A DNA stretch of 64,000 nt from an uncultured Gammaproteobacteria bacterium (GTDB taxonomy: Bacteria; Patescibacteriota; Microgenomatia; UBA8517). Positions within the stretch are counted from its first letter, which is position 1, and the number at the start of each line of letters is the position of its first letter. Location of the stretch: assembly GCA_965231135.1 (NCBI GenBank), contig OZ246419.1, forward strand, positions 385,488 through 449,487, in the 5' to 3' direction. Shown piece after piece: positions 1 through 64,000 of this stretch. The notes under the pieces are model-generated. The model saw only the letters and a list, made by a program, of their open reading frames with translations. It was not told the DNA's origin and ran no database searches. Both the position numbers and the translations under genes were made by a program.

Positions 1-990
1 AGAAATCTGTATTTTTTAACAATTGGTTCTTCGATATTAATTTCAATTTGTATTTACTTTGTTTATTTATATAACACAAAGGTTGCTTTTTTAATTTCAT
101 TTTTATTTTTGGTTTTAAACATTTTTTATTTAAATAAAAACATAAGAAATGTGACAATGGATGGTGTATTGAGGAAAAATATATTGGATACGATTAAAAA
201 GGACTACCCGATTCTTCCTGAAAAAACAATTGTTTTTACGCAATCAGATAGTTCGTTTTATGGATTGCCTGAAAACACGAAAATTATGCCATTTCAATCA
301 GGTTTTGGACAAACTCTTTTAGTTTGGTATCAAGAAGAAGAAAATTTTCCGAAGGAGTTTTTTGAAAATAATTTTTTATGGAATATTGATTCAGAAGGTT
401 ATATGGAAAGTAACGGGAAAGGTTTTGGTTACTTTAGAAATTTTGGAGATATGATGAATTATATTAGTACAAGTAATCTTGATAAAAATAATGTAATTGC
501 TTTTGATTTTAATTCATCAAATGATGTCTTGACCGATATCACGCAGGAAATGAGAGGGAGAATAGAAGGTTTTGAGGCAAAGAAAAGAATTTTAAATCCA
601 AATCAAATAAAAATTTTTTCTTCGAGTAATAAAGATGGACTGAATAAAATACTTGATAGAAATGAAAAAACTTTTTGGGATTCAAAATTACCATATTCAA
701 ATTATCAATATTTACTTCTCTCTTTTAATAAGCCACATGCTGTTGCTCGTCTTACTATTGATTCGTATAATAACGTGAATCAGCTTAATGTTGGTTATAG
801 AATTGAAATCTCTAACGATAATAAAAATTGGCAAGAGGTTTTCGAAAATAGAAGCGATGGAAGCGAGAATGGTAAAGTGGATATTTATTTCAAGCCAATT
901 AGTGCAAAATATATTAAAATTGAACAAATAGGAAATGATAACTATACGGATTGGGTAATTAATGAATTGACTGTTTATGAGAAATATTAA
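1..990 (+). CDS. 5'-partial CDS; membrane-anchored protein with a C-terminal F5/8 type C (discoidin) domain
   Basis: Frame 1 is open from nt 1 with no stop before 109, so the gene begins upstream of the window. N-terminal hydrophobic helices (ILISICIYFVYLY, AFLISFLFLVLNIFYL). C-terminal ~120 aa match the discoidin pattern (TFWDSKLP...VGYRIEIS.D..NW..V.....G......YFKPISAKYIKIEQIGNDNYTDWVINELTVYE). Confidence 0.6.
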   Translation, partial: RNLYFLTIGSSILISICIYFVYLYNTKVAFLISFLFLVLNIFYLNKNIRNVTMDGVLRKNILDTIKKDYPILPEKTIVFTQSDSSFYGLPENTKIMPFQSGFGQTLLVWYQEEENFPKEFFENNFLWNIDSEGYMESNGKGFGYFRNFGDMMNYISTSNLDKNNVIAFDFNSSNDVLTDITQEMRGRIEGFEAKKRILNPNQIKIFSSSNKDGLNKILDRNEKTFWDSKLPYSNYQYLLLSFNKPHAVARLTIDSYNNVNQLNVGYRIEISNDNKNWQEVFENRSDGSENGKVDIYFKPISAKYIKIEQIGNDNYTDWVINELTVYEKY

Positions 991-3949
991 AAAAAATATT
1001 ATAGTTTTGTTTTTGATTGTTTTATCTTTAACTCCAGTGATTTGGTTTGTTGGGAGACCGGGAATCTTAGTTGATGGTGTTGATACTAATTTTCCATTAC
1101 AACCTGCCTTGTGGTTTGCGAGGCGTTTTTTTGCATGGACAAACATAACGAACGCAGGGTCCGATTTTTCAGCTGGAAGCGCCGGAACACTTTTCCATTT
1201 TTTGCAGTTTGTTCCGTTTAAACTAGGGTTTTCTTTACAAACAGTGGAACTTTTTAGTTTTATTTTTTGGTTTACATTAATTATCTTTTCTTCATGGTTT
1301 TTGGCGCGACTGGTATTTCCAAAAAAGAATATCCCGCAAATGATTTTTGTAATTTTATATTCATTTAATATTTATTTATTTAATAGTTGGGAAAATGTAA
1401 AAGTTTCTAATTTGTCTTTGATTTCCGCAATACCAATTGGTTTGTCAACTTTAATACTTCTCCGTCAAAAGAAAATTAAACGTGAAATTTCGTTTTTGCT
1501 ATTTCTTGTAACAGGAATTATTTTGATGGGAGCAGGAATTAACCCAGCATATATTATTTGTTTCTTTGTTGTCCTTGGTATATATGTATTTTCACAGATT
1601 ATTTTGGATTTTAAGAATAAGGATGAAGTGTTGCAAGATATTTTAAATTTTGTTTTATTTGGTTTTATTGTTGCCTTAGTAAATGCTTCTTGGATTTTGC
1701 CAACTGTTCATTTTATTTTTTCAAGCATTACTGCAAGCAATAGTATTGGTAGTATTGGGTTTTCGAATTGGGTAGATAGTCTTTCTCAAAATACAAGCTT
1801 GATTAATGTTTTTAGAATGATGGGAGCATGGGACTGGTATTCTTTTGATGGTATTACAAAAGCTCCGCTTTATATCCCGTATGCTACAAGATATTTTTTC
1901 AATCCGCTTTTTGTTGGTTTTAGTTTTTTTATTCCATCACTTTCTTTAATTGCTTTTATTTTTAGAAAAAGAATTAATAATGTTTTTTATATTTCGTTTG
2001 CTTTAATGCTTGTAATTGGTCTTTTTTTGACTGCAGGGACACATCCTCCTACGGGAGTTTTGTTTGCTTTTTTGGGAAATCATTTACCATTTTTTAGTTT
2101 GTTTAGAAGTCCTTGGTATATTTTTGCACCCCTTGTTGCTTTGCCTATAGCGGGATTGGTATCTGCATTATTTTTTAATTTAGGTGAGTTAATAAAGAAC
2201 AAACGAGTTGTTAATTCTTTTGGTTTATTTGTAATAATTGGTTTTTTAATTTATTCGTATCCACTAGTTTTAGGAAAAATTTTCAGACCAGATTTTAATG
2301 GAACTTTTTATCTTAAGTTTCCTGACTATGTATTTGAAGCAGAAACCTTTCTTAATAATAATCCTTCTAGGGGAAGAATTTTGAGTTATGCTGACGATAA
2401 TATTGAAAAATTTAGTTGGGGATATAGCGGAGTTGATTCAATTTTAAATCTTATGACAGATAGAGAAGTTGTAGACGCACCTTTGAATGACACTACATCT
2501 CCGATTTCACAAATAATTACACAAACGTATGAGTCTTTAAAAAGAAATGAAATAGATAAAGCCTCAAACCTAATGAATGTAATGAATATCGGTCAGATAT
2601 TTGTGAAAAATGATCAGGTGACATTGATGCCTAAAATTTCAAACCAAATTGCAAATAATTTAGAGCGTACGTTTGGACAATGGAATTTCTATAACTTTCC
2701 AAAAAACAATCCTACTCCAGAGATTTACTCTGCGGACTGTTGTAATTTGAGTTATCCATATAACGATAGTGCTTTAAATTTGGGAATTTTAAATAATAAA
2801 ATTTTAGTTAATCCGAAAGACAGTCTTTTTGCTCAGGAGGACTTTTCTAACTTTACCTCAACTACAATTCATACAAAAAACTTGCAACTTTCAAATTATC
2901 TTTTAAGTGTTAGTGGGCAAGGAAATTTCAAGGAGAATCTTGAATTTAGGGATTTAAGTAAAGCTGAATATGACTTTGACGTACCATCTGCCGGGATGTA
3001 TTCTCCAATTTTACAAAGATATGGTCTTGATTATTTTGGAGTTATAAGCGGAAATAAAATGACTGTTAATTTGGATGGAAAGAATGAAATTTGGACGGTT
3101 GCGAAGTCTGATGATTCGTATGTGTATTTTATGCCAATTGATATTTTGCAAGGTGGCCATAAAGCTACAATAAGTATTGATGTTAAAAATATGGTTAACT
3201 TACAAAATTTCAATTATGTAGGGAAGGCGGATTTTAACTTAGAAAATAATATTTTTACTATTTTTAATAAAAATAAAAATGATGCTATGGTAAATTTCCT
3301 GATTAATAATTTTGACCCTTATTCTTTTTATGTTATTAATGTGAGTTATCGGCAGATTTATGGAAATAAGGCGCAAGTTTTACTTTCTCAAAAGCAAAAC
3401 AATACGCCACTTAAAAATGGCGCTGAAGTTATGCCAGATTATCCAGATTGGCAAGATTATAGTTTTTATTATCAACCTATTGAGACCAATTCAACATTAA
3501 ATTTAAGTTTGGTGTCTCCACAAACGGAAGATGTTTTAGGAACAAAGGTGGAATATCAAAATCTTTCGGTGCAAAAAATATTTGCAAATGATTTATTTTT
3601 TGAATCTAGTGCCTCAATGTCGTTTTCTCAACCTATTGTGAAATTTAGTAAAAATTCACCTGTTTTTTATAGTGGTGAGGTTACAAATGTCAACGGTCCT
3701 TATGTAATTGTTTTCGGTGAAAATTATTCTCCAGATTGGCAAATAAATATTGAAGGAGAAAATAATGAAGTATTTCACTTTACTGCAAATTATTATGAAA
3801 ATGCGTGGTTTGTAAACAGCAAAAAGGGAAATTATAAATTTACGATTTACTATAAACCTCAAAGTCTTTTGAATATCGGTTACCTTATTGCAGGCGTATC
3901 AGCATTTTTCGTTTTCGCATATTTTATATATGAAAAGATTAAAAGATAG
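977..3949 (+). CDS. 990-aa polytopic membrane protein, GT-C-like (YfhO / alpha-(1->3)-arabinofuranosyltransferase AftD-like topology)
   Basis: Over 12 predicted TM helices in the first ~430 aa, a large soluble (probably extracytoplasmic) domain, and a single C-terminal TM anchor (IGYLIAGVSAFFVFAYFIY). Overlaps the upstream discoidin gene by 14 nt. Confidence 0.55.
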   Translation: MRNIKKNIIVLFLIVLSLTPVIWFVGRPGILVDGVDTNFPLQPALWFARRFFAWTNITNAGSDFSAGSAGTLFHFLQFVPFKLGFSLQTVELFSFIFWFTLIIFSSWFLARLVFPKKNIPQMIFVILYSFNIYLFNSWENVKVSNLSLISAIPIGLSTLILLRQKKIKREISFLLFLVTGIILMGAGINPAYIICFFVVLGIYVFSQIILDFKNKDEVLQDILNFVLFGFIVALVNASWILPTVHFIFSSITASNSIGSIGFSNWVDSLSQNTSLINVFRMMGAWDWYSFDGITKAPLYIPYATRYFFNPLFVGFSFFIPSLSLIAFIFRKRINNVFYISFALMLVIGLFLTAGTHPPTGVLFAFLGNHLPFFSLFRSPWYIFAPLVALPIAGLVSALFFNLGELIKNKRVVNSFGLFVIIGFLIYSYPLVLGKIFRPDFNGTFYLKFPDYVFEAETFLNNNPSRGRILSYADDNIEKFSWGYSGVDSILNLMTDREVVDAPLNDTTSPISQIITQTYESLKRNEIDKASNLMNVMNIGQIFVKNDQVTLMPKISNQIANNLERTFGQWNFYNFPKNNPTPEIYSADCCNLSYPYNDSALNLGILNNKILVNPKDSLFAQEDFSNFTSTTIHTKNLQLSNYLLSVSGQGNFKENLEFRDLSKAEYDFDVPSAGMYSPILQRYGLDYFGVISGNKMTVNLDGKNEIWTVAKSDDSYVYFMPIDILQGGHKATISIDVKNMVNLQNFNYVGKADFNLENNIFTIFNKNKNDAMVNFLINNFDPYSFYVINVSYRQIYGNKAQVLLSQKQNNTPLKNGAEVMPDYPDWQDYSFYYQPIETNSTLNLSLVSPQTEDVLGTKVEYQNLSVQKIFANDLFFESSASMSFSQPIVKFSKNSPVFYSGEVTNVNGPYVIVFGENYSPDWQINIEGENNEVFHFTANYYENAWFVNSKKGNYKFTIYYKPQSLLNIGYLIAGVSAFFVFAYFIYEKIKR

Positions 3950-4304
3950 GATTTCTATAATTTTTAAAGAGTGGATTAATAAAAACAATTATAGACTTGC
4001 TGTTTTTAATATTCTAATTGTTTCACTTTTTTTACTCCGTTCTGCTGGCTATTTCCAGCCTTATTTTCCAATTAGTGTTAATTTTATTGTAGTTGTCGGA
4101 CTAATTTTGTCTACTTTTTTGCTTGGTGTGAAAAGCGTGACTACTTTTTTAATAACTTTATTTTTTTGGATATTTGCTGCTCTTTTACAGATATTAAGAA
4201 TAGATGTTTGGGCCGAAAGAACGGGAATTTATGCGTATGAATCTTTAGTGTTTGGAGTACTTCTTTTTATTTTTGAAAGTGTTTACAGCAAATATAAAAA
4301 ATGA
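3888..4304 (+). CDS. small integral membrane protein (3-4 TM), hypothetical
   Basis: ORF with hydrophobic helices. The start is uncertain; an internal ATG at 3930 would reduce the overlap with the upstream gene. Confidence 0.35.
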   Translation: MQAYQHFSFSHILYMKRLKDRISIIFKEWINKNNYRLAVFNILIVSLFLLRSAGYFQPYFPISVNFIVVVGLILSTFLLGVKSVTTFLITLFFWIFAALLQILRIDVWAERTGIYAYESLVFGVLLFIFESVYSKYKK

Positions 4305-6170
4305 AGTAATTATTGTTGTAGTTGTAATCGCTAGACCAAAGATGAAAGATGTTGGTTTGTAAACAAAATTGACAAATTTTGTGTTCTTGTTTATTGATAC
4401 TTCTCGTGTTTTGCTTAAAGTTTCATTGATTTTTAAACTTCTATTGCCGTTTGCAAAAGCGTACCAATCTTGATTGTAAACTTCAGAAAGAATTAGGGAA
4501 TTGCTTTTGTAATTTGACGTGTTTACTTGGATAAAATTTGGAGTGTAAATGTTTATTGGATAATTAGAGCGGGGAAGATTGATTTTATTTTTATAAACTA
4601 AATATTGGCCAAATATTTTTATTAACTGCAGATTTTTGTCTGTTAAAAGATGGTTTGAAATGATATATTTTATATTGTATTGTGATAGTTCTGGTGAGTA
4701 AGGTTGCAAGTTTTCGTAATCGAAAATTTCAAACGGGGGAATTGATAAGGTGTATCGCATATTAAAGTAGCTTTGAGAGAGCTGTTCACTCTCGTCGTAA
4801 TAATTTATTTGTTGAAGTGTACCGTAGCCATCGGCGAGTTGTAGGTGATAGTTTGCGGCTTCTTTTTGGGATAAACATCTATTTAGACAAAACACACGAA
4901 ACATGCTTTTGTCACTGCTTAAAAATTCATAAAGTTCTCTCGGAGCCGCTGTGGTGTCTGTTTGAATTGGATGAATTATTTTTGTCCACGAAGTCAGAAG
5001 TGACTCGATAATTGCAAGGAAAATAATTATATAAATTAAGAATTTTATTTTTTTAAATTTTAGTAAAGATTGAATTCCCAGACCTGCTAAAAAAAGCGCT
5101 ATGAAAACTATTAAAAACCAGAAACGAGTCGAGACTCGAAAGAGTATGTACCAGTTTTCTCTAATTAGCAGATTGTATATTGGCGAGGCATTGTTTAAAG
5201 AAATTAAAATTATTATTAGGGATATTAGTCCAACTAAAGTTTTATTTTTAGTATTTAAATTCAGAAAGCCTACGAATGAAAGAAAACTAACAAAAAAACC
5301 TATGCCAATAATTTTTTCAGTATCCAAGTTTTGAATAAAGTTACCGCCGAATAATATTGGTGAAAATGCGGCTTTTATGAATTCGGCTTTAGAAAGCCAT
5401 TTAGGATATACATCGGGGTGAATTAATAATAAGTTTCTTGTGGTTTGGTTTTGCCACGAGAGCTGAGGTAATAGAGCAATTGCAACAAAGCCAAAGGAAA
5501 AGATACCGACCAGTGAGAAATAAATAATTTTTTTTACGATATTTTTTTTGCCTTGAGAAATAAGGAAAAGAAATAAAAATCCTGAAGAAATTACGGCAAT
5601 TATGAAAATGAGAAGGTGCGTGTAGAAAATTAGAGCTAAGAACACACTTAATAAAAAAATATTTTTAAAAGTTTGTTTTCTTGATAAAAGTATTGTAAAT
5701 AAAAAAACAAACGGTAACCAACTCCAAGAAGCTATTAGTCCGTAATGACCTGCTTCTATATAGCCTGAAAGTTTTGGAGAGAAGACGTATAAAATAGATA
5801 ATATAATTGAAATCTTTTTTGAAAACTTAAAGCCCAATAATGATAGTAAATACATTCCAATTCCTGAAAAGAAAATATGAATGAAGACGGAAACCATGAA
5901 ACCTGCGTCTATATTTCGAAAAAATAAAAAAATGATATTTGGTAAGTAAAAAATCGGTGCTTGGGGATCGGGAAGAAGTGGTGTTCCTGAAAAAAATAAA
6001 TTATTCCAAAAAGGTAGTTGGTGGTATTTTATTAAAGTTTCTTTAGTGAAATAAAACATTGGATAGAAAAAATTAGTAAGATCGTTACCTCGATTTAAGA
6101 GAAGGTTTGAGTTTAACAGAATCGGAATATAGAAAACGAGACTTGTGAGAAGTAAAATAAGAATAAACAT
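4245..6170 (-). CDS. 641-aa polytopic membrane protein, GT-C-like (YfhO-like)
   Basis: N-terminal multi-TM bundle, then a soluble domain, then a C-terminal TM (GLAITTTTIITSFFIFAV). Same architecture as 977..3949 and 8552..11143. Confidence 0.5.
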   Translation of the reverse strand: MFILILLLTSLVFYIPILLNSNLLLNRGNDLTNFFYPMFYFTKETLIKYHQLPFWNNLFFSGTPLLPDPQAPIFYLPNIIFLFFRNIDAGFMVSVFIHIFFSGIGMYLLSLLGFKFSKKISIILSILYVFSPKLSGYIEAGHYGLIASWSWLPFVFLFTILLSRKQTFKNIFLLSVFLALIFYTHLLIFIIAVISSGFLFLFLISQGKKNIVKKIIYFSLVGIFSFGFVAIALLPQLSWQNQTTRNLLLIHPDVYPKWLSKAEFIKAAFSPILFGGNFIQNLDTEKIIGIGFFVSFLSFVGFLNLNTKNKTLVGLISLIIILISLNNASPIYNLLIRENWYILFRVSTRFWFLIVFIALFLAGLGIQSLLKFKKIKFLIYIIIFLAIIESLLTSWTKIIHPIQTDTTAAPRELYEFLSSDKSMFRVFCLNRCLSQKEAANYHLQLADGYGTLQQINYYDESEQLSQSYFNMRYTLSIPPFEIFDYENLQPYSPELSQYNIKYIISNHLLTDKNLQLIKIFGQYLVYKNKINLPRSNYPINIYTPNFIQVNTSNYKSNSLILSEVYNQDWYAFANGNRSLKINETLSKTREVSINKNTKFVNFVYKPTSFIFGLAITTTTIITSFFIFAVNTFKNKKKYSKH

Positions 6171-7653
6171 GAAATTTAAAAATTTTCGAATCAGTTTATC
6201 ATTTTTAATTATTATTGTTACAGCATTTGTTCTTCGTGTTTTTACTTTAAATAAGTTAATGGTTTTTACTCCAGATGAAGAATATGTACTTTACATTACA
6301 AAAACATTGACTAGTAATTTTCATATTATTTGGATTGGAGTTAGCGCTCTTGGATTTGATTTTTATATGGGGCCTGGGTTGAATTACTTTTTGGTGCCTT
6401 TCATGTGGCTTTTTAACGGAAACCCTTTTGTTTGGGGATTGATTGCTTGTCTTTTTGGAGTTGCTGCCTGTGTTCTAATTTATTTTTTCGCTAATAAACT
6501 TTTCGGTAGGAAGACAGCAATTATTGCATCTATTCTTTATGCAGTTTCTGCTCTTGTTGTTTATTACGATCAGCAGCCGTATCCAACTGCAGTTCCTTTT
6601 TTGTCGATGGCTATGATTATTTCTATTTACAACACGCGTCATTCGAAGTACTGGTGGATTGTCTTTGCTTTTTTGTATGGAATTGTTTTTCATATTCATT
6701 TGTCAATGGTGTTGGTTGTTTTTGTAGCCATTTATTGGGGAATAACACATAAAAAAACTTGGAATATTAAGATTTTAGTTTTATCTTTCCTGACATTTTT
6801 GACAGTTATTTCACCGCTAATTGTTTTTAATTACTTTCATAATTGGAGTGACTTCACTGCTCCGATTAGAGTTTTTCAAGCGCTCGGAAAAAATAAAAAT
6901 CAAACAAACATGTTTATTAGAATTCAGACTTTGACAAAAGCAACAAGCAGACTTTTTTATCTTGCGCCTGGGAAAACTAATACTGATGAAATTTTATATC
7001 CTTGTAACACATTGCCTAATAATAATTCTACAAAAGCTTCCTGGATTATTATATGCATTGCTTTGATTTTACTAATAATTTATTTTTTGAAGAAAGATTT
7101 CTGGAAAAATGAAGCAAAGAGGCTAATTTTTGTTTTTAGTTTAGCTTATTTAATACCTTTTATTTTTCTGTCTTCTGTAGGTTCTGTTGAATATTATTTA
7201 CTTGGTTTTTTTCCGATCTTTTTCATTATTGTTGCCTATACAATTGCAAACTTAAATAGGTTATTTCGATACGTATTTTATTTTTTGATTTTGTGTTTCG
7301 TAATATTTAATGTTTTTACAATTTTTAGCGCAAGTGGAGAGTTCGGTCTGGCTACAAAAAGAAAAATGATAAGTGATGTTATGCAAATTGTTGGCAACTC
7401 GAGTTTTAGTTTGCAAGAGATGGGCGGGCCATGTCAAGGAACAGCTGGGTGGGGGTATTTGTTCACAATTTACGGGAGGGCTCCGGAAGATAATATTGCA
7501 GATAAGCAATTTTCTTGGCTTTTGCCTGTTGGAAATCTAGAGAATACAAAATATAAAGTTGTCATTAACGAGTCGAGATTTGCTATCGATGAAACAGGTT
7601 ACAAAAACATAATTAGAGAAGGTGGTTTTACTGCTTATATTTTCAAAAATTAA
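6145..7653 (+). CDS. GT-C membrane glycosyltransferase, ArnT/PMT (GT39/GT83)-like
   Basis: About 12 TM helices. The N-terminal region (FVLRVF....LMVFTPDEEYVLYITKTL) and an early periplasmic loop are typical of 4-amino-arabinose / dolichyl-phosphate-mannose transferase-like proteins. An alternative start ATG lies at 6169. Confidence 0.5.
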   Translation: MRSKIRINMKFKNFRISLSFLIIIVTAFVLRVFTLNKLMVFTPDEEYVLYITKTLTSNFHIIWIGVSALGFDFYMGPGLNYFLVPFMWLFNGNPFVWGLIACLFGVAACVLIYFFANKLFGRKTAIIASILYAVSALVVYYDQQPYPTAVPFLSMAMIISIYNTRHSKYWWIVFAFLYGIVFHIHLSMVLVVFVAIYWGITHKKTWNIKILVLSFLTFLTVISPLIVFNYFHNWSDFTAPIRVFQALGKNKNQTNMFIRIQTLTKATSRLFYLAPGKTNTDEILYPCNTLPNNNSTKASWIIICIALILLIIYFLKKDFWKNEAKRLIFVFSLAYLIPFIFLSSVGSVEYYLLGFFPIFFIIVAYTIANLNRLFRYVFYFLILCFVIFNVFTIFSASGEFGLATKRKMISDVMQIVGNSSFSLQEMGGPCQGTAGWGYLFTIYGRAPEDNIADKQFSWLLPVGNLENTKYKVVINESRFAIDETGYKNIIREGGFTAYIFKN

Positions 7654-8380
7654 ATTTTTGTTTAATAAAAAAATAGAATATATAAATTTGTATAACTATT
7701 GCCCAATTAATTGTTTGCCACCATCTACCAACGATTGCGGATTTTCTCGTACTCTTTGTATAACTTATGGGAATTTCGACGAACTTCAAATTTTGTGTAA
7801 CTACATGAAGCGTCAGTTCGGTATTAAATAGAGCTGTTCCGTTATTACTCCATTTTGAAATGTTTTTTTTAAGTGCCTCTTTCTTAAACAATTTATAGGT
7901 GCAGCCAACATCTGTCAGTGCAACGCTGTTGAATAATATTTCGATTGTCTTTGCTTCTAAAACATTGGCGAATTTTCTTATGATACCCATCCCCGTTCCG
8001 GAAAGAGAGCCGATTTGGCTAGTTCTGGTGCCAAGTACAACATCGAAATCTCGTGAGTAGACTAAAAATTTTTCTATGTCGCTTGCTTTCAGGGAACCAT
8101 CTGCTTCGCATATAACGATATAGTCACATGAAGCTTTTTTAATTGCAGTTTTATATGCGTAACCATATCCTTGTTTTTTTTCGTAATATATTTTTACGAT
8201 TCCTTTTTTGAAAGGTGTCGATTTTGTAATTTCTTTGTAGGTGCCTTTTTCTGCATTATTGTCTATTACTATTATTTCATCTACAAAGTTAGTTTTATAA
8301 AAATTATCGAGTACTGATTTAATTGTTTTTTTCTCTCTGTATGTTGCGATTGCAACTGACACAGTTTTACCCTCGTACAT
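7643..8380 (-). CDS. glycosyltransferase family 2, polyprenyl-phosphate sugar synthase (DPM1/ArnC-like)
   Basis: The N-terminus VSVAIATYREKKTI...IVIDNNAEKGT and a DXD-like motif CEADGS match the short GT2 'dolichol-P-mannose synthase-like' fold. Its 3' end overlaps the 3' end of 6145..7653 by 11 nt (convergent). Confidence 0.7.
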   Translation of the reverse strand: MYEGKTVSVAIATYREKKTIKSVLDNFYKTNFVDEIIVIDNNAEKGTYKEITKSTPFKKGIVKIYYEKKQGYGYAYKTAIKKASCDYIVICEADGSLKASDIEKFLVYSRDFDVVLGTRTSQIGSLSGTGMGIIRKFANVLEAKTIEILFNSVALTDVGCTYKLFKKEALKKNISKWSNNGTALFNTELTLHVVTQNLKFVEIPISYTKSTRKSAIVGRWWQTINWAIVIQIYIFYFFIKQKFNF

Positions 8381-8551
8381 TTGCTGTAATTCTAGTATAA
8401 TTTTTGCAATATATGAAGTTGTATTTATTTTTTGTAGTAGGATTTTTGTTCATTTCTCTACTTCTCTTTTTAAATCACCCTGGAGTTGCAATTAGAATTG
8501 TAAATTGGATTTTTTATTTACTGATAATTGCAATTTTATTTAAATTATTTT

Positions 8552-11143
8552 ATGTGGAAAAAAATTAGTTTTATTATTTTATTAATTGGCTTAGGAACTG
8601 TTTTTCATAAGTTTTTTTTGAATGGCCATCTTGTTTTTGGTGATGCCCCTTACTTTTATAACGAAGGATTTAAAGAGCTTCTTTACTTTCCGAGTGCTTG
8701 GACTTCAAGGGGTAATGCGTTAGGAAATGTGAATTTGTTTTTATGGATTTATCCTTTAATGTTTATTTATGGAGCTCTTGGTCATTTTTTACATTTTTCA
8801 AATGATGTAATACTTCGTGTTTTGTTTTATTTTCCATCTTTATTGTTTGGAGGATTGGGGATTTATCTTTTAGTCAGAAAATATTTTAAATTTTCTAATT
8901 TAGTTTGTTTTTACACTATTTTGTTTTATTTAATTAATACATATTTTTTACTTTTGATTGATGGTGGTCAAGTCGGAGTGGTTTTGGCATATGGACTTTT
9001 CCCGTTAGTACTTTTTTTAATTTTAAGTAGTAGTTTTTTGGTAGGTCTTGTTGCAGCTTTTATTTTGACAATTGTTGATTTTAGGATTGCCGCGATAGTC
9101 TTTCTGACAGCGTTGCTGCTTCAAGAGAAAAAACTTGCAAAGATTGGAAAATTGATTTTAATGGCTCTTTGTTTACTCGGACTCTCAATGTACTGGATAA
9201 TTCCAGCTTTGAGATTGTCTGCTGAAGTTAGTACGGATGTTGCATCGCTTCAAACGACTTCTTTTCTTAATACTTTATTTTTAACTTCTTCCAATTGGCC
9301 TACAAATCAATTTGGGCAAACAATTCCCGTTTATTTTTATTTTGTAATTATACCGATTCTTGTTTTTTTGCCGGTTTTTTTAATAAAAAACAAAAAGATA
9401 ATTTTTCTTACTTTGTGTTTGATGGTTTTTGCTTTTCTTGCAAAAGGAGAGACTCCACCATTTAGTTTTTTTTATAGTTTTTTTGTAAATAATAAGTTTG
9501 GAAGTGTTTTTCGTGATTCTACAAAATTTTTTATTCCACTTCTGTTATTTGGATCCATTTTAATTGGTGTAGCTATCGAAGAGATATCTAGAAGAGTTAA
9601 TAAATATTCGTTTCTTGTAAAAGCTTTGGGTTTCATAATTATTTTATTTTTGGTATGGCAGGTTGTAGTAGGGAAAATGAATGGTAGTTTGGGAAGAAAC
9701 ATAGATATTGGCGATTATGAAAAAATTTATAACACATTAGTTGCTCAAAATGATTTTTTTAGGGATGCTTGGTTTAATGAAATTTCACCGTTTTCGTTTT
9801 CGAATAACAATAATCAGGCTTTGTCTGCCTCTGATCTAGTGAACTTTAGACCATTTGCATCTATGAATAATGGTACTGGTGATAAATTTAATTTTATTAA
9901 TAATCCGCTTTATCTCGATTTTTTTAGGCTTTTTGGAATTAAATATTTGGTTTTCAATGGCAATCCTAGATCTCGAAATTTAAGTGAAACAGAACAACAA
10001 GATTGGGATAGATTAAATAATTTGATTGCCGCCGATAAACGCTTAAAGAAATTAGATATTGGGACAAACATACCTGTTTACGAGAATGGTTCTACTCTTC
10101 CAAATAAGTTTTTGGTTAATCAAAGTTTTGTAGTAATTGGCGGGGATGATATTTATCAGAAACTTAGTTTAATTGATAAGGATTTTTCTGTTTCTAATGA
10201 AGGTTTCTTATTCCCTGAAGATGGTAAATTTGCAGTGAGCAGCTTAGAGAATGTCGCATCAAGTGCTGCTGTTATTATATTTAACAACAAGACAGTTGAA
10301 GATTTAAAAATGAGTTTCCTTTCAGATGATTTTATTCCGTCATCATCTTCTTATTATTCAACCTGGGCAATAAGAAAGGCTAGCGATTACTTAATGTGGA
10401 AATATGAATTTTTAGAAAACAATATTGACACCCATGAGTTTGACTATAATTTAGGTGTTGCATTTTCAACAGTAAAAAATGAAAAACTGAATTTTAGTCT
10501 TAAAGTACCTGCTGATGGAAGTTATTATTTGGCGATTAGGACGATGTCGGGAGTAGATTCTTCAGATTTGAAATTAACTTTTAACCACGATGAGGAACTG
10601 GTACATAGAAAAGAAAGTGGTGATTTCGAATGGCAAGAATATGGACCGATTCCACTTCGTACTGGGAGTTATTCACTGAATTTGCAAAATGAAGGCGGGT
10701 TTCAAGCAGTTAATACGATAGCCTTAATTTCCCAAGCTGAAATGGATAATGCAAGCAATTTAAGCGATAAATTATTGGGCAATTTCCAAAACTATAATAT
10801 TGATAAAAGCAAAGATGTTTCCAGTTTGCAAAAAATATTAAATTTGGAGAAATCACAAAATTACAGTGGGGAGATTACTAAACCAGGTTGGATAATTTTT
10901 ACTGATACATTTAATAATAATTGGTATTTACAAAATGGTAACGATGAACAAAGTGTACCAATGTATTCTGCTGTCAATGGTTTTTATGTTGATCAGAATT
11001 TTAAAGATTTTAAAATAACTTTTAGAGGTGATGAATATTTAAGATGGGGAATTTATTTTTCGATTTTAACTTTACTTTTAATTATTATAGTTTATTTGTT
11101 TATAATTTATATGCATGAGAGAAAAAATACTCGCGATAACTAG
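8552..11143 (+). CDS. about 864-aa polytopic membrane protein, GT-C-like (YfhO-like)
   Basis: N-terminal multi-TM domain, large soluble domain, C-terminal TM (GIYFSILTLLLIIIVYLFIIY). The track starts it at TTG 8528; the ATG at 8552 (MWKKISF) is preferred. Confidence 0.55.
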   Translation: MWKKISFIILLIGLGTVFHKFFLNGHLVFGDAPYFYNEGFKELLYFPSAWTSRGNALGNVNLFLWIYPLMFIYGALGHFLHFSNDVILRVLFYFPSLLFGGLGIYLLVRKYFKFSNLVCFYTILFYLINTYFLLLIDGGQVGVVLAYGLFPLVLFLILSSSFLVGLVAAFILTIVDFRIAAIVFLTALLLQEKKLAKIGKLILMALCLLGLSMYWIIPALRLSAEVSTDVASLQTTSFLNTLFLTSSNWPTNQFGQTIPVYFYFVIIPILVFLPVFLIKNKKIIFLTLCLMVFAFLAKGETPPFSFFYSFFVNNKFGSVFRDSTKFFIPLLLFGSILIGVAIEEISRRVNKYSFLVKALGFIIILFLVWQVVVGKMNGSLGRNIDIGDYEKIYNTLVAQNDFFRDAWFNEISPFSFSNNNNQALSASDLVNFRPFASMNNGTGDKFNFINNPLYLDFFRLFGIKYLVFNGNPRSRNLSETEQQDWDRLNNLIAADKRLKKLDIGTNIPVYENGSTLPNKFLVNQSFVVIGGDDIYQKLSLIDKDFSVSNEGFLFPEDGKFAVSSLENVASSAAVIIFNNKTVEDLKMSFLSDDFIPSSSSYYSTWAIRKASDYLMWKYEFLENNIDTHEFDYNLGVAFSTVKNEKLNFSLKVPADGSYYLAIRTMSGVDSSDLKLTFNHDEELVHRKESGDFEWQEYGPIPLRTGSYSLNLQNEGGFQAVNTIALISQAEMDNASNLSDKLLGNFQNYNIDKSKDVSSLQKILNLEKSQNYSGEITKPGWIIFTDTFNNNWYLQNGNDEQSVPMYSAVNGFYVDQNFKDFKITFRGDEYLRWGIYFSILTLLLIIIVYLFIIYMHERKNTRDN

Positions 11144-12383
11144 ATCGGCAACTTTTCGTCATACAGGAATTGTTACGACAGCAACTGTAATAAATGGAAT
11201 TTTGGGTTTTGTATTTTTTTGGTGGGTAGCTCGCGTTTTTGACGCGAAAACATTGGGTGAATTTAGCGTTGCTGTAACTGCTTCTGGACTTGTTACTGAT
11301 ATTGCAGTAGTGGGTACGGAAACTGGAACTGTAAATTTTGTAGGAAAATATATAAAAAAAGAAAAGGAAAAGGCTTTAAGATTTTTAAAGTTGGCGTTTG
11401 AGACAAAAATTGTTGTTTGTGTATTAGTAGTTGTTATTGGCTGGTTCTTGGTTCCTTTTTTTGCAATTTATTTTTTTAAAAACAGTTCGTTAATTTTACC
11501 TCTTAGACTGTCACTTTTTATTTCAGTAGGACTTTTATTATTCGGGTTTGCAACTAGCAGTTTGCAGGCGATTCAGAAATTTAATATCTGGGGTTTAGTT
11601 AACATCTCCTCTAATTTTACAAGACTCGTTTTTATGGCTATATTGTTAGCTACCGGTAGCTTTGCATTACAGTCGGGTTTAATTATTCAAACAGTTGCTC
11701 CGATAATATTTTTTATATCTTCGCTTTTGTTTTTGCCCAGGTTTTTGGGAGTTAAAAATGAAAATAAAGTTTTGCAAGAATTTTTCCATTATAATAAATG
11801 GGTTGCGTTATTTACTATTCTTGCTGCGGTAGCAAGTAGACTAGATATTTTTTTTGTTACTAGAATTTTAGGGCTTACTGCTGTTGGTATTTATTCAGTT
11901 GCAGTCACTTTATCTAGTATTATTCCTCAGCTTGTGGGTGCAATAGGAACAGTTGTTGCTCCAAAACTTGCAGGGCAAAACAATAAAACACAAGCGATTG
12001 AATATCTTAAAAAATTGCAGGTTTTTGTTGGTGTACTTTCTTTGTTGGGAATAGTTTCAGGGATTTTTGTTGGATATTTTTTTATAAGACATTTCTATAA
12101 ACCAGAATATTTTGCAAGTTTTGTTCCCTTTATAGTTTTACTTGTTGCTCAAGTAGTTTTCCTTTTTTCTATTCCAGTGCACATGACCACAATTTATTAT
12201 TTTTCATATCCAAAACTTTTTGTAACAATAAGTCTTGTGAATGTAATTGTTGTTACCATTTTTTGTTTAGTTTTAATACCAATTTTTGGTATAGCTGGAG
12301 CAGCGTTAGCTATCTTATTTGGGAGTATTTCCAATTTTATTATTCCTGCATTTTGGGTTTTTGGAAAATTTAAAAATGATTAG
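11115..12383 (+). CDS. oligosaccharide flippase (MOP superfamily, Wzx-like polysaccharide biosynthesis protein)
   Basis: 422 aa with about 12-14 TM helices and a polysaccharide-biosynthesis-protein-like N-terminus. Overlaps the upstream gene by 29 nt. Confidence 0.55.
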   Translation: MREKILAITRSATFRHTGIVTTATVINGILGFVFFWWVARVFDAKTLGEFSVAVTASGLVTDIAVVGTETGTVNFVGKYIKKEKEKALRFLKLAFETKIVVCVLVVVIGWFLVPFFAIYFFKNSSLILPLRLSLFISVGLLLFGFATSSLQAIQKFNIWGLVNISSNFTRLVFMAILLATGSFALQSGLIIQTVAPIIFFISSLLFLPRFLGVKNENKVLQEFFHYNKWVALFTILAAVASRLDIFFVTRILGLTAVGIYSVAVTLSSIIPQLVGAIGTVVAPKLAGQNNKTQAIEYLKKLQVFVGVLSLLGIVSGIFVGYFFIRHFYKPEYFASFVPFIVLLVAQVVFLFSIPVHMTTIYYFSYPKLFVTISLVNVIVVTIFCLVLIPIFGIAGAALAILFGSISNFIIPAFWVFGKFKND

Positions 12384-13179
12384 TATAAATACATTGGTTA
12401 AAAATGAAGAAAATTTTTTATGGTATAGTGTTGGTTCTGTTGTAAATTACGTTGATGAAATTTTGCTTTGGGACACAGGGAGTACCGATCAAACGCTAAA
12501 AATTATTGAGGAAATTATAAAAAGATATCCTCATAAAATTCATTTTAAGCAGATTGGTAGAGTGGACCCGGAAGAATATAGTGGTGTGCGTCAACAAATG
12601 CTAGACAACAGTATTGGAGATTGGGTTTTTATATTAGATGGGGATGAGGTTTGGTGGGATGAGAATATTAAAAAGATAAGCAGTTTTATTAATAGTAATA
12701 AAGTTTATGAGTCTGTGGTTGTAAAAACTTACAATTTGATTGGTGACATGTTTCATTTTCAGGAAGAGAATGCTGGAATGTATCGGTTTGGAAAAAGACG
12801 AGGGCATTTTGCACTTCGATTTATGAATAAAAATATTCCAGGACTGCACGTTGGAGATGTTTATGGTAAAGAAGGCTTTTTTGATGGTGATGGTTTACCG
12901 ATACAAAATCGTGATGAGTCTAAAATAATGTTTTTTGATTTAGCGTACGTTCACGCTACACATCTTACAAGATCAACTAAAGATTTTGAAGTAATGCAGC
13001 GAGATAAAAAAAAGAAATATGAAAGAGGAATAGAATTTGCGGGGGATTTTTATTTTCCAGAGGTTTTTTTTAGAGAAAAACCTGAAATAGTTCCAAATAA
13101 TTGGGAAAATACTCAATTGGGTTTCAAAGTAAAAGCGTATCTACAGACACCGCTTAAAAAAATTAAAAGACGAATATGA
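12376..13179 (+). CDS. glycosyltransferase family 2-like
   Basis: ISINTLVKNEENFL...DTGSTDQT...FILDGDEVW motifs of a GT-A fold. The start overlaps the flippase stop (ATGATTAG). Confidence 0.6.
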   Translation: MISINTLVKNEENFLWYSVGSVVNYVDEILLWDTGSTDQTLKIIEEIIKRYPHKIHFKQIGRVDPEEYSGVRQQMLDNSIGDWVFILDGDEVWWDENIKKISSFINSNKVYESVVVKTYNLIGDMFHFQEENAGMYRFGKRRGHFALRFMNKNIPGLHVGDVYGKEGFFDGDGLPIQNRDESKIMFFDLAYVHATHLTRSTKDFEVMQRDKKKKYERGIEFAGDFYFPEVFFREKPEIVPNNWENTQLGFKVKAYLQTPLKKIKRRI

Positions 13180-13877
13180 GTAATTACAAAAAATATCATC
13201 GCGATAAGACTTATGAAGAAAATGAAAGTCATTTTAAAAATATTTTCAAAACAAGGTTTGAGATAGCTAAAAAATATATAAAGAATGGAAAGGTTCTTGA
13301 TATTGGTGCATCAACTGGAGCAATGCTTGATCTCTTTAGAGAAGATGGATTTGAAACTTGGGGAGTAGAACCATCTGAAAGCAATAAAATTGCAAAGAAA
13401 AAGGGACATAAAATAATAAATGAATATTTTGAAAAAACAAATTTGCCTAAAAATTATTTTGATTTAGTGATTATGAATCATACCTTAGAACATGTTAAAG
13501 ATGCTGAAAAAGTAGTGGCGAAGATTTATAAGATTTTAAAACCTCGAGGGATTTTGTTGGTTGATGTTCCTAATGCGGGAGGGATTGCCTCAAAAATATT
13601 GCAAGATAAATGGCCATATAAACTACCAAAAGAGCATGTTAGCCAGTTTACAAAGAGGAGTTTACAAAAGCTATTTAAAAAAAATAATTTTGAAGTTATT
13701 CATTTTGAAAGCAGATCGGGAATTTTCGAGTTTAGTGATCCTTTTAAAGAAATTTGGGAAGCATTGACACAAAAAAAAAGAAGATTTTTTACAGATATCA
13801 TAAATATCCCCTACGATATCTTCGTAACTTTTTTTGATGAGGGCGATAGTATGACAGTGGTGGGAAGGAAAAATTAA
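13176..13877 (+). CDS. class I SAM-dependent methyltransferase
   Basis: Motif I VLDIGASTGAM, motif II DLVIMNHTLEHV, motif III LKPRGILLVDVP. ATGA overlap with the upstream gene. Confidence 0.7.
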   Translation: MSNYKKYHRDKTYEENESHFKNIFKTRFEIAKKYIKNGKVLDIGASTGAMLDLFREDGFETWGVEPSESNKIAKKKGHKIINEYFEKTNLPKNYFDLVIMNHTLEHVKDAEKVVAKIYKILKPRGILLVDVPNAGGIASKILQDKWPYKLPKEHVSQFTKRSLQKLFKKNNFEVIHFESRSGIFEFSDPFKEIWEALTQKKRRFFTDIINIPYDIFVTFFDEGDSMTVVGRKN

Positions 13878-15226
13878 TGAAGAAAGTTTGCTTTTATTTA
13901 CTTTTAATTTTAGGGCTGCATTTGATTATTCTTAATTTATTGCAATTTACTGCTTGGCCTGAAATGATCAGTTTTCCTTATTTTCTTAATCATGGGTTTA
14001 TAAATTATTCAGACATGGTGCATGCTTACCCGCCACTTTTAGTGGTATTACTTTCGGTTGTTTATAAAATATTTGGTTATAAATTGATTGCTTTGGAGAT
14101 TTTTGGTTGGATTGGGTTTTTGGTTAATGATTTTCTAATATTTTTGATTTTAAAGAAATTAACCAAGAAAGAATATTTAGCAGTTTGCGGAGTTTTGGTC
14201 TATGTATTTTTACAGCCAATATTAGAAGGGAATATGGTTTGGCCAGATTTATTTATGAGCCCGTTTTTGCTGGGGGGATTTTTGTTATTTTTAAACAAAA
14301 GATTTTTTTTGACGGGATTAATTTTAGTGTTAGCAGTTTTAACAAAACAGACTGGAATTTTTTATTTAGGAATTGTCGGCTTTTGTTTATTGTTTAAAAA
14401 AGATGTGAAAAATATTTTTAAATATATATTTGGAATCACGATTATAATTTTACCGTTTTTATTTTCTTTAATAATGCAAACCTCTCTAAAAGATTTTATA
14501 AATTGGACGATAATTTACCCAAGTAAATATTGGACAAAGTTTCCCGGATATGTCCAACTTTTGCCGACAGCGCGAGAAGGTATTTTATTATTTATTTTAA
14601 TTATCTCGATTTTGTTAATACTGACAAAATCTTTTAAACAAGTGAAACGAAAAAAAGAATTTTATTTACTTTCCTCATTTTTTCTTGCAGGAATAATTGG
14701 GTTTTATCCCAGGTTTTCCTTTTTTCATTTACAACCGGCAATTGCTTTTTTTGTTATTTTAATTATTTATTTGTCTTCAAAAATTAATTTTAATTATTAT
14801 CTATTATTTTTAATTCCTATTTTGGTTTTGATTATTAATATTAGAAGTTTGCAATTTAGAGGGAGCAGATTTTGGAGTAGTGATGAAATATTGGCTAAAA
14901 CGGTACAAAGAGATTCTCTGCAAAATAAGCCAATTTATTTATTAGGGTTAAATAGCGATATTTATGCTTTTTCAGATAGATTTCCAAATAAGCCCTGGCT
15001 TGATAATTTCGGGTGGTATTTAGAAATTCCAGGAGTTCAGGAAAGTGTTATTAAAAGCTTTAACACAAATAAACCGTCTGCGATTTTTTGGGCAGCGCCT
15101 CAAAATGGAAATTGGTATGATATAGGGACATATCAGCCAAAAATGATTACTGATTGGATAAAAGAGAATTATGTTTACACCAAAAATATTTCTGAAGGAG
15201 TTCAAGAATGGAAACTAAAAAAATAA
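13877..15226 (+). CDS. 449-aa polytopic membrane protein, probable GT-C-like glycosyltransferase
   Basis: More than 10 TM helices and a C-terminal soluble domain. Sits in an operon with GTs. Confidence 0.4.
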   Translation: MKKVCFYLLLILGLHLIILNLLQFTAWPEMISFPYFLNHGFINYSDMVHAYPPLLVVLLSVVYKIFGYKLIALEIFGWIGFLVNDFLIFLILKKLTKKEYLAVCGVLVYVFLQPILEGNMVWPDLFMSPFLLGGFLLFLNKRFFLTGLILVLAVLTKQTGIFYLGIVGFCLLFKKDVKNIFKYIFGITIIILPFLFSLIMQTSLKDFINWTIIYPSKYWTKFPGYVQLLPTAREGILLFILIISILLILTKSFKQVKRKKEFYLLSSFFLAGIIGFYPRFSFFHLQPAIAFFVILIIYLSSKINFNYYLLFLIPILVLIINIRSLQFRGSRFWSSDEILAKTVQRDSLQNKPIYLLGLNSDIYAFSDRFPNKPWLDNFGWYLEIPGVQESVIKSFNTNKPSAIFWAAPQNGNWYDIGTYQPKMITDWIKENYVYTKNISEGVQEWKLKK

Positions 15227-16254
15227 AAGTTGCTTTTCTAAGTTTTTATAGTGGGAAAGTTTATCGTGGAGTTGAAACTTATGTGCATGAATTAGCAAAT
15301 AGATTAATTGATTTGGATGTTGATGTAACCGTTTATCAGAATGGAGATAAATTGCCAAATTCGAAATATAAAGTAAATTCTTCAAAACTTAAAATTAATT
15401 GGAAAATACCGTTTAAAAATTTTTATTGGAATATTTTGTTAGGGAAACATGTGATAAGAGTTTTAAGAAATATAGATGCAGATATTATTGTTGCAACAAA
15501 CGGCAGTACTCAAACTCTATTGGTTAAATTGTGGTGCTTAATAAACAATAAAAAAATTATTATACCTGGGCAGTCAGGTCCAGGTGGTGATGACAAGTTT
15601 AACTTAATTTGTTTTCCTAATTGTTTTATTGCACTTACAAACTGGCAGAAAGGTTGGGCAAAAAAAATTAATCCTTTTGTAAAAACTGAAGTGATTCCAA
15701 ACGGAGTTGATTTAAAAAAGTTTAATAAAAATATTAAACCAATCCAAATTAATTTACCAAAACCAATTGTTTTAAATGTTGGAGCTTTAGTTGAAGAAAA
15801 AAGACAAGATTTAATTATAAAAGCTGTATCAAAAACAAATGCATCACTTTTAATTGTAGGGAAAGGAAATAAGGAAGAAGAACTGCGGAAGTTGGGCGAT
15901 AAACTGCTTCCGGGAAGGTTTAAAATTGTAAGTTTTAGTCATGAAAAAATGCCAGAAGTTTATACTTCATGCGATTTATTTACATATCCAACAGTTTCTT
16001 GGGAATCTTTTGGTATTGTTATGGTTGAAGCAATGGCAAGCGGATTACCAGTTGTAGCTAATAATGATCCGATTAGACGAGAAATTGTTGGTAATGCTGG
16101 TTATTTTGTTGACCCAATTAATACGGAAGAATATGCGAAAGTTTTAGATCAGGGACTAAAAACAAAGTGGGGAAGCGCTCCAAGAAAACAAGCTGAAAAA
16201 TTTAGTTGGGATGAGATTGCCAAGAAATATAAAGATATAATTGAAGAATTATGA
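15208..16254 (+). CDS. glycosyltransferase family 4 (GT-B, group 1)
   Basis: C-terminal EX7E-type motif SWESFGIVMVEAMASGLPVV. Confidence 0.75.
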   Translation: METKKIKVAFLSFYSGKVYRGVETYVHELANRLIDLDVDVTVYQNGDKLPNSKYKVNSSKLKINWKIPFKNFYWNILLGKHVIRVLRNIDADIIVATNGSTQTLLVKLWCLINNKKIIIPGQSGPGGDDKFNLICFPNCFIALTNWQKGWAKKINPFVKTEVIPNGVDLKKFNKNIKPIQINLPKPIVLNVGALVEEKRQDLIIKAVSKTNASLLIVGKGNKEEELRKLGDKLLPGRFKIVSFSHEKMPEVYTSCDLFTYPTVSWESFGIVMVEAMASGLPVVANNDPIRREIVGNAGYFVDPINTEEYAKVLDQGLKTKWGSAPRKQAEKFSWDEIAKKYKDIIEEL

Positions 16255-17180
16255 GAGTAAGTGTAATTATTCCAGTTTACAACGAAGAAAAAGTAATTTT
16301 AGAATGCTTAAAGTCTTTAGATAAACAATTTGAAAAAGATTTTGAAGTAATTTTAGTTGACGATGGCAGCACTGATGATACATTAAAAATTATTTCTGAG
16401 TTTAAGTCTAAAAAATATAAAATTATCGTTTTGAAACAAAATCATGAAGGTCCGGCTATAGCTCGTAATCTTGGAGCAAAATATTCAAAAGGAAAGATTT
16501 TAGTTTTTGTTGATAGTGACATGACTTTCTCAGAAAACTTTTTAGGAGAACTTGTTGGCCCAATTAGGGAAGGAAAAACAAATGGAACTTTTAGTAAATT
16601 AGAATATGTCAAAAATAAAAATAATATTTGGGCAAAATGTTGGGGAATAAATCAAGGTTGGTTAGAAGGAATGAGGCATCCGAGAGATTATCCAGATCAG
16701 CAGAAAGTATTTCGGGCGATTTTAAAAAGCGAGTTTGAAAAAGTTAATGGATTTTCAAAAGGAGGGTATACCGATGATTACACTTTGAGCGATAAACTTG
16801 GTTATCAAGCAATAGCTGCAAAGGCAGTTTTTTATCATGAGAACCCTGATAATTTAAAAGAAGTTTTTGAGCAAGCAAAATGGTCCGCAAAAAGAAAATA
16901 TAAGATGGGATTTATTGGAGAATTAATTGCAACATTGCGATCGTTTATATTGATTTCAATAATTGCTGGACTTCTAAAATGGTTTGATATTTTAGGTCTT
17001 TTTCTTATTTTTAAAAAAAATGAAATTGATGAACCAAAATATTCTTTTAAGAATTATTTTTACGATTTATTGAATAGATTTGTTTTAGCTATTGGATTTT
17101 TGGTTTTTAAAATAGTGTATGATTTTGGAATTTTTGTGGGAATTTTGGAGATGATGTTTACAGGAAAGACTGCAAAATGA
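16251..17180 (+). CDS. glycosyltransferase family 2 with C-terminal TM segments
   Basis: N-terminus VSVIIPVYNEEKVILECL, DDGSTDDT and VDSD motifs. ATGA overlap with the upstream gene. Confidence 0.75.
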   Translation: MRVSVIIPVYNEEKVILECLKSLDKQFEKDFEVILVDDGSTDDTLKIISEFKSKKYKIIVLKQNHEGPAIARNLGAKYSKGKILVFVDSDMTFSENFLGELVGPIREGKTNGTFSKLEYVKNKNNIWAKCWGINQGWLEGMRHPRDYPDQQKVFRAILKSEFEKVNGFSKGGYTDDYTLSDKLGYQAIAAKAVFYHENPDNLKEVFEQAKWSAKRKYKMGFIGELIATLRSFILISIIAGLLKWFDILGLFLIFKKNEIDEPKYSFKNYFYDLLNRFVLAIGFLVFKIVYDFGIFVGILEMMFTGKTAK

Positions 17181-18520
17181 TAATTTTTATTTTACTTCTA
17201 GGACTTGGTTTAAGATTAATTTCTTTAAATCAATCTTTGTGGCTTGATGAAGCAACTTCTGTTTCCACTATTCATATGAGTTTATCCCAATTTTTTGGGA
17301 AATTTATTGTGGGAGATTTTCATCCGCCACTTTATTACTTAACTTTACGTGTATGGTCGATATTTTTTGGAACAACTGAAATTGGATTAAGAAGTTTATC
17401 TATTTTATTTGGAGTTTTAACGATTTATTTTGTTTATTTAATTGGAAAAGAATTGATTAACAAAGAGACGGGGATTGTTGGGTCTATTTTTGTAGCTACT
17501 TCAGGATTATCTATTTATTATTCGCAAGAAGCAAGAATGTATGCAATGAGTACATTTCTCGTAACATTTGCAATGTTTTCATTTGTGAAAATTTTAAAAA
17601 CAGACAGGGTAGAGTATTGGATGAGTTTTGCGATAACTTTAGGATTAGTTGGAGCAACTGATTATCTCCCACTTTTAATTTTACCTGTATTTTTCGTAAT
17701 TGGAATTTTAGGAAAGAAAAATATTAATTGGTTTAAGAAATTGATTACGTCGCACATTATATTGGGAGTTTTAGCCGCATTATGGTTACCGATATTTTTG
17801 AAACAATTACATTCGGGACTTTCAGTTGCAAACGGTTCCCCTGCCTGGGTAAATGTTTTAGGAACTTTTTCGGTAAAAAATATTTTATTGATACCTGTCA
17901 AATTTGGAATAGGGAGAATAAGTTTTGATAATAAGTTTGTTTATGCTGCCGTTGTTTTAACTGCCATTGCTATATTTGCTTATCTTTTTTATAAAGCAAG
18001 AAGGGACACTTTGATTTGGATGTGGTTAATTTTGCCAACAACAATGGCCCTTTTGATTAGTATTAAAATTCCAGTATTAAATTATTTCAGATTTTTGTTT
18101 GTATTGCCCGCTTTTTATTTAATTGCTGCAACTGGAGCAAACGCTTTGAAAAATAAATTTAGAGTAATTTTAGTTGTGTTGGTTTTGGCACTTAATTTAA
18201 CGACAAGTTTTATTTATTTGAGTAATGTGAAATTTCAAAGAGAGGACTGGAGAGATTTTGCAAAATTTGTAGGTAATAGTCCGGTCCTTTTTGCAGCAAA
18301 TTCGCAGAAAGAATCATTTTTGTACTATGATGCACATGCGAATATTATTAATTTGAAGCAAGCAAAAGATTATAAAGAAGTTTTTTTGATACGTTATTCT
18401 CAAGAAATTGTTGATCCAGCAGATTCTACTAGGGAAAATTTGGAGAATTTAGGATATCATAAGCTACAGGAATATGATTTTAATGGTGTGGTAGTTTGGA
18501 AATATGCGAGATCTAATTAA
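17177..18520 (+). CDS. GT-C membrane glycosyltransferase, ArnT/PMT (GT39)-like
   Basis: Start LWLDEATSV, then HPPLYYL, and a multi-TM body typical of dolichyl-phosphate-mannose-protein mannosyltransferase-like proteins. ATGA overlap. Confidence 0.55.
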   Translation: MIIFILLLGLGLRLISLNQSLWLDEATSVSTIHMSLSQFFGKFIVGDFHPPLYYLTLRVWSIFFGTTEIGLRSLSILFGVLTIYFVYLIGKELINKETGIVGSIFVATSGLSIYYSQEARMYAMSTFLVTFAMFSFVKILKTDRVEYWMSFAITLGLVGATDYLPLLILPVFFVIGILGKKNINWFKKLITSHIILGVLAALWLPIFLKQLHSGLSVANGSPAWVNVLGTFSVKNILLIPVKFGIGRISFDNKFVYAAVVLTAIAIFAYLFYKARRDTLIWMWLILPTTMALLISIKIPVLNYFRFLFVLPAFYLIAATGANALKNKFRVILVVLVLALNLTTSFIYLSNVKFQREDWRDFAKFVGNSPVLFAANSQKESFLYYDAHANIINLKQAKDYKEVFLIRYSQEIVDPADSTRENLENLGYHKLQEYDFNGVVVWKYARSN

Positions 18521-19127
18521 GAAATACCAAGATATATTTTTTTATTTACAGCTAACTAATAATCTTACTTATTGTAAAAGTGTTTTGGATGTGGGCTGTG
18601 GAAATGATTCGCCGATTAAAAATGTTAAGAAGACATTTAAGTCTGAAGGAGTCGATGTTTTTGCACCTGCAATTGCCGAAAGTAAACGCAAGAAGATTCA
18701 TGATTCATATAAAAAGGCTGACCTTAATAATCTTGGCAAATACTATAAAGACAATAGTTTTGATGCAACCGTGGCACTTGATGTTGTTGAACATTTTACC
18801 AAGAAAAAAGCTTTAAAACTGATTGCTTCCATGGAAAAAATAGCAGCAAAAAAAATAATTATTTTGACACCAAATGGATTTGTAAAACAAGGTGAGTATG
18901 GTGACAATCCATATCAAAGACATTTCAGTGGCTGGACTAAAGAAGAATTTGAACGAATGGGCTATAAAGTGTATGGACTGCGTGGCCCAAAATGCATTCG
19001 TGGAGAATATGCGACGATAAAATATAAGCCTTGGATTTTATGGGGATTAATTGTGTTTTTGACAGAGCCCCTGTTTTATTTCTGGCCGCAGGCAAGCTTT
19101 GATCTATTTGCTGTAAAGGAGAAATAA
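18504..19127 (+). CDS. class I SAM-dependent methyltransferase
   Basis: VLDVGCGNDSP (motif I), ALDVVEHF, KIIILTPNG. Confidence 0.65.
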   Translation: MRDLIKKYQDIFFYLQLTNNLTYCKSVLDVGCGNDSPIKNVKKTFKSEGVDVFAPAIAESKRKKIHDSYKKADLNNLGKYYKDNSFDATVALDVVEHFTKKKALKLIASMEKIAAKKIIILTPNGFVKQGEYGDNPYQRHFSGWTKEEFERMGYKVYGLRGPKCIRGEYATIKYKPWILWGLIVFLTEPLFYFWPQASFDLFAVKEK

Positions 19128-20191
19128 TGCGTATTGGAATTGATATTTCACAAATAATTTATGGAACTGGAGTCTCCTATTACACACGAGAACTCCTTGT
19201 GAATCTTTATAAAATTGACAAAGAAGATCAGTTCATAACCTTTGGAGGGACACTGCGCAGGAAAGAAGAACTTAAACAGTGGACTTCAAATGTTTTGTCG
19301 CTCTCCCCGACCCTGGCTGATTTACTTTGGAATAGATTACATGTTATTGATCCGCAAAAACTTGTTGGAAACTTTGACATACTTCACAGCTCTGATTGGA
19401 CTCAACCTCCAACAAAAGCTTTGAAAGTAACTACAGTACATGATCTGGTGGCTATAAAATTTCCAAATGAAACTCCAAGAAAAATTATCGATGTTCACAA
19501 AAGAAGGCTTTATTGGGTTTTAAAAGAGGTTGATAGAATTATTGTTCCTACCAATCAAACTAAAATAGATTTGATGGAAATAGGGGCAAATGCAGAAAAA
19601 ATAAAAGTAATTTATGAGGGAGTTGGTGAAAACTTTATACGAAGGAGTGAAAAAGAGATTGAATCCGTGAAAATAAAATATCAAATTCATGAGGATTATA
19701 TTTTGACTGTAGGAGTAGGCAAAAGAAAAAATAGTACTAGGTTGATTGAAGCGTTTGAAAAAACTAAAAATAAACACAAATTGGTAATTGTTGGAGGGGG
19801 TAAAAAAATGGATATTGATAATCGAGGAATTATTCATACCGGATATTTGAGCGAGGATGATCTTATCTGTCTTTATAGCGGGGCCAAGGCCCTGGTTTAC
19901 CCTTCGTTATATGAAGGTTTTGGACTGCCGATTTTACAAGCTATGGCATGTGGAGTTCCTGTTGTTACATCAGATATTGGAGCAATGAAAGAAATTGCTG
20001 GAACCAGCGCCATTTTGGTGGATCCGCTGGATATTAATTCTATAAGAGACGGGATTGAAAAAGCCGTAGTTAATCAAAAAACCTTAAGTAAAAAAGGTTA
20101 TAAGCGAGTTAAAGATTTTAGCTGGGAAAAGTGTGCAAAAGAGACTTTAGAGGTTTACCGAGGTATAATATCTCATGATTATCGGCATTGA
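19127..20191 (+). CDS. glycosyltransferase family 4
   Basis: YPSLYEGFGLPILQAMACGVPVVTSD motif. Confidence 0.75.
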   Translation: MRIGIDISQIIYGTGVSYYTRELLVNLYKIDKEDQFITFGGTLRRKEELKQWTSNVLSLSPTLADLLWNRLHVIDPQKLVGNFDILHSSDWTQPPTKALKVTTVHDLVAIKFPNETPRKIIDVHKRRLYWVLKEVDRIIVPTNQTKIDLMEIGANAEKIKVIYEGVGENFIRRSEKEIESVKIKYQIHEDYILTVGVGKRKNSTRLIEAFEKTKNKHKLVIVGGGKKMDIDNRGIIHTGYLSEDDLICLYSGAKALVYPSLYEGFGLPILQAMACGVPVVTSDIGAMKEIAGTSAILVDPLDINSIRDGIEKAVVNQKTLSKKGYKRVKDFSWEKCAKETLEVYRGIISHDYRH

Positions 20192-21293
20192 CGGGAACGA
20201 AGCAAACATAAAAAATCGGGTTGGAGTCAATAAATATGCCTATGAAGTGATTAAAGGTATATACAATTTACTTCCTAAGAATGAAGATCTTATAGTTGTT
20301 GTATATTTGAAAGATAGACCGTTTAGCGATATGCCGAAAGAGAGCAAGAACTTTAAATATAAAGTTTTGTCATCTAGAAAAATGTGGATTTTAACTCGAT
20401 TAACTCCATATTTGCTCAAGAATTCCGATAGACTTGATGTTTTTTTCTCACCAAATCATTATTTACCGCCTTTAATTCCAATCCCAAGCGTTTGTTCAGT
20501 TATGGACCTTGGTTTCTTCGAATTTTCGGCACAATTTACTAAATATGATTTTTGGCAGTTGAAGTACTGGACTGCCATTTCAGTAAATAGATCAAAATAT
20601 GTACTGACTATATCAGAAGCTAGCAAAAAAGATATTATAAAGTATTATAAAAAACCAAGTGAAGGTATTGTGGTTACTTATCCTGGAGTTGATGATTTGA
20701 CAAAAACTCAGATAAGTGATGCAAAAATTGCCAATATTAAAGGCAAATATTCTATAGTTAATGATTATATTTTGTATTTAGGAACTCTTAAACCATCAAA
20801 AAATATAGAAAGCCTGATAACGGCATTTTCTGAAATAAAAAATGATAATTTACAACTTGTTATTGCAGGCAAAAAAGGATGGCTTTATGAAAGTATATTT
20901 TCTTTGGTAAAAAACTTGAATTTGGAGAGAAAAGTAGTGTTTACAGACTTTATTGATGAAAAAGATAAGTTTGCTTTAATTAAAGGTGCAAAAATGTTTG
21001 TGTTACCTTCTTTTTGGGAGGGATTTGGTCTTGATATTTTGACTGCTTTCTCTCTTAATGTGCCGGTTGTAGCAAGCAATGTCGGAAGCTTGCCTGAGGT
21101 TGTTGGGAATGCTGGGTTTTTGATTAATCCAAACAATATTAATTCTATAGCAAATGGTATGGAAAAAGTTCTAAAGATGACTAAAAAAGAATATAATAAT
21201 TTGATAGAGAAGGAAAAAGTGCAGCTTGGTAAATTTTCATGGATAAATATGAGCAAAAAAACAATTGAAGTTTTGAGAAAGGCGGCTAACTAA
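20175..21293 (+). CDS. glycosyltransferase family 4
   Basis: LPSFWEGFGLDILTAFSLNVPVVASN motif. Confidence 0.75.
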   Translation: MIIGIDGNEANIKNRVGVNKYAYEVIKGIYNLLPKNEDLIVVVYLKDRPFSDMPKESKNFKYKVLSSRKMWILTRLTPYLLKNSDRLDVFFSPNHYLPPLIPIPSVCSVMDLGFFEFSAQFTKYDFWQLKYWTAISVNRSKYVLTISEASKKDIIKYYKKPSEGIVVTYPGVDDLTKTQISDAKIANIKGKYSIVNDYILYLGTLKPSKNIESLITAFSEIKNDNLQLVIAGKKGWLYESIFSLVKNLNLERKVVFTDFIDEKDKFALIKGAKMFVLPSFWEGFGLDILTAFSLNVPVVASNVGSLPEVVGNAGFLINPNNINSIANGMEKVLKMTKKEYNNLIEKEKVQLGKFSWINMSKKTIEVLRKAAN

Positions 21294-21297
21294 TAAA

Positions 21298-21894
21298 ATG
21301 TTTCAAGATAAAGATGGAAACAAATTGTCTTCAAATGAGGCTATGAAAAAAATAATTAATAGAGTGAAAAATTATTTTTGGGATTTTGAGTTAATGATTC
21401 TAAGGTGGACAGGACATATACCAATTCATATAGTTCGCAATTTTATCTACCAGATTTTTGGTGTAGAGATTGGAGCCGGATCTAAAATTCATATGCATGC
21501 CAAGTTTTTTGATCAACGAGGAATCAAAATTGGCGTAGATACTATTATTGGAGACGGGGCTTTTATGGATGGGAGAGCTGGACTTATTATTGGAAGTCAT
21601 GTTGACGTTGCAAGTGAAGTAATGTTTTATACATCAGAACATGATTTGGAGAGTGAAACTTTTAAAGCTCGTGAAGAATCTGTGAAAATTGGAGATTATG
21701 TTTTCATAGGGCCAAGAGCAATAATTTTGCCAGGAGTAACTGTAGGAAAAGGGGCTGTTGTTGCAGCTGGGGCTGTTGTAACTAGAGATATTCCAGATTT
21801 TGCAATTGTCGGAGGAATTCCAGCAAAGATTATCGGAGAACGAAAAACACACGATCTTCATTATAAACTTGGAAGGGCAAGACTTTTTCAATGA
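21298..21894 (+). CDS. hexapeptide-repeat (LbH) O-acetyltransferase (WcaF / maltose-galactoside acetyltransferase-like)
   Basis: Repeated [LIV]G..... hexapeptides (IGDYVFIGPRAIILPGVTVGKGAVVAAGAVV). Confidence 0.75.
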   Translation: MFQDKDGNKLSSNEAMKKIINRVKNYFWDFELMILRWTGHIPIHIVRNFIYQIFGVEIGAGSKIHMHAKFFDQRGIKIGVDTIIGDGAFMDGRAGLIIGSHVDVASEVMFYTSEHDLESETFKAREESVKIGDYVFIGPRAIILPGVTVGKGAVVAAGAVVTRDIPDFAIVGGIPAKIIGERKTHDLHYKLGRARLFQ

Positions 21895-22403
21895 GAATTA
21901 CCTTAAAGAAAGTTTTGTATGCATTATTAATTGTTTTTGGGTTATTGTTTTTTGCATATTTGCTTTTACCAACTCCTTTTAAAGATTTTCCAACTCCTCC
22001 GCCAGGATCGGTTCAATCAATGGAAGATGCTGATGTAGAGACACCTTTGAGGCGCGCTTATTTTACAAATTATACACGGGAGGAAGTAATTGCTCACTAC
22101 AAAAATCAATTTAAATATAGACCTTTTACTTTGGAATTAAATTATCCTCCTGAGGATGCACAAACACTTATTCGAGACCAAACGAGAAGTTATTATCTTG
22201 AAGAATTGGCACATCCTTTTCGGGAATCTGTTTATATAAACGGTTTTATTGCAACAAAACCACAGGATGATATTTGGTATAAGGGTGTGCATTATCAGGA
22301 AAAAATTACTATTAAATATGTGCCAACAAGTATTGCTTTAAGAATTGTTTTTGGAGGTCTCACACTTTTGCTTATGGCTTGGATGATTCATGAATATGCC
22401 TGA
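21891..22403 (+). CDS. hypothetical membrane protein (N- and C-terminal TM)
   Basis: ORF in an operon. Hydrophobic segments at both ends. Confidence 0.4.
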   Translation: MRITLKKVLYALLIVFGLLFFAYLLLPTPFKDFPTPPPGSVQSMEDADVETPLRRAYFTNYTREEVIAHYKNQFKYRPFTLELNYPPEDAQTLIRDQTRSYYLEELAHPFRESVYINGFIATKPQDDIWYKGVHYQEKITIKYVPTSIALRIVFGGLTLLLMAWMIHEYA

Positions 22404-23283
22404 TCTATCTACGAAGACGAAGTATTCCGCAGACAAATTTGATTTGTCTATTATTATTGTAAATTTTCATACTGAAGAATTAACGTTAGATTGTATTGAT
22501 TCTGTTATTAAGAATACCAGGGGAATTAAATACGAAATTATTTTGGTTGATAGTGAGACAACTGGAAAAATAAAGATTTCAAAAAATTTTAAACTAATTA
22601 AAAGCAAAACTAATTTAGGGTTTACTGGAGGAAATAATTTGGGAATGAAAGACGCTAAAGGGAAATATATATTGCTTCTTAATTCAGATACCCTAATTCA
22701 TGATAATGTCTTGGGAGAAATGGTTTTGTGGATGAACGGAAATCCAAAAATTGGAATTTCAACATGTGCTTTGAAAAACAAAAACGGAAGTTTGCAAACA
22801 ACTGGTGGATATTTTCCAACTTTACTTAGAGTTTTTTCCTGGATGATAATACAGGATTTACCTTTTGTTGATAATTTTATAAAACCATTTCATCCAAAAA
22901 TAAATTTTTATAATGGAGAAAAGGAACTTGATTGGGTAACTGGTGCATTTTTACTTACTAGAAAGGAAATTGTTGATGAAGTTGGTTCTTTAGATGAAAA
23001 ATATTTTATGTATGTTGAGGATGTGGATTTTTGTTATCGAGTGAAACAAAAAGGCTTCCAAATTATCTATAATCCAAAATGGTCAATAACTCATTTTGGG
23101 GGAGCAAGCAGTGTAAAAGCATTTCCTCTTATTTCTGAAATGAAAAATATTAAAAAGTTTTATGAAAAATTTTACCCAAGCTGGCAACAACTGCCTCTTA
23201 AAATTTTGCTAAAATTAGGATGCCTTTGGAGATTATTTTTAATAAGCCCAAAAATATATGCAAAAGCTTTTATTGAAATTTAA
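22390..23283 (+). CDS. glycosyltransferase family 2
   Basis: LSIIIVNFHTEELTLDCIDSV, LVDSETTG, LLNSDT. Confidence 0.75.
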   Translation: MNMPDLSTKTKYSADKFDLSIIIVNFHTEELTLDCIDSVIKNTRGIKYEIILVDSETTGKIKISKNFKLIKSKTNLGFTGGNNLGMKDAKGKYILLLNSDTLIHDNVLGEMVLWMNGNPKIGISTCALKNKNGSLQTTGGYFPTLLRVFSWMIIQDLPFVDNFIKPFHPKINFYNGEKELDWVTGAFLLTRKEIVDEVGSLDEKYFMYVEDVDFCYRVKQKGFQIIYNPKWSITHFGGASSVKAFPLISEMKNIKKFYEKFYPSWQQLPLKILLKLGCLWRLFLISPKIYAKAFIEI

Positions 23284-24598
23284 AATTGATACATTGTTAA
23301 AATACGGGATCGCTGCAATTTTGATTGCAGTCCCGCTTTATCCAAAATTTCCTTTTATAAATGTCCCTGGAATTTATGTTTCAATTCGCATTGAAGACTT
23401 CCTGATTTTAGTTGTTACTGTGCTTTGGTTTTTAAAAACCTTACCCAATCTTTTTTCTTTATACAAAAATCCAGTTGTAAGAGCAATTATTTTATTTTTG
23501 GCTACAGGATTTTTGGCAACACTTCTTGGCGTTGTATTTTTAAACACCGCAACTGCTTTGGTTGGATTTTTAGAATGGGCGAGAAGAGTTGAATACTTGC
23601 TTGGCTTTTTTATTGCATTTACAACTTTAAAATCAATAAAAGATTTGGAATTTTATATGAAATGTATTGGAATAGTTTTGGCAATTGTTTTTGTTGTTGG
23701 CCTTGCTCAAAAATATTTTAATTTCCCAGTTATTACTACACAAAACAGTGAATATTCAAAAGGAATTGCTTTAAGATATGTTCCTGGTACACAACTTGTT
23801 TCAACTTTTGCAGGGCACTATGACTTGGCAAGTTATATTTTAATTACAAGCCCGATACTTCTTGGAATATTTTTTGTAGTTAAGAAAAATTGGCAGAAGA
23901 TAATTGTGTTTTTGCTTATTGCAACTTCTTTTTGGCTCATGATAAATGCGGCAAGCAGAATTACAGCTGTTGCTTATGTACTTGCGATGTCGATCACTTT
24001 AGTGGTGCTTCGAAAAACTAAATATATATTAATAATAGTTGTTGCGACAATTGTTTTTGCATTTGCCACAAGCAATTTGTTTGATAGGTATTTAAATATT
24101 TTTAACGCAATAAAAGATAGACTTAGTGATTTAATAATTAGACCTGTTTATGCACAAGGAGAAGTTTTAAGCGCGCAAGCGCCAGTACAGGACTTATCAA
24201 CCTCTATAAGGCTAAATGTTGAATGGCCTCGTGCTATTCGAGCTTTTTTGAAAGATCCGCTTTTGGGAACAGGATATGCATCTGCAACTCTTGCAACTGA
24301 TAATGATTATTTGCGTGCGCTTGCGGAAACAGGAGCACTTGGGGCAATAACTTTTTTTGTTGTTTTTTTTAGAATTACAAAAGATTTAATTATGAAATCC
24401 TGGCCAAAGGGAATTCTAAGCAAAAAGCAAATCAACTTCCGAACTGCATATTTGGCTGGAGTAATTGGTATAATTCCTGCAGTTTTACTAAACGCAGTTT
24501 TTATTGATATTTTTGAAGCGAGTAAATTTGCGATTCCGTTTTGGTTTTTGATTGGATTTGCGATGGCAATTTTATACAATGCGAAAAACTTTGAATAA
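23258..24598 (+). CDS. O-antigen ligase / polymerase family membrane protein (Wzy/WaaL-like)
   Basis: About 10 TM helices with a late periplasmic loop and a following ETGALGAITFFVVFF segment, as in O-antigen ligase family proteins. Confidence 0.5.
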   Translation: MQKLLLKFKIDTLLKYGIAAILIAVPLYPKFPFINVPGIYVSIRIEDFLILVVTVLWFLKTLPNLFSLYKNPVVRAIILFLATGFLATLLGVVFLNTATALVGFLEWARRVEYLLGFFIAFTTLKSIKDLEFYMKCIGIVLAIVFVVGLAQKYFNFPVITTQNSEYSKGIALRYVPGTQLVSTFAGHYDLASYILITSPILLGIFFVVKKNWQKIIVFLLIATSFWLMINAASRITAVAYVLAMSITLVVLRKTKYILIIVVATIVFAFATSNLFDRYLNIFNAIKDRLSDLIIRPVYAQGEVLSAQAPVQDLSTSIRLNVEWPRAIRAFLKDPLLGTGYASATLATDNDYLRALAETGALGAITFFVVFFRITKDLIMKSWPKGILSKKQINFRTAYLAGVIGIIPAVLLNAVFIDIFEASKFAIPFWFLIGFAMAILYNAKNFE

Positions 24599-26054
24599 AT
24601 TATTAAAAATTGGCGATTCGAGAATAATTGAAGTAGCGTGTTTACTTCTTATTCTTATTGGAGCATTTGGAGTAAGACTTTATAAAATAGACAATCCTCT
24701 TGATGATTGGCACTCATGGAGACAAGCTGACACGGTTTCTGTTTCTCAGGTTTATGTAGATCAGGGGATAAATTTATTAAAACCCAGATATTATGATATT
24801 TCATCGACACAAACAGGTTATTTTAATCCACAAGGATTAAGGTTTGTAGAATTTCCAATTTATAACTTAATAAATGTTGTTTTATTTGAAACACTGCATC
24901 ACTTTTCTTTGGAAGTTTGGGCGAGACTTATTTCCGTAGTTAGCGCGGTTGGATCCAGTTTTTTTATTTATTTAATCGGAAAAAGATTTTTGGGAAAACT
25001 GGGAGGACTTGCATCGGCATTTTTTTATGCATTTATTCCATATAATATTTATTTCACTCGCGTAATTTTGCCCGAGCCGATGGCGGTTTTTGTAACACTT
25101 GCTTCACTCTGGTTTTTCATGATCTTCTTAGATCACAAGAAAAATTATTTATTTTTCTTATTGTTGTCTGCGATATTTTTAGCAATTGGAATGCTTTTGA
25201 AACCGTTTGTTGCATTTTACTTTCCGGTTTATTTGTATTTATTAATTAAAAAACATGGACTGAAAGTTTTTTGGACAAATGTTTGGATTTATATTTATCT
25301 GGCATTAGCGTTAGTTCCATTTTTTCTTTGGAGAGCCTGGATGGATAGCGGTACCAATTTTATAGGAATTCCCTTTTTCGTCTGGCTATTAAACGGAAAT
25401 GGAATTCGTTTTAGACCTGCATGGTTCCGGTGGATTTTTGGAACAAGATTAGGAGATTTAATTTTGGGAGTTTGGGGATTGCCGCTTTTCGCCTTCGGCG
25501 TCCTGAAGCGCAAAAATTTGCCAATAATTTTGATGGCGACTGGAATGCTTCTTTATGTTGCTGTTGTAGCCGATGGGAATGTGCAGCATGATTATTACCA
25601 AACGCAAACTATTCCAGCAATTTGTTTGATGCTTGCTTCAGGAATTGTGTTTTTGTTTGAACAGAAATTTAACAAATTAGTTGTTGCTGGATTTGTTGGA
25701 TTTTGTACTTTGATGATGCTAGGGATGGGATGGTTTGGAATTTCTGGAGATTATCAAATTAACCATTATGAAATTATTGTTGCAGGGATGGAAGCAAATA
25801 AAATTTTGCCCAAAAATGCAAAAGTAATTGCTCCATATAACGGAGACACGACTTTTCTTTATCAGACAAAAAGATTTGGTTGGCCAGTAGTTGACGATGA
25901 TATTAAAAATATGATTAAAGACGGGGCAGACTATTATATAAGCGTAAATTACGATAATGATACAAATAATTTGTTGAAGCAATATAAAGCAATTGAGCAA
26001 AATCCAACTTTTGTGATTATTGATTTACATCAACTAATACAGAGAAATAAATAA
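24552..26054 (+). CDS. GT-C membrane glycosyltransferase, ArnT/PMT (GT39)-like
   Basis: A 500-aa multi-TM protein. Early loop motif DDWHSWRQADT. The start is uncertain (24552 or 24579). Confidence 0.5.
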   Translation: MDLRWQFYTMRKTLNKLLKIGDSRIIEVACLLLILIGAFGVRLYKIDNPLDDWHSWRQADTVSVSQVYVDQGINLLKPRYYDISSTQTGYFNPQGLRFVEFPIYNLINVVLFETLHHFSLEVWARLISVVSAVGSSFFIYLIGKRFLGKLGGLASAFFYAFIPYNIYFTRVILPEPMAVFVTLASLWFFMIFLDHKKNYLFFLLLSAIFLAIGMLLKPFVAFYFPVYLYLLIKKHGLKVFWTNVWIYIYLALALVPFFLWRAWMDSGTNFIGIPFFVWLLNGNGIRFRPAWFRWIFGTRLGDLILGVWGLPLFAFGVLKRKNLPIILMATGMLLYVAVVADGNVQHDYYQTQTIPAICLMLASGIVFLFEQKFNKLVVAGFVGFCTLMMLGMGWFGISGDYQINHYEIIVAGMEANKILPKNAKVIAPYNGDTTFLYQTKRFGWPVVDDDIKNMIKDGADYYISVNYDNDTNNLLKQYKAIEQNPTFVIIDLHQLIQRNK

Positions 26055-26064
26055 TTGTTATTTT

Positions 26065-26592
26065 TTACTTCTGAAGTTTCTTTATACGTTCTTGTTGATC
26101 TAAAACACGTACTGCTGCTAATCTATGTTCTACTTCTAATCCTTTTAATTTCGACTCATACATAAATAACGCAATATAGTGTGCTTCAAGCGGTATTTCT
26201 GATAACATTTGTTCCATTTGGTTTATGGACTCGGACATTGTAGTTATTTCATTTGCTGGTTTTTGATTAATAATTGCATAATCTCTATTTGCCTTTGCCT
26301 TTTGTAAACTTTCTAAAGATTGATATGTGTGTATACCAAGCATAATTTTACGTTCTCTTTCTGCTTTTTCTTGATCGTTTTTGTTTGAGTAAGAGTTTAA
26401 TAACTCCTCGTGATATTGTAGAGGATAACTTAATACAGCAGCCAGTGCTTCATCAAAGTCGCGACCTGATGGTTCGATTGGTCTTGTTCGATGATTTTTT
26501 TGTGCAGCAGCTAAATCATCGGGATAAGAAGCTTTTTCATCTTGAAGTCTCCATAAATGTTCTGCATGTCTTCGGAGGTATTCTTGTGCCAT
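26065..26592 (-). CDS. hypothetical protein, possibly DinB/YfiT-like helical metal-binding protein
   Basis: Largely helical and His-rich (HAEHLW, GIHTY, EAHYIALFMYE). It is the only non-glycan gene in this stretch and lies on the opposite strand, convergent with the upstream gene. Confidence 0.3.
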   Translation of the reverse strand: MAQEYLRRHAEHLWRLQDEKASYPDDLAAAQKNHRTRPIEPSGRDFDEALAAVLSYPLQYHEELLNSYSNKNDQEKAERERKIMLGIHTYQSLESLQKAKANRDYAIINQKPANEITTMSESINQMEQMLSEIPLEAHYIALFMYESKLKGLEVEHRLAAVRVLDQQERIKKLQK

Positions 26593-26645
26593 ATTTCATA
26601 TTATAAGACACTTTTTGTAATTGTCAATTTGATATACTTAAGTTA

Positions 26646-27836
26646 ATGAAGATATTAATGCTAGTGCCGTTTTTGCCCAATACTGAAACTTCAGGTGGGC
26701 AGACGAGATGGTATAACATTGTAAAATTTTTAAGTGAAAAACATGAGATTACTTTATTTTCTTTAATAAAAGATGAAAGTGAGCGCAAATATATTCCTGA
26801 ACTTCTTAAGTATTGTAAAAAAGTGGAAGTATTTTCTCGCCCAAAATCTCCTTGGACTTTTCGCAATTTATTTTTAAGTATTTTTTCTCCATTTCCGCTT
26901 CTTTTAATTCGTAATTTCTCATTTGCTGAAAGATCAGCTGTTGCAAAAGAACTTCAAGATGGAAATTATGATTTGATTCATGCTGAAGCTTTTTATGTTA
27001 TGCCGCATATTCCTAAAACTTCAACTCCTTCAATTCAAGTTGAGCAAACAATTTGGCATAAAGTATACGAGCATCATGTAAAAACGGAAGTAAACTCACT
27101 ACTCAGGCCGTTTTTTATGATTGATGTTTACAAGTTAAAATTTTGGGAAATATATTTTTGGAAAAAGGCTACGAAACTTTTAACAGTTTCGCCTGATGAT
27201 AAAATAATTATGGAAAAATTAATTCCTGGAACAATAGTTGATGTCATTCCAAACGGAGTTGATGCAAAATATTACTCAGACAAAAAAGTGGAGAAAAAAA
27301 TTCCTCAAAGAGTGATGTACGGCGTTACTAACTTTGAATGGTTGCAAAACCGTGAAGCTGCTGAGACATTAATAAATAATGTCTGGCCAAAAATACATGA
27401 AAAATATGATAATGCGAAACTTTGGATTGTTGGGAGATTGATTCCCAAGTCAATTTCTGAAAATAGTGACATTGAAGTTACGGAATCAATTCCTGATGCA
27501 AGGGACGCTTATTTATCTGCGAGCATTATGGTTGCTCCAATTCGGGGAAGCGGGGGAACACGACTTAAAATATTAGAGGCAATGGCTGCCGGGTTGCCGG
27601 TTGTATCAACAAGTATTGGAGTGGCAGGGCTTAACTTAATAAATAATAAACATGCGATAATAGTTGATAGCAACGAAGGACTTGCAAAAGAAGCGGTAAG
27701 ATTACTTAACGATAAAAATTTAAGAAATAAAATTGGAAAAGCTGGACAAGAATTTGTACGCAAAAATTATGACTGGAAATCTATAGTAAAATTACATGAG
27801 CCAATCTATGCAGAAATTGTCAATCGTCATTCTTAA
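26646..27836 (+). CDS. glycosyltransferase family 4
   Basis: GSGGTRLKILEAMAAGLPVVST motif. Confidence 0.75.
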   Translation: MKILMLVPFLPNTETSGGQTRWYNIVKFLSEKHEITLFSLIKDESERKYIPELLKYCKKVEVFSRPKSPWTFRNLFLSIFSPFPLLLIRNFSFAERSAVAKELQDGNYDLIHAEAFYVMPHIPKTSTPSIQVEQTIWHKVYEHHVKTEVNSLLRPFFMIDVYKLKFWEIYFWKKATKLLTVSPDDKIIMEKLIPGTIVDVIPNGVDAKYYSDKKVEKKIPQRVMYGVTNFEWLQNREAAETLINNVWPKIHEKYDNAKLWIVGRLIPKSISENSDIEVTESIPDARDAYLSASIMVAPIRGSGGTRLKILEAMAAGLPVVSTSIGVAGLNLINNKHAIIVDSNEGLAKEAVRLLNDKNLRNKIGKAGQEFVRKNYDWKSIVKLHEPIYAEIVNRHS

Positions 27837-28656
27837 TTTTAATACAAAAGAATTAACTCAAAAGTGTGTTGATTCTATTATCGGAAACACTAAGGGAATT
27901 AGTTATGAAATTGTTGTTGTAGATAATGGTAGTGATGAAAAAATTCCTAAATCCAAAAATTACAAATTGATTGAAAGCAATATTAATTTGGGATTTGCTG
28001 GAGGAAATAACCTTGCAAGGAATTATGTGAAAGGTGAATATGTTTTGTTTTTAAATTCTGACACAGAAGTTTACAAAGATAGCATAAGTGAGTGTTTAAA
28101 ATATTTTGAATTACATGACGAAATTGGAGCGCTTACCTGTAAAACTGTTTTACCAAACGGAAAACCTGACCGTGATGCAAGGAGAAGTTTCCCGACGCCA
28201 TTTGTTGCACTTACACATTTCAGTGGTTTAGACAAAGTTTTTCCAAAATCTAAAATCTTTGCAAAATACTGGTATGGATATAAATCTCCTGATGAAATTC
28301 AGGAAGTTGATGCAATTCAAGGAGCATTCTTTTTAGTAAAAAAAGAAACTTTGGACAAAGTTGATTGGTTTAGCGAGGAATATTTTTTAGATGGAGAGGA
28401 TATTGATTTAAGTTTTAAAATTAAATCTTTAGGGAAAGAAATAATTTATTATCCAAAAGTTTCAATACTTCATATTAAAAAAGCTTCTAAGAAAAAAAGA
28501 TCTTTAAAATCAAAAATGGCTGGCGTAAATTCTATGGAGATTTTTTATAAAAAGTTTTTATGGCAAAGATATGATTTAATTTTAAATTTAATTGTAGTTT
28601 TTGCTATTTATTTACTCAAAACTTTGAGATTTGGAAAAGCAATAATTGGAAGATGA
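27796..28656 (+). CDS. glycosyltransferase family 2
   Basis: LSIVILNFNTKELTQKCVDSI, VVDNGSDE, LNSDT. The likely start is at the MQKLSIV methionine. Confidence 0.75.
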   Translation: MSQSMQKLSIVILNFNTKELTQKCVDSIIGNTKGISYEIVVVDNGSDEKIPKSKNYKLIESNINLGFAGGNNLARNYVKGEYVLFLNSDTEVYKDSISECLKYFELHDEIGALTCKTVLPNGKPDRDARRSFPTPFVALTHFSGLDKVFPKSKIFAKYWYGYKSPDEIQEVDAIQGAFFLVKKETLDKVDWFSEEYFLDGEDIDLSFKIKSLGKEIIYYPKVSILHIKKASKKKRSLKSKMAGVNSMEIFYKKFLWQRYDLILNLIVVFAIYLLKTLRFGKAIIGR

Positions 28657-29794
28657 TATGAGAATTCTAATAGATGCTAGATTTTACGGACTTGAAAATG
28701 CAGGACTTGGAAGATATACAATTAATTTATTAGAGCAGTTACAAAGATTAGACAAAACAAATCAATACATTATTTTACTTCGAAAAAAATATTTTGATAA
28801 TTTAAATTTTAATAAAAATTTTGAAAAAGTAATTGTAGATATTCCCCATTATTCATTAAAAGAACACTTGGAATTATCAAAAATTATTGAAAAACAAAAT
28901 CCGGATTTGGTCCATTTTTTGCATTTTAATGCGCCACTTAATTTTAATGGGAAATTTATTGTGACGATTCATGATATGACTATGCATTCTCAAAAAACTA
29001 ATGCCAGTAATTTATCCTTGCCAAAATATTTTGTAAAACATTTTATTTATAAAAAAGTTTTTAATCATGCAATTAAATCCTCTGAAAAAATAATTGTCCC
29101 AAGTGAGTTTGTAAAAGATGAATTAATTAAGAATTTTAAAATTGAGAAAACGAAAGTGAAAGTTATTTATGAAGGTATTTCACAATTAAGCTCACACAAA
29201 AATTTTGAAAATCTTCGGATCTCGACTTCGTCGCCAGATTTATCAAAATTTTCTTCCGTTCGCTTAGATAAACTTTATTTTTTATATGTTGGGAATGTGT
29301 ATCCTCACAAAAATTTGGAAATTGCGATAAAAGCTTTTGCCAATATGAAAATTAATTTTATTATTGTTACAAAGAAAAATAATTTCAGGGTAAGACTTGA
29401 AAAATTAGTGGATAAATTAAATGCTCAAAAATATATTTTATTTTTAGAGAATATGACAGATGAAAATTTAAAAGAATTGTATGAAAAATCTGTTGGATTT
29501 ATTTACCCAAGTTTGTCAGAAGGGTTCGGACTTCAAGGGCTAGAAGCGATGAACGTTGGAACTATTTTGCTATGTTCGTCGATTCCTGTTTTTAGAGAAA
29601 TTTACGGAAATCATGCAGTTTATTTTGATCCTGTTGATCAGAAATCAATCGAGAATGCAATAGAGCAAACAATGAAATTAACAAAACAAAACGCAGAAAA
29701 AATGATAAGAGAAAACAAAAAGTTTATAACGAGATATTCCTGGGAAAAGATGGCAAAGGAAACTTTGGAAGTTTACGAACAGTATGATAATTAA
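28646..29794 (+). CDS. glycosyltransferase family 4
   Basis: YPSLSEGFGLQGLEAMNVGTILLCSS motif. Confidence 0.7.
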   Translation: MEDDMRILIDARFYGLENAGLGRYTINLLEQLQRLDKTNQYIILLRKKYFDNLNFNKNFEKVIVDIPHYSLKEHLELSKIIEKQNPDLVHFLHFNAPLNFNGKFIVTIHDMTMHSQKTNASNLSLPKYFVKHFIYKKVFNHAIKSSEKIIVPSEFVKDELIKNFKIEKTKVKVIYEGISQLSSHKNFENLRISTSSPDLSKFSSVRLDKLYFLYVGNVYPHKNLEIAIKAFANMKINFIIVTKKNNFRVRLEKLVDKLNAQKYILFLENMTDENLKELYEKSVGFIYPSLSEGFGLQGLEAMNVGTILLCSSIPVFREIYGNHAVYFDPVDQKSIENAIEQTMKLTKQNAEKMIRENKKFITRYSWEKMAKETLEVYEQYDN

Positions 29795-30294
29795 ATGTAG
29801 GTTAATTTTAAATTTGGAACGCTACTTGGTATAAAAATGTTTGCTGCTTTTTGTGCCAGGAATTTTTCTAAAGGAAGTGTTCCGTATAAAAGTGACGAAT
29901 CATCGGCATTTGGTACTGCAATTGAAGTTTGCATGTAATCTGCAAATCTTTGCTGAATTATTTTTTTTCGAGAGGGATCGATTACAATAGTTGGAATTTC
30001 ATTTAGATCAATATCACAAAGAGTAACATGATAGCTGAATCCTCTTGGACACTCTCTGCAAAAAGATTTTTTAAACTCGGCTTTGTTATAAAGTCTAAAA
30101 TTTCCAGATCCGCTAATTAATACTAATATATAGCTTGGTAATTGTAGATCTGGATTTTTTATAAAATTTAAAATGTTTTGTTCGCACGACATAGGAATAT
30201 TATAGTATAGTATGGCTTCTAGATGAAAATTGCTGTTGTTTATGATCGAGTAAATAAATTTGGAGGAGCGGAGAGAGTTTTGCTTGCTCTTCAT
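29791..30294 (-). CDS. hypothetical protein
   Basis: 167-aa ORF on the minus strand. Its 5' end overlaps the start of the downstream GT4 gene; an internal start at about 30192 is possible. No recognisable motif. Confidence 0.3.
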   Translation of the reverse strand: MKSKQNSLRSSKFIYSIINNSNFHLEAILYYNIPMSCEQNILNFIKNPDLQLPSYILVLISGSGNFRLYNKAEFKKSFCRECPRGFSYHVTLCDIDLNEIPTIVIDPSRKKIIQQRFADYMQTSIAVPNADDSSLLYGTLPLEKFLAQKAANIFIPSSVPNLKLTYI

Positions 30295-31275
30295 GAAATT
30301 TTTCCAAAAGCACCTCTTTATACGTCGCTATATTCGCCTGATGGCGCTAAATGGGCGGAAATTTTTCCTGAAATTAAAACTAGTTTTTTAAATAAAATAA
30401 AATTTTTAAGAGACAAACACGAGTTTCTTGCACCGATTATGCCATTTGTTTTTGAAAGATTTGATTTTAGCGAATATGATTTAGTAATTTCAGTTACAAG
30501 TGAATTTGCAAAGAATGTTACGGCAAAAAAACATATTTGTTATTGTTTGACGCCGACTCGATATTTATGGAGCCATTATGAAGAGTATTTTGGAAATCAA
30601 ACTGTTCGTGAATTATTAAAACCTTTAATTTTATTTTTAAAAGATAAGGACTTGGAAGCTGCAAAAAAGCCGAAAGAAATAATTGCAATTTCAACTGAGG
30701 TACAAAAAAGAATTAAGAAATATTATAAAAGAGAAGCAAGAATTATTTTTCCGCCTGTAAATATTTATAAATATAATTATAAAAGTAAAAGTGAATATTA
30801 TCTTGTAGTAAGTAGATTGGTGAAATATAAGAAAGTGGATTTGGTTATTGAAGCATTTAATGAAATTAATAAACCTTTAATAATAATTGGAGTTGGACAC
30901 GAAGAAAAAAGATTAAAAAAACTTGCAAAGAAAAATATTTTTTTTGCAGGGCAAGTTGATGATAAGGAACTTGCAAAATATTATAAAAATGCAAAAGGAT
31001 TTATTTTTCCACAGGAGGAGGATTTTGGAATTACAGCAGTTGAAGCGCAAAGTTTTGGTGTTCCAATTATTGCATATAAAAAAGGAGGAAGTTTGGATAC
31101 TGTAAATAATAAAACTGGAATTTTTTTTGAAAAACAAACTAAAGAAGAATTAATAGAAGCTGTAAGAAAATTTGAAAAGAAGAAATTTAACAAGAGAGTT
31201 ATCCAAAGGAATTCTAAAAGATTTTCTAAAAAAAGATTTAAACAAGAGTTTTTGCAATTTGTGAAAGCCGTGTGA
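30223..31275 (+). CDS. glycosyltransferase family 4
   Basis: FPQEEDFGITAVEAQSFGVPIIAYKKGG motif. Confidence 0.75.
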   Translation: MKIAVVYDRVNKFGGAERVLLALHEIFPKAPLYTSLYSPDGAKWAEIFPEIKTSFLNKIKFLRDKHEFLAPIMPFVFERFDFSEYDLVISVTSEFAKNVTAKKHICYCLTPTRYLWSHYEEYFGNQTVRELLKPLILFLKDKDLEAAKKPKEIIAISTEVQKRIKKYYKREARIIFPPVNIYKYNYKSKSEYYLVVSRLVKYKKVDLVIEAFNEINKPLIIIGVGHEEKRLKKLAKKNIFFAGQVDDKELAKYYKNAKGFIFPQEEDFGITAVEAQSFGVPIIAYKKGGSLDTVNNKTGIFFEKQTKEELIEAVRKFEKKKFNKRVIQRNSKRFSKKRFKQEFLQFVKAV

Positions 31276-31286
31276 TATCTTAAGTT

Positions 31287-32369
31287 ATGAAGGTTGTTAT
31301 TTTTTGTGGAGGCTATGGAACACGAATGTGGCCTGTTTCACGTAAAACTTCTCCAAAACAATTTTTTCCTTTAATTGGCGGAAAATCTTTTTATCAGATA
31401 ACAGTTGAACGATTTAAAAAAAGATTTAAAGCAGAAGATATTTTTGTTTCTACTGAGAGATCGTATGTTGATTTCGCTCGGGAGCAAGCTCCTGAAATCC
31501 CATTGGAAAATATTATTGGTGAGCCGGAAAGAAGGGATAATTTGGGAGCGATTGGGCTTGCGACCGCAATTATTCATAAAAAATTTCCCAATGAGGTTGT
31601 ATTTTTATCCTGGTGTGATCACGTAATTACAAAGGAAGATTTGTTTTTGGATGCAGTTATAGCTGCTGGAGAATATGCAACTGAAACTGGGAAACCTGTA
31701 TCGATCGATCAAGAACCGACTTTTCCAAGTACAAATAACGGATGGGTGAAATATGGAGCGACAATTGATGAATATAAAAAATATAGAATTGCAGAAATTG
31801 AAAAACATATTGAAAAACCAGATCTTGCTACAGCTAAGAAATTTTTTACCGGCAAAAATTATTTAATTCATACTGGATATGAAGTTTGGAGAACTGATAC
31901 ATTACTTGGTTATTACGAAAAGTATCAACCTGAAGTATATAAGGGTTTAATGAAAATAGTTGATAGTATGGATACAAAAATGTGGGAGACGGAGCTTTAC
32001 AGGGAATATCATAAATTTGAAAAAGTCTCGATTGATTACGGACTTTTTGAAAAAATACCAAGCAATCAAAGAGTCACAATTCCACTTGATTTTGGATGGC
32101 TCGACTCTGGAACATGGCAACTTTTTTATGAATCGTTTAGATCTGTCGAGAAACCAAATGTTATTGAAGGAGCCGATACAGAATTTATAGATTCAAACGA
32201 TAATTTAATAATTGGGAAGCCTGGAAAAGAAATTGCAGTAATTGGCTTATCAAATGTTGCAGTTATTGATACTGATGATGGGCTTTTGGTTGCCGACCTT
32301 AGCGCAACGCCTAAAGTTAAAGAATTGTTTACAAAACTGGAAAAAGAAAAACCTCAATACGTGGAATAA
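31287..32369 (+). CDS. sugar-1-phosphate nucleotidyltransferase (mannose-1-phosphate guanylyltransferase-like)
   Basis: N-terminus MKVVIFCGGYGTRMWP (the G-x-G-T-R signature of NDP-sugar pyrophosphorylases). Confidence 0.8.
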   Translation: MKVVIFCGGYGTRMWPVSRKTSPKQFFPLIGGKSFYQITVERFKKRFKAEDIFVSTERSYVDFAREQAPEIPLENIIGEPERRDNLGAIGLATAIIHKKFPNEVVFLSWCDHVITKEDLFLDAVIAAGEYATETGKPVSIDQEPTFPSTNNGWVKYGATIDEYKKYRIAEIEKHIEKPDLATAKKFFTGKNYLIHTGYEVWRTDTLLGYYEKYQPEVYKGLMKIVDSMDTKMWETELYREYHKFEKVSIDYGLFEKIPSNQRVTIPLDFGWLDSGTWQLFYESFRSVEKPNVIEGADTEFIDSNDNLIIGKPGKEIAVIGLSNVAVIDTDDGLLVADLSATPKVKELFTKLEKEKPQYVE

Positions 32370-32375
32370 ATTTAA

Positions 32376-33011
32376 ATGTATTATTTTTTTAAGCGAACAA
32401 TTGATATTTTCCTCTCAGTAATTTTGCTAGTTCTTTTTTCTCCAGTCATTTTGGTTACAGCAATTGCTATAAAATTAACATCTCCTGGACCAGTTTTTGC
32501 AGATACACCAAAAAGAGTTGGAAAGAACGAAAAACTATTTTATCCTTATAAATTTAGATCAATGATTATGAATGCTCATAATTTATTAAAGACGGACCCA
32601 AAATTTAAAGAATTATATGAGGAATATAAAAAAAGTAGTTATAAACTTCATAATGATCCAAGATGGACTCCGATTGGCGGATTTATACGTAAACATTCTG
32701 TTGATGAAATTCCACAATTAATAAATGTATTAAAAGGAGAAATGAGTATTGTTGGGCCAAGACCTTATTATCCTGAGGAGCTTAAGGAGCAGTTTGAGAA
32801 GTATCCCGAGGAAAAAAAGTATTTACCGGATGTTTTATCAGTAAAACCCGGGATAACTGGATATTGGCAAATAAATGGAAGGAGTGCTGTGAACTTTGAT
32901 AAAAGGATTGCAATGGATGCATATTATGCAGAAAAAAAATCAATTATGCTTGATATACAGATTTTATTGAAAACTCCTTGGGCTATGATTTCTGGGAAAG
33001 GTGCTTCGTGA
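32376..33011 (+). CDS. phosphoglycosyl (sugar) transferase, small monotopic PglC/WbaP C-terminal-domain type (bacterial sugar transferase family)
   Basis: One N-terminal membrane helix, then KFRSM, DEIPQLINVLKGEMSIVGPRP and PGITGYWQ motifs characteristic of priming polyprenyl-phosphate hexose-1-P transferases. Confidence 0.85.
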   Translation: MYYFFKRTIDIFLSVILLVLFSPVILVTAIAIKLTSPGPVFADTPKRVGKNEKLFYPYKFRSMIMNAHNLLKTDPKFKELYEEYKKSSYKLHNDPRWTPIGGFIRKHSVDEIPQLINVLKGEMSIVGPRPYYPEELKEQFEKYPEEKKYLPDVLSVKPGITGYWQINGRSAVNFDKRIAMDAYYAEKKSIMLDIQILLKTPWAMISGKGAS

Positions 33012-33046
33012 TACAATTAATTTGTATTTATAAGCAAAGCTTGTAA

Positions 33047-35095
33047 TTGATTACAATTATGGACGAAAAAAAAATAGATATTCCAGAAATAAAATTGCCA
33101 GAAACTCCAGATACAGGTTTCAGTGAAGTTTCAGCTGCCGTACCTCAGAATATAAAAAACGAGCAGGGTTTTGTGGAGATTCCAAATTTGAAATTTAAAA
33201 ATAACAAAAAAAAGAAAATAATCATTAGAGTTGCTGCTGTTGTTTTGGCAATTTTTGTTTTTTTGATTCTTGCAACGCTGATTCCAGGAATTACAGTTTA
33301 TAAAAAAGCTAAAGTTTTGGTTGCTGATTCACAAACCATGAAAGCAGATTTCTCAAAGCAGGATATAAATTTGGTGCAGACAGATGTTGGAAAATTTAAA
33401 ACTGACTTAACTTCGTTTCAATCTTCATATAACTTATTGTCCTGGATGAAGTTTATGCCATTTTTGAGCGGATATTGGAATGATGGAAACCATGCAATAA
33501 ACGGGGCGCAGCATGCTATTAATGCTGGAGAAATTGGAATTGAAACTGCAAAGCCTTATGCAGATATTATTGGTTTTGCTCCAGGGGGAACAAAAGCGAC
33601 AAATGCTGAAGAAAACGCAAACGACAGGATACAATTTTTAGTTAGCACGATAAAAGATATTTTGCCAAAAGTTGACCAGGTTTCAAAAGAGGCAGATGCA
33701 GCAAAGAGCGAATTTGATCAAATAGATCCAAATCGTTATCCAACTGCTTTTGCTGGAAAACCTATTCGGGAAGATTTAACAAAAGGAATTGATTTAATTG
33801 ATGAAGCTGCAGGGCTTGTTGCCAATAGCAAACCATTATTGCAATCAGCTCCTTATATGATGGGAATTGATTCACCGCGAACTTATTTAGTTTTATTCCA
33901 AAACGATAAAGAGCTTCGACCAACTGGCGGATTTATAACTGGATATTCAATCATGACAGTTGATAAAGGAAAAGTAAGCAATGTTACAAGTAATGATATT
34001 TATAATTTGGATAATATATATACACCAACTATTAAAGCGCCACAACCAATCATTCAATTTATAAAAGGTCCTTATGTAATAAATCCAAATCTTCGTCTTC
34101 GTGATATGAATTTTGATCCTGATTTTAAAGATTCGATGACGACTTTTGTCGCTGAAGCGCAAAAAGCCGGAATTCCGAAAATCGATGGGGTGATTGCTGT
34201 TGATACACAAGTTTTGGTTAACATCTTGAATGTTATTGGGACTGTTGGAGTTCCTGGATATGGGAATTTTGGCACACAGATTAATCCTAAATGTAATTGC
34301 CCTGATGTTGTTTATCAACTTGAAGATTTTGCCGATGTCGAAGGAAGCGTTGTCTGGGACCAAAACGATCCGACAAAAATTATTTATGCTCCAGCCAACT
34401 ATTATAATCGAAAAGCAATTATTGGGCCGTTGATGAATTCTGTTCTTAAAAATTCGCTGGGGCAGCCAAAAGAAAAAATCCCCGCACTTTTCCAGGCGGC
34501 ATGGAATTCTCTGACGCAAAAAGATGTTTTGTTTTATATGCTTGATGCAAATGCACAACAAGGCGTTGAATCGTTTAATATTGCAGGACGCGTTAGTGAT
34601 ACTCCTGCCAATGATGATTACCTTTTTGTGGATGATGCAAATTTAGGAGGACGTAAATCTAATTTGTATGTCACAAATGAAGTTGAGAGCGATGCTTCAA
34701 TTGGGCTTGATGGCAGCATTACAAAAACTGTAACTTTGACTTATAAAAATTCTCAAGGCTATGATGGATGGCTCAATAGCGTTTTACCTTCATGGCTTCG
34801 TATTTATGTACCAAAAGGAAGTACATTAATTTCGATTGATGGTCTTGATAATAAACAGGCGCCATATGAAGATTTGGGAAAAACCGTTTTTGCCGGAAGC
34901 TATTCATTAAGGCCGCTTGGAGTTGTAACTATTACAGTAAAATACAAACTACCATTTAAAGCTGCAAATGGGCAATATAATTTGTTTGTACAAAAGCAGT
35001 CCGGTGTCGAGTCTATAATGGAAACTGTAAAAGTCGGGAGACAAGAACAAGATACTTTCTTGAAATCTGACCAGGAGTTTAAATTTAAGATATAA
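33047..35095 (+). CDS. membrane-anchored exported protein, DUF4012-like
   Basis: 682 aa. A single N-terminal TM (VAAVVLAIFVFLILATL) is followed by a large extracytoplasmic domain. Its position directly after the priming transferase recalls DUF4012 proteins; the family assignment is from memory and not verified. Confidence 0.4.
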   Translation: MITIMDEKKIDIPEIKLPETPDTGFSEVSAAVPQNIKNEQGFVEIPNLKFKNNKKKKIIIRVAAVVLAIFVFLILATLIPGITVYKKAKVLVADSQTMKADFSKQDINLVQTDVGKFKTDLTSFQSSYNLLSWMKFMPFLSGYWNDGNHAINGAQHAINAGEIGIETAKPYADIIGFAPGGTKATNAEENANDRIQFLVSTIKDILPKVDQVSKEADAAKSEFDQIDPNRYPTAFAGKPIREDLTKGIDLIDEAAGLVANSKPLLQSAPYMMGIDSPRTYLVLFQNDKELRPTGGFITGYSIMTVDKGKVSNVTSNDIYNLDNIYTPTIKAPQPIIQFIKGPYVINPNLRLRDMNFDPDFKDSMTTFVAEAQKAGIPKIDGVIAVDTQVLVNILNVIGTVGVPGYGNFGTQINPKCNCPDVVYQLEDFADVEGSVVWDQNDPTKIIYAPANYYNRKAIIGPLMNSVLKNSLGQPKEKIPALFQAAWNSLTQKDVLFYMLDANAQQGVESFNIAGRVSDTPANDDYLFVDDANLGGRKSNLYVTNEVESDASIGLDGSITKTVTLTYKNSQGYDGWLNSVLPSWLRIYVPKGSTLISIDGLDNKQAPYEDLGKTVFAGSYSLRPLGVVTITVKYKLPFKAANGQYNLFVQKQSGVESIMETVKVGRQEQDTFLKSDQEFKFKI

Positions 35096-35105
35096 TGATT
35101 CTTGT

Positions 35106-36278
35106 ATGGAAAGTGCTGTATCTGTTGAAACAGTAGCGACTAATGCGTCTTCTCAAGTTGAAAAATTATTAAAGACAGAGGCTGATTTTTTAGGAACAAA
35201 GCCTATGGGTTTTGATGCTAGAAGATACGGTGAATTAAACGCTAGATTAGAAAGCGCACAGTTACAGAGAAATCAAACTTATCAAGCTGATTTACTAGAT
35301 AGAAAAAACAACCCGAATCGTTTAAAAGCTAGTCTAGGTAATACACAATATTCAAAACGACTTAGTTCTCTTGATAAAGAAGTGAAGGATTTAGATAGAG
35401 AGATTAATGAGGAAGAACTAAAACGGAGCGACTCTGAAGATTTGGCTATTGCTGTTTCTAGAGTACATGGTGTAGTTAAAAATACTTTTGGTATAGAACT
35501 CTCTTCAAAACTGGCCCCAGGTGATTCTTTTTTGGAAATGGCTGGACGCGAACCAGTTCAAAGAGAGGAAGATAAAGGTGAAAAAGTTTCGCACGAAGTT
35601 TGGTTTCATACAACTAGGCATTTGGGTCATATAATTGAAACAGGTGGTCTTGCAACTCAGTCGTGGATGGAAAGACATGACCCTGAATATTTTAGTTTGC
35701 ACCAGGAAAATTCATCAAAAAACAACTTTAAAGGTATTGATTATGATAAATGGAGTCCTATGCAAGAAGAAGATAAAGATAGGATATTTTTCTCAGTTGA
35801 TACACATTTTGATGGTATGGATTATGGAAATAATATTATTGCATACGCGCCTGAAGATATCTTGGCTGACAATAATTTATATTTTTATGAAGGAAAATTT
35901 GGGAAATTTCCATACGAACGAGTAGTTTCAGATGTTTGTGATACTGAAAATGATTCTGTTCCACCTAATGGAGATAGCGATCTTCTTCTTCCTTTAGGTA
36001 ACGCTTATATTGGCGTGCCTAAAAGTGATTATCAAAAAACATGTATTCAACTTTTGAAAAACGGTTACTCAGAGGGATGGATAAGAGAGCATACTTTATC
36101 GTACAGAGGTAATATATATGAGCATAAAGGTCAGATAGTGGCTGCAAATGAGATTAAAAGAAGGATTAATAATAAAAGATTGGAAGAAGGGAATAAAAGG
36201 TTTACAGCAGTTGGTAATCCAAATGCTAAGACGCCAGAATTTCCAAACATTCGTCAGCTTGTTACAATAGCTTCATGA
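35106..36278 (+). CDS. hypothetical protein (polar, no TM)
   Basis: 390-aa ORF whose amino-acid and nucleotide composition is visibly less AT/Ile/Lys/Asn-biased than its neighbours. No recognised motif. Confidence 0.45.
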   Translation: MESAVSVETVATNASSQVEKLLKTEADFLGTKPMGFDARRYGELNARLESAQLQRNQTYQADLLDRKNNPNRLKASLGNTQYSKRLSSLDKEVKDLDREINEEELKRSDSEDLAIAVSRVHGVVKNTFGIELSSKLAPGDSFLEMAGREPVQREEDKGEKVSHEVWFHTTRHLGHIIETGGLATQSWMERHDPEYFSLHQENSSKNNFKGIDYDKWSPMQEEDKDRIFFSVDTHFDGMDYGNNIIAYAPEDILADNNLYFYEGKFGKFPYERVVSDVCDTENDSVPPNGDSDLLLPLGNAYIGVPKSDYQKTCIQLLKNGYSEGWIREHTLSYRGNIYEHKGQIVAANEIKRRINNKRLEEGNKRFTAVGNPNAKTPEFPNIRQLVTIAS

Positions 36279-36829
36279 ATTACAAGACATATTCTTCGGA
36301 AGGGTTTGTGATAGGAAGACGCAGCTTCAAAGAGGCGGATAGAATTTTAACTTTATTTACGAAGACTCAAGGGAAAATTGTGGTTATTGCAAAAGGATCG
36401 CGGAAACTAACAAGCAGAAAGCGCGGCGGAATTGAGATATTTAATAAAATAAAATTTTCTGCAATTGAAAGTAAAAACTCATTTGATATTTTAAGCGAAA
36501 TTGAAATTTTGGAAAGTTTTGAAAATATTAGAAAAGATTTAAAAAAATTAACTGTTGCTTATTATTTTTGTGAAGTAATTAGTAAAACAACACAGGAAGC
36601 TGAAAAACATTTTGAGATTTACGAAATTTTAAATAAATATTTTCAAGAATTGGAATTTTCTAAAAATTTAAAACAATTAAGATTAAATTTTGTAAAAGAA
36701 ATATTAATTAATTTAGGATTTTGGGCGTTTGATAAACCAATGGATAATCCTGATGCAGTTTTGGAAAATGTTACGGAGAGGCAAATAAACTCCTCTAAGA
36801 TTGGCAAAAGAATGCTCCGACCGGATTAA
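36275..36829 (+). CDS. recO: DNA repair protein RecO (short form)
   Basis: N-terminal OB-fold signature EGFVIGRRSFKEADRILTLFTKTQGKIVVIAKGSRK. At 184 aa it is shorter than canonical RecO (about 240 aa). Confidence 0.6.
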   Translation: MNYKTYSSEGFVIGRRSFKEADRILTLFTKTQGKIVVIAKGSRKLTSRKRGGIEIFNKIKFSAIESKNSFDILSEIEILESFENIRKDLKKLTVAYYFCEVISKTTQEAEKHFEIYEILNKYFQELEFSKNLKQLRLNFVKEILINLGFWAFDKPMDNPDAVLENVTERQINSSKIGKRMLRPD

Positions 36830-37559
36830 ACTCTGTTAAATCAAAATTTCTTGTGATAAAGACAGACGCAGAACCTCCATCTAAATTGATAATATCTGCA
36901 AAATTAATATTTTCTTTTTGTTCAAATTGATTTAATAAACTTGGAACATCGTTTAAAAACGGACCTGAAAATTCTGAATCCTTGTCATAAATAACTAAAA
37001 AATATAAATTATTGTTGCCGTCAACAGCTGCCAAAACTCTTCGAGAATTTTTATCATTTGTAATTTGTAAGCTGTCGTAAGAATTATTTTCTTTAATTAT
37101 TGGACCTGTTTGGACTGCAATTTGTAAATGGTCTTGTGGTAAATTTTGGGTAATTCTTGGAGTTGCGAAATCATTAACTGACAAAACACCATTTAATAAA
37201 TTGTTATTTTCATAATCTGAAATTGTATTTCCATTTGTAATAATTAATCCAAGAGGTTGATTGTTTGTACCATAAAACGGACCGTTTGCTAAAAACATAC
37301 AACTATTTTGATCTATTACATCTTTGGAAGAAAGCTTTTGAGAAAAATTGGGAATTAATTTTAAATTATTTATGTTTATTATTTGGTACCAGGAAAAAGT
37401 GTAATTATTTATTTCTGCAGAATTATTTTGAGCAACTGGAGTAGGGGATGGAATTTGAGCATTTGATTTTTGCGGATTAGTATTTTTGTTTTTAAGTATT
37501 AAAATACCAAAGATAACTAAAGGGATAAAAATTAAAATGGCAATTAAAAGTTTTCGCAT
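36795..37559 (-). CDS. secreted phosphodiester glycosidase family (DUF2233-like) protein
   Basis: N-terminal signal anchor. Motifs ANGPFY, RRVLAAVDGNNNLYFLVI and INLDGGSAS resemble the NAGPA/phosphodiester glycosidase family. Confidence 0.5.
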   Translation of the reverse strand: MRKLLIAILIFIPLVIFGILILKNKNTNPQKSNAQIPSPTPVAQNNSAEINNYTFSWYQIININNLKLIPNFSQKLSSKDVIDQNSCMFLANGPFYGTNNQPLGLIITNGNTISDYENNNLLNGVLSVNDFATPRITQNLPQDHLQIAVQTGPIIKENNSYDSLQITNDKNSRRVLAAVDGNNNLYFLVIYDKDSEFSGPFLNDVPSLLNQFEQKENINFADIINLDGGSASVFITRNFDLTEFNPVGAFFCQS

Positions 37560-38265
37560 ACAAGATATTATAGTTCACAATTGCAATTTTTTAAACTTTA
37601 ATCTATCCGAAAGTTCGGTTGATTTAATAATCACTTCCCCTCCTTACAATATTGGAATAGATTATGGAATTTATAACGATAACAAAACTTATAAAGAATA
37701 TCTTGAATTTACAAAAAAGTGGTTAGGAAAAAGTTTTGACATTTTAAAAAGTAACGGACGAATTTGCATTAATGTGCCAATTGACACAGGAAAGAACGGA
37801 AAAAGAAGTTTGGCCGCTGACTTAACAATTCTTGCAAAAAGAACTGGTTTTAAATATAAAGGAACAATTGTTTGGGATCATTCGACTTCGCTCATGACTA
37901 GTAGCAAACAAAAAAAGTTTTATGCAATGGCGTTTTCTAAAAATATAGAGTTAATTTTGATTTTTTACAAAGATGAATGGATTTCTGTAAAAAAAGAATT
38001 TAGAGATTATGTAAATGAAATTTGGAAATTTAGCGGCGAAAATCCAAAAAGAGTAAACCACCCTGCAGCTTTTCCAGTTGAGATTCCAAGAAGACTAATA
38101 AAAATGTTTAGCGAAACAAATGATATTGTTTTAGATCCGTTTTTGGGAAGCGGGACGACGCTTATGGCGTGTAAACAATTATTAAGAAAAGGAATTGGAA
38201 TAGAAATTGACGAGAAATATTTTGAAGGTTCAAAAACAAGAATTAGTGACCAAAATAAACACTAA
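37537..38265 (+). CDS. site-specific DNA methyltransferase (beta-class N6-adenine/N4-cytosine, ParB-less), apparently orphan
   Basis: Motif IV SPPY (VDLIITSPPYNIG) precedes AdoMet motif I (VLDPFLGSGTT) near the C-terminus, which is the beta-class order. No adjacent endonuclease candidate. The start at 37537 overlaps the divergent upstream gene by 23 nt. Confidence 0.75.
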   Translation: MAIKSFRIQDIIVHNCNFLNFNLSESSVDLIITSPPYNIGIDYGIYNDNKTYKEYLEFTKKWLGKSFDILKSNGRICINVPIDTGKNGKRSLAADLTILAKRTGFKYKGTIVWDHSTSLMTSSKQKKFYAMAFSKNIELILIFYKDEWISVKKEFRDYVNEIWKFSGENPKRVNHPAAFPVEIPRRLIKMFSETNDIVLDPFLGSGTTLMACKQLLRKGIGIEIDEKYFEGSKTRISDQNKH

Positions 38266-38449
38266 GAATAACTCCAAGAATTAAAAAGACTGCAGAAGTG
38301 AAAATTGCTGTTTGCAAAGCTTGCTTTCTTGCTGCGCTTTTACTTGCAAAATGATGCTGATATTCATCAAGAGAAACTACATAAGCGATAAACCCAGCAA
38401 ACGGGCTAAAAGTTATTGTGATTGCGATAACAAGAGCTGAAAGGTTCAT
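38243..38449 (-). CDS. small 2-TM membrane protein, hypothetical
   Basis: 68-aa ORF with two hydrophobic helices between the DNA methyltransferase and hsdM. Confidence 0.3.
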   Translation of the reverse strand: MNLSALVIAITITFSPFAGFIAYVVSLDEYQHHFASKSAARKQALQTAIFTSAVFLILGVILSVYFGH

Positions 38450-38495
38450 AAATCATTGTAACACTGTGAAGTTGGAGAAGTGATAAAATAAGCTC

Positions 38496-40073
38496 ATGCT
38501 TGTTGAGGATAAAAGAAATTTAGAGAAACAACTTTGGGCAGTTGCCAATGTTCTTCGAGGAAAAATGAATGCGGATGAATATAAAAATTATATTCTAGGC
38601 TTTATTTTTTACAAATACCTTTCTGAAAAACTTGAACGCTTTATAAACGATAAACTTCTTTCTAGAGAGAACTATAAATTTTCTGGAATTGGGGGAAACA
38701 CCCAAAAAGATAGGGATGTTTTAAAAGCAGTAGAACATGCCTGTGTAGAGCAGCTAGGATACTTTTTGAGACCCAGAGAACTGTTTTTGTATTTAGTCAA
38801 AAAAGGCAACCGGGAAATTAAAGGACAGGAAAACTTCATACTTGAAGATCTTAAAAGTGTTTTAAACACAATTGAACAAACATCAATGGGAACAGCGAGT
38901 GAAGATGATTTTAAAGGTTTGTTTGATGATGTAGATTTAACTTCTTCAAAACTTGGGAAAACTGAGACTAAGAAAAATGAGGTAATTGTTGAAGTCTTAA
39001 CATTGCTTTCTGGAATTGATTTTAAATTGGAAGATACCAAAAGCGATCTTTTGGGAGATGCTTATGAATATTTGATTGGAGAGTTTGCGGCAGGTGCTGG
39101 TAAAAAGGGAGGGGAATTTTATACACCTGCTCAAGTTTCAAGATTATTGTCGAAAATTGTTACTGAAGGAAAACAAAGAATTAAATCGGTTTATGATCCG
39201 ACATGTGGTTCAGGGTCGCTTCTTCTTCGCGTTGGGGATTTTGCACAAATTGTTGATTATTACGGACAGGAATTAAACCCTACAACTTACAATTTGGCAC
39301 GTATGAATATGATCCTTCATGGAGTTCGTTTTGACCATTTTAGTATTAGGCATGGCGATACGCTAACTGATGACATGCATCAAGATTTACAAGCTGAAGC
39401 AGTTGTTGCTAATCCTCCATTTTCAGCAGATTGGGAGAGTAATAAAAATCCTTTGCTTGAACAGGATGAGCGGTTTTCTCAGTACGGAAGATTAGCTCCA
39501 AAGGGATATGCGGATTATGCGTTTGTGACCCATATGATTTATCATTTGGCAGATAACGGCGTAATGGCAGTAGTTCTTCCCCATGGAGCACTCTTTAGGG
39601 GAGGAGCAGAAGGCCAAATACGAAAGCACATAATTGAAAGACAAAATTATCTGGATGCAGTGATAGGGCTTCCGGCAAATCTTTTTTATGGCACTTCAAT
39701 TCCAGCTTGTATCCTAATTTTCAAAAAATGCAGAAAAGAAGATCAAGATATTTTATTTATTGACGCCTCGAAAGAGTTTGAAAAAGGAAAAAATCAAAAT
39801 AAATTAACAGATGAAAATATCGAGAAGATTTTTGAGACTTATAGAAATAGAAAAGAATTAAAAAGATATTCTCACAGAGCAAGTTTGAATGAAATAAAAG
39901 AAAATGAATATAACCTAAATATTCCAAGATATGTAGATACCTTTGAGCCAGAACCGGAAATTGATATAGAAAAAGTTGCAAAAGAAATTAAGACTTTGGA
40001 AATAGATGAAGTGAAACTTCAAGGAAAAATAGCAGAATTTTGCAAAGAATTAAAAATAGAAATCCCTTTTTGA
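38496..40073 (+). CDS. hsdM: Type I restriction-modification system, DNA methyltransferase subunit M
   Basis: N-terminal HsdM_N-like helical domain (LWAVANVLRGKMNADEYKNYILGFIFYKYLSE). AdoMet motif YDPTCGSGSLL. Catalytic NPPF (VVANPPFS). Confidence 0.9.
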   Translation: MLVEDKRNLEKQLWAVANVLRGKMNADEYKNYILGFIFYKYLSEKLERFINDKLLSRENYKFSGIGGNTQKDRDVLKAVEHACVEQLGYFLRPRELFLYLVKKGNREIKGQENFILEDLKSVLNTIEQTSMGTASEDDFKGLFDDVDLTSSKLGKTETKKNEVIVEVLTLLSGIDFKLEDTKSDLLGDAYEYLIGEFAAGAGKKGGEFYTPAQVSRLLSKIVTEGKQRIKSVYDPTCGSGSLLLRVGDFAQIVDYYGQELNPTTYNLARMNMILHGVRFDHFSIRHGDTLTDDMHQDLQAEAVVANPPFSADWESNKNPLLEQDERFSQYGRLAPKGYADYAFVTHMIYHLADNGVMAVVLPHGALFRGGAEGQIRKHIIERQNYLDAVIGLPANLFYGTSIPACILIFKKCRKEDQDILFIDASKEFEKGKNQNKLTDENIEKIFETYRNRKELKRYSHRASLNEIKENEYNLNIPRYVDTFEPEPEIDIEKVAKEIKTLEIDEVKLQGKIAEFCKELKIEIPF

Positions 40074-40074
40074 T

Positions 40075-40917
40075 ATGAAGCGAAACACCAAACTTGCGAT
40101 GTCAGTCCATGAGAGTAATATAAATGTTGCTAAAGTAGGAGCTGAAGATTATATCTGTTTAACAGATATGGCTCGTAGTGCTGGTGCGGATAGAGCACTT
40201 CACAGTTGGCTAAGATCAAAAAACACAATAGATTTCTTGGGGTTTTGGGAGAAGATAAATAACCCTGATTTTAAAATACACGAATTCGTGTATTTTAAAA
40301 ATAATGCAGGTTCGAATAGCTTTAATCCATCAGTTGCTGATTGGATATTGAAGACAGGTGCAAAAGGTATTTTTTCTAAAAAAGGACGGTATGGTGGAAC
40401 ATACGCACACAAAGATATCGCTTTTGAGTTTGGAAGTTGGCTGAGTCCTGAGTTTAAGTTGTTGATAATTACAGAATTTCAAAGGTTGAAGGAGCGTGAG
40501 CAGAAATTTGCACGATGGGATGCACATAGATATTTGAGTAGAGTCAACTACAAGTTGCACACTGATTCTATTAAAAATGTGCTGCTACCATTTCTCCAAT
40601 TAGCTAAATCAGACGAAACATTTGTATATATAGATGAGGCAGATCTTTTGAACAAAATTGTATTTGGTCAAACTGCTTCAGAATGGAGAGCCAAAAATAA
40701 GAAATTGACAAAATCAGGACGAAATCAACGAGATTATGCATCCTCTCAGGAATTAGTTATACTTGCAAACCTGGAAAATTTGAATGCACATTTTATAAAT
40801 GAAAAGAAAACGCAAAAGGAGAGGGTGACACTTTTGATAGACTCGGCAGAAAGGCAATTACGAACTTTTATTAAAGAAGACGAAGAAGAGCAAAAACTTT
40901 TAGAAGCAAAGAAATAA
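40075..40917 (+). CDS. KilA-N domain-containing protein embedded in the Type I R-M operon
   Basis: N-terminal region (VAKVGAEDYICLTDMARSAG....SWLRSKNTIDFLGFWE) matches the KilA-N DNA-binding domain. The C-terminal half is helical. It starts 2 nt after the hsdM stop. Confidence 0.55.
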   Translation: MKRNTKLAMSVHESNINVAKVGAEDYICLTDMARSAGADRALHSWLRSKNTIDFLGFWEKINNPDFKIHEFVYFKNNAGSNSFNPSVADWILKTGAKGIFSKKGRYGGTYAHKDIAFEFGSWLSPEFKLLIITEFQRLKEREQKFARWDAHRYLSRVNYKLHTDSIKNVLLPFLQLAKSDETFVYIDEADLLNKIVFGQTASEWRAKNKKLTKSGRNQRDYASSQELVILANLENLNAHFINEKKTQKERVTLLIDSAERQLRTFIKEDEEEQKLLEAKK

Positions 40918-40919
40918 AC

Positions 40920-42143
40920 ATGATGATTAAAATTCCCAAACTCAGATTTCCTGAATTTAGTGGGGAGTGGGAAGAAAAAAAAATGGGGGATGTAGTGTGG
41001 CGAATTAAGACAGGAGTAAGTGTCAATTCTGAAGAAAGATTAAAGTTAACTAGCGAGTTGGGTATTTTAAAAACAAGTGCAGTTTTTAAAAGAAAATTTA
41101 AGCCTTATGAGCATAAAACTATTTTGTTGAGTGAGAATAAGAGAGCAAAAATTAATCCTAAAAAGGGAACTGTAATTGTTAGTAGGATGAACACCCCCGG
41201 TTTAGTAGGTGAAAGTGCCTATGTTTATGAAGACCATGACGATTTATATCTTCCTGATCGACTTTGGCTAGTTGAGTTTAATAAATATAGCAATGGTGAA
41301 TTTATAAGCTTTCTGATTTCAGAAGGTAAAATTAGAAGTAAGTTATCGACTATTGCTACAGGCACGAGTAATAGTATGAAAAATATTTCGCAACCTGGGT
41401 TTTTGGCAATTCGTATTTCTTTACCAAATTCAGATGAACAACAGAAAATTGCCTTATTTTTAACTTCTGTAGATTCTTGGATTGAAAGCCTTAAAAAACA
41501 ACAGGAGGAATTAGAAAAATACAAAAAAGGCATGATGCAAAAGATTTTTAGTCAAAAAATAAGATATAAAGATGATAATGGTAAAAATTTTCCTAAATGG
41601 GAAGAAAATAAATTAGGAGATTTGTTTGACGAATGCAACGACAGAAAAGAAAATCAAAGTTTTGAAATGTTATCTATTTCGCAAAGTAAGGGCATTGTTA
41701 AGCAAGATACAACAATTAAGAAAGATAGTTCTAGTTTAGACAAATCCAAGTATAAAATAGTTCGAGTTGGAGACATAGCATATAACACCATGCGTATGTG
41801 GCAAGGTGCGTCTGCTGTTTCTAGTTTTGATGGCATAGTGAGTCCTGCATATACAGTTGTTAGACCTAAAAAAGGCAATGTTATTTTTTTTGGATATCTT
41901 TTTAAATATCCTCGAATAGTGTTTAATTTTTATAGATATTCTCAAGGGCTTACATCAGATACTTGGAACCTTAAATTTAAGCATTTTTCTGAAATAATTG
42001 TGACAATACCTGCGAGTACTAAAGAGCAAGAAAAAATTGCCAATTTCTTGACTTCAATTGATAATCTTCTACAATCCAAGCAACAGCAAATTTCTATGGC
42101 AGAAAATTGGAAAAAAGGCTTAATGCAAAGGATGTTTGTATAA
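40920..42143 (+). CDS. hsdS: Type I restriction-modification system, specificity subunit S (two target-recognition domains)
   Basis: Conserved N-terminal LRFPEFSGEWEE, a central repeat LPNSDEQQKIALFLTSVDSWIESLKKQQEELEKYKKGMMQKIF and a C-terminal repeat STKEQEKIANFLTSIDNLLQSKQQQISMAENWKKGLMQRMF. Confidence 0.85.
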   Translation: MMIKIPKLRFPEFSGEWEEKKMGDVVWRIKTGVSVNSEERLKLTSELGILKTSAVFKRKFKPYEHKTILLSENKRAKINPKKGTVIVSRMNTPGLVGESAYVYEDHDDLYLPDRLWLVEFNKYSNGEFISFLISEGKIRSKLSTIATGTSNSMKNISQPGFLAIRISLPNSDEQQKIALFLTSVDSWIESLKKQQEELEKYKKGMMQKIFSQKIRYKDDNGKNFPKWEENKLGDLFDECNDRKENQSFEMLSISQSKGIVKQDTTIKKDSSSLDKSKYKIVRVGDIAYNTMRMWQGASAVSSFDGIVSPAYTVVRPKKGNVIFFGYLFKYPRIVFNFYRYSQGLTSDTWNLKFKHFSEIIVTIPASTKEQEKIANFLTSIDNLLQSKQQQISMAENWKKGLMQRMFV

Positions 42144-42145
42144 AT

Positions 42146-42820
42146 ATGGCTAAATCAAAATTTTATCCTCCAAAATTTAACGAAGGTCAATTTCATTGTC
42201 CTCACTGCGGTGTTTATGCAAAACAATTTTGGGCGCATATAAGGGCAACGAATCTACATTTTTCCGATTTTGTTATCAGAAACAATACTCCTTTTGATGA
42301 AGCACTTTCTGTAGAGTGGAGAATTTCTAGATGTGAACATTGCGGAAATTATATGTTTTGGTTGAATCAAGACATCGTTTATCCAGATAAAATTTCAGTA
42401 GACGATCCGAATGATGATTTAAATCCAGATATAAAAAGAGACTATAAAGAAGCAGCGGAGATACTTCATAAATCTCCTAGGGGCTCGGCTGCACTTCTGC
42501 GACTGTCATTACAAAAATTATTAAAACAACTTGGTGAAGAAGGAAATAATATTAATGAAGATATAAAGAAATTAATCGCTAACGGACTTAATCCTACGAT
42601 TCAGAAAGCACTTGATTATGTAAGGATAACAGGAAACAACGCAGTTCACCCTGGACAAATTGATCTTTCTGATAATAAAGATATAGCGTTAAAACTTTTT
42701 GAGGTTATTAACTTTATCGCTGAAAAGACGATTAGTGAACCAAAAGAAGTTAACAGATTGTTCGACAGTCTCCCTGAAGATGAAAAAGAAAAAATTAAAA
42801 AGAGAGACAATCAAAACTAA
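42146..42820 (+). CDS. DUF4145-like protein with N-terminal double CxxC zinc ribbon, embedded between hsdS and hsdR
   Basis: CPHCG...CEHCG zinc-ribbon spacing. The helical C-terminal region (AAEILHKSPRGSAALLRLSLQKLLKQLG...ALDYVRITGNNAVH) resembles DUF4145, which is often seen in Type I R-M loci. It starts 2 nt after the hsdS stop and ends 1 nt before the hsdR start. Confidence 0.45.
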   Translation: MAKSKFYPPKFNEGQFHCPHCGVYAKQFWAHIRATNLHFSDFVIRNNTPFDEALSVEWRISRCEHCGNYMFWLNQDIVYPDKISVDDPNDDLNPDIKRDYKEAAEILHKSPRGSAALLRLSLQKLLKQLGEEGNNINEDIKKLIANGLNPTIQKALDYVRITGNNAVHPGQIDLSDNKDIALKLFEVINFIAEKTISEPKEVNRLFDSLPEDEKEKIKKRDNQN

Positions 42821-42821
42821 C

Positions 42822-45614
42822 ATGACCACACAATCTGAAGCACAACTAGAACTGGAACTTATACAACAGCTTAATAAGCTGGGGTTTGAGAGTGTTACAA
42901 TTCCTGACTCCACCGCTTTAATAACAAATCTTAAACTTCAACTTGAAAAGTTTAATGAAACTAAACTTACTGACAGGGAATTTGAGAAAATTCTTAATCA
43001 TCTTATGCATGGTGATAGATTTGATAAAGGTAAAACTTTGCGTGATAGATTTTTATTGCACCGAGATGATGAGACAACTTTTTATATTCGCTTTTTTAAT
43101 ATGGATCAGTGGTGCCGTAATGTTTATCAAGTTGCTCATCAGATAACGCAAATGGGGAATTATAAAAATAGATATGATGTAACGCTTCTTGTGAATGGAC
43201 TTCCACTTGTTCAAATAGAATTAAAGAGGCGAGGCGTTGAAATGAAAGAAGCCTTTAATCAGATAAATCGCTATCAGAGAAATACTTTTACTGGAACTTT
43301 GTTTGAATATATTCAAATATTTGTAATTAGTAATGGCGTAAATACGAAATATTTTGCTAATAATCCAAGGCAATTTTTTGAACAAACTTTCTTTTGGACA
43401 GATGAGAAGAACAGGAAAATTACAAAGTTAAACGAATTTGCTGATGTATTTTTAGAAAAATGTAACCTTTCAGAAATGATTGCTGAATATATTGTTTTAG
43501 CCGAAGCCAAAGATAGGACAATGATGATTTTGCGGCCCTATCAGTATTATGCAGTGAAGGCTATCCAAAAACGAGTTCGTGAAGGAAATAAAAATGGATA
43601 TATCTGGCATACAACTGGATCAGGAAAGACTTTAACTTCTTTTAAAACTAGCCAAATACTTTCTAGAATTCCTGAAGTTAAAAAAATACTTTTTGTAGTT
43701 GATAGAAAAGATTTAGATATTCAGACAACTAAAGAATTTAACTCTTTTTCCAAAGATTCTGTGGACGGGACAGAAAATACTAAAAATTTAGTTAAGCAGC
43801 TGAAAGATAAAAATAGAAAATTAATTGTTACAACAATTCAAAAACTGGATGTTGCTATAAGGCGCGAAAAATATTTGGACCAGTTTGCTTATTTGCAAGA
43901 CGAAAAAGTGATAATTATTTTTGATGAATGTCACAGAAGTCAGTTTGGTCTGACAAATGCGCGAATTAGAAATTTTTTCCATAACGCCCAGATGTTTGGG
44001 TTTACAGGCACTCCGATTTTTGCAGAAAACAACATTGGTGGGGTAACCACTGCAGATGTGTTTGGAGAATGCTTGCATAAATATGTTATTACTCATGCAA
44101 TTGAAGATAAAAATGTTTTAGGATTTGCTGTTGAGTATGTTGGTAAATATAAACAAAAGTTTCCAGATACTGTATATATGGATAATTTTGTTGATCCTAC
44201 GGTTTCAGGAATTGATACTAAAGAGGTTTTAGAAAGTGATGATAGGGTTTCGAAAATTACGGATTATATTTTGAGTGATTGGAAAAAGAAAACAAAGAAT
44301 GGAAAATTTAATGCTTTTTTTGCGGTTTCTAACATTGAAGTTTTGAAAAAATATTATAAGCATCTAAAGACCCGAAAACCTGAAGATTTTAAGCTTGCAA
44401 CAATTTTTACATATCAGGCAAATGAAGAAGAATCAACAGATATGCTTGATGTTGATGTTTTTGCAGAAGGGGCTGTAAATGAACAGTCCCGGGAATTTTT
44501 AGAAAAATGTATTAAAGACTATAACGAAGTTTTTGGAACAAATTTTTCTACTGATAAGTTTTATAATTATTACAAAGATTTACAAAAAAGAATTAAAGAT
44601 AAAGAGGTAGATTTAGTGTTGGTTGTAAACATGTTTTTAACTGGATTTGATAGTGCAAGGCTTAATACTTTATATGTTGATAAAAACCTTCGTTATCATG
44701 GACTTATTCAAGCATACTCAAGAACAAATAGACTTTTGAATGCTGATAAACCTCATGGAAATATTGTAACATTTCGGAATTTAAAAGAAGCTACTGACCA
44801 AGCACTTGCTTTGTTTGGCGATGAGAACGCAAGGGAAATTGTATTCAAAAAACCATATGAAGAACAAAAGATAGAGTTTGAAATCAAACTACAAGAACTT
44901 AGAGAAAAGACTCCAACAGTAGAATCAGTAGATAATTTGCAGGGAGATGAAGAAAAAGCTTCTTTTGTTAAAACATTTCGTGATTTGCTTAGAATAAAAT
45001 CGTCCTTGGAAACCTTTGCCGAATTTTCTTTTGACAATCTTGGAATAACAGAACAGGAATTTTATGATTATCAAAGTAAATATTTAGATATTTATGAAAA
45101 AAGGAAAAACCAAACTGAAGAAGAATCGGTTCTTGATCAAATTGATTTTGAAATTGAGTTAACAGTGCGTGATATTATTGATTTTGATTATATTATTAAA
45201 CTTATTGCGGGACTTAAAGATATTACTTCCAAAGCTCTTCGTGAGAAGAAAACCGAAGAGATACTCAAACTATTTGATCATAGCGTAAAGCTTCGAAGCA
45301 AAAAGGAGCTAATAAGAAAGTTTATTGAGGAGAATTTACCTAAGGTTGTTGATTCTGGCAAGGCAGAAGACGCATTTGAAAACTTTTGGAATAGTGAGCG
45401 ATCAAAACAACTTAAAGAAATTGCAATAAAGGAAAACATCCAAGAAGAAAAATTTGAAAAATTAATTAGTGAATATTTATATACTCAAAAACTGCCAAGC
45501 GGCCAAGATATTGTTGATTCATTGCCTCAAACACCGCATATTCTAGAAAGACAAGGGATTATCGACAGAATCAAAACAGCAATAGAAAAAATTGTAGAAA
45601 TATTTGAGTGGTGA
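42822..45614 (+). CDS. hsdR: Type I restriction-modification system, restriction subunit R
   Basis: N-terminal PD-(D/E)XK nuclease core (YDVTLLVNGLPLVQIELKRRG). SF2 helicase motif I HTTGSGKTLTS, motif II DECHRSQ, and motif III/VI regions. About 930 aa. Confidence 0.9.
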   Translation: MTTQSEAQLELELIQQLNKLGFESVTIPDSTALITNLKLQLEKFNETKLTDREFEKILNHLMHGDRFDKGKTLRDRFLLHRDDETTFYIRFFNMDQWCRNVYQVAHQITQMGNYKNRYDVTLLVNGLPLVQIELKRRGVEMKEAFNQINRYQRNTFTGTLFEYIQIFVISNGVNTKYFANNPRQFFEQTFFWTDEKNRKITKLNEFADVFLEKCNLSEMIAEYIVLAEAKDRTMMILRPYQYYAVKAIQKRVREGNKNGYIWHTTGSGKTLTSFKTSQILSRIPEVKKILFVVDRKDLDIQTTKEFNSFSKDSVDGTENTKNLVKQLKDKNRKLIVTTIQKLDVAIRREKYLDQFAYLQDEKVIIIFDECHRSQFGLTNARIRNFFHNAQMFGFTGTPIFAENNIGGVTTADVFGECLHKYVITHAIEDKNVLGFAVEYVGKYKQKFPDTVYMDNFVDPTVSGIDTKEVLESDDRVSKITDYILSDWKKKTKNGKFNAFFAVSNIEVLKKYYKHLKTRKPEDFKLATIFTYQANEEESTDMLDVDVFAEGAVNEQSREFLEKCIKDYNEVFGTNFSTDKFYNYYKDLQKRIKDKEVDLVLVVNMFLTGFDSARLNTLYVDKNLRYHGLIQAYSRTNRLLNADKPHGNIVTFRNLKEATDQALALFGDENAREIVFKKPYEEQKIEFEIKLQELREKTPTVESVDNLQGDEEKASFVKTFRDLLRIKSSLETFAEFSFDNLGITEQEFYDYQSKYLDIYEKRKNQTEEESVLDQIDFEIELTVRDIIDFDYIIKLIAGLKDITSKALREKKTEEILKLFDHSVKLRSKKELIRKFIEENLPKVVDSGKAEDAFENFWNSERSKQLKEIAIKENIQEEKFEKLISEYLYTQKLPSGQDIVDSLPQTPHILERQGIIDRIKTAIEKIVEIFEW

Positions 45615-45616
45615 AA

Positions 45617-46318
45617 ATGAATATAAAAACCATTGGAGAGTTTGGTGAGAAATATGTGGGAGAATTTTTGGTGGCTGATATTGGCAGGAGAGATGAAATA
45701 AAAAGTGATTGGTATGAGGGGTTGAAGTTTTTCTTTTCTAAGTCGTTTTATAGAGGAAGGAAGGATGAAATTTCTGAAAATTTTCAGAAACGTGCGATGG
45801 AAGTTGTAGAGAATTTTGACTTAAAAAATAATATTAAAAGATTTAAATCGAGTGAATTTGAGGAGCTTTTGGTTGCAAATAAAGTTAATAATAGGGTTGA
45901 TAGAAGAATGATTTGTCAGACAATAGAAATGATCAGACACAACAACGGAAGAAATATTGTTTTATATTCTATTGAACAAATTCATGATGGAAATATTTCT
46001 GGTGTTTATCAAGAATTATGTAATATTTACGGGGTTGCTGATAAGATTGCAACATTTTTTCTTCGAGATTTGGCTTTGGTTTTTGAATTAGAAAATGAAA
46101 TAAAAAAGCAAGATTTTATTTACTTTCAGCCAATTGATACATGGGTAAAGCAAGTTAGTGATAAACTTGGAGTTACTGAACCGAGAGATGACAGAGAAGT
46201 GACTAAAAGCAAAATAATAAATAAATGTTTAATTGAACACACATCTCCTCTTTTGTTTAATGCTGGAGCTTGGTATGTAGGTAAACATTCATTCGATATT
46301 CTTTTAAATTATGTCTGA
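45617..46318 (+). CDS. HhH-GPD superfamily-like DNA glycosylase (predicted)
   Basis: Helix-hairpin-helix-like segment LCNIYGVADKIATFFLRDLA, with a Lys where Nth-type bifunctional enzymes have their catalytic Lys. A downstream FQPIDTWVKQV resembles the PVDTHV Asp-containing loop of EndoIII/Ogg/AlkA-family enzymes. No Fe-S Cys cluster. Starts 2 nt after the hsdR stop. Confidence 0.4.
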   Translation: MNIKTIGEFGEKYVGEFLVADIGRRDEIKSDWYEGLKFFFSKSFYRGRKDEISENFQKRAMEVVENFDLKNNIKRFKSSEFEELLVANKVNNRVDRRMICQTIEMIRHNNGRNIVLYSIEQIHDGNISGVYQELCNIYGVADKIATFFLRDLALVFELENEIKKQDFIYFQPIDTWVKQVSDKLGVTEPRDDREVTKSKIINKCLIEHTSPLLFNAGAWYVGKHSFDILLNYV

Positions 46319-47069
46319 TTATTACAAACCAAACAGGAAAAGAAATATTTATGATCCGGAATCTCGCGAGCCTTTTCGGCTTAGCCGCTCTAAAATTGAT
46401 CTTTTTATAAATTGCCCGAGGTGTTTTTATTTGGATCGGCGACTTGGGGTTTCTCAACCTCCATCTTATCCGTTTTCTTTAAATAGTGCTGTTGATAAGC
46501 TTCTTAAAAAAGAATTTGATATTCACCGAAATGCAAAAACGCAGCATCCTTTAATGAAAGCGTATGGAATTGATGCAATTCCTCTAGCACACGAGAAAAT
46601 TGATGAATGGAGAGATTCATTAAGAAGAGGAGTAACTGCGCCAATAGATGGGACAAATGTGATTATTACTGGAGGAGTTGATGATGTGTGGGTAAACCTA
46701 GCTGGCGAGTTTATTATTGTTGACTACAAATCTACTTCAAAGGAGACGGAAGTTAATTTGGATGCTGATTGGCAGATAGCTTATAAAAGGCAAATGGAAG
46801 TTTATCAGTGGCTATTTCGTAAAAATGGATTTAAAGTTTCTGACACTGGATATTTTGTTTATTGTAACGGCAACACAGATAGAAAAGCATTTGATGCAAA
46901 GCTTGAATTTGATATCAAATTAATTGCCTATAAAGGGGATACTTCATGGATTGCAGAAACAATAATGAATGCAATCAATTGTTTGAAGTCTGATGAACTT
47001 CCAGAGTGTGGAGAGGCTTGTGATTATTGTGCTTATAGAAAAGCTGTGAAAGAATATGAGAAAGCTTAA
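46311..47069 (+). CDS. PD-(D/E)XK nuclease, Cas4/RecB-like with a four-Cys (Fe-S) cluster
   Basis: N-terminal Cys (INCPRCFY). Motif II GGVDDVWV, motif III IIVDYKS (D-x-K), QxxxY motif RQMEVYQW, and three C-terminal Cys (CGEACDYC). Overlaps the upstream gene by 8 nt. Confidence 0.6.
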   Translation: MSDYYKPNRKRNIYDPESREPFRLSRSKIDLFINCPRCFYLDRRLGVSQPPSYPFSLNSAVDKLLKKEFDIHRNAKTQHPLMKAYGIDAIPLAHEKIDEWRDSLRRGVTAPIDGTNVIITGGVDDVWVNLAGEFIIVDYKSTSKETEVNLDADWQIAYKRQMEVYQWLFRKNGFKVSDTGYFVYCNGNTDRKAFDAKLEFDIKLIAYKGDTSWIAETIMNAINCLKSDELPECGEACDYCAYRKAVKEYEKA

Positions 47070-47725
47070 CCTGTTTGTTCTGGATTTTTAACTTCTGGAA
47101 CTGGAGTTGCAAAGATATTATCAATTGAAGTATTTGGAATAATTAGATTTTTGCGATCGCAATTGACTGGTGGCTCTGTCCATAGTAATTTTCTCCAGTC
47201 TTTCTTTTTTGATGCAGCATCTTGCGCACTAAAATATTTATTACTTGCATCTTGAAGATTTTTTGCCGGAATTGTTGGATCAGTATTATTTTGACTATTT
47301 GGGTTTTCGAAGAGATTTTGAATGTACTCTGCGTCATCTCTTTGAGCTTTATACATATTGTATTGGAGAGTTGCTAAATCTTTGATATATTTTGGCTGAA
47401 ATATTTGGAATGCCCAGTTATTTATATATTTTGAATCTTTGTCTAACCAGTTATTTTCGAGGGGAATATATTTTTGAATACCTGAAATATAGTTATTGAA
47501 ATCTTGCATTGCTTCATCTTTTGAGCCATTATTGTTCATAACTTGCCACATCTGAAGATAAGAATTTTTATAAGCGATTAAGGCTGGATTTACATTATTA
47601 CATCTATCGTCGAAAATTTTTCCGTTTTCATCTGCTTGGGACTGGAGAATTCTTGAATATATAAATGTAGCTAACAGTAATATCAAGAAAGTCACACCGG
47701 TAATTTTTAGGATTTTCTTTTTCAT
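47066..47725 (-). CDS. secreted or membrane-anchored hypothetical protein
   Basis: N-terminal signal/TM (ITGVTFLILLLATFIYS), polar and Asn/Gln-rich. Convergent with the Cas4-like gene, overlapping it by 4 nt. Confidence 0.4.
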   Translation of the reverse strand: MKKKILKITGVTFLILLLATFIYSRILQSQADENGKIFDDRCNNVNPALIAYKNSYLQMWQVMNNNGSKDEAMQDFNNYISGIQKYIPLENNWLDKDSKYINNWAFQIFQPKYIKDLATLQYNMYKAQRDDAEYIQNLFENPNSQNNTDPTIPAKNLQDASNKYFSAQDAASKKKDWRKLLWTEPPVNCDRKNLIIPNTSIDNIFATPVPEVKNPEQTG

Positions 47726-47753
47726 CTTTATTTAGTAGAGTATAATTGGTTTT

Positions 47754-49007
47754 ATGAAAAAAATAAAAGTTTCTATTCAAGACGAAAACACTTTGGTGCT
47801 ATTGGAGGATGCTCAAAAAGGTGATTTGGTTGATCTTAAATCAATACATGAAACAGATATTGATAAATCTTCAATCGATAACCTAATTAAATCAATCAAA
47901 ACGGATGAGTTTGATACGCAATTAGAAGTTGCGAAACGTAGTATAGAAAAAGAGAAAAGACTTGAAGCTGAAATTAAAGAAAAGGAAGCACTTGCAAAAA
48001 GAGACCAGGAAATTGCAGCTCTGAACATAAGAATTCAGACAGCAGATATTGAGAAAAAACTTGCTGTTACAGAAGCAACAAAAAAAATTGAGAAAGAACG
48101 AAATGATTTAGTTAATGAAGTAAGAAATAAAGAGATAGAAAAACAATTACTTGAGAAGTCTCTAACCGAGAAATTTTCTGCCGAACTTAAGACTAAAGAT
48201 GATGTTATCAAGATGAAAGATGATGAGATTGCTCTTCGTAAAGATATGAAACTTAGATTGTCAACAAAAATGGTAGGCGAAACATTAGAGCAACATTGTG
48301 AGGTGGAATTTAACAAACTTCGAGCTACTGCTTTTCCAAAGGCCTATTTTGAAAAAGATAATGATTCTAGAAGTGGGAGTAAGGGAGACTACATTTATAG
48401 AGATGTGGATGAATCTGGTACTGAAATAATTTCAATTATGTTTGAGATGAAAAACGAAGGAGACGAGACGGCTACAAAACATAAGAACGAGGATTTTTTA
48501 CAAGAACTTGATAAAGATCGATTAGAAAAAAAATGTGAGTATGCTGTTTTGGTTACGTTATTGGAAATTGATAATGATTTATATAACTCCGGTATTGTTG
48601 ATGTTTCGCATAAATACCCCAAAATGTATGTAGTCCGTCCTCAGTTTTTTATTCCTATAATAACAGTGCTTCATAATGCTGCTATGAATTCACTTAAATA
48701 TAAGACAGAGCTTGCATTGGTGAGAAGTCAAAATATTGATATTACAAATTTTGAGAATGATATAAATAAATTTAAGGAAGGGTTTGCAGGTAATTTTGAT
48801 CTTGCTAGCCGTAAATTTAAAACAGCTATAGATGAAATTGATAAAACGATGGATCATTTACAGAAAACGAAAGAGGCTTTATTGTCATCTGTGAATAATC
48901 TTAGGCTTGCAAATAGTAAAGCACAGGATTTAACTATCAAGAAATTAACGCGTGGTAATCCTACAATGACAGCAAAATTTGAAGAAATAAATCAGAAAAT
49001 CAGTTGA
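47754..49007 (+). CDS. coiled-coil protein with C-terminal RmuC/DUF2130-like predicted PD-(D/E)XK domain
   Basis: Residues about 60-170 are Lys/Glu-rich heptad-like coiled coil. Downstream, [28 protein letters not shown] has a D...hhhExK arrangement, followed by [16 protein letters not shown]...YAVLV...GIVDVS, reminiscent of DUF2130/RmuC proteins. Assignment is from memory. Confidence 0.4.
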
Positions 49008-49110
49008 TCATACTCATGGAATGTATGGAGATTTGCAGGGAATAATTGGAAAATCTCTTCCTGAAATTGAAACACTTGCAATTGACACTGGAGAGAACTA
49101 GGATTTAGTT

Positions 49111-49509
49111 ATGAAAGGATACAAAGCAAATATTGAAGAGCTGGTTTCTAAAAATGAATATTTTAGACAAGTTCTTTATACTTCAAAACATTCGCAGTTA
49201 GTTTTGATGACATTAAAACCTTCTGAAGAAATTGGTATGGAAATCCATCCTGATAATGACCAGTTTTTCCGTTTTGAAAGCGGACAGGGAAAGGTAATTA
49301 TTGATGGAAATGAGTATGATGTAAATGGAGGGGATGTTGTTATTGTTCCGGCCGGAGCAAATCATAATGTGATCAATGTGTCATCTGGAGAATATTTAAA
49401 AATGTACACCATTTATTCTCCAGCTCATCACAGAGATGGAGTTATACATAAAACAAAAGAAGAAGCAGAGGCAGATGACGAAAAATTTGATGGCAAAACG
49501 ACAGAATAA
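49111..49509 (+). CDS. cupin domain protein
   Basis: Cupin motif 2 G(x)5PxG(x)2H(x)3N is present as GDVVIVPAGANHNV. Motif 1 is partial (GMEIHPDND...E). Confidence 0.6.
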   Translation: MKGYKANIEELVSKNEYFRQVLYTSKHSQLVLMTLKPSEEIGMEIHPDNDQFFRFESGQGKVIIDGNEYDVNGGDVVIVPAGANHNVINVSSGEYLKMYTIYSPAHHRDGVIHKTKEEAEADDEKFDGKTTE

Positions 49510-49992
49510 ATGAAAATAAACGGTAGTTTTAAATGGAATAACAAAGATATAAATTTTACTTACAAAGATATTGATTCATTTAGCGATATTCCACTTGAAA
49601 AAATAAGACAATGTTATGGAGTTTGTTTTTATCAGAATAAAATTGTACTTGGTGTTTATAAAGATCACTGGAGTTTGATTGGAGGCACTAGGGAAAAGGG
49701 AGAAAAGCCAGAGGAGACACTGAGAAGGGAAATTTTAGAAGAATCAAATATGGAATTAATTAATTATTTGCCTATTGGTTTTCAGTATATTCCAGGCGAT
49801 GGTTCTAATGACTTTTATCAGCTAAGATATATATGTAAGGTAAAACCTTATGGTGACTTTGTTAAAGATCCGGGTGGAAACGTTACTGGTATAGAAATTA
49901 TAAATTCTGAGGATTTCTTGAATTATGTAAAGTGGGGAAAGGTAGGAGAAAGAATTTTGGAGAGAGCTATTGAATTAAAAGATAAAATATAA
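49510..49992 (+). CDS. NUDIX hydrolase
   Basis: Nudix box GGTREKGEKPEETLRREILEESNM fits Gx5Ex7REUxEExGU, with the terminal G replaced by N. The start codon directly abuts the cupin stop. Confidence 0.7.
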   Translation: MKINGSFKWNNKDINFTYKDIDSFSDIPLEKIRQCYGVCFYQNKIVLGVYKDHWSLIGGTREKGEKPEETLRREILEESNMELINYLPIGFQYIPGDGSNDFYQLRYICKVKPYGDFVKDPGGNVTGIEIINSEDFLNYVKWGKVGERILERAIELKDKI

Positions 49993-50226
49993 ATGGTAAA
50001 AAAGAAAAAAGATTTATGGTTTAGGGCAAAATATTATGGTTATGGATGGTTTCCTATTACCTGGCAGGGATGGGTTGTTGTTATAACTGCAGCTGCCGCA
50101 ATTTTTTTGATTGCTGTAAAGGGAAGAGGACTAGATATTGCAATTGGTGTGCCAATAATTGCCTTTATTTTAATTTGTATTTGCCGAGCGAAAGGCGAAC
50201 CGGCAAGATGGCGATGGGGGAAATAA
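49993..50226 (+). CDS. small 2-TM membrane protein
   Basis: 77 aa with two hydrophobic helices. The start codon directly abuts the NUDIX stop. Confidence 0.4.
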   Translation: MVKKKKDLWFRAKYYGYGWFPITWQGWVVVITAAAAIFLIAVKGRGLDIAIGVPIIAFILICICRAKGEPARWRWGK

Positions 50227-50270
50227 GTGAACTTCAAAATATAATTGTACTATAGGTATATAATATAAGC

Positions 50271-50609
50271 ATGACAGAAATAAGTAATCCTTGTATTGAA
50301 AGTGGCTGCCAAGCCGCATGCTGCCATGATATGTGGTTTCAAAATATCCCCTTGCAAAAACTACCAAATCTTAAGAAATTTTTTGGAGAAATGACTCAAA
50401 TTGAATATTGGGATCTTGGTGCTGAATCAAAACGAGGTGTTTTTTATTGTATTTCTGGAGATAAAATATTAATGCATATAAATAAAATGTGTCCAAAAAA
50501 TAAAGGTCTTTATTGCCTGGGAAAAAACGATCCAGACAGACCGCAAGCTTGTGACAATATGGCTTTTGCTTCAAATGAATGTAGTCATATTCGAAATACT
50601 CGAAACTAG
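50271..50609 (+). CDS. cysteine-rich small protein (possible metal-binding), hypothetical
   Basis: CIESGCQAACCHD cluster plus additional Cys (CISGD, MCPKNKGLYC, ACDN, ECSH). A TATAAT-like box sits about 10 nt upstream. Confidence 0.4.
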   Translation: MTEISNPCIESGCQAACCHDMWFQNIPLQKLPNLKKFFGEMTQIEYWDLGAESKRGVFYCISGDKILMHINKMCPKNKGLYCLGKNDPDRPQACDNMAFASNECSHIRNTRN

Positions 50610-50631
50610 TGATATATTATAATTTACTAAT

Positions 50632-51465
50632 ATGCCTGATAAATATAAAGCAGTTTGGGTTTCTCATTCTTCAATAGCTGATTTTTTAAAATGCCCGAGA
50701 CTTTATTATCTTCGTAATGTTTATAAAGATAAAAAAACTGGACATAAAATCACAATTATGACTCCTCCTCTTGCTTTGGGGCAATCTGTGCATGAAGTAA
50801 TTGAATCTCTATCTTTTTTACCAGTTGAAGAGAGATTTAATGCAAAAATTTTTGAAAAATACGATGAAGCTTGGAAAAAAGTATCCGGGAAACTTGGAGG
50901 CTTTAGGGATTTAGAAAAAGAAAAAGAATATAAAGAAAGAGGAAGAGCAATGCTTCAAGTGATTATTGATAATCCAGGACCGCTTTCTCATAAGGCAATT
51001 AAAATACGAGCAGACGGAGGGCTTCCGTATTACTTTCTATCAGAAGAAGAAAATATTATTTTGTGCGGCAAAATTGACTGGATTGAATATTTAGAAGAAA
51101 CGGACGCTATAAATATTTTAGATTTTAAAACGGGAAAAAACGAAGAAGACGAAGATTCGCTGCAACTTCCAATTTATTATTTACTTGCAAAAAATTTACA
51201 AAAAAGAAAAGTTGAAAAAATAAGCTATTGGTATTTGGATCATCAAAATCCAAAAGATATTGTGGAAATGGAAATTCCAAATGAAATTGATGCAAAAACC
51301 AGAGTTTATGAAGTTGCAAAAAGAATAAAACTTGCAAGACAAATTGAGCTTTTCAAATGCCCAAAGGGAGGATGTTTTGCCTGCCGAGATTTAGAGAGAG
51401 TTTATAACGGTGAGGGAGAAAAAGTGGGCGAGAGCGAATATCGACAGGATATTTATATTTTGTAA
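50632..51465 (+). CDS. PD-(D/E)XK nuclease, Cas4/RecB-like with four-Cys cluster (second paralog)
   Basis: N-terminal Cys (FLKCPRLYY). Motif II GKIDWIEY, motif III ILDFKTGK, QxxxY LQLPIYYLL, and C-terminal CPKGGCFAC. Confidence 0.6.
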   Translation: MPDKYKAVWVSHSSIADFLKCPRLYYLRNVYKDKKTGHKITIMTPPLALGQSVHEVIESLSFLPVEERFNAKIFEKYDEAWKKVSGKLGGFRDLEKEKEYKERGRAMLQVIIDNPGPLSHKAIKIRADGGLPYYFLSEEENIILCGKIDWIEYLEETDAINILDFKTGKNEEDEDSLQLPIYYLLAKNLQKRKVEKISYWYLDHQNPKDIVEMEIPNEIDAKTRVYEVAKRIKLARQIELFKCPKGGCFACRDLERVYNGEGEKVGESEYRQDIYIL

Positions 51466-52524
51466 TCAAAGATTTTGATTTATATAATTTTTAACCTGTG
51501 TAAAATCCTGATTGCCTGCCTTTGGAACTAAAATAAATTCTCCGTCACTACTTGTACTATTTTGTAAAACATTATCACTTGTTAATTGAATTTGATTGAT
51601 TTTGTATAATCCTGGATCTCCGAAAACTTCACTTAAACTTTTAATTGTCCCAAGATCTAAATCAGTTTTGACCATACTAAATAAAGTACTTACTGTGTTA
51701 TCTAATTTGTTTAACGAGCGAAGCGATATGAGCTTTTGCATAATACCTTGAAGCTCTGCAAATTGCCTTAAACTTCTTGCAAAATCAGAATCTCCGTGGC
51801 GGCTTCTGGCAATTTTTAAAGCAGTTGCACCATCTATATTATATTTTTGACCTTGCTGATACTGGAGATGTTCATAGCGGCAGGTAAATTGTTTTTCTAA
51901 ATCAAATCCGCTTTGGCCATATTTATTTTTTAGATCAAAAATCTGTGCGTCAGTAAAACCGCAGGTGTTATTTTCTTGGCCTATTATTGGGTAATATGGA
52001 TCATCAAGAGTGTTTGGCATGATAATTGTAATTCCTCCTAAATTATCGACTAATTTTGAATACTCGTCAAAATCTATTGCAACATAATAATTGATTGGTA
52101 AACCTGTGACATTTGTGGTTGCAGCGCCGACATTGGCAAATCCAGAAATTGCTCCAACAGAATTTATTTTTTGATTTCCTGGAACCCAAAGATCACGGGG
52201 AATTGAAATTAGATCGGCATTTTTGGTATTTGTGTTTACATGGAGAACGATAATACTATCTGTAAGATCTGTCCCTTCATGATTCCCTCCTCCATAACCT
52301 AAAAGAAGTGCATTATAAATTCCTTTTTCAGGATTATTTTGGTTAATTGGAGCTGGAGTAGCTTTGGCAAAGGAATTTACAGTAGAAGGATGATTGTAAG
52401 CAGAGCTTGTCACGATTACGTGATAAACCGCAAAGCCAGTTGCTGAAATCAAGATTCCTGATAAAAAAGAACAAATTAAAATAATTGCCAGAAACCATTT
52501 TTTGTTTAAATATTTTTGTAACAT
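51466..52524 (-). CDS. LCP family protein (LytR-CpsA-Psr glycopolymer transferase)
   Basis: N-terminal TM, then LLGYGGGNHEGTDLTDSIIVLHVN...ISIPRDLWV, which are LCP-domain signatures. Confidence 0.8.
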   Translation of the reverse strand: MLQKYLNKKWFLAIILICSFLSGILISATGFAVYHVIVTSSAYNHPSTVNSFAKATPAPINQNNPEKGIYNALLLGYGGGNHEGTDLTDSIIVLHVNTNTKNADLISIPRDLWVPGNQKINSVGAISGFANVGAATTNVTGLPINYYVAIDFDEYSKLVDNLGGITIIMPNTLDDPYYPIIGQENNTCGFTDAQIFDLKNKYGQSGFDLEKQFTCRYEHLQYQQGQKYNIDGATALKIARSRHGDSDFARSLRQFAELQGIMQKLISLRSLNKLDNTVSTLFSMVKTDLDLGTIKSLSEVFGDPGLYKINQIQLTSDNVLQNSTSSDGEFILVPKAGNQDFTQVKNYINQNL

Positions 52525-52548
52525 TTATTATTTATGTTAGCATGAATT

Positions 52549-52935
52549 ATGGATTTGGGTTGGTATAGCTCGTTAAATAAACCTTTGTTTACTCCTCCAG
52601 TTTCTGCTTTTGGACCAGTTTGGACTATTTTATATATATTTATTGCAATCTCCGGTTTTTTAATTTGGAAGAAAAGGAAAAAAATAAAAAGCCACTCGCC
52701 CTTTAGATATTATTTTTTACAAATTATTTTAAATTTGATTTGGTCGCCAGTATTTTTTGGACTGCACCAGATTGGCTTAGCATTTTTAATAATTGTTGCC
52801 ATGTGGATTCTTGTTTACAAAAATATTGTTGAATTTCAAAAGATTGATAAAACTGCGGCAATTCTTCTCTATCCATATTTGGGATGGATAACTATTGCAG
52901 GGCTTCTTAATTTGTCAGTTATGCTTCTAAACTAA
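52549..52935 (+). CDS. tspO: TspO/MBR family tryptophan-rich sensory protein
   Basis: WYSSLNKPLFTPPVSAFGPVWTILY start and 5 TM helices typical of TspO. Confidence 0.7.
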   Translation: MDLGWYSSLNKPLFTPPVSAFGPVWTILYIFIAISGFLIWKKRKKIKSHSPFRYYFLQIILNLIWSPVFFGLHQIGLAFLIIVAMWILVYKNIVEFQKIDKTAAILLYPYLGWITIAGLLNLSVMLLN

Positions 52936-52959
52936 CTTGATTTAAGTTATACTAGGCGT

Positions 52960-54267
52960 ATGGTAAGCCTTGATGAAATTGTAGCTTTATGTAAGCGACG
53001 CGGATTTATTTTTCCTGGAAGCGAAATTTATGGAGGACTTGGAGGGACTTGGGATTACGGACCAACAGGATCACTTCTTAAGAAAAATTTGAAAGATCTT
53101 TGGTGGAAAGAAATGGTGCAGCTTCGTGACGATGTTGTGGGAGTGGATGCTGCAATTATGATGAATCCAAAAGCCTGGGAAGCATCAGGACATGTTGAAG
53201 CCTTTACTGATCCATTAGTTGAATGCAAAATTTGCCATATGAGATTTAGGGCTGATAAGCCTGAAGAAATTGCAGCGCATGAAAAGACTCATAAAGGGAA
53301 AAAAGTCGAATGGACAGCCCCAATGAAATTTAATTTATTGGTTGAGGCGAAACTTGGAGTTGTGGAGGATGCTAAGCAGACTATATATCTTCGAGGGGAG
53401 ATTACAAACGGAGTACATGTTAATTTTAGGAATGTGGTGGATTCAACTCGTGTAAAAATTCCTTTTGGAATTGCACAAATTGGAAAAGCATTTAGAAATG
53501 AAATAACTCCCGGAAATTTTACTTTTAGATCCCGTGAATTTGAACAGATGGAAGTGCAATTTTATATTCATCCCTCTGAAAAAGAAGGTAAGACATGGTT
53601 TGAATATTGGAAACAAAACAGAATGGATTGGTATTTAAGCTTAGGAATGAAAAAAGAGAACTTGAGATTTCGCGATCATGAAGATGATGAACGCGCTCAC
53701 TATGCAAGAATGGCAACTGATATTGAATACAATTCTCCTTGGGGTTGGAGCGAATTTATGGGAATTCATCATCGCGGAGACTGGGATTTATCGCGCCATC
53801 AGAAGTTTTCTGGAAAAAGTATGGAATATTTTGACCAAGCTAAAAATGAAAAATATATTCCTTGGGATATTGAAACTTCTGCTGGAGTTGATCGATCCAT
53901 TTTGTTTTTATTAATCGATTCATATGTAAAAGATGATGAGCGAGTGTATTTAAAATTAAATCCAAAGCTTGCTCCTTATAAAGCTGCAATATTTCCTCTT
54001 CTTTCTAATAAGGAAGAGCTAATTAAAAAAGCAAAAGGAATTTATGAAAAATTGAAACCACTTTATATGGTTGCTTGGGATGATAGGGGGAACATTGGAA
54101 AGCGTTATGCAAGCCAGGATGAAATTGGAACACCATTTTGCATAACTGTGGATTTCCAAACTCTTGAAGACGAGGCTGTAACAGTACGAGATCGAGATAC
54201 TGCGAAACAGGAAAGGATTAAAATTGATAAGCTTCAGGAATTTTTAGAAGAGAAAATAAACTCTTGA
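52960..54267 (+). CDS. glyQS: glycine--tRNA ligase (class II, dimeric alpha2 type)
   Basis: N-terminus LCKRRGFIFPGSEIYGGLGGTWDYGPTG, class II motifs FRNEITPGNFTFRSREFEQMEVQFY and GVDRSILF, and a C-terminal anticodon-binding domain. Confidence 0.95.
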   Translation: MVSLDEIVALCKRRGFIFPGSEIYGGLGGTWDYGPTGSLLKKNLKDLWWKEMVQLRDDVVGVDAAIMMNPKAWEASGHVEAFTDPLVECKICHMRFRADKPEEIAAHEKTHKGKKVEWTAPMKFNLLVEAKLGVVEDAKQTIYLRGEITNGVHVNFRNVVDSTRVKIPFGIAQIGKAFRNEITPGNFTFRSREFEQMEVQFYIHPSEKEGKTWFEYWKQNRMDWYLSLGMKKENLRFRDHEDDERAHYARMATDIEYNSPWGWSEFMGIHHRGDWDLSRHQKFSGKSMEYFDQAKNEKYIPWDIETSAGVDRSILFLLIDSYVKDDERVYLKLNPKLAPYKAAIFPLLSNKEELIKKAKGIYEKLKPLYMVAWDDRGNIGKRYASQDEIGTPFCITVDFQTLEDEAVTVRDRDTAKQERIKIDKLQEFLEEKINS

Positions 54268-54294
54268 CACTTCATAAATAAAACTGGCATCATT

Positions 54295-54618
54295 GTGAGG
54301 GTTTTGATGAGAACAGAAGCAAACACTTCAATAAAAAGATATCTAATTTCTACTGATGGAGAAGAATATTTTGCAGATGAGTATATTTGGATGTTTGGTC
54401 CTGAATGCAGTGATGGATATTTTGTTCCTACTGAGGTGATAAGAATGCCTTATTTGAAAGTTTTAGGTTTTATTGTTGGTAGAAATACAACTTGTGAAAA
54501 TTGTATTTTTGATCGGAAATCATTTGATGGTTATCTAAATCTAGACGAGAATGAAATCAAGGTTTTTTGGGAGGGATTCAATATGGGACAAGTTGAAAAC
54601 TTGACAGGGATAAAATAA
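54295..54618 (+). CDS. hypothetical protein
   Basis: 107-aa ORF between glyQS and the next gene. No motif recognised. Confidence 0.35.
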   Translation: MRVLMRTEANTSIKRYLISTDGEEYFADEYIWMFGPECSDGYFVPTEVIRMPYLKVLGFIVGRNTTCENCIFDRKSFDGYLNLDENEIKVFWEGFNMGQVENLTGIK

Positions 54619-54636
54619 AACTGGCAATATATATTT

Positions 54637-55305
54637 ATGAATTATAAAAAGTACTGGCCGTTTGTTGCTGTAATTGTTTTTGCAATAGTTGTTGTCGGCG
54701 GTATCTTTGCATTTAAGAAATTAACTGCACCTATTGATAACGGTAGTACTTCAGTTGATGAAAGTGTTCCTGACCTTCCACAAAGCCAGTGGCCAATTGT
54801 TGAGCTTATTCCAAGCAGCGATGGCCATTATGTTTCTTTAAATGTAACTGGAATTAATGTTCCGACTGCAACTTCTATGGATTATATTTTGGAATATAAG
54901 GCAAATAACGGAGTGGGGCAAACCACGCAAGGAGTTCCTGGGACAATACAGCTTAATGGCCAAACTGGAGTTAGCCGCGATAGTATTTTGCTTGGAAGTG
55001 AATCTTCAGGACATATCAGATTTGATAGTGGGGTTGAAACAGGTCAGCTTACTTTAAGATTTCGGGATGGAAACGGAAAACTTCTGGGGAAAGTTGTTAG
55101 CGATTGGCATTTGCAAACAAATACAACTGATTTAAGCAGTGTTGATGGTAGTTTTAAATATACATTGAGCAAAGCTGCAACGGGAGTTTGGTTTATAACG
55201 ATTAAACCATTTGGGACACCAAGCTCTCCAAATCTTGTGGTTAATCAAAATGGATATGCAATTTATTCTTCAGATGGCAAGCCTCATGCAGGAAGCTCGA
55301 ATTAA
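54637..55305 (+). CDS. membrane-anchored hypothetical protein (N-terminal TM, beta-rich extracytoplasmic domain)
   Basis: N-terminal WPFVAVIVFAIVVVGGIFAF helix, followed by a Gly/Ser/Thr-rich domain. Confidence 0.45.
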   Translation: MNYKKYWPFVAVIVFAIVVVGGIFAFKKLTAPIDNGSTSVDESVPDLPQSQWPIVELIPSSDGHYVSLNVTGINVPTATSMDYILEYKANNGVGQTTQGVPGTIQLNGQTGVSRDSILLGSESSGHIRFDSGVETGQLTLRFRDGNGKLLGKVVSDWHLQTNTTDLSSVDGSFKYTLSKAATGVWFITIKPFGTPSSPNLVVNQNGYAIYSSDGKPHAGSSN

Positions 55306-55540
55306 TGCTCGTTTTCGTCTTCTGACCTGTTATCTTCAATTAATTGTTGTGTGATTGCTTTTAAGTTATTTTGTTTAAATTTATTCAACTCGTTTGGAAA
55401 AAATACTCCTTCTTCGATAGTTAAACGACGGTTTTTTTGTAATAATGACGCAATTTTGTAGTGTTCGTTTGTTTTGCGATTATTTTCTGTTGTCATATTT
55501 AGATTATAGCATGTTCTATTTTGTTCGGTGAATATTCCTG

Positions 55541-55592
55541 TTGACATTGCGTGAAAAAAACTTCAGAATGGATAAAAGTGGTGAGAAGTGTC
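55541..55592 (+). promoter_or_regulatory. candidate mraZ promoter (TTGACA-17-CAGAAT) with three direct AAGTG-like repeats at 10-bp spacing (putative MraZ operator)
   Basis: TTGACA at 55541-55546. CAGAAT at 55564-55569. gAATGg at 55566-70, AAGTGg at 55576-80 and AAGTGt at 55586-90, about 30 nt upstream of the mraZ ATG. Confidence 0.4.
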
Positions 55593-55621
55593 ACCAATAA
55601 GCCTGCCCAGACTTATAGAAA

Positions 55622-56059
55622 ATGATAATTGGGTCGTACGAAAGCAGTTTGGGCGATAAAAGGCGAACGGCAGTTCCTAGAAAATTTCTAGGAGAGCTTG
55701 GGGAAGAATTTATTGTAGCTAAATGGTATGAGAATTGTCTGGTTTTAGTTAGTAATGAATTTTGGAATAAAGTAATTGATCGATTAACTGGCGGAACAAA
55801 AGTTTTAGAGCTTGGGGTAAGAGATATAGATAGATTTATTATCGGAAGTGCGTTTCAGGTTACGCCAGATGAGCAGGGAAGAATAATTATTCCAGAAATT
55901 TTGGCACAATATGCACATTTAGAAAGAGATTTAATATTTGTAGGGCTTGGAGATAGAGTCGAGATCTGGAATAAAAATGATTGGGATTTGAAAAGTGTTG
56001 AAGTAGCAAAAACTACAAAGGAATTTATTGAAAGTTTGTCAGAGAGGAATAAAAAATGA
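55622..56059 (+). CDS. mraZ: transcriptional regulator MraZ
   Basis: Tandem SpoVT/AbrB-like halves (GDKRRTAVPRKF and DEQGRIIIPEIL). First gene of the dcw cluster. Confidence 0.85.
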   Translation: MIIGSYESSLGDKRRTAVPRKFLGELGEEFIVAKWYENCLVLVSNEFWNKVIDRLTGGTKVLELGVRDIDRFIIGSAFQVTPDEQGRIIIPEILAQYAHLERDLIFVGLGDRVEIWNKNDWDLKSVEVAKTTKEFIESLSERNKK

Positions 56060-56877
56060 CAGTTTTACACGAGCCAGTACTTTTGAAAGAGGTGATTGAA
56101 GAATTGCACATTAAAAATCAAGGAAAGTATATTGACGCAACAGAAGGAGCGGGAGGTTATACAAAAGCAATTGTCGATGCCGGAGGAGAAGTTTTGGGAA
56201 TTGATGCAGATGATTCAATGCTTGAAATTGCAAAACAGAATGTTGATAGCGAGAAAGCAAAATTGGTTAACGGAAATTTTAGAAATATTAAAGAGATTGC
56301 AACTCGTTATGACTTTTACCCAGCTGATGGAATTGTTTTTGATCTGGGGATAAGCAATGTACATTTTGCAGATGAAAAAAGAGGCTTTTCGTTTAAAAAT
56401 CCTGATGCGATTTTGGATATGAGACTAAATTCAGAAACGCAAGGAGTTATGGCGAAAGATTTATTAAATGGTTTGAGAGAAGATCAGCTTGAAGAATTAT
56501 TTGGACGAAGCTTGGCTTTGAGAATTATTAATTTTAGAAAGCAGAAATTATTTGAAAAAGTTGGTGATCTTTTAAGTTTATTTCCGGAGAAAAAGTTTGC
56601 GGATAAAACACATCCAGCGACTAAAGCATTTTTAATGTTACGTATTGCAGTCAATAGCGAACTTGAGAATTTAAAGGAAACCTTGCCGCAGGCAATTGAA
56701 ATTTTAAAGCCTGGGGGAAGACTTGTTGTTGTTAGTTTTAATTCGTCGGAAGACGAAATTGTGAAGCATTATTTACAAAGCAAAAGTTTTGTATTGCCGA
56801 GTGATGAGGAAATAAAAAGAAATCCAAAATCACGAAGCGCAATTTTGAGAAGTTATGTCAAAAAAAATAACTCGTAA
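56056..56877 (+). CDS. rsmH: 16S rRNA (cytosine1402-N4)-methyltransferase RsmH (MraW)
   Basis: HEPVLLKEVIEEL start and YIDATEGAGGYTKA AdoMet motif. ATGA overlap with mraZ. Confidence 0.8.
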   Translation: MTVLHEPVLLKEVIEELHIKNQGKYIDATEGAGGYTKAIVDAGGEVLGIDADDSMLEIAKQNVDSEKAKLVNGNFRNIKEIATRYDFYPADGIVFDLGISNVHFADEKRGFSFKNPDAILDMRLNSETQGVMAKDLLNGLREDQLEELFGRSLALRIINFRKQKLFEKVGDLLSLFPEKKFADKTHPATKAFLMLRIAVNSELENLKETLPQAIEILKPGGRLVVVSFNSSEDEIVKHYLQSKSFVLPSDEEIKRNPKSRSAILRSYVKKNNS

Positions 56878-57130
56878 TATTATTATTTTAGTTTTAATTG
56901 TACTTTTTGTTGGTACTATTTTTGCAGCTGTTGAAGCATCAGCTGCAGGAAATAAACTTGTTGCTCTTGAAAATAAATATGATGAACTTACTCAGGAAAA
57001 CCAGGAAATGCAAGATAAACTTGTAGGCAGCACTTCTTTGACAAGTATTGCAAAAGAAGCAAGCAGCTCGGGAATGATATCGCCTGAAGCATATGTTTAT
57101 ATAACAAATTCAGGAATAGCTTTAAGATGA
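56855..57130 (+). CDS. ftsL: cell division protein FtsL-like (septum formation initiator)
   Basis: 91 aa: N-terminal TM (IIILVLIVLFVGTIFAAV) followed by a coiled coil. Position between rsmH and ftsI. Confidence 0.6.
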   Translation: MSKKITRNIIILVLIVLFVGTIFAAVEASAAGNKLVALENKYDELTQENQEMQDKLVGSTSLTSIAKEASSSGMISPEAYVYITNSGIALR

Positions 57131-58806
57131 GGACAAAGCTTCGAATATTTGGTTTTTTATTTGTAATTCTTGTTTGCGGGCTTATTGCCAGACTTTTTTT
57201 CTGGCAGGTAATTGATGCAAGTAATTTAGCACAGCAAGGACAACTTCAGTATCAGCGCTCTGATTCACTTACTGCGACGCGGGGAAGTATTTATGCAACA
57301 GACGGAAGTTACTTGACTACGGATGAAATGGATTGGGATCTTTATGTCACAAAGCCGGATTTGACAGAAAATTCAATTACAATTGCTTCACAAATTGCTC
57401 CAATTATAAATGCTGATATAAATGATATAAGGAATAAAATTGATAGCGGAACAGCTTGGATATCATTACAGCATAGAGTGACAAATGATCAAAAGAAAAA
57501 TATTGAAGCGCTTGATATTGCCGGAGTTGGTTTTGATCCAGAGCCTTCAAGAACATATCCGGAAAGCTCATCGTCAGCGCATATTTTGGGATTTGTTGGA
57601 AAAGATGTCAACGGAAACGATAAAGGGTATTTTGGACTTGAAGGTTATTATGATTTAACTCTTGCTGGAAAGCCAGGATTATTGGATCGAGAATCAGATG
57701 CAAATGGAACTCCAATTGTTTTTGGAAACTCAAGCCAAGTTGATCCGACACACGGAATTGACTTAGTTACAAATATTGATAAAACTGTGCAGTTTGCAAT
57801 AGAAAAGGAACTTGCAAACGGACTTGTCCAATACGGATCGAAAGCTGGCTCTGTAATTATGATGGATCCAAACACTGGAGCGATACTTGGCATGGCATCA
57901 AGCCCGAGTTTTGATCCAGGACAATATTGGAACTATACAAATGAAGACTTTAAAGATGCTGCGATTTCAAATACTTTTGAACCCGGTTCTATTTTCAAGC
58001 CGATTGTGATGGCTTCTGCTCTTGATGCAGGAGTTGTTCAGCCAGATACAGAGTGTGATATTTGCGCAAATATTATAAATGTTGATGGATATCCGATTGA
58101 TACTTGGGATAGTGTGCATCATCCAAATTCTTCAATGACAGATGTGATTGTAAATTCAGACAATATTGGAATGACTTTTGTAGGGCAGAAATTGGGCCAG
58201 GATAAACTTTATGATTATCTTGCTAAATTTGGATTTGGAAAAATAACCGGAATTGATTTGCAGGGAGAAGTTGCATTGCCGCTTCGAACTAAAGATACTT
58301 GGAGCGATATTGACACAGCAACTACGACGTTTGGCCAAGGAATTGCTGTTACTCCAATCCAAATACTTCGAGCAATTGGAATTATTGCAAATGGAGGACA
58401 AATGGTGAAGCCTGAAGTGGTTAAGGAAATTAAAAATGGCACATGGAGCAGTGAAATTAAATCACAAATTGGGCCAAGGGTTATTTCGCAAAATGCAGCA
58501 GGCGAGATTACAGATATGATGGTACATGCAGTTACTGACGGAGAAGCAAAATGGGCCGCTCCAGCTGGGTTTTCAATTGCAGGAAAAACTGGGACTGCAC
58601 AGATTCCTGTTTCCGGGCACTATGATCCTACAAAAACAATTGCAAGCTTTGTTGGTTTTGCTCCTGCAAAAAATCCAAAATTTGTAATGCTTGTGACGCT
58701 TCAAAGCCCGACTTCAAGCGAATGGGGAAGCGAAACTGCAGCTCCGCTTTGGTTTCATATTGCTGAAGATTTATTTCCTTATTTTGGAATAAGCCCAAAT
58801 AATTAA
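57127..58806 (+). CDS. ftsI: peptidoglycan D,D-transpeptidase FtsI (class B penicillin-binding protein)
   Basis: N-terminal TM. SxxK (STFEPGSIFKP), SxN (NSDNIG) and KTG (AGKTGTAQ) motifs. Confidence 0.9.
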   Translation: MRTKLRIFGFLFVILVCGLIARLFFWQVIDASNLAQQGQLQYQRSDSLTATRGSIYATDGSYLTTDEMDWDLYVTKPDLTENSITIASQIAPIINADINDIRNKIDSGTAWISLQHRVTNDQKKNIEALDIAGVGFDPEPSRTYPESSSSAHILGFVGKDVNGNDKGYFGLEGYYDLTLAGKPGLLDRESDANGTPIVFGNSSQVDPTHGIDLVTNIDKTVQFAIEKELANGLVQYGSKAGSVIMMDPNTGAILGMASSPSFDPGQYWNYTNEDFKDAAISNTFEPGSIFKPIVMASALDAGVVQPDTECDICANIINVDGYPIDTWDSVHHPNSSMTDVIVNSDNIGMTFVGQKLGQDKLYDYLAKFGFGKITGIDLQGEVALPLRTKDTWSDIDTATTTFGQGIAVTPIQILRAIGIIANGGQMVKPEVVKEIKNGTWSSEIKSQIGPRVISQNAAGEITDMMVHAVTDGEAKWAAPAGFSIAGKTGTAQIPVSGHYDPTKTIASFVGFAPAKNPKFVMLVTLQSPTSSEWGSETAAPLWFHIAEDLFPYFGISPNN

Positions 58807-59543
58807 TAGCTTAAGTCTAGTTTAAATATTTTATTTATCAACTGAAATATTTTTCTATGTATTTTAATTACAAATCTCTTTAACAAATTGTATTTTAAAT
58901 TAGAAATTTCTTCTTCGTATATTTCAGAATATAAAATTTTCTTTTTGTAGAAATCTGCCCATGCTTTATCTCCATAAGAGAAGTGCCAGTATTCTCTTGG
59001 ATTGGGTGCAAAATTTTCATTTAACATAAGTTTTCTTATTAGCATTCTTTGTTTGTGAGATTCCCTACTTATTTTTTTGGAAAATGGATTAGCCTCTTCA
59101 TAAAATTTTTGGAAAGGATTAGATAAATTTATTTCTCTGTTAGTTTTTATATTGAATAGTCCAATATCGACTGCTCCTCCTGTTGAATGTGGAGGAATTC
59201 CCTCTTTTGGATCAAAAACTAATTTACGAGTATTTTTGTAATTTTTAAATTGTTTTAATCTATAGTTCCAAATTTTTTCTTGGGTTTTTCTTGACCTGTA
59301 ACCTCCGTTAATTTGAAGTTTTAGATTTTTTGGTAATTTGAATGATACTTTTGCTAGCTTTTTTGAAACTTCATCTCTAATTAATATCGGATATTGTGTT
59401 TCAATTCTTTTTTTAATTGGTAATTCTACTAATTTTTGATTGTATTTTTTCACACTTACAAGGTAATCGCTCATGAAATATTTTATCATTTTGTGTAAAT
59501 TTGCCTCGTTATTGTAAAATAGATTATACTTTTCACAGAACAT
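58803..59543 (-). CDS. M15 family metallopeptidase (VanX / D-alanyl-D-alanine dipeptidase-like)
   Basis: GIPPHSTGGAVDIGL matches the VanX-family zinc-binding S-x-H-x-x-G-x-A-x-D signature. The start is uncertain (the ATG at 59543 overlaps the mraY start; internal Met codons 54 and 69 nt downstream are alternatives). Confidence 0.6.
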   Translation of the reverse strand: MFCEKYNLFYNNEANLHKMIKYFMSDYLVSVKKYNQKLVELPIKKRIETQYPILIRDEVSKKLAKVSFKLPKNLKLQINGGYRSRKTQEKIWNYRLKQFKNYKNTRKLVFDPKEGIPPHSTGGAVDIGLFNIKTNREINLSNPFQKFYEEANPFSKKISRESHKQRMLIRKLMLNENFAPNPREYWHFSYGDKAWADFYKKKILYSEIYEEEISNLKYNLLKRFVIKIHRKIFQLINKIFKLDLSY

Positions 59544-60594
59544 GAATTTACCAAATCTTTTGCCACTTTCACTTGGTTTTTTGATCTTTTCATTTTTAAT
59601 TAACGCGGTTTTAATTGTTCCTTTTATTGATCTTCTTTATAAACTTAAATTTCAAAGACAAGTTGAGGGAGGGAAAAATAGCAAATCTCTTTTTGATAAA
59701 TTGCATGATAAAAAAGCTGGGACACCGACTGGAGGAGGAGTTTTGCTTGTTGTTACAGTTGTTATTATGTTTGCAATATTATTTCCTATCATGTCTTCGC
59801 TTGGAGTTTATATAACCACTGCACATAATTTATTAAATGAACTTTTTGTGATCTTTTTTACTTTTATTTCTTTTGGAATTTTGGGGCTTTTGGATGATTA
59901 TGTAAAAATTTTTAAGAAAGGAAAGGAAGGGCAACTTGGTTATGTCTTTGGTTTAAGTAAAAAAACTAAGTTTGCCATTCAGTTTGTGTTGGCTGGTGTT
60001 GTTTCTTTTTGGCTTTATCATTTCTTGGGAATACAGTTTGTGCATATACCACTTCTTTCTCATGTAATTAATCTGGGAATTTTTTACATACCATTTGCAA
60101 TGTTTGTTATTGTCTTTTTTACAAATGCATTTAATTTTACAGATGGACTTGATGGGCTTGCATCTGGACTTCTCGCTATTTATCTTTTTGCATTTATTGT
60201 TATTGCGGCAGCAAATCTGGATACTCCGCTTTCTATTTTTATTGCTCTCTGGATTGGTGCTGTGATGGCATTTTTATATTTTAACGTAAACCCTGCACGT
60301 ATTTGGCTTGGGGATACTGGTGCTCTTTCTTTTGGTGCAATGATTGCTGTGATCGGACTTTTGACAGGAAATGTCGCGTCGCTTTTTATAATTGGGGGAA
60401 TATTTGTAATAGAAGCTTTTTCTTCGCTAATACAAATTTTAGGCTGGAAAATTTTAAAAAGGAGAATTTTTCCAATTGCTCCAATCCATCATGCATTTTT
60501 GGCGATTGGCTGGGAGGAACCGAAAATTGTTATGCGTGCCTGGCTTGCCGGAATAATGCTAGCGATTTTAGGTCTTTGGCTTGCTAGAATCTAA
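59542..60594 (+). CDS. mraY: phospho-N-acetylmuramoyl-pentapeptide transferase MraY
   Basis: NAFNFTDGLDGLA plus DTGALSFG and HHAF motifs. 10 TM. Confidence 0.95.
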   Translation: MNLPNLLPLSLGFLIFSFLINAVLIVPFIDLLYKLKFQRQVEGGKNSKSLFDKLHDKKAGTPTGGGVLLVVTVVIMFAILFPIMSSLGVYITTAHNLLNELFVIFFTFISFGILGLLDDYVKIFKKGKEGQLGYVFGLSKKTKFAIQFVLAGVVSFWLYHFLGIQFVHIPLLSHVINLGIFYIPFAMFVIVFFTNAFNFTDGLDGLASGLLAIYLFAFIVIAAANLDTPLSIFIALWIGAVMAFLYFNVNPARIWLGDTGALSFGAMIAVIGLLTGNVASLFIIGGIFVIEAFSSLIQILGWKILKRRIFPIAPIHHAFLAIGWEEPKIVMRAWLAGIMLAILGLWLARI

Positions 60595-60597
60595 TCT

Positions 60598-61671
60598 GTG
60601 ACAAAAAATAATGGACGGACTCTTCTTGTTTTAACTATTGTCTTAACCTTTTTGGGGCTTTTTGCTGTTGCTGATGCGTCTGCTCCTCAAGCGCTCGCTT
60701 ATTTTCATGACAGTTTTTATTATTTAAAGGAACAAATTGTGTGGGCAATTCTAGGTTTTGCTGCAATGTTTGCTGCAATGATTATTGATTACTCTGTTTG
60801 GAAAAAATTTGCATCAATTTTCTTTGCAATCAATGTGGTTTTACTTTTGGTTGTTTTAATTCCTGGAATTGGAAGTCGTGTTTTGGGAGCGAGAAGATGG
60901 ATAAGTATTGGAAGTTTTACACTTCAGCCATCAGAGCTTATTAAGGTAAGTATTATTTTTTATATTGCAAAGCTTGCTGATTTGAAAAAACCATTTTTAA
61001 ATTTAATCTTACCTATTGCGCTTGTGGCAGGATTAATTATGTTTGAGCCAGATCTTGGAACTACAATTGTTGTAATAACGATTGGATTGACACAACTTTT
61101 TGTGGCAGGAGTTTCTTTAATTCCTTTTGCGGCAACTGGAATAGTTGGGGGATTAATTGGGTTTTTACTTACAATTACATCAAGTTATAGAAGGGCAAGA
61201 TTGGAAACTTTTTTGAATGCTTCAAGCGACCCGCTTAATCCAAGCAACTATCATATTCGCCAAGTTTTGATTGCTCTTGGGTCCGGAGGCTTTTTTGGAG
61301 TGGGGCTTGGGCAAGGTAAACAAAAATATTTATTTTTACCAGAATCGGCAACGGATAGTGTCTTTGCAAATATTGCAGAGGAATTAGGATTTTTGGGAGC
61401 GATTGTTGTTATTGGACTACTTTGTTTTTTTATTTATAAATGCATGCAAATTGCAACGCATGCGCCCGATAATTTTTCAACAATTGTTGCGACAGGAATT
61501 ATTGCCTGGTTTTGCGCTCAGATATTTTTAAATCTGGCATCGATGGTTGCACTTATTCCTTTAACTGGAGTACCGCTTCCGTTCTTTTCTTATGGCGGAA
61601 GCAGCTTAACTGTAATACTATTTAGCGTTGGGGTATTATTAAATATTAGCAAGCATGCAAAAGAAGAATGA
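60598..61671 (+). CDS. ftsW: SEDS family peptidoglycan glycosyltransferase FtsW
   Basis: PSELIKVSII and TDSVFANIAEELG motifs. 10 TM. GTG start 3 nt after the mraY stop. Confidence 0.9.
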   Translation: MTKNNGRTLLVLTIVLTFLGLFAVADASAPQALAYFHDSFYYLKEQIVWAILGFAAMFAAMIIDYSVWKKFASIFFAINVVLLLVVLIPGIGSRVLGARRWISIGSFTLQPSELIKVSIIFYIAKLADLKKPFLNLILPIALVAGLIMFEPDLGTTIVVITIGLTQLFVAGVSLIPFAATGIVGGLIGFLLTITSSYRRARLETFLNASSDPLNPSNYHIRQVLIALGSGGFFGVGLGQGKQKYLFLPESATDSVFANIAEELGFLGAIVVIGLLCFFIYKCMQIATHAPDNFSTIVATGIIAWFCAQIFLNLASMVALIPLTGVPLPFFSYGGSSLTVILFSVGVLLNISKHAKEE

Positions 61672-62770
61672 TATTTTAATTACAGGAGGCCATGCAGCAA
61701 CAACTGCAATTCCTGTGATTGAAAAGTTACAAAAAGAATATTCTGGATATAATTTATTTTGGGTTGGGCCAAAAAGCGCTGTTGAAGGAAAATTTGTACC
61801 AACTCTTGCTTCAGAAGTAATGCCAAAACTTGGAGTAAAATTTATTCCAATAACTACAGGAAGATTACAGCGAAAATTTACAATTTGGACTATTCCATCG
61901 CTACTTAAAATTCCAATCGGAATTTTGCAATCATTTAAAATTTTGTTTGATATAAAACCAAAAATAATTTTATCTTTTGGAGGATATGCAAGTGTGCCAG
62001 TTTGTTTTGCAGGATTTGTTTTAGGAATTCCTGTTTTCGTACACGAACAGACAGTTGCAGTTGGTTTGGCAAATAAAATCTCTTCAAGCTTTGCAAAGAA
62101 AATTTTTATCGCGCGAGAAGAGAGTAAGCAGAGCTTGCACGACTGCCTCGGTAAGAAAATTTTTTTGGTTGGGAATCCTATCTCTAGTGAAATTTTAAAA
62201 ATACCAGCAAAAACTAAAATTTCTAAGTCTCCAACTCTTTATATTACTGGAGGAAGCAGCGGAGCACAAAGAATTAATAATGCAGTTAGCGAAATTTTAT
62301 ACGAACTGCTTAAAAATTATAAAGTAATACACCAAACTGGAAAATTAGATTATCAGAAATTTGAAAATCTAAAGAATGAATTTCCAACGGATCTAAAGAA
62401 AAATTATGAAGTTTATGCTTTTTTAGATCCGAAAAATGTTTCGAATATTTTTGAAAAGTCAGATTTGATAATTTCAAGAGCTGGAGCAAATACAATTTCT
62501 GAAATTGCGATTACTGGAAGACCTGCGATTATTATTCCAATTCCCTGGACTTCTTATAATGAACAATTTAAAAATGCGCAAATGCTTGAGAAATCCGGAC
62601 AGGCAATTGTTTTGGAAGAAAAATATTTAACTGGGCAAAATTTACTTAATAAAATTAATTTGGTAATAAAAAATTGGAAGAGTATGGCAAATAAAAAGAG
62701 CGAAATTGCAGAGCTTGATAAAAAGGCTGCAGGGAAAATTGTTCAAGAGATAGAGGAATACCTCAAGTGA
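61655..62770 (+). CDS. murG: undecaprenyldiphospho-muramoylpentapeptide beta-N-acetylglucosaminyltransferase MurG
   Basis: N-terminus ILITGGHAATTAIPV (G-loop variant) and C-terminus ITGGSSGAQRINNAV ... ISRAGANTISE of GT28. Confidence 0.85.
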   Translation: MQKKNDILITGGHAATTAIPVIEKLQKEYSGYNLFWVGPKSAVEGKFVPTLASEVMPKLGVKFIPITTGRLQRKFTIWTIPSLLKIPIGILQSFKILFDIKPKIILSFGGYASVPVCFAGFVLGIPVFVHEQTVAVGLANKISSSFAKKIFIAREESKQSLHDCLGKKIFLVGNPISSEILKIPAKTKISKSPTLYITGGSSGAQRINNAVSEILYELLKNYKVIHQTGKLDYQKFENLKNEFPTDLKKNYEVYAFLDPKNVSNIFEKSDLIISRAGANTISEIAITGRPAIIIPIPWTSYNEQFKNAQMLEKSGQAIVLEEKYLTGQNLLNKINLVIKNWKSMANKKSEIAELDKKAAGKIVQEIEEYLK

Positions 62771-63426
62771 AGAAGACAATTAGATTAATTATTTTTTTAG
62801 TTTTTATTTTTTTAATTTTGTTTTTACTTCTGAAGTTTATTAAGATTCAAAAAATAATTTGCACATCTCAATATGGAAATTGTGATACAACTCTTGAAAC
62901 TTCAATAAATAATTTGCAAAACAAAAATGAAAATTTTATACAAACTTATTTTGATTTAAAAAATATTTTAAAGAATTCAAAAAGTATTCTAGATTACAGA
63001 ATTGATTTAGTTTTGCTATTTGATTTTAAAGTAAATGTAATATCGCGAACTGCAATTGTTGCATTTAGTTTAAAGGATGGAAATTATGGACTTATTGATA
63101 GGAACGGAGTTTTAATTTCAGAAGTTCGTGATACAAATTTGCCAAAAATAATTAGTTATTATAATCCAACTTCAGATCAGCTTGATTTTATTGCGAATTT
63201 GGTTTCGCGAATTTATACTTTGTATACACCAACGCAAACAAAAGTTATGTCTGATGGAATTTATTTTGAGAATTTAAAGGGCAAGACGGTTATTTTTCCA
63301 ATGGATGGAGATCAGGATGAATTAATTGGTTCTTTAAATATTATTTTTTCACGATTGCCAAGTATAAAAGAAGCTTCTACAATTAGTCAGATTGACTTAA
63401 GGTATAAAAATCCTGTATTAAGATAG
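62767..63426 (+). CDS. ftsQ: cell division protein FtsQ/DivIB-like (N-terminal TM plus POTRA-like domain)
   Basis: Single N-terminal TM, in the murG-ftsA position. A short 219-aa form. Confidence 0.55.
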   Translation: MKKTIRLIIFLVFIFLILFLLLKFIKIQKIICTSQYGNCDTTLETSINNLQNKNENFIQTYFDLKNILKNSKSILDYRIDLVLLFDFKVNVISRTAIVAFSLKDGNYGLIDRNGVLISEVRDTNLPKIISYYNPTSDQLDFIANLVSRIYTLYTPTQTKVMSDGIYFENLKGKTVIFPMDGDQDELIGSLNIIFSRLPSIKEASTISQIDLRYKNPVLR

Positions 63427-63430
63427 ACAC

Positions 63431-64000
63431 ATGAAGAAAAATAGAATTATTGCTGGAATAGATATTGGCTCTTCCAAAATTACTGTTCTTATTGCTCAAG
63501 TCGCAACTGACAATGTAACTTTTGAAAATTCTATTCATATTGTTGGAGTTGCTACCAGTCCGTCAAGAGGAATAAAGAAGGGACAAATTGTTGATATTGA
63601 TGATGCAGTCGAAGCGACAATCTCAGCTGTTGAAGCTGCTGAGCGAATGGCTGGGTATAACTTGAATAGTACATGGGTAACTGTTGGGGGAGCACATATT
63701 TCTTCACAAAATTCGACTGGGGTTGTCGCAGTATCTGATCCAAACGGAGAAGTTTCTGCTGAAGATGTTGCACGCGTTATTGAAGCAGCGCGCGCTGTGA
63801 GTATGCCAGCATCTCGCGAAATAATTCATGTAATTCCGAGAGATTTTATTGTTGACGGCGAAGGCGGAGTAAAAGATCCAGTTGGGATGGCTGGAGTAAG
63901 GCTTGAAGTGGAAACACATCTTGTTACAGTTTCATCTCCAGCGCTTAAAAATTTAACTAAAACGGTCAATGAAGTCGGAGTAAATATTGATGGAGTTGTT
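63431..64000 (+). CDS. ftsA: cell division protein FtsA (3'-partial, runs off the window)
   Basis: IIAGIDIGSSKITVLIAQV actin-fold phosphate-1 motif. The frame is open to the window end and is not in the ORF track because there is no stop. Confidence 0.85.
   Translation, partial: MKKNRIIAGIDIGSSKITVLIAQVATDNVTFENSIHIVGVATSPSRGIKKGQIVDIDDAVEATISAVEAAERMAGYNLNSTWVTVGGAHISSQNSTGVVAVSDPNGEVSAEDVARVIEAARAVSMPASREIIHVIPRDFIVDGEGGVKDPVGMAGVRLEVETHLVTVSSPALKNLTKTVNEVGVNIDGVV

Follow-up and report, generated by a model that had tools for sequence, protein, structure and literature searches.

The first 35,095 positions of the stretch of DNA analysed here (64,000 nucleotides; hereafter the window) are occupied by a glycan locus that, on balance, we think builds one large secondary cell-wall heteropolysaccharide by a hybrid route combining Wzx/Wzy assembly with GT-C glycosyltransferases, although it could serve more than one polymer. 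The observations at the base of this reading are the family or fold of each protein, an acidic motif after the first transmembrane (TM) helix, and a gene order kept across the class Microgenomatia. A tiny-genome bacterium of the Patescibacteria (CPR) gives at least 41 kb to one surface sugar-polymer cluster with at least eight GT-Cs.

Extent and Gene Content of the Locus

All coordinates are window positions unless L001, a longer contig from this genome, is named. On that contig the locus, cut by the window start, spans at least 41 kb: the gene for H690 (690 aa; L001 4946-7018) begins approximately 1082 bases before the window, such that ORF 109-990 represents its last 293 aa. Upstream of H690 the contig carries more genes of the GT2, methyltransferase and RmlD-GT2 types. 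An earlier note on this DNA had described a very large surface-glycan locus from a CPR bacterium, and both statements stand, the source being a Patescibacteria MAG with relatives among the Woese-, Blackburn- and Daviesbacteria. Pfam likewise agrees with the inventory given there, namely six GT4, five GT2, two SAM methyltransferases, an acetyltransferase, Wzx, a Wzy_C protein, a PglC-type primer and a ManC-like enzyme (Table 1). The genes form an almost uninterrupted same-strand series, as had been noted, the only exceptions in the locus being two minus-strand genes (4245-6170 and 7643-8380) and two doubtful minus-strand ORFs (26065-26592 and 29791-30294).

Table 1. Features of the locus and the nearby LCP gene, in window positions.
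Feature	Position	Strand	Evidence or remark
H690 (3' part), candidate eighth GT-C	1-990	+	F5/8 type C discoidin domain
A990, AftD-like GT-C	977-3949	+	~10 TM helices, then an outside domain of ~530 aa and a C-terminal TM helix
Small membrane protein (124 aa, four TM helices)	3930-4304	+	Called gene, between A990 and B641
B641, YfhO/PTPS_related/AftD-like group GT-C	4245-6170	-	~9 TM helices, then a soluble domain and a C-terminal TM helix
C502, PMT_2-type GT-C	6145-7653	+	PMT_2 39.1 bits, cutoff 26.1
GT2, 245 aa, candidate polyprenyl-P-sugar synthase	7643-8380	-	Glycos_transf_2 64.6 bits
D871, AftD-like GT-C	8528-11143	+	CBM6/35-like outside module, C-terminal TM helix
Wzx-type flippase	11115-12383	+	Polysacc_synt 56.4 bits, Polysacc_synt_3 47.2 bits
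GT2, 286 aa	12319-13179	+	Glycos_transf_2 51 bits; kept in 50/63 loci
SAM methyltransferase	13176-13877	+	Methyltransf_23 106.8 bits; kept in 51/63 loci
E449, PMT_2/GT87-like GT-C	13877-15226	+	Structure matches, homologue Pfam
GT4	15208-16254	+	Glycos_transf_1 105 bits; kept in 45/63 loci
GT2, 309 aa, candidate polyprenyl-P-sugar synthase	16251-17180	+	Glycos_transf_2 128 bits
F447, PMT_2-type GT-C	17177-18520	+	PMT_2 46.7 bits, TMEM260-like 24.3 bits
SAM methyltransferase	18504-19127	+	Methyltransf_11 36.6 bits
GT4	19127-20191	+	Glycos_transf_1 90.5 bits; kept in 34/63 loci
GT4	20175-21293	+	Glycos_transf_1 120.5 bits; kept in 30/63 loci
Hexapeptide O-acetyltransferase, WcaF-like	21298-21894	+	Hexapep 48.8 bits; WcaF family 98 bits, below cutoff
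170-aa protein, two TM helices	21891-22403	+	Conserved after acetyltransferase
GT2, 297 aa	22390-23283	+	Glycos_transf_2 57.7 bits
Wzy_C-domain protein, polymerase or ligase	23258-24598	+	Wzy_C 44.9 bits, cutoff 31.7; 11 TM helices
G500, PMT_2-type GT-C	24552-26054	+	PMT_2 48 bits
GT4	26646-27836	+	Pfam
GT2	27796-28656	+	Pfam
GT4	28646-29794	+	Pfam
GT4	30223-31275	+	Pfam
Mannose-1-phosphate guanylyltransferase-like (ManC-like; makes GDP-mannose)	31287-32369	+	NTP_transferase 78 bits + ManC beta-helix
Small monotopic phosphoglycosyl transferase (PGT), PglC-type primer, 211 aa	32376-33011	+	Bac_transf 206.6 bits
DUF4012 protein	33047-35095	+	DUF4012 86 bits; N-terminally anchored, mostly outside cell
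LytR-CpsA-Psr (LCP) ligase	51466-52524	-	LytR_cpsA_psr 102 bits

The GT-C Enzymes

Seven large polytopic proteins, whose previously described sizes and topologies are reproduced by TM maps, had been read as GT-Cs of two structural kinds. Pfam, structure and profile searches all return GT-C, so the alternative that these proteins are something else, such as transporters, fails. H690, with nine TM helices, a soluble domain, the motif FFQQDEW after TM1 and an F5_F8_type_C match of 54 bits, is counted as an eighth since its family profile matches that of E449 (95.3%, E 2e-8). Judged by these comparisons, all eight proteins are GT-Cs; the earlier figure of seven is therefore correct for the proteins it covered, while the true count is at least eight in a longer locus. 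Consistent with this assignment, an acidic residue or pair lies just after TM1 in 8/8 and is invariant wherever tested.

A990, B641 and D871 share a build in which roughly ten N-terminal TM helices (about nine in B641) are followed by a large soluble domain and one more TM helix at the C-terminus. They had been labelled YfhO-like, which places them rightly among GT-Cs but is imprecise: none matches Pfam YfhO in a direct scan, and AftD-like is a better fit. The AF2 model of D871 (pLDDT 90.7) finds AftD (6w98) as its best solved match (E 5.8e-10 over 868 columns) at about 12% sequence identity, and also matched CBM6/35 structures and STT3. A990 scores 21.4 bits (E 6.8e-5) against GT-C_AftD, for which the cutoff of 26 is passed by 3/7 distant A990 relatives, and its family profile aligns with that of D871 over nearly the full length, including most of the soluble region (100%, E 5e-41). 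Homologues of B641 carry PF09586, PF10131 or PF20176, only some of them giving weak YfhO or PTPS_related matches, and the B641 family profile matches the D871 family at 98.2% (E 6e-14). Through these profile matches A990 and B641, as homologues of the D871 family, join the GT-C group. D36 of A990, N29-D30 of B641 and D39 of D871 are invariant.

The second kind, C502, E449, F447 and G500, combines 9-10 TM helices with a soluble tail some 100 aa long. C502, F447 and G500 pass the PMT_2 cutoff and carry the post-TM1 pairs D44-E45, D24-E25 and D51-D52, respectively, while Pfam returns no match to PMT (PF02366) or PMT_4TMC in the locus. The AF2 model of E449 (pLDDT 91.5) has as its top 36 solved matches only GT-C or GT-C-fold membrane proteins, including PglB, STT3, ArnT, DPY19, ALG3/9/12 and PimE, and most E449 homologues contain PF13231 or PF09594. 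Weak matches of E449 to GT87 and of F447 to the mannosyltransferase MT1671 fall far below cutoffs. Pairwise comparison of the seven recognises C502/F447 (E 5e-10) and F447/G500 (E 0.006) alone; kinship as GT-Cs holds, but "paralogs", as they had been called, is a loose term for copies that are ancient and deeply diverged.

Sugar-Loading Candidates, Small Membrane Proteins and the 3' Module

The GT2 at 7643-8380 had been singled out as a DPM1-like polyprenyl-P-sugar synthase. Its likeness to DPM1 is only weak: it has a short hydrophobic tail with no clear TM helix, its top NCBIfam matches (AglJ and Dol-P-hexose transferase) are both far below cutoffs, and it is kept in 8/63 related loci. The GT2 at 16251-17180, directly upstream of F447, is of GtrB/ArnC-type build with C-terminal TM helices at residues 224-242 and 271-289, gives weak ArnC, AglJ, PpgS and DPMS matches, and is kept in 44/63 loci; from its sequence it is at least as good a candidate, and the best-conserved one. 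Two results count against the hybrid route, namely that no GT2 of the locus reaches a curated polyprenyl-P-sugar synthase cutoff and that PDB sequence matches of the GT2s are confined to the generic N-terminal 100 residues. We accept the earlier proposition that a GT2 beside GT-Cs implies extracytoplasmic transfer from lipid-P-sugars.

The 124-aa protein occupies the same position, between A990 and B641 homologues, in 16 related loci, and is a possible flippase or GT2 partner; none of the 16 members has a Pfam family. Also counted against the hybrid route, Pfam found no GtrA-family flippase in the locus or among these 16 members, and no chain-length regulator in the locus. The 170-aa protein, which has no Pfam match, is found at the same position in three other loci (L065, L034, L013).

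At the 3' end, the ManC-like enzyme matches TIGR01479 (209 bits over residues 3-355) and is without a PMI domain, and the PglC-type primer has EPS_sugtrans and WbaP C-terminal domains and one N-terminal hydrophobic helix. The DUF4012 gene closes the locus and is conserved in this place, following ManC-PGT in 5/5 related loci.

Conservation and Envelope Neighbourhood

The same order of genes is found in 63 genomes of Microgenomatia, whose loci were taken around the D871 homologue and cover the 5' part only. Three to six recognisable GT-Cs per 22 kb are standard in these loci, and multi-GT-C clusters in this order are the norm across Microgenomatia; the GT-C number, previously called unusual, is so in comparison with model bacteria but not within the class. 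Given the presence of the same cluster across a whole class, its product is probably a core polymer of the wall. Wzx follows the D871 homologue in 46/63 loci but is absent at this position in the close relative L065, which counts against the hybrid route.

The 3' module, RecO and the LCP neighbourhood are conserved in relatives. In both L067 and L070, Wzy-G500 is directly followed, as in the window, by the 3' module, with the GT4-GT2-GT4-GT4 block (26646-31275) in unchanged order and DUF4012 53-69% identical, so that linkage between the two parts is kept from species to species. The window also holds dcw peptidoglycan genes and the LCP gene, whose product is a candidate for the enzyme attaching the polymer to peptidoglycan, and a NAGPA-domain gene conserved adjoining the locus. 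The LCP gene lies outside the locus, 16 kb off, with an inserted restriction-modification block between, a distance that counts against the hybrid route; in L070 it comes after DUF4012-RecO, only a few genes away, and the block is missing.

Proposed Pathway and Alternatives

For this monoderm cell we infer donors, acceptor, step order and attachment as follows. Inside, the small PglC-type transferase would prime polyprenyl phosphate, and the lipid-linked unit would be extended by the six GT4s and several GT2s, using GDP-mannose from the ManC-like enzyme, and modified by the two methyltransferases and the acetyltransferase. At the membrane, Wzx would flip the unit and the Wzy_C protein polymerise or transfer it. 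For the steps outside the cell, membrane-linked GT2s (candidates are 16251-17180, 7643-8380 and two upstream of the window) would load single sugars onto polyprenyl phosphate. Such a lipid-P-sugar supply is suggested by the C-terminal TM helices of the 16251 GT2, the weak AglJ/Dol-P-hexose matches of the 7643 GT2, the GDP-mannose enzyme, and the weak GT87 (E449) and MT1671 (F447) matches. Outside, at least eight GT-Cs may extend or branch the polymer from lipid-P-sugars, the AftD-like enzymes and H690 gripping the glycan acceptor via CBM or discoidin modules, and the LCP ligase would fix the product, a secondary cell-wall heteropolysaccharide, to peptidoglycan. A glycan acceptor is favoured because of the CBM6/35-like module in the D871 model, the F5/8 type C domain of H690 and the A990-D871 alignment across the soluble region; the CBMs of AftD bind its glycan acceptor (10.1101/2019.12.22.885152). 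Mixed systems of a similar kind are known in Gram-positive bacteria (PMC8035078).

Protein O-glycosylation, in which PMT_2-type GT-Cs would put mannose from polyprenyl-P-mannose on Ser/Thr residues of a surface protein (S-layer, pilin or other) and the Wzy_C protein would be a PglL-type oligosaccharyltransferase moving lipid-linked oligosaccharide, is in our judgement unlikely. The Wzy_C domain is common to O-oligosaccharyltransferases, and further points in its favour are PMT_2 on C502, F447 and G500, TMEM260-like on F447, the GDP-mannose enzyme, the E449 model's matches to PglB and STT3, which are as good as that to ArnT, and AglJ, an S-layer glycosylation enzyme, as best match (far below cutoff) of the 7643 GT2. 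PMT_2 is, however, a generic ArnT-like family, the PMT (GT39) signatures PF02366 and PMT_4TMC are lacking, Pfam finds no S-layer or pilin family among the locus genes, the modules on the large GT-Cs point to glycan acceptors, and the LCP and NAGPA-domain genes are conserved adjoining the locus. The suggested S-layer or pilin O-mannosylation is accordingly not upheld; of the two acceptors that the earlier note proposed, the wall polymer is favoured by the sugar-binding modules and the conserved nearby LCP ligase, and no result points to protein.

We consider improbable, too, a lipid-anchored lipoglycan of lipomannan/LAM or glycosylated-LTA type, not linked to peptidoglycan, for which GT4s would build a mannosylated glycolipid primer from GDP-mannose inside, to be flipped and extended by GT-Cs from polyprenyl-P-mannose. 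The locus has a ManC-like enzyme and six genes of GT4, the family of PimA and PimB, as well as the matches to GT87 (the PimE family) and MT1671, but the latter are far below cutoffs, the phosphoglycosyl transferase, Wzx and Wzy_C point to a polyprenyl-PP-linked repeat unit, an LCP ligase is conserved nearby, and the window showed no genes related to phosphatidylinositol. Also in its favour, AftD-like GT-Cs work on both LAM and arabinogalactan (10.1101/2019.12.22.885152). There is similarly little reason to expect two or more independent, co-located pathways, a class-wide GT-C core (start to about 26 kb) for one polymer and a classical PGT/GT4 module (26.6-35 kb) for another: linkage of the 3' module to Wzy-G500 in L067 and L070 and a 5' part without its own primer speak against them, while the 5'-only coverage of the 63 loci, the HicB-like gene after the G500 homologue and missing Wzx in L065, and the far 3' position of the primer and ManC genes speak for them.

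Comparison with Known Systems

By analogy, the logic of the locus, read as a hybrid wall-polysaccharide pathway, resembles both mycobacterial arabinogalactan assembly and Gram-positive multi-component transmembrane glycosylation. As in the mycobacterial and corynebacterial arabinogalactan and LAM system (AftA-D, EmbA-C, polyprenyl-P-sugar donors, Lcp1 ligation), several GT-Cs are clustered, a cytoplasmic lipid-linked primer would be extended outside, and an LCP ligase is present. Shared features of the large AftD-type members are some 11 TM helices, CBM beta-sandwiches in an outside domain, membrane re-entry and an Asp after TM1 (the essential D41 in AftD; D36, D30 and D39 in A990, B641 and D871). 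The re-entry comprises TM12-16 in AftD but a single C-terminal TM helix here, and sequence identity is about 12%. Unlike that system, the window yields no UbiA or DprE1/2 (decaprenyl-P-arabinose pathway) in Pfam scans, the sugars are likely to be hexoses, for instance mannose, and Wzx/Wzy_C take the place of an ABC or other transporter.

In the Gram-positive systems (CsbB/GtcA/YfhO, GtlA/GtlB, GacI-J-K-L, CsdAB/CD/EF; PMC5836110, PMC7389260, PMC8035078), a wall polymer is similarly decorated on the outer side by the joint action of GT-A (GT2), flippase and GT-C, the GT-Cs may be of PMT_2 or YfhO type, and a Wzx-type flippase or small membrane partner is a known variant (PMC8035078). There, each GT-A is paired with one GT-C and the sugars added are single side chains, whereas at least eight GT-Cs against about four candidate GT-As suggest backbone or branch building here; the locus differs also in the undetected GtrA family and in its big three lacking a direct Pfam YfhO match. 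With GT39 (PMT, Rv1002c) it shares the GT-C fold of polytopic proteins and the DE-type motif that follows TM1, and the ManC-like enzyme makes a polyprenyl-P-mannose donor plausible here too, but its PMT_2 is generic rather than PMT/PMT_4TMC, MIR domains are absent and the locus has no evident substrate protein. Finally, the single-strand arrangement of PGT primer, GT4/GT2, methyl and acetyl modification, Wzx and Wzy_C is that of Wzx/Wzy heteropolysaccharide loci (capsule, O-antigen, SCWP); in contrast to these, the locus is without a chain-length regulator and dominated by GT-C enzymes, and while Wzx/Wzy loci are normally strain-variable, its gene order is kept across a whole class.

Identity of the large membrane proteins

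The seven large membrane proteins of the locus (A990, B641, C502, D871, E449, F447 and G500, each named by a letter and its length in amino acids) were proposed in the earlier note to be GT-C glycosyltransferases of two architectures, and both points are borne out: Pfam, structural models and family profiles all lead to GT-C enzymes and not to transporters. Hydropathy predicts 9-11 transmembrane (TM) helices in each of these proteins and in an eighth, H690, a prediction consistent with the helices mapped in the D871 and E449 models. In A990, B641 and D871, approximately ten N-terminal TM helices precede a large soluble domain, and a single TM helix lies at the C-terminus; C502, E449, F447 and G500 combine 9-10 TM helices with a soluble tail of approximately 100 aa.

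At the level of single sequences, C502, F447 and G500 pass the PMT_2 gathering score (39, 47 and 48 bits, respectively). A990 and E449 score below gathering for families of the Pfam GT-C clan (21.4 versus 26 bits for A990 with GT-C_AftD, 17.3 versus 25 bits for E449), and homologues of each pass or carry such matches; among distant relatives of A990, three of seven scanned pass the GT-C_AftD cutoff. B641, D871 and H690 themselves have no GT-C clan match in Pfam. The only match of E449 itself is a sub-threshold one to GT87; among the 398 homologues detected for it, the majority bear PMT_2 or GT87 and some are named GT39 or DUF2029. An AlphaFold2 model of E449 built with 42 homologues (pLDDT 91.5) has as its top 36 solved matches exclusively GT-C or GT-C-fold membrane proteins, including PglB, STT3, ArnT, DPY19, ALG3/9/12, ALG6, PMT, EmbB and PimE. 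Comparison of the E449 profile with the single F447 sequence (hhalign) gave no significant match, and the link is drawn from Pfam matches of homologues together with the fold.

Fold comparison was made with the D871 and E449 models, the other six proteins being linked by profile homology (A990, B641, H690) or by Pfam. D871 has no Pfam match of any kind, and its homologues are nearly all annotated as hypothetical. The best solved match of its model (pLDDT 90.7) is mycobacterial AftD (6w98; E 5.8e-10 over 868 aligned columns, at a sequence identity of approximately 12%), STT3 is also matched, and part of the soluble region resembles CBM6/CBM35 modules. The A990 family profile matches that of D871 over nearly its full length (100% probability, E 5e-41), and the B641 family profile matches it with 98.2% probability (E 6e-14). 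Sequence searches of the PDB with A990, B641 and D871 returned no match.

The label "YfhO-like" previously applied to these three proteins was not upheld: none has a Pfam YfhO match (E <= 0.01) or one in NCBIfam, and precomputed YfhO (PF09586) matches are confined to some homologues of B641, a family with weak YfhO, PTPS_related or DUF6541 matches. AftD-like (PF11847) appears to be the better name, in view of the A990 score just under the GT-C_AftD cutoff, the closest fold of the D871 model, its CBM6/35-like module and the C-terminal TM helix. Families of the UbiA or DprE type, which belong to the decaprenyl-P-arabinose pathway, were absent among the window genes scanned. For the smaller proteins, neither PMT (PF02366) nor PMT_4TMC (PF16192) was found, the matches being to PMT_2 (PF13231) and a TMEM260-like family. 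Nor are the proteins paralogs in any recent sense, as pairwise phmmer relates only C502 to F447 (E 5e-10) and F447 to G500 (E 0.006); with pairwise similarity nearly absent, recent tandem duplication is ruled out as their origin.

Acidic residues following TM1 are invariant in alignments of 45-52 sequences (A990 D36, B641 N29-D30, D871 D39), as are E29 and D46 in the E449 family alignment, and acidic pairs are read from sequence in F447 (D24-E25), C502 (D44-E45), G500 (D51-D52) and H690 (D34-E35). The essential D41 of AftD occupies the equivalent place (10.1101/2019.12.22.885152). In both the public annotation and the gene call, B641 begins at Met38 (604 aa) and so lacks TM1 together with the invariant N29-D30 and P37; the 641-aa ORF is preferred here, these residues being conserved in 45 homologues.

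Extent and gene content of the locus

The locus is truncated by the start of the window. The longer contig L001 of this genome reaches 6 kb further upstream and shows the ORF at 109-990 to be the final 293 aa of H690, a protein of 690 aa. H690 has nine TM helices, the first of which is followed by the motif FFQQDEW, and an F5/8 type C (discoidin) domain lies at its C-terminus. A search of the PDB with the H690 family profile gave only noise; the profile matches the E449 family across the catalytic N-terminal region (95.3% probability, E 2e-8), which makes H690 an eighth GT-C. A cut membrane protein further upstream may be a ninth. Thus the seven GT-C proteins first counted over 1-35095 all stand, but the count is now at least eight and the locus at least 41 kb, approximately 5% of the 810-kb contig.

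The remaining gene inventory of the earlier note agrees with the ORF listing and with Pfam and NCBIfam scans (see table). The DUF4012 protein is the terminal gene after the ManC-like and phosphoglycosyl transferase (PGT) genes in five of five related loci; chain-length control, export and service as a substrate are all candidate roles. No Wzz or PCP family match, indicative of a chain-length regulator, was found in the window ORFs scanned. The 2-TM protein, of no known family, keeps its position after the acetyltransferase in three related loci (L065, L034 and L013).

Features of the glycan locus and neighbouring DNA. Positions refer to the window unless marked L001 (window position = L001 position - 6028); single numbers are gene starts. 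The last column counts loci with a homologue among 63, many of them cut by contig ends (window proteins mapped onto locus ORFs).
Feature	Position	Strand	Basis or remark	Loci
Methyltransferase	upstream (L001)
GT2, 334 aa	upstream (L001)		two C-terminal TM helices
Membrane protein, 370 aa	upstream (L001)		cut
RmlD-GT2 fusion, 627 aa	L001 1130-3013 (~3-5 kb upstream of window start)		RmlD-type reductase 226 bits; 2-3 C-terminal TM helices
A990	977-3949			32/63
4-TM protein, 124 aa	3930-4304	+
B641	4245-6170	-		34/63
C502				5/63
GT2	7643-8380	-	Pfam	8/63
D871	8528-11143
Wzx-type flippase	11115		Polysacc_synt 56 bits, above cutoff	46/63
GT2	12319		Pfam	50/63
SAM methyltransferase	13176		Pfam	51/63
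E449				44/63
GT4	15208		Pfam	45/63
GT2	16251-17180		Pfam; two C-terminal TM helices	44/63
F447				37/63
SAM methyltransferase	18504		Pfam
GT4	19127, 20175		Pfam
Hexapeptide acetyltransferase	21298		Pfam
2-TM protein, 170 aa	21891-22403	+	TM helix at each end
GT2	22390		Pfam
Wzy_C-domain protein	23258		Wzy_C 45 bits, above cutoff
ORF, 175 aa	26065-26592	-
GT4	26646		Pfam
GT2	27796		Pfam
GT4	28646		Pfam
ORF, 167 aa	29791-30294	-
GT4	30223		Pfam
ManC-like nucleotidyltransferase	31287		TIGR01479 209 bits; guanylyltransferase part, without isomerase part
Monotopic PGT, 211 aa	32376		Bac_transf 207 bits, above cutoff
DUF4012 protein, 682 aa	33047-35095	+	last gene of locus; N-terminal anchor, large outside domain
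NAGPA-domain protein	36795-37559	-	phosphodiester glycosidase domain
Type I R-M system	38496-47069		hsdM, KilA-N-domain gene, hsdS, DUF4145 protein, hsdR; then unassigned 236-aa ORF and PD-(D/E)XK nuclease
Second PD-(D/E)XK nuclease	50632-51465
LCP ligase (LytR-CpsA-Psr)	51466-52524	-	beyond R-M block

The plus strand encodes nearly all genes of the window, and the GC skew of 2-kb bins over 1-64000 stays positive, between 0.11 and 0.30, recalling the strong strand disparity described for another Microgenomates genome (PMC7143001). The minus-strand ORFs of 175 and 167 aa have no family match and no homologues in the related loci searched, and are probably not genes. Discounting them leaves non-coding gaps of approximately 590 nt (26.05-26.65 kb) and 430 nt (29.8-30.2 kb), which could hold internal promoters.

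Following the DUF4012 gene are genes encoding RecO, the NAGPA-domain protein, a DNA methylase and a type I restriction-modification (R-M) system; the prolyl-tRNA synthetase gene (ProRS) and the dcw cluster of peptidoglycan and division genes also lie downstream within the window. The NAGPA-domain protein, which adjoins RecO just 3' of the glycan locus in the related locus L070 as well, could act on phosphodiester-linked wall glycans.

Conservation across the Microgenomatia

A scan of GTDB species genomes for the D871 family yielded 63 loci, all in Microgenomatia and including Woesebacteria, Blackburnbacteria, Daviesbacteria and Shapirobacteria, with a best match among the representatives of 45% identity. 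Many of the corresponding records are titled "uncultured Gammaproteobacteria bacterium" and one "Woesearchaeota archaeon", titles judged to be wrong because the gene content is of Microgenomatia type.

The recurring order may begin with a GT2 bearing TM helices and a methyltransferase, followed by H690, A990, the 4-TM protein, B641 on the minus strand, D871, Wzx, a GT2 and a methyltransferase; it continues with E449, a GT4, a GT2 of 309 aa, F447 and two GT4s, and may extend to the acetyltransferase, the 2-TM protein, a GT2, Wzy and G500. In L065, a closer relative, the order from A990 to G500 is identical, but the Wzx that usually follows D871 is missing there; an APH-type kinase-like gene (9045-10004 of that locus) lies inside the cluster between a methyltransferase and the E449 homologue. 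A 3' module is likewise shared by L067 and L070, in the order Wzy, G500, GT4, GT2, three GT4s, ManC, PGT, DUF4012 and RecO. The cluster is conserved at the level of the class, and is not a strain-variable capsule or O-antigen island. Among the 29 loci with full 10-kb flanks, recognised GT-C homologues number 3-6 per locus (median 4), or 3-7 (median 6) when polytopic proteins that are 380 aa or longer and lack an assignment are added. The suggestion that so many GT-C enzymes are unusual accordingly does not hold within Microgenomatia, where across the 63 loci many are the norm.

Beyond RecO, L070 has matches to the NAGPA gene and the DNA methylase and then, after three ORFs without assignment, to the LCP ligase, all within a few genes; no match to the R-M genes of the window was found there. 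Since LCP lies near the locus in L070 without an intervening R-M block, that block is taken as an insertion between locus and LCP in the present genome, and looks like an inserted defence block.

Candidate donor synthases and flippases

The GT2 at 7643-8380, which the earlier note had cast as a DPM1-like polyprenyl-P-sugar synthase located with the GT-C enzymes, does have AglJ and Dol-P-hexose transferase as its top NCBIfam matches; these are, however, far below cutoffs, the protein has no clear TM helix, and it occurs in few loci. It could act together with a distinct small membrane protein, on the model of the GacI-GacJ pair (PMC8035078). The best-conserved candidate is instead the GT2 at 16251-17180, directly upstream of F447, with weak similarity to ArnC, DPMS, GtrB, AglJ and PpgS, all far under cutoffs. 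When three of the GT2s were searched against PDB sequences, the matches were limited to the generic N-terminal 100 residues, and this approach therefore does not separate lipid-P-sugar synthases from ordinary GT2s.

Judged from gene content, mannose is the best-supported sugar, as suggested by the ManC-like enzyme of GDP-mannose synthesis and by weak matches to GT87 and the mannosyltransferase MT1671, and the upstream RmlD-GT2 fusion hints at rhamnose. A lipid-linked 6-deoxyhexose, for example rhamnose, is a possible product of this fusion; weak matches to it occur close to the cluster in 11 related loci, the majority being so short that they span only one of its two domains.

The Wzx-type protein adjoins D871, and no GtrA-type protein was found. 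The 4-TM protein, kept between the A990 and B641 homologues in 16 related loci, resembles a GtrA flippase or a GacJ-type partner in both size and topology; none of the 16 members has a Pfam family match, however, and the protein was left unassigned, its identification as a GtrA-type flippase being rejected.

A proposed wall glycopolymer pathway

These components suggest a pathway in which a lipid-linked oligosaccharide would be made in the cytoplasm by the PGT, as primer enzyme acting on polyprenyl phosphate, and by the GT4 and GT2 enzymes, and would then be methylated and acetylated. Wzx would flip it across the membrane for polymerisation or transfer by the Wzy_C protein. Polyprenyl-P-monosaccharides would meanwhile be made by membrane-linked GT2 enzymes, and from these the GT-C enzymes may extend or branch the polymer outside the membrane before LCP joins the product to peptidoglycan. 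D871 and H690 bear outside-facing sugar-binding modules, A990 aligns to D871 through most of its soluble region, and the LCP gene stands closer to the locus where the R-M block is missing. Approximately four candidate lipid-P-sugar synthases stand against at least eight GT-C enzymes, and the AftD-like enzymes either bear CBM-type modules or align with them; in both respects the logic of the proposed pathway appears closer to arabinogalactan and LAM assembly than to single-sugar decoration of the CsbB/YfhO type.

The same enzymes might act on other acceptors. Protein O-glycosylation, raised earlier as O-mannosylation of an S-layer or pilin, could still involve the small PMT_2 enzymes and the Wzy_C protein, yet the locus has neither a GT39 signature nor a substrate gene, and the sugar-binding modules and LCP context speak against it, leaving this reading unlikely. 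Equally doubtful is a lipid-anchored, lipomannan-like product, with which ManC, the GT4 enzymes and the weak GT87 match agree but the PGT/Wzx/Wzy arm does not. That several independent pathways merely lie side by side appears similarly improbable, given that the 5' and 3' parts remain linked in related loci. A wall polymer is the reading favoured here: occupying approximately 5% of a 0.8-Mb genome with its gene order kept class-wide, the cluster is a strong candidate for encoding the main non-peptidoglycan wall polymer, which would then be the surface facing hosts, phages and environment.

Every component family is already known, and wall polymers whose glycosylation combines steps inside and outside the cell are well documented for Gram-positive and actinobacterial species (PMC5836110, PMC7389260, PMC8035078, 10.1101/2019.12.22.885152, PMC11127046). 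What is new is the scale, with at least eight GT-C enzymes of which three are compact and AftD-like, the synteny kept throughout a class of CPR bacteria with reduced genomes, and the conserved parts without known family (the 4-TM and 2-TM proteins) together with DUF4012 as terminal gene. No prior description of the cluster was found in the literature searched, which linked Patescibacteria with none of GT-C, YfhO or ArnT; a 2024 perspective on Patescibacteria does not mention glycans, and a paper on one Microgenomates genome goes no further than noting 29 glycosyltransferase genes (PMC7143001). CPR bacteria form a large, mostly uncultured share of bacterial diversity, with genomes of approximately 1 Mb and an envelope chemistry that is essentially uncharacterised. 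Deeply diverged GT-C enzymes in such number, among them compact AftD-like forms with sugar-binding modules, would also be useful for structural and mechanistic study of a poorly sampled enzyme class.

As a tentative proposal, Microgenomatia, and perhaps other CPR classes, may share an ancient, syntenic GT-C assembly line that makes their main, possibly essential, wall glycopolymer and host-facing surface, largely extracellularly and from lipid-P-monosaccharides, with the AftD-like enzymes and the 4-TM, 2-TM and DUF4012 proteins as new machinery. Ultrasmall monoderm bacteria would then have an independent counterpart to the arabinogalactan of actinobacteria.

Follow-up and report, generated by a model that had tools for sequence, protein, structure and literature searches.

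Variable genes lying between hsd genes were reportedly named rlo, for restriction-linked ORF, by Miller et al. in 2005, in Campylobacter type I restriction-modification (R-M) loci. In EcoprrI, a type IC system, the gene of the HEPN-type RNase PrrC is nested between hsdS and hsdR, and restriction is backed by suicide; PrrC and RloC have an N-terminal ABC/Rad50-like ATPase domain. More generally, embedded genes are found in Hma, BREX, DISARM and type I R-M loci, and those of the latter three kinds gave rise to the PDC families through 'guilt-by-embedding' (Payne et al., bioRxiv 10.1101/2024.01.29.577857). In E. coli, RAZR (PD-T7-4) is a zinc-finger RNase activated by rings (Vassallo et al. 2022; Nature 2026, PMC13017515; PDB 9y9c). 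Carried on a plasmid it protects against T3, T7, SECphi18 and SECphi27; around Gp77 or portal rings it assembles as a 24-mer, it cuts ssRNA, and R146A and H154A abolish defence (PMC13017515). It is thus an abortive-infection RNase triggered directly by phage ring proteins, with no need of an R-M partner (PMC13017515). BstA is a prophage-encoded KilA-N abortive-infection protein, carried in lysogeny modules (Owen et al. 2021) and known mainly from Proteobacteria.

We analysed a 64,000-nucleotide stretch of DNA (the window) from a genome belonging to the Patescibacteria (CPR). It holds a type I R-M operon with one passenger gene in the hsdM-hsdS junction (slot 1) and another in the hsdS-hsdR junction (slot 2). 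Since embedding of genes in hsd operons is already known, the case is a clear example, not a new kind of system. The features are as follows.

38266..38495, plus strand: presumed promoter region upstream of the operon (gap distribution, sequence)
38496..40073, plus strand: hsdM, type I methyltransferase subunit, 525 aa, EcoR124-like (Pfam, TIGR00497, PDB)
40075..40917, plus strand: slot 1 passenger, KilA-N/Rha-C protein, 280 aa, PADLOC candidate PDC-S22 (Pfam, PADLOC, PHROG)
40920..42143, plus strand: hsdS, specificity subunit, 407 aa, two target-recognition domains (Pfam, PADLOC)
42146..42820, plus strand: slot 2 passenger, RAZR/PD-T7-4 homologue, 224 aa, ATG start (Pfam, PADLOC, PDB)
42822..45614, plus strand: hsdR, restriction/translocase subunit, 930 aa, EcoR124-type (domains, TIGR00348, PDB)
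45617..46318, plus strand: 233-aa ORF, ATG at 45617, 2 nt past the hsdR stop (junction sequence)
46311..47069, plus strand: PD-(D/E)XK nuclease, Cas4/RecB-like, 252 aa (Pfam PDDEXK_1 7.6e-14; Cas4 models 1e-9 to 1e-10)

The gene order of the original prediction, with two passengers inside an intact type I R-M operon, was borne out: hsdM, KilA-N, hsdS, DUF4145 and hsdR are five intact genes in this order, all on the plus strand. Its tight spacing was likewise found, with gaps of 1, 2, 2 and 1 nt along the operon in place of the 2, 2, 2 and 1 nt first given. Directly 5' of hsdM lies a gap of 230 nt, unmatched in size by any other same-strand gap in the window and consistent with an operon start at hsdM; 46 nt separate a divergent minus-strand ORF of 68 aa (38243-38449) from the hsdM ATG. 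Promoter and terminator scans gave results at chance level, and a promoter upstream of hsdM is presumed from the gap and the sequence. The internal junctions are too tight to house promoters, so the simplest inference is co-transcription, with a single transcript beginning 5' of hsdM and running across the operon genes. Such junctions are the norm in this genome and not distinctive of the operon (by crude ORF calls, gaps of 5 nt or less separate 35 of the 46 same-strand neighbour pairs within the window), and the spacing therefore adds no evidence for functional coupling.

By subunit similarity the hsd genes are an intact EcoR124-type, family IC-like type I R-M set of predicted activity. HsdM carries Pfam N6_Mtase (1.6e-112) plus HsdM_N, scores 469 bits against TIGR00497 (cut-off 243), and matches the PDB entry of EcoR124II HsdM at 1.4e-108, as against 1.7e-15 for EcoKI. 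HsdS shows two Pfam Methylase_S stretches and a PADLOC Specificity_I match (4e-85); its identity to the HsdS of sister operons is only about 33%, as expected since recognition domains are variable. The domains of HsdR are HSDR_N, SWI2_SNF2, T1R_D3-like and EcoR124_C (the last at 1.1e-56), with 505 bits against TIGR00348, above the cut-off, and a match to PDB EcoR124 HsdR at 2e-173.

The slot 2 protein has the DUF4145 domain that had been predicted (Pfam 4e-13), and proves to be a homologue of RAZR. It matches the PADLOC PD-T7-4 model at full length (3.2e-86, model positions 2-209 of 211) and aligns end to end with chain OA of PDB 9y9c (E 6.9e-55, residues 5-223 against 3-209, 44% identity), the two having in common a Cys4 ribbon, a linker, the DUF4145/HEPN domain and an Arg-x7-His pair. 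The double CxxC zinc ribbon read at the start of the protein is present as C18-x2-C21 and C63-x2-C66, which align with both CxxC knuckles of chain OA; the four cysteines make a single Cys4 ribbon built from two knuckles. In the HEPN domain, the catalytic pair of E. coli RAZR, R146 and H154, has its aligned counterparts in R160 and H168. The window homologue differs in a 12-residue insertion between the zinc knuckles, and in context: the native neighbour of the E. coli gene is an integrase, not hsd, whereas the window homologue lies inside a CPR type I R-M operon. Some other RAZR homologues have R-M genes of type IIG or type II as neighbours. Judged from these alignments, a defence role for the slot 2 protein is well founded.

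Contents of the two slots were surveyed in 80 metagenome loci whose HsdM is 70-82% identical to that of the window; ORF calling was crude (minimum ORF length 70 aa, minimum for a passenger 100 aa), and some near-duplicate loci are included. Of the resolved loci, 26 of 50 have an occupied slot 1 and 30 of 34 an occupied slot 2, and the 79 passengers (three related loci counted in) form 60 sequence clusters. Compared with rlo genes and embedded loci generally, with which it shares variable genes between hsd genes, this hsd lineage has slots far more often filled than empty (slot 2 above all) and exceptional diversity. Many of the clusters are known defence families, the passengers including KilA-N, Schlafen/AlbA_2, NYN, Bro-N, RhuM, Abi_2/AbiD, AbiEii, Fic/SoFic, Shedu SduA, reverse transcriptases (Drt2, DRT), KAP NTPases, Old/AriA-like ATPases and several PDC families, and, in slot 1 of one related operon, an RloB-family gene with an AAA_21 partner. 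KilA-N itself occupies slot 1 in only 3 of the 50 resolved cases. Two sister operons were compared: (i) L083 has HsdM, KilA-N and HsdR 73, 72 and 73% identical to those of the window, but its slot 2 holds an unrelated gene of 185 aa; (ii) L088 has HsdM, HsdR and RAZR 76, 76 and 70% identical, but its slot 1 holds Fic and a gene of 168 aa, and its slot 2 an additional DUF8370/8371 gene. KilA-N and RAZR are each found without the other, and they also adjoin type II, IIG and III systems. The original prediction held that absence of the passengers from homologous hsd operons would speak against it; such absence is seen for the KilA-N and RAZR genes, replaced by other passengers in operons whose HsdM and HsdR are 73-76% identical, but not for the embedding itself.

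We therefore favour, as the probable explanation, an hsd lineage whose hsdM-hsdS and hsdS-hsdR junctions are slots of variable content, taking up defence cassettes that are autonomous and can replace one another, with layered immunity as the outcome. The operon genes would be read as one transcript, so that passengers are expressed and inherited with the R-M system. HsdMSR would methylate host DNA and cut unmodified incoming DNA; a phage that got past restriction would make portal-type rings, around which RAZR would polymerise via its zinc ribbon, and polymerisation would turn on the HEPN RNase, with ssRNA cut and the infection aborted. These RAZR steps are what would be expected from the published work on the 44%-identical homologue. 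The KilA-N protein would be a second autonomous factor, binding DNA through KilA-N and acting through its conserved helical domain. We infer that no physical link joins the passengers to the Hsd complex.

For the slot 1 protein the expected KilA-N domain was recovered (Pfam 9.5e-22, aa 15-140), as was the long helical C-terminal half, helical in the AF2 model over residues 125 to 279. It matches PADLOC PDC-S22 at full length (1e-103, residues 7-273 against model positions 5-272 of 281), the other PADLOC match being a weak one to PDC-M59A, and PHROG 2657 at 4.7e-48. PDC-S22 is a single-gene candidate family defined by its embedding in R-M, BREX or DISARM loci, a kind of setting that the slot 1 gene shares, and membership of it says little on mechanism; no experimental report on it was found in the literature searched. 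To the family our analysis adds a Rha-like C-terminal homology (residues 115-242 align with ES18 gp79, which is P22 Rha-like, at 27% identity, E 3e-11) and a place directly 3' of the methyltransferase gene, occupied by KilA-N in 9 of 9 loci examined, across three hsdM lineages. This constant place hints at a closer methyltransferase tie than that of a free cassette. Conservation of the protein is unusually high for a defence gene (across phyla, about 50% identity; within a close clade, 59-72%), higher than that of the adjacent HsdM and HsdR; an alignment of 28 homologues has 80 invariant columns, with invariant polar residues throughout the C-terminal half.

High conservation and the post-hsdM place would also suit a DNA-binding regulator, either controlling the establishment or expression of R-M in the manner of a C protein or acting, as a phage-type Rha/antirepressor-like protein, on temperate elements, whether resident or incoming. 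The KilA-N fold binds DNA, PHROG 2657 and 129 carry the annotation transcriptional regulator, and the homology of the C-terminal half to ES18 gp79 points the same way; the best PDB matches of the AF2 model, DdrC and Mbp1, are DNA binders, though weak matches (E 1e-3, TM about 0.3). In Staphylococcus phage EW and in Streptococcus satellites, KilA-N homologues lie between repressor and integrase, within the repressor/integrase module, yet this prophage position is also classic for lysogeny-expressed defence genes such as that of BstA, itself a KilA-N protein. The scarcity of KilA-N in slot 1 implies that it is not required for running the operon, and its company with R-M systems of unrelated types and promoters (in a Saccharibacteria genome, type III mod and res flank homologues) speaks against an operator specific to the locus. 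Plasmids also carry homologues. We consider a regulatory role rather unlikely.

With BstA the slot 1 protein shares a KilA-N(-like) N-terminal domain and, through its homologues, a prophage lysogeny-module setting, and in both cases defence, putative for the slot 1 protein, is attributed to a DNA-binding protein; the C-terminal domain of the slot 1 protein is Rha-like, and comparison with the PADLOC models gave only the two PDC matches above. The original prediction had proposed both passengers as possible defence components, which is well founded for the DUF4145 gene as a RAZR/PD-T7-4 homologue; for the KilA-N gene, the PDC-S22 match and the context make a defence role plausible.

The original prediction further compared the locus to PrrC, and as an analogy of position this is apt: with EcoR124/type IC-like subunits, the hsd genes fall in the family of EcoprrI, and an HEPN RNase sits in the same hsdS-hsdR slot. 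It went on to suggest that the restriction complex stands guard over the passengers, such that HsdMSR would hold one or both inactive until a phage anti-restriction factor disabled the complex and freed suicide effectors. The invariable place of KilA-N after hsdM might be cited in its favour, as might a slot 2 passenger of one related operon that matches the AAA_13 ATPase model. That suggestion found no support, and we judge it improbable. E. coli RAZR, beside its integrase, is activated by ring proteins directly; homologues of both passengers adjoin other R-M types, and among 78 KilA-N genome loci only 18 have an R-M-like gene within four genes (about 77% have none); and hsd backbones 73-76% identical carry unrelated passengers in the slots. 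Beyond a shared logic of restriction with suicide as back-up, the likeness to PrrC and RloC is one of position and superfamily only: the window HEPN domain belongs to DUF4145 and not to the PrrC family, neither window passenger has any ATPase domain, and the sensor is a zinc ribbon, which in the studied RAZR homologue binds phage rings directly. Such genomic context argues against an Hsd-imposed latency of the passengers, and no sign that the Hsd complex controls them was found.

That the passengers are neutral hitch-hikers, selfish or decaying insertions now functionless and kept by the selected operon, would suit the fast turnover of slot contents (60 clusters for 79 passengers) and the loss of hsdS and hsdR from some related loci (L084), but it is scarcely credible for ORFs that are both full length against their family models, one with intact catalytic and zinc-binding residues and the other with its 80 invariant columns and 72% identity kept in a sister operon, and accompanied in the window by no transposase, integrase or repeat boundary.

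The closely packed array runs past 45614, and the gene following the ORF that ends at 47069 is on the opposite strand. The 233-aa ORF next to hsdR is probably co-transcribed with the operon and probably not a defence passenger. It has no Pfam, PADLOC, NCBIfam or PHROG match; its 88 homologues make a small family, mostly of Patescibacteria, a few labelled 'endonuclease III' by JGI, and in two other CPR genomes they stand in unrelated contexts, housekeeping in the one and a recombinase gene plus type III R-M in the other. The nuclease ORF overlaps it by 8 nt and encodes a CxxC at the N-terminus and a CxxxCxxC at the C-terminus. Whether this nuclease is part of the system is uncertain; copies 58-73% identical lie after hsdR in L088 and in three further related loci (L119, L139 and L144), and in another (L099) such a copy lies upstream of hsdM.

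Five long plus-strand ORFs fill window positions 38496-45614, and their domain matches confirm, with small corrections, the original prediction of a five-gene hsd array carrying a KilA-N and a DUF4145 protein as passengers, i.e. non-hsd genes at the hsdM|hsdS junction (slot 1) and the hsdS|hsdR junction (slot 2):

38496-40073, plus strand: hsdM; N6_Mtase (1.6e-112) and HsdM_N; TIGR00497 at 469 bits (cut-off 243)
40075-40917, plus strand: KilA-N protein; Pfam KilA-N (9.5e-22) over residues 15-140
40920-42143, plus strand: hsdS; two Methylase_S stretches
42146-42820, plus strand: DUF4145 protein; ATG start; Pfam DUF4145 (4e-13)
42822-45614, plus strand: hsdR; HSDR_N, SWI2_SNF2, T1R_D3-like and EcoR124_C; TIGR00348 at 505 bits

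By sequence similarity the R-M system is EcoR124/IC-like, because HsdR and HsdM fit EcoR124 (2e-173 and 1.4e-108) far better than EcoKI (HsdM only 1.7e-15). EcoprrI, the host locus of the anticodon nuclease PrrC, is a member of the same family (PMC3710099). The gaps between the genes are 1, 2, 2 and 1 nt in order; the last three are as predicted, while the first had been given as 2 nt. The five genes do lie within the predicted limits, but the tight array runs on past hsdR, where an ATG at 45617, 2 nt past the hsdR stop, opens a 233-aa ORF (45617-46318, plus strand).

We dropped these tight gaps as evidence of coupling, since 35 of the 46 same-strand neighbour pairs in the whole window, by crude ORF calls, have gaps of at most 5 nt; the operon junctions by themselves add no evidence for functional coupling. 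Only one same-strand gap in the window is large; it measures 230 nt and immediately precedes hsdM. Co-transcription is the simplest reading, because promoters have no space between the genes. Consensus scans of 37300-48000 returned promoters (41 found against a shuffled expectation of 41.9) and terminators (3 against 3.8) at chance level, and are therefore uninformative on transcription units.

The passenger in slot 2 is, judged by its sequence, a homologue of RAZR. First recovered as PD-T7-4 by functional selection in E. coli and renamed in a 2026 Nature paper, RAZR is an abortive-infection protein that combines a Cys4 zinc-ribbon domain with a DUF4145 HEPN RNase; it forms a 24-mer around phage Gp77 rings or the portal rings of T3, T7 and SECphi18 and then cleaves ssRNA, and the substitutions R146A and H154A abolish defence (PMC13017515). 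The window protein fits the PADLOC model PD-T7-4 (3.2e-86, model positions 2-209 of 211), and over residues 5-223 it matches chain OA of PDB 9y9c (6.9e-55, 44% identity), present there in 24 copies and named 'DUF4145 domain-containing protein'. Its R160 and H168 align with R146 and H154 of E. coli RAZR, and its C18, C21, C63 and C66 with the two RAZR zinc knuckles, between which it has a 12-residue insertion relative to 9y9c. That DUF4145 is a HEPN domain occurring in operons with R-M genes was reported in 2013 (PMC3710099). Homologues of about 60% identity occur beside other R-M types: in locus L089 one separates a type IIG-like methyltransferase from an S gene, and in locus L091 one stands last in a type II R-M cluster that includes a C-protein; E. 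coli RAZR homologues adjoin integrases. RAZR, its mechanism solved in E. coli, is here extended to Patescibacteria and to an R-M-embedded setting.

The slot 1 passenger matches the PADLOC candidate family PDC-S22 over its full length (1e-103, model positions 5-272 of 281). PDC families were collected by 'guilt-by-embedding' from genes within BREX, DISARM and type I R-M loci (bioRxiv 10.1101/2024.01.29.577857); we found no functional test of PDC-S22 among the papers searched, parts of that preprint's supplementary tables included. GenBank lists a protein identical to the window's from a 'Patescibacteria group bacterium' MAG, so the window is CPR DNA. The family is very large, with at least 8000 matches, and its members in Patescibacteria, Bacillota, Bacteroidota, Spirochaetota, Proteobacteria, Cyanobacteria and some archaea share about 50% identity. 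When 28 members are aligned, 80 columns are invariant, and polar residues of the C-terminal half account for many of these (H162, T163, D164, E188, D190, N217, Q218, D220, N232, E234 and R250 in the window protein). An AF2 model (pLDDT 75) has the KilA-N fold followed by helices over 125-279; a Foldseek search of the PDB with it gave DdrC (E 1e-3, TM ~0.3) and Mbp1, both DNA-binding, matches weak enough to serve as a lead and not as evidence. Residues 115-242 share homology (27% identity, pairwise E 3e-11) with gp79 of phage ES18, a P22 Rha-like protein, over the C-terminal half of the latter. Searched alone, the C-terminal domain returned 1244 cluster representatives; a pairing with other N-terminal domains was not borne out, as 8 of 10 representatives of varied length keep KilA-N, often partial, and the length variation is therefore mostly due to truncated or chimeric gene calls. 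In Staphylococcus phage EW and in Streptococcus satellites, full-length copies occupy the interval from repressor to integrase, a place typical of lysogeny-expressed defence genes; other copies are on plasmids.

The two passengers come apart in related operons.

Gene orders in the window operon and two related loci (identities are to the window proteins)
Window: reference; M, KilA-N, S, RAZR, R
L083: hsdM 73%, KilA-N 72%, hsdR 73%; M, KilA-N, S, an unrelated 185-aa gene, R
L088: hsdM 76%, hsdR 76%, RAZR 70%; M, Fic, a 168-aa gene, S, RAZR, DUF8370/8371, R

An obligate two-gene system of KilA-N and RAZR is ruled out by the presence of one without the other in L083 and L088, whose gene orders make the passengers independent of each other. 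A wider census used hsdM to scan metagenomes, which gave 80 loci of 70-82% identity, read by crude ORF calling: slot 1 was occupied in 26 of 50 resolved loci and slot 2 in 30 of 34. Both slots were resolved in 34 operons, and just 4 of these were free of passengers. Counting those of the window, L083 and L088, 79 passengers reach 100 aa, and they fall into 60 sequence clusters. Pfam contents of slot 1 are KilA-N, Schlafen/AlbA_2, NYN, Bro-N, RhuM, Abi_2, RloB with AAA_21, AbiEii, Fic and DUF3800; those of slot 2 are Shedu SduA_C, reverse transcriptases, KAP NTPases, AAA_15/AAA_21/AAA_13 ATPases, Abi_C, Ymh and DUF4145. About one third of the passengers match known or candidate defence models (PADLOC matches in the slots are PDC-S22, PDC-S05, PDC-S13, PDC-S23, SoFic, AbiLi, AbiD, PDC-S49, SduA, Drt2, Old/AriA-like and PDC-S42) and the remainder match nothing. 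The window thus holds one combination from a large cassette pool of its hsd lineage, a very rich 'cassette rack' that offers a ready candidate list for guilt-by-embedding discovery. One defence candidate is a family of about 180 aa, with only a weak match to PHROG 7805, that takes RAZR's place in slot 2 of L083 (10087-10644) and L094 (6294-6836). A second hsd lineage (L179, L180 and L181, each about 6001-10900; hsdM 57% identical to the window's) has KilA-N first in slot 1, followed by DUF4357 and unknown genes, and a SNIPE/T5orf172 protein or unknown genes in slot 2, with up to four passengers per operon.

Do the passengers depend on type I restriction? Among 78 genome loci with KilA-N homologues, an R-M-like gene lies within four genes in 18 (23%), directly adjacent in 14. 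Locus L001 (8026-13742; TM7 oral taxon 352, Saccharibacteria) has a homologue of 54% identity between type III mod (N6_N4_Mtase) and res (ResIII with RE_endonuc), joined by a 1-nt gap and an 11-nt overlap, so that the same passenger serves different R-M types. An enrichment in R-M neighbours that spans several biochemical types, alongside many loci lacking any, fits co-localisation and co-expression and does not fit a partnership specific to the HsdMSR proteins. The original prediction was right to see genes of defence, or candidates for it, at a position like that of PrrC; it also suggested that the restriction complex could guard them, and here autonomous cassettes in an operon of layered defence have the better support.

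The place of KilA-N within the operon is more regular. In the nine examined loci of the window protein's close clade (window, L083, L084, L179, L180, L181, L106, L108 and L167) it always comes straight after hsdM, even ahead of other passengers. The nine loci represent three hsdM lineages (73%, 57% and 40% identity to the window hsdM), across which KilA-N is 59-72% identical and better conserved than the adjoining Hsd proteins. Among distant homologues, a methyltransferase gene immediately precedes the KilA-N gene in 9 loci and immediately follows it in 3; in one exception, L104, the KilA-N gene follows hsdR. Much of this regularity may reflect shared ancestry, and we keep open a closer link of the protein with methyltransferases. 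Co-transfer of the junction found no footprint, as identity is not raised at the hsdM 3' end by KilA-N, and the hsdM C-terminus is the least conserved part of that protein. A long shot, in our judgement, is that the PDC-S22 KilA-N/Rha-C protein is no free-standing cassette but a methyltransferase-coupled sensor, which would bind DNA or DNA mimics, be made in step with the R-M methyltransferase, and respond to methylation loss or phage anti-restriction DNA mimics with growth arrest. We leave it open because of the first place after hsdM in nine of nine loci, the conservation above that of Hsd, and the 9 to 3 ratio of upstream to downstream methyltransferases; if true, type I, II and III systems could all be served by a widespread R-M guard that is new and has no relation to PrrC.

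The locus presents no new mechanism. Earlier work already describes RAZR, PDC-S22 and embedding in type I R-M loci. It is a clean natural example of layered immunity within a single operon of an ultra-small CPR genome, a group reported to have few defence systems per genome, though densely packed per Mb (PMC12259885). Two by-products are more useful: the slots of this lineage are very often filled, with very diverse contents, and PDC-S22 stands out by its position and conservation. This candidate family makes a good experimental target, being abundant, unusually conserved and reproducibly placed after methyltransferase genes.

Searches of Pfam, PADLOC, NCBIfam and PHROGs gave no hit for the 233-aa ORF downstream of hsdR. 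Its family is small (88 matches, mostly Patescibacteria), with a few members named 'endonuclease III' by JGI and one with PF22175. It is probably not a third passenger, since homologues elsewhere are in unrelated contexts; of those in two other CPR genomes, one is in a housekeeping context and one by a recombinase gene and type III R-M. Overlapping it by 8 nt is a 252-aa PD-(D/E)XK, Cas4/RecB-like nuclease ORF (46311-47069, plus strand), after which the next gene is on the opposite strand. The nuclease has an N-terminal CxxC and a C-terminal CxxxCxxC, cysteines that possibly hold an Fe-S cluster. Relatives of 58-73% identity lie just 3' of hsdR in several related operons (L088, at 11505-12260, L119, L139 and L144) and upstream of hsdM in L099; accessory genes may have a third point of attachment at this position.

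Just upstream of the operon is an N6_N4 type II DNA methyltransferase (37486-38265, plus strand; Pfam 7.6e-48, PADLOC MTase_II 1e-69), possibly an orphan methylase: no recognisable restriction enzyme adjoins it, and the overlapping minus-strand gene encodes a NAGPA-family protein. A strongly hydrophobic 68-aa ORF, apparently with two membrane helices (38243-38449, minus strand), diverges from hsdM, the two start codons being only 46 nt apart (38450-38495). Within this interval TGATAAAAT, which resembles an extended -10 element, ends 6 nt 5' of the hsdM ATG, a placement that would imply a leaderless or nearly leaderless hsdM transcript. On the other side, a 219-aa ORF (47066-47725, minus strand), which matches no family and has a hydrophobic segment at its N-terminus, converges on the operon end, followed by a DUF2130 protein (47754-49007, plus strand; 1.1e-87). 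No integrase or transposase adjoins the operon, and no tRNA genes were found in the window. All 1-kb bins of positions 1-64000 have positive GC skew, cumulative skew climbs monotonically and nearly every ORF is plus-strand; the entire window seems to belong to a single replichore whose genes strongly favour the leading strand.

What the first reader, a model, noticed from the sequence alone, without database searches (positions are those of the whole stretch)
45617..47069. hsdR-coupled two-gene module: HhH-GPD-like DNA glycosylase plus Cas4-like Fe-S nuclease
Two genes sit directly downstream of the Type I restriction subunit and are packed as if co-translated with it. The first begins 2 nt after the hsdR stop. 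The second overlaps the first by 8 nt.

Gene 1 has a helix-hairpin-helix segment (GVADKIATFFLRDLA, with Lys where Nth-type bifunctional glycosylases have their catalytic Lys). It also has an Asp loop (PIDTWV) resembling the PVDTHV motif of EndoIII/Ogg/AlkA-type base-excision enzymes. It lacks the Fe-S cysteines.

Gene 2 has the full RecB/Cas4 motif set (D, D-x-K, QxxxY) and a 1+3 cysteine arrangement.

A glycosylase paired with a nuclease and welded onto a Type I R-M would be an unusual accessory layer. Glycosylase-type restriction (R.PabI-like) and glycosylases that excise modified phage bases are both known ideas, but this pairing with hsdR is not a described system as far as I know.
Basis: partly seen in the sequence, partly recalled or inferred. 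Interest (0 to 1): 0.8.

Follow-up and report, generated by a model that had tools for sequence, protein, structure and literature searches.

The report
Glycosylase and solo-Cas4 beside restriction genes
Both genes are real and correctly typed (an Ogg-like DNA glycosylase from an undescribed family, and a Cas4-like nuclease), but they are not a module tied to the restriction enzyme: the nuclease ends many different defence-gene arrays in related bacteria, and the glycosylase is an occasional passenger in front of it.

Summary
The sequence observation is confirmed. hsdR stops at 45614, gene 1 starts at 45617, and gene 2 (46311) overlaps gene 1 by 8 nt.

Gene 2 is a PDDEXK_1 solo-Cas4-like nuclease with conserved D, DxK, QxxxY and four Cys.

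The hsdR-glycosylase-nuclease trio is not conserved:
- Among 81 non-redundant gene 1 loci, two others have an hsdR-like gene within four genes.
- The closest homologue (63%) sits among housekeeping genes.
- Gene 2 orthologues (55-80% identity) are always the last gene of co-directional arrays of different defence systems (Type I/III/IIG R-M, CBASS, Gabija, Ppl, RT). None of those arrays contains gene 1.

One result favours a link. In a sister clade (61-62% identity), gene 1 is followed just as tightly by a different solo-Cas4 (DUF2779), and that nuclease also ends defence arrays without gene 1.

Best reading: an autonomous cargo glycosylase next to a conserved island-boundary nuclease. A functional glycosylase-nuclease pair remains possible (about 0.2).

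The parts
45617..46318 (+). Gene 1 (233 aa). Member of an uncharacterised HhH-GPD family with an Ogg-like catalytic pair (K143, D174). Predicted autonomous DNA glycosylase/AP lyase. Cargo gene of the island.
46311..47069 (+). Gene 2 (252 aa). Solo-Cas4-like PD-(D/E)XK nuclease with a putative 4-Cys Fe-S site. Conserved last gene of variable defence arrays in Patescibacteria.
   Evidence: PF12705 at 7.6e-14, above its cut-off. The Cas4 models score below their cut-offs. Conserved motifs and cysteines. More than 8000 relatives, the top 120 at 75-80% identity. Contexts. DNA homology to other loci starts 5-6 nt before its ATG and ends at its stop.
42819..45614 (+). hsdR, Type I restriction subunit. 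The likely start is the ATG at 42819; the longest ORF starts at TTG 42699.
   Evidence: HSDR_N, SWI2_SNF2, T1R_D3-like and EcoR124_C domains. TIGR00348 scores 505 bits. PADLOC REase_I at 1.6e-303.
42107..42820 (+). DUF4145 protein (PADLOC PD-T7-4) inserted between hsdS and hsdR.
   Evidence: PF13643 at 4.5e-13. PDLC04109 PD-T7-4 at 3.9e-86.
40920..42143 (+). hsdS specificity subunit.
   Evidence: The identical gene on contig L117 carries PF01420 Methylase_S. BLAST match to the hsdS of L112.
40075..40917 (+). KilA-N domain protein (PADLOC candidate PDC-S22) inserted between hsdM and hsdS.
   Evidence: PF04383 at 9.5e-22. PDLC04962 at 1e-103.
38496..40073 (+). hsdM, Type I methyltransferase subunit. 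First gene of the co-directional array.
   Evidence: 40% identity over 530 aa to the hsdM-position gene of L122. Matches N6_Mtase genes of L113 and L124.
37486..38265 (+). Small N6/N4-type DNA methyltransferase just upstream of the Type I operon. Assigned by similarity only.
   Evidence: BLAST and phmmer matches to genes annotated PF01555 N6_N4_Mtase in L113, L115 and L006.

Best explanation
The two genes are independent neighbours at the 3' edge of a defence island, not an hsdR-dependent module.

**Gene 2.** It is a conserved solo-Cas4-type Fe-S PD-(D/E)XK nuclease. In Patescibacteria it is the invariant last gene of co-directional arrays whose other genes are interchangeable defence systems. 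It is inferred to be a DNA-end-processing or recombination nuclease with a general role. Its 5' flank serves as a hotspot for defence cargo.

**Gene 1.** It is one such cargo gene. It belongs to an undescribed family of the HhH-GPD superfamily and keeps the catalytic Lys and Asp of Ogg/Nth-type bifunctional enzymes.

**Inferred mechanism.** Gene 1 acts alone. It binds duplex DNA through the helix-hairpin-helix and flips out a non-canonical base of unknown identity. K143 attacks C1' to form a Schiff base with help from D174. The base is released and the strand is nicked by beta-elimination.

**Biological role (unresolved).** It could excise modified bases from invading DNA, a modification-dependent base-excision defence comparable in logic to Brig1. 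Or it could be an accessory repair glycosylase. I weight these about equally.

**Shown versus inferred.** Shown: the fold, the residue conservation and the gene contexts. Inferred: enzyme activity, substrate and role.
For: **Fold and active site**
- AF2 pLDDT 95.5.
- The 134-sequence profile hits CacOgg 3f0z at E=3.1e-4. It aligns K143 to K222 and PIDTWV to PVDTWV. The score falls from 23.4 to 18.8 bits for the K222Q mutant chains.
- K143 and D174 are invariant.

**Gene 1 has no fixed partner**
- 81 non-redundant loci give no conserved neighbour by BLAST clustering or phmmer.
- Neighbouring Pfam families are heterogeneous: recombinases, DNA methylases, ResIII, GIY-YIG, RT and AbiEii, mixed with housekeeping genes.
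- The closest homologue is in a housekeeping context that is conserved over many contigs.
- No nuclease fusions were seen among 1,194 family representatives.

**Gene 2 closes unrelated arrays**
- L112: Type I R-M, Fic and a toxin-antitoxin pair. L113: methylases and UvrD. L115 and L123: Type III R-M.
- L122: Type I R-M and CBASS. L126: hsdR and Gabija. L124 and L128: Type IIG and Ppl.
- L129: Type I R-M and a Ppl-like gene. L130: PLD-helicase, MmeI-type methylase and RT. L131: the same plus HEPN AbiU2.
- Sources.
- Nucleotide homology between these loci and the window is confined to gene 2 itself.
- L113 and L130 share gene 2 plus Trypsin_2 at 81% nt identity but have different upstream cargo.

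**A second solo-Cas4 family behaves the same way**
- The DUF2779 nuclease also closes arrays.
- A DUF2779 member is quasi-essential in JCVI-syn3.0, which argues for a general role rather than a purely immune one (PMC13621843).
Against: - Gene 1 lies directly in front of a Cas4-like nuclease in two sister clades, with non-orthologous nucleases and near-identical overlapping junctions. In L034 versus L136/L137, gene 1 plus DUF2779 is a conserved block while the upstream cargo differs. That is more linkage than pure chance insertion predicts.
- The hotspot reading of gene 2 rests on about 15 contexts, 8 of them from contigs labelled viral. No empty site and no upstream boundary were identified.
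- The enrichment of R-M genes around gene 1 is not statistically established: 15 of 476 genes within 6 kb against 2 of 120 at 6-10 kb.
Confidence: 0.6

Rival explanations
1. Gene 1 and the adjacent Cas4-like nuclease form a functional two-gene base-excision restriction unit, and the nuclease partner is exchangeable. The glycosylase/lyase creates abasic sites or nicks at a foreign or modified base. The Cas4-like exonuclease enters at these sites and degrades the DNA. It would be a split, catalytically active analogue of END nucleases.
For: - Two independent junctions put gene 1 directly in front of a solo-Cas4: PDDEXK_1 in the window, DUF2779 in L034, L136, L137 and L138. The spacing is a 2-nt gap or an 8-nt overlap.
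- Gene 1 plus DUF2779 is conserved as one block at 74-77% nt identity with unrelated upstream genes.
- An EndoIII/Ogg-like domain combined with nuclease domains in defence is documented (PMC12191111).
Against: - 14 of 14 other gene 2 contexts and 4 of 7 DUF2779 contexts lack gene 1.
- Only about 4 of the gene 1 lineages examined (81 non-redundant loci plus L136-L138), all 61% or more identical to each other, have a Cas4-like neighbour.
- The closest homologue (63%) and L002 (56%) have none.
- No gene 1-nuclease fusions were seen.
- Whatever gene comes last in an array is equally tightly joined to the nuclease.
Confidence: 0.22
2. This is an accessory layer specific to the Type I enzyme: glycosylase and nuclease are co-translated with hsdR and work with it.
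For: - There is a 2-nt gap after hsdR, the genes are co-directional, and no terminator-like site was found between them.
- L016 has a gene 1 homologue overlapping an hsdR-like gene by 4 nt, in the opposite order. L079 and L036 have hsdR-like genes within about 5 kb.
Against: - No other locus carries the trio.
- Gene 2 follows non-Type I systems as often as Type I systems.
- Gene 1 occurs mostly without any hsdR.
- In other genomes the slot between hsdR and gene 2 holds CBASS (L122), Gabija (L126), Fic plus toxin-antitoxin (L112) or a Ppl-like gene (L129).
Confidence: 0.03
3. Gene 1 is not a DNA glycosylase. It would be an HhH-GPD-fold enzyme acting on a nucleotide or nucleoside (like the queuine-salvage hydrolase DUF2419/Qng1), or on a DNA modification (like the phage 5-PmdU glycinyltransferase), or a non-catalytic sensor.
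Against: - The helix-hairpin-helix (I-x-G-V/I-x-D-K-I/L-A) and the P-x-D-T-W-V loop match the Ogg catalytic segment at sequence level.
- Lys and Asp are invariant across 134 diverse members, unlike the inactivated END sensor domains (PMC12191111).
- 4 of 48 relatives hit Pfam Ogg-HhH, best E 5e-6.
Confidence: 0.1

Closest known systems
Ogg-type HhH-GPD glycosylase/AP lyases (Clostridium acetobutylicum Ogg, Ogg2 of Thermotoga/Sulfolobus, archaeal AGOG) and endonuclease III
   Different: Gene 1 shares only 9-17% identity with these enzymes. The window protein hits no Pfam or NCBIfam glycosylase model. It has 12 extra residues between the HhH and the Asp relative to CacOgg. It also has family-specific invariant motifs (FYRGRxDE-S, D95, N113, LRD, NAGAW) of unknown role. 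The substrate is unknown. The family is patchily distributed on islands and plasmids rather than being a core repair gene.
END nucleases (inactivated EndoIII/Ogg domain fused to PLD or other nuclease domains; PMC12191111)
   Same: Both place an EndoIII/Ogg-like HhH module beside a nuclease in a defence-island context. In END nucleases the module has a proposed role in recognising non-canonical phage bases.
   Different: END domains have lost the catalytic residues and are fused to the nuclease. Gene 1 keeps an invariant Lys and Asp, is a separate ORF, and mostly occurs without any nuclease.
Brig1/Brig2/Brig3 anti-phage DNA glycosylases (PMC11078745, PMC13160076)
   Same: These are single-gene base-excision defences found in defence islands. 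That is a possible functional analogy for gene 1.
   Different: Brig proteins belong to the uracil-DNA-glycosylase superfamily and have an alpha/beta fold. Gene 1 has the all-alpha HhH-GPD fold and looks bifunctional. No phage phenotype is known for gene 1.
Solo-Cas4 / PDDEXK_1 and DUF2779 nucleases (for example MMSYN1_0389 of JCVI-syn3.0, PMC13621843; AddB/RecB nuclease domain)
   Same: Gene 2 has the RecB-type motifs and a 1+3 Cys set, and it lies outside any CRISPR locus. No tandem array typical of CRISPR is present in the window.
   Different: Gene 2 scores below the Cas4 equivalog cut-offs: TIGR00372 gives 37 bits against 65, and PF01930 gives 19.8 against 22.7. Its constant position as the last gene of variable defence arrays did not appear in the papers I searched.
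Repair genes linked to R-M systems (Vsr next to Dcm; Mig.MthI HhH-GPD T/G glycosylase next to the MthTI R-M system on plasmid pFV1). Recalled from own knowledge; a literature search found nothing to cite.
   Different: Those enzymes correct deamination of 5-methylcytosine made by C5-methylases. The methylases here are N6/N4 type, and the linkage of gene 1 to methylases is loose.

Membership tests
HhH-GPD DNA glycosylase superfamily | Two-domain all-alpha fold with a central helix-hairpin-helix. | tested here: met
HhH-GPD DNA glycosylase superfamily | Conserved catalytic Asp following the HhH / Gly-Pro-rich loop. | tested here: met
   D174 is invariant in 134 sequences. It aligns to the Asp of PVDTWV in CacOgg.
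HhH-GPD DNA glycosylase superfamily | Lys in the HhH as Schiff-base nucleophile (bifunctional subclass). | tested here: met
   K143 is invariant. It aligns to CacOgg K222, and the profile score drops 4.6 bits for the K222Q chains. Chemistry was not tested.
HhH-GPD DNA glycosylase superfamily | Match to a curated sequence model (Pfam HhH-GPD, Ogg-HhH or similar). | tested here: not met
   The window protein gives 0 Pfam and 0 NCBIfam hits at E<=1. Only 4 of 48 relatives hit PF22175 Ogg-HhH, best E 5e-6.
HhH-GPD DNA glycosylase superfamily | Base excision from DNA. | not testable with these tools
   This needs an enzyme assay.
Cas4 / RecB-like PD-(D/E)XK nucleases (PF12705 PDDEXK_1) | Match above the curated cut-off, with motifs D, (D/E)xK and QxxxY. 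| tested here: met
   PF12705 scores 52.7 bits against a cut-off of 22. D124, D138-x-K140 and Q161...Y165 are invariant.
Cas4 / RecB-like PD-(D/E)XK nucleases (PF12705 PDDEXK_1) | Four cysteines (1 N-terminal plus 3 C-terminal) for a Fe-S cluster. | tested here: met
   C35, C237 and C240 are invariant, and C224 is at least 90% conserved. Metal content was not tested.
CRISPR-associated Cas4 proper | Score above the Cas4 equivalog cut-off, and linkage to cas1/cas2 or a CRISPR array. | tested here: not met
   TIGR00372 scores 37 bits against 65, and PF01930 scores 19.8 against 22.7. No CRISPR-like tandem array is in the window. No cas genes appear in any of about 15 contexts.
   No other locus carries the trio. 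hsdR-like genes lie within four genes of gene 1 in 2 of 81 loci. Gene 2 orthologues never have gene 1 upstream.
END nucleases | Catalytically inactivated EndoIII/Ogg domain fused to a nuclease domain. | tested here: not met
   The catalytic Lys and Asp are invariant. Gene 1 is a single-domain protein of 233 aa. No nuclease fusions were seen among the longer family members inspected.
Brig-type defence glycosylases / R.PabI restriction glycosylases | UDG-superfamily fold (Brig) or the PabI-specific fold. | tested here: not met
   All strong structural matches are HhH-GPD.
Defence-island / hotspot cargo gene | Neighbourhood significantly enriched in defence and mobile-element genes. | tested here: inconclusive
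   13 of 35 well-flanked loci have an R-M gene within 6 kb, and recombinases flank 6 of 89. The R-M density near gene 1 against 6-10 kb away is not significant.

The most novel reading that the evidence does not exclude
In Patescibacteria, two unrelated-in-sequence solo-Cas4 families (PDDEXK_1 of 251 aa, and DUF2779 of 503 aa) may be functional terminal components of modular, co-directional defence arrays. They could act as a shared DNA-degrading effector or RecBCD surrogate, or as the element that organises cassette capture at a fixed junction. Gene 1 would then be the first catalytically intact HhH-GPD glycosylase acting as an anti-phage effector. It would excise modified phage bases and hand nicked or abasic DNA to the adjacent Cas4-like exonuclease.
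Probability: 0.15. Interest if true: 0.75.

Novelty: new member of a known kind. Interest (0 to 1): 0.48.

Why it matters
Gene 1 defines a sizeable family with no Pfam, NCBIfam or PADLOC model: about 1,200 clusters at 50% identity, in bacteria, archaea and archaeal plasmids. It belongs to a well-understood enzyme superfamily and has an intact bifunctional active site. It often lies near R-M genes and recombinases.

After Brig1-3 and the END nucleases, it is a reasonable candidate for a base-excision defence with a different fold. It is cheap to test.

Separately, two solo-Cas4 families consistently close co-directional defence arrays in genome-reduced bacteria. This gives a concrete handle on the long-unclear role of solo-Cas4 proteins. 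It also gives a practical anchor for mining new defence systems in the candidate phyla radiation.

Tried and rejected
- Direct profile searches of gene 1 against Pfam, NCBIfam, PADLOC and PHROGs found nothing useful.
- A single-sequence PDB search gave only a spurious RMD5 hit.
- The first 48-sequence profile gave a marginal Ogg hit (E 0.014) mixed with kinase noise. The hit became significant only with 134 sequences.
- The genome scan with the 48-sequence alignment failed because no block was conserved enough. It was redone with 31 sequences.
- I looked for a hidden conserved partner among the many 360-400-aa neighbours of gene 1. phmmer clustering and PDB searches of two of them found nothing. 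A sub-threshold NucS_C hit (E 0.008) was not pursued.
- I took L131 versus L132 as a possible cassette swap next to an identical gene 2. blastn showed the same locus with small indels, so this is not evidence.
- No composition anomaly, tRNA, promoter excess or terminator excess marks the island.
- The viral structure library gave no relatives. The afdb50 fold library was unavailable.
- Longer family members were inspected for nuclease fusions. The extensions are a GGCT-like domain (by eye), DUF4926 (precomputed Pfam annotation) or unknown sequence, not nucleases.
- Distant homologues on Haloquadratum and Methanocaldococcus plasmids have uninformative annotation.
- R-M enrichment around gene 1 was tested against distance and was not significant.
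Full report
**1. Observation**

The ORFs are as described.
- hsdR ends with TGA at 45612-45614.
- Gene 1 runs from ATG 45617 to TGA 46316-46318 (233 aa).
- Gene 2 runs from ATG 46311 to 47069 (252 aa), so it overlaps gene 1 by 8 nt.

The N-terminus MNIKTI matches homologues, which makes ATG 45617 the true start rather than GTG 45608.

The whole run is co-directional, with gaps of 2 nt or less or overlaps: hsdM (38496), KilA-N, hsdS, DUF4145, hsdR, gene 1, gene 2. No internal terminator-like or promoter-like signal exceeds the shuffled expectation.

The window comes from a Patescibacteria metagenome-assembled genome (names). It has about 32% GC, and there is no compositional step at the island.

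**2. Gene 1**

Gene 1 hits no model in Pfam, NCBIfam or PADLOC.

*Family size.* A word-indexed search found 88 relatives. An exhaustive profile search found 1,194 representatives of 50%-identity clusters at E<=1e-3. Nearly all are single-domain proteins of 230-310 aa.

*Structure.* An AlphaFold model built on 48 sequences is very confident: pLDDT 95.5, pTM 0.92, all-helical.
- The top Foldseek hits against the PDB are CacOgg, SsOgg, EndoIII and hOGG1. Probability is about 1, but E is only about 1e-2.

*Active site.* In a 134-sequence alignment the invariant columns are D95, K143, R150, P172 and D174.
- The profile of that alignment hits wild-type Clostridium acetobutylicum Ogg at E=3.1e-4.
- It aligns ...VGDKIA... 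to ...VGPKVA... and QPVDTWV to FPVDTWV.
- The chains in which that Lys is Gln score 4.6 bits lower.
- K143 and D174 therefore occupy the positions of the Ogg catalytic Lys222 and Asp241.
- Relative to CacOgg there are 12 extra residues between the HhH and the Asp.

*Conclusion.* Gene 1 is a new sequence family of the HhH-GPD superfamily with an intact bifunctional (glycosylase/AP-lyase) dyad and no Fe-S loop. Activity and substrate are inferred, not shown.

**3. Gene 2**

- PF12705 PDDEXK_1 scores 52.7 bits against a cut-off of 22.
- The Cas4 models score below their cut-offs: PF01930 gives 19.8 against 22.7, and TIGR00372 gives 37 against 65.
- Conserved residues are D124, D138-x-K140, Q161...Y165, C35, C224, C237 and C240.

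The family is very large and very conserved. More than 8000 proteins match, and the best 120 (each a different 90% cluster) are 75-80% identical and 251 aa long. No CRISPR-like array or cas gene is nearby. Gene 2 is therefore a solo-Cas4-type nuclease.

**4. Is there a trio or a pair?**

*From the side of gene 1.*
- I collected 111 loci and reduced them to 81 non-redundant ones.
- BLAST clustering of the four neighbours on each side found no conserved partner. The largest neighbour families were N6/N4 methylases (7 loci) and serine recombinases (4). hsdR-like genes appeared in 2 loci and a gene 2 orthologue in 1, four genes away.
- phmmer clustering did not change this.
- Pfam scans of 89 immediate and 147 further neighbours gave a mixture. 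It included recombinases, DNA methylases, ResIII, Eco57I, GIY-YIG, RT, NERD, AbiEii and Type ISP genes. It also included plain housekeeping genes such as SecDF, sigma-70 and gyrase.
- 13 of 35 loci with at least 4 kb of flank have an R-M gene within 6 kb. However, R-M density near gene 1 does not differ significantly from that 6-10 kb away.
- The closest homologue (63% identity, Beckwithbacteria, seen on many contigs) lies between an LD-carboxypeptidase and a CPDase, near thyA and folA.
- Distant homologues occur on Haloquadratum and Methanocaldococcus plasmids.

*From the side of gene 2.*
- I examined seven contexts chosen only for contig length: the window, L112, L113, L115, L129, L130 and L131.
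- I examined eight more from contigs labelled viral (L121-L128, seven of them distinct because L124 and L125 are the same locus).
- In almost all, the orthologue is the last gene of a co-directional block of recognisable defence genes. The previous stop codon lies within about 25 nt of its ATG.

The blocks are:

| Locus | Genes upstream of the gene 2 orthologue |
|---|---|
| L112 | Type I R-M, Fic, toxin-antitoxin pair |
| L113 | methylases, LexA-like gene, UvrD |
| L115, L123 | Type III R-M |
| L122 | Type I R-M, CBASS (SMODS, SLATT) |
| L126 | hsdR, Gabija |
| L124 | Type IIG, Ppl |
| L128 | Ppl |
| L129 | Type I R-M, Ppl-like gene |
| L130 | PLD-helicase, MmeI-type methylase, reverse transcriptase |
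| L131 | PLD-helicase, MmeI-type methylase, HEPN AbiU2 |

- None of these blocks contains gene 1.
- Nucleotide homology between these loci and the window starts 5-6 nt before the gene 2 ATG (around ...AAATT ATGTC...) and ends at its stop codon.
- L113 and L130 share gene 2 plus a downstream Trypsin_2 gene at 81% nt identity but have unrelated upstream cargo.

The window's slot between hsdR and gene 2 is thus occupied elsewhere by CBASS, Gabija, Fic plus toxin-antitoxin, or Ppl. Gene 1 is one alternative occupant.

**5. A complication that partly rescues the pair**

The sister clade of gene 1 (61-62% identity; L034, L136, L137, L138) has gene 1 followed by a different solo-Cas4, a 503-aa protein with Cas4-like and DUF2779 domains.
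- The spacing is a 2-nt gap or an 8-nt overlap (ATGAATAA).
- This nuclease is only 22% identical to gene 2.
- Between L034 and L136/L137, gene 1 plus DUF2779 is a single conserved block at 74-77% nt identity that begins at the gene 1 start codon.
- The upstream genes differ. L034 has an EcoRI-type methylase, GmrSD-HNH and an RT. L136/L137 have Type ISP and Pif1.

The DUF2779 nuclease also closes defence arrays that lack gene 1: Type ISP in L139, Type IIG plus Gabija in L140 and L141, and Type III R-M in L006. It too can be followed by Trypsin_2.

So two solo-Cas4 families share the same terminal position, and gene 1 has come to lie directly in front of each of them.
- This fits insertion of a mobile glycosylase cassette at the array-nuclease junction.
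- It equally fits a functional glycosylase-nuclease pair with partner exchange.
- Against an obligate pair: most gene 1 lineages and most nuclease loci lack the other gene, and no fusion proteins were seen.

**6. Literature**

- The known defence glycosylases Brig1 and Brig3 belong to the UDG superfamily (PMC11078745, PMC13160076).
- END nucleases use an inactivated EndoIII/Ogg domain fused to nuclease domains to sense hypermodified phage DNA (PMC12191111).
- DUF2779 proteins are solo-Cas4 plus DEDDh fusions of unknown role. One is quasi-essential in JCVI-syn3.0, which suggests a function beyond immunity (PMC13621843).
- Defence hotspots flanked by conserved genes are a known concept (PMC10250203, PMC9122126).
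- I found no description of the gene 1 family, or of solo-Cas4 genes as terminal genes of defence arrays in Patescibacteria.

**7. Verdict**

The fold and motif assignments are supported. The claim of an hsdR-coupled system is not supported.

The most likely picture (about 0.6) has three parts:
- an autonomous cargo glycosylase/lyase of a new Ogg-like HhH-GPD family;
- its location at the boundary of a defence island;
- a conserved solo-Cas4 nuclease next to it, one that marks the 3' end of such islands.

A partner-swappable glycosylase-nuclease unit remains a live alternative (about 0.2).

Whether gene 1 defends against modified phage DNA or repairs host DNA cannot be decided computationally.

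Noticed in passing
window 38496-45614: The Type I R-M operon is interrupted by two extra genes that match candidate or known defence models. A KilA-N protein (PADLOC PDC-S22, 1e-103) lies between hsdM and hsdS. A DUF4145 protein (PADLOC PD-T7-4, 3.9e-86) lies between hsdS and hsdR. L112 also has DUF4145 genes on both sides of hsdS.
   Followed up: partly
window 46305-46313, and the same position in L112, L113, L115, L121-L131: In every locus the gene upstream of the gene 2 orthologue ends within about 25 nt of its ATG, often using a TAA inside a shared AT-rich junction (...TAAATT ATGTC...). No Shine-Dalgarno-like sequence is visible by eye. DNA homology between loci begins exactly there. This could reflect translational coupling or a fixed recombination junction. 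It is unexplained.
   Followed up: partly
L003 8075-9358; L113 8758-10035; L124 8759-10045; L130 8758-10035; L140 9540-10628: A Trypsin_2 serine-protease gene follows the solo-Cas4 gene within a few nt to a few tens of nt in several loci, after both the PDDEXK_1 and the DUF2779 nuclease types. This is a possible nuclease-protease pair. It is absent from the window.
   Followed up: no
window 50632-51465: A second solo-Cas4-like PDDEXK_1 gene (277 aa, PF12705 5.5e-20, 21% identical to gene 2) lies 3.5 kb downstream. It also matches PADLOC Argonaute-associated Cas4-like nuclease models weakly.
   Followed up: no
window 47754-49007: A DUF2130 protein (417 aa, PF09903 1.1e-87) with a long coiled-coil N-terminal part lies just downstream of the island. 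It has no PADLOC or NCBIfam hit.
   Followed up: no
L006/L026 8814-9995 and L008 5253-6323; L040 and L046 upstream genes: In the Kazan-type lineage, gene 1 homologues are preceded, with a 4-nt overlap, by an unannotated 356-393-aa protein (weak, sub-threshold NucS_C hit, E 0.008). They are followed by a serine recombinase and a Type III R-M system. A DUF2779 nuclease sits at the far end of that array (L006 19513-20685).
   Followed up: partly
L133 (Haloquadratum walsbyi PL100) 6629-7594; NC_008213 (PL47); L134 (M. jannaschii pDSM2661_1) 6401-7681: Distant gene 1 homologues (25-39% identity over the C-terminal half) are encoded on archaeal plasmids as hypothetical proteins. The M. jannaschii one is embedded in a 426-aa protein.
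   Followed up: no
P0316 (438 aa), P0065 (331 aa): A few family members carry N-terminal extensions: a gamma-glutamylcyclotransferase-like domain (YFAYGSNM motif, judged by eye) and DUF4926. None of the extensions looked like a nuclease.
   Followed up: partly
window 1-33000 and 55622-64000: The flanks are ordinary chromosome. One side is a long run of glycosyltransferase and membrane-protein-like genes. The other is a cell-division/cell-wall (dcw)-like cluster. Both were judged from translations only.
   Followed up: no
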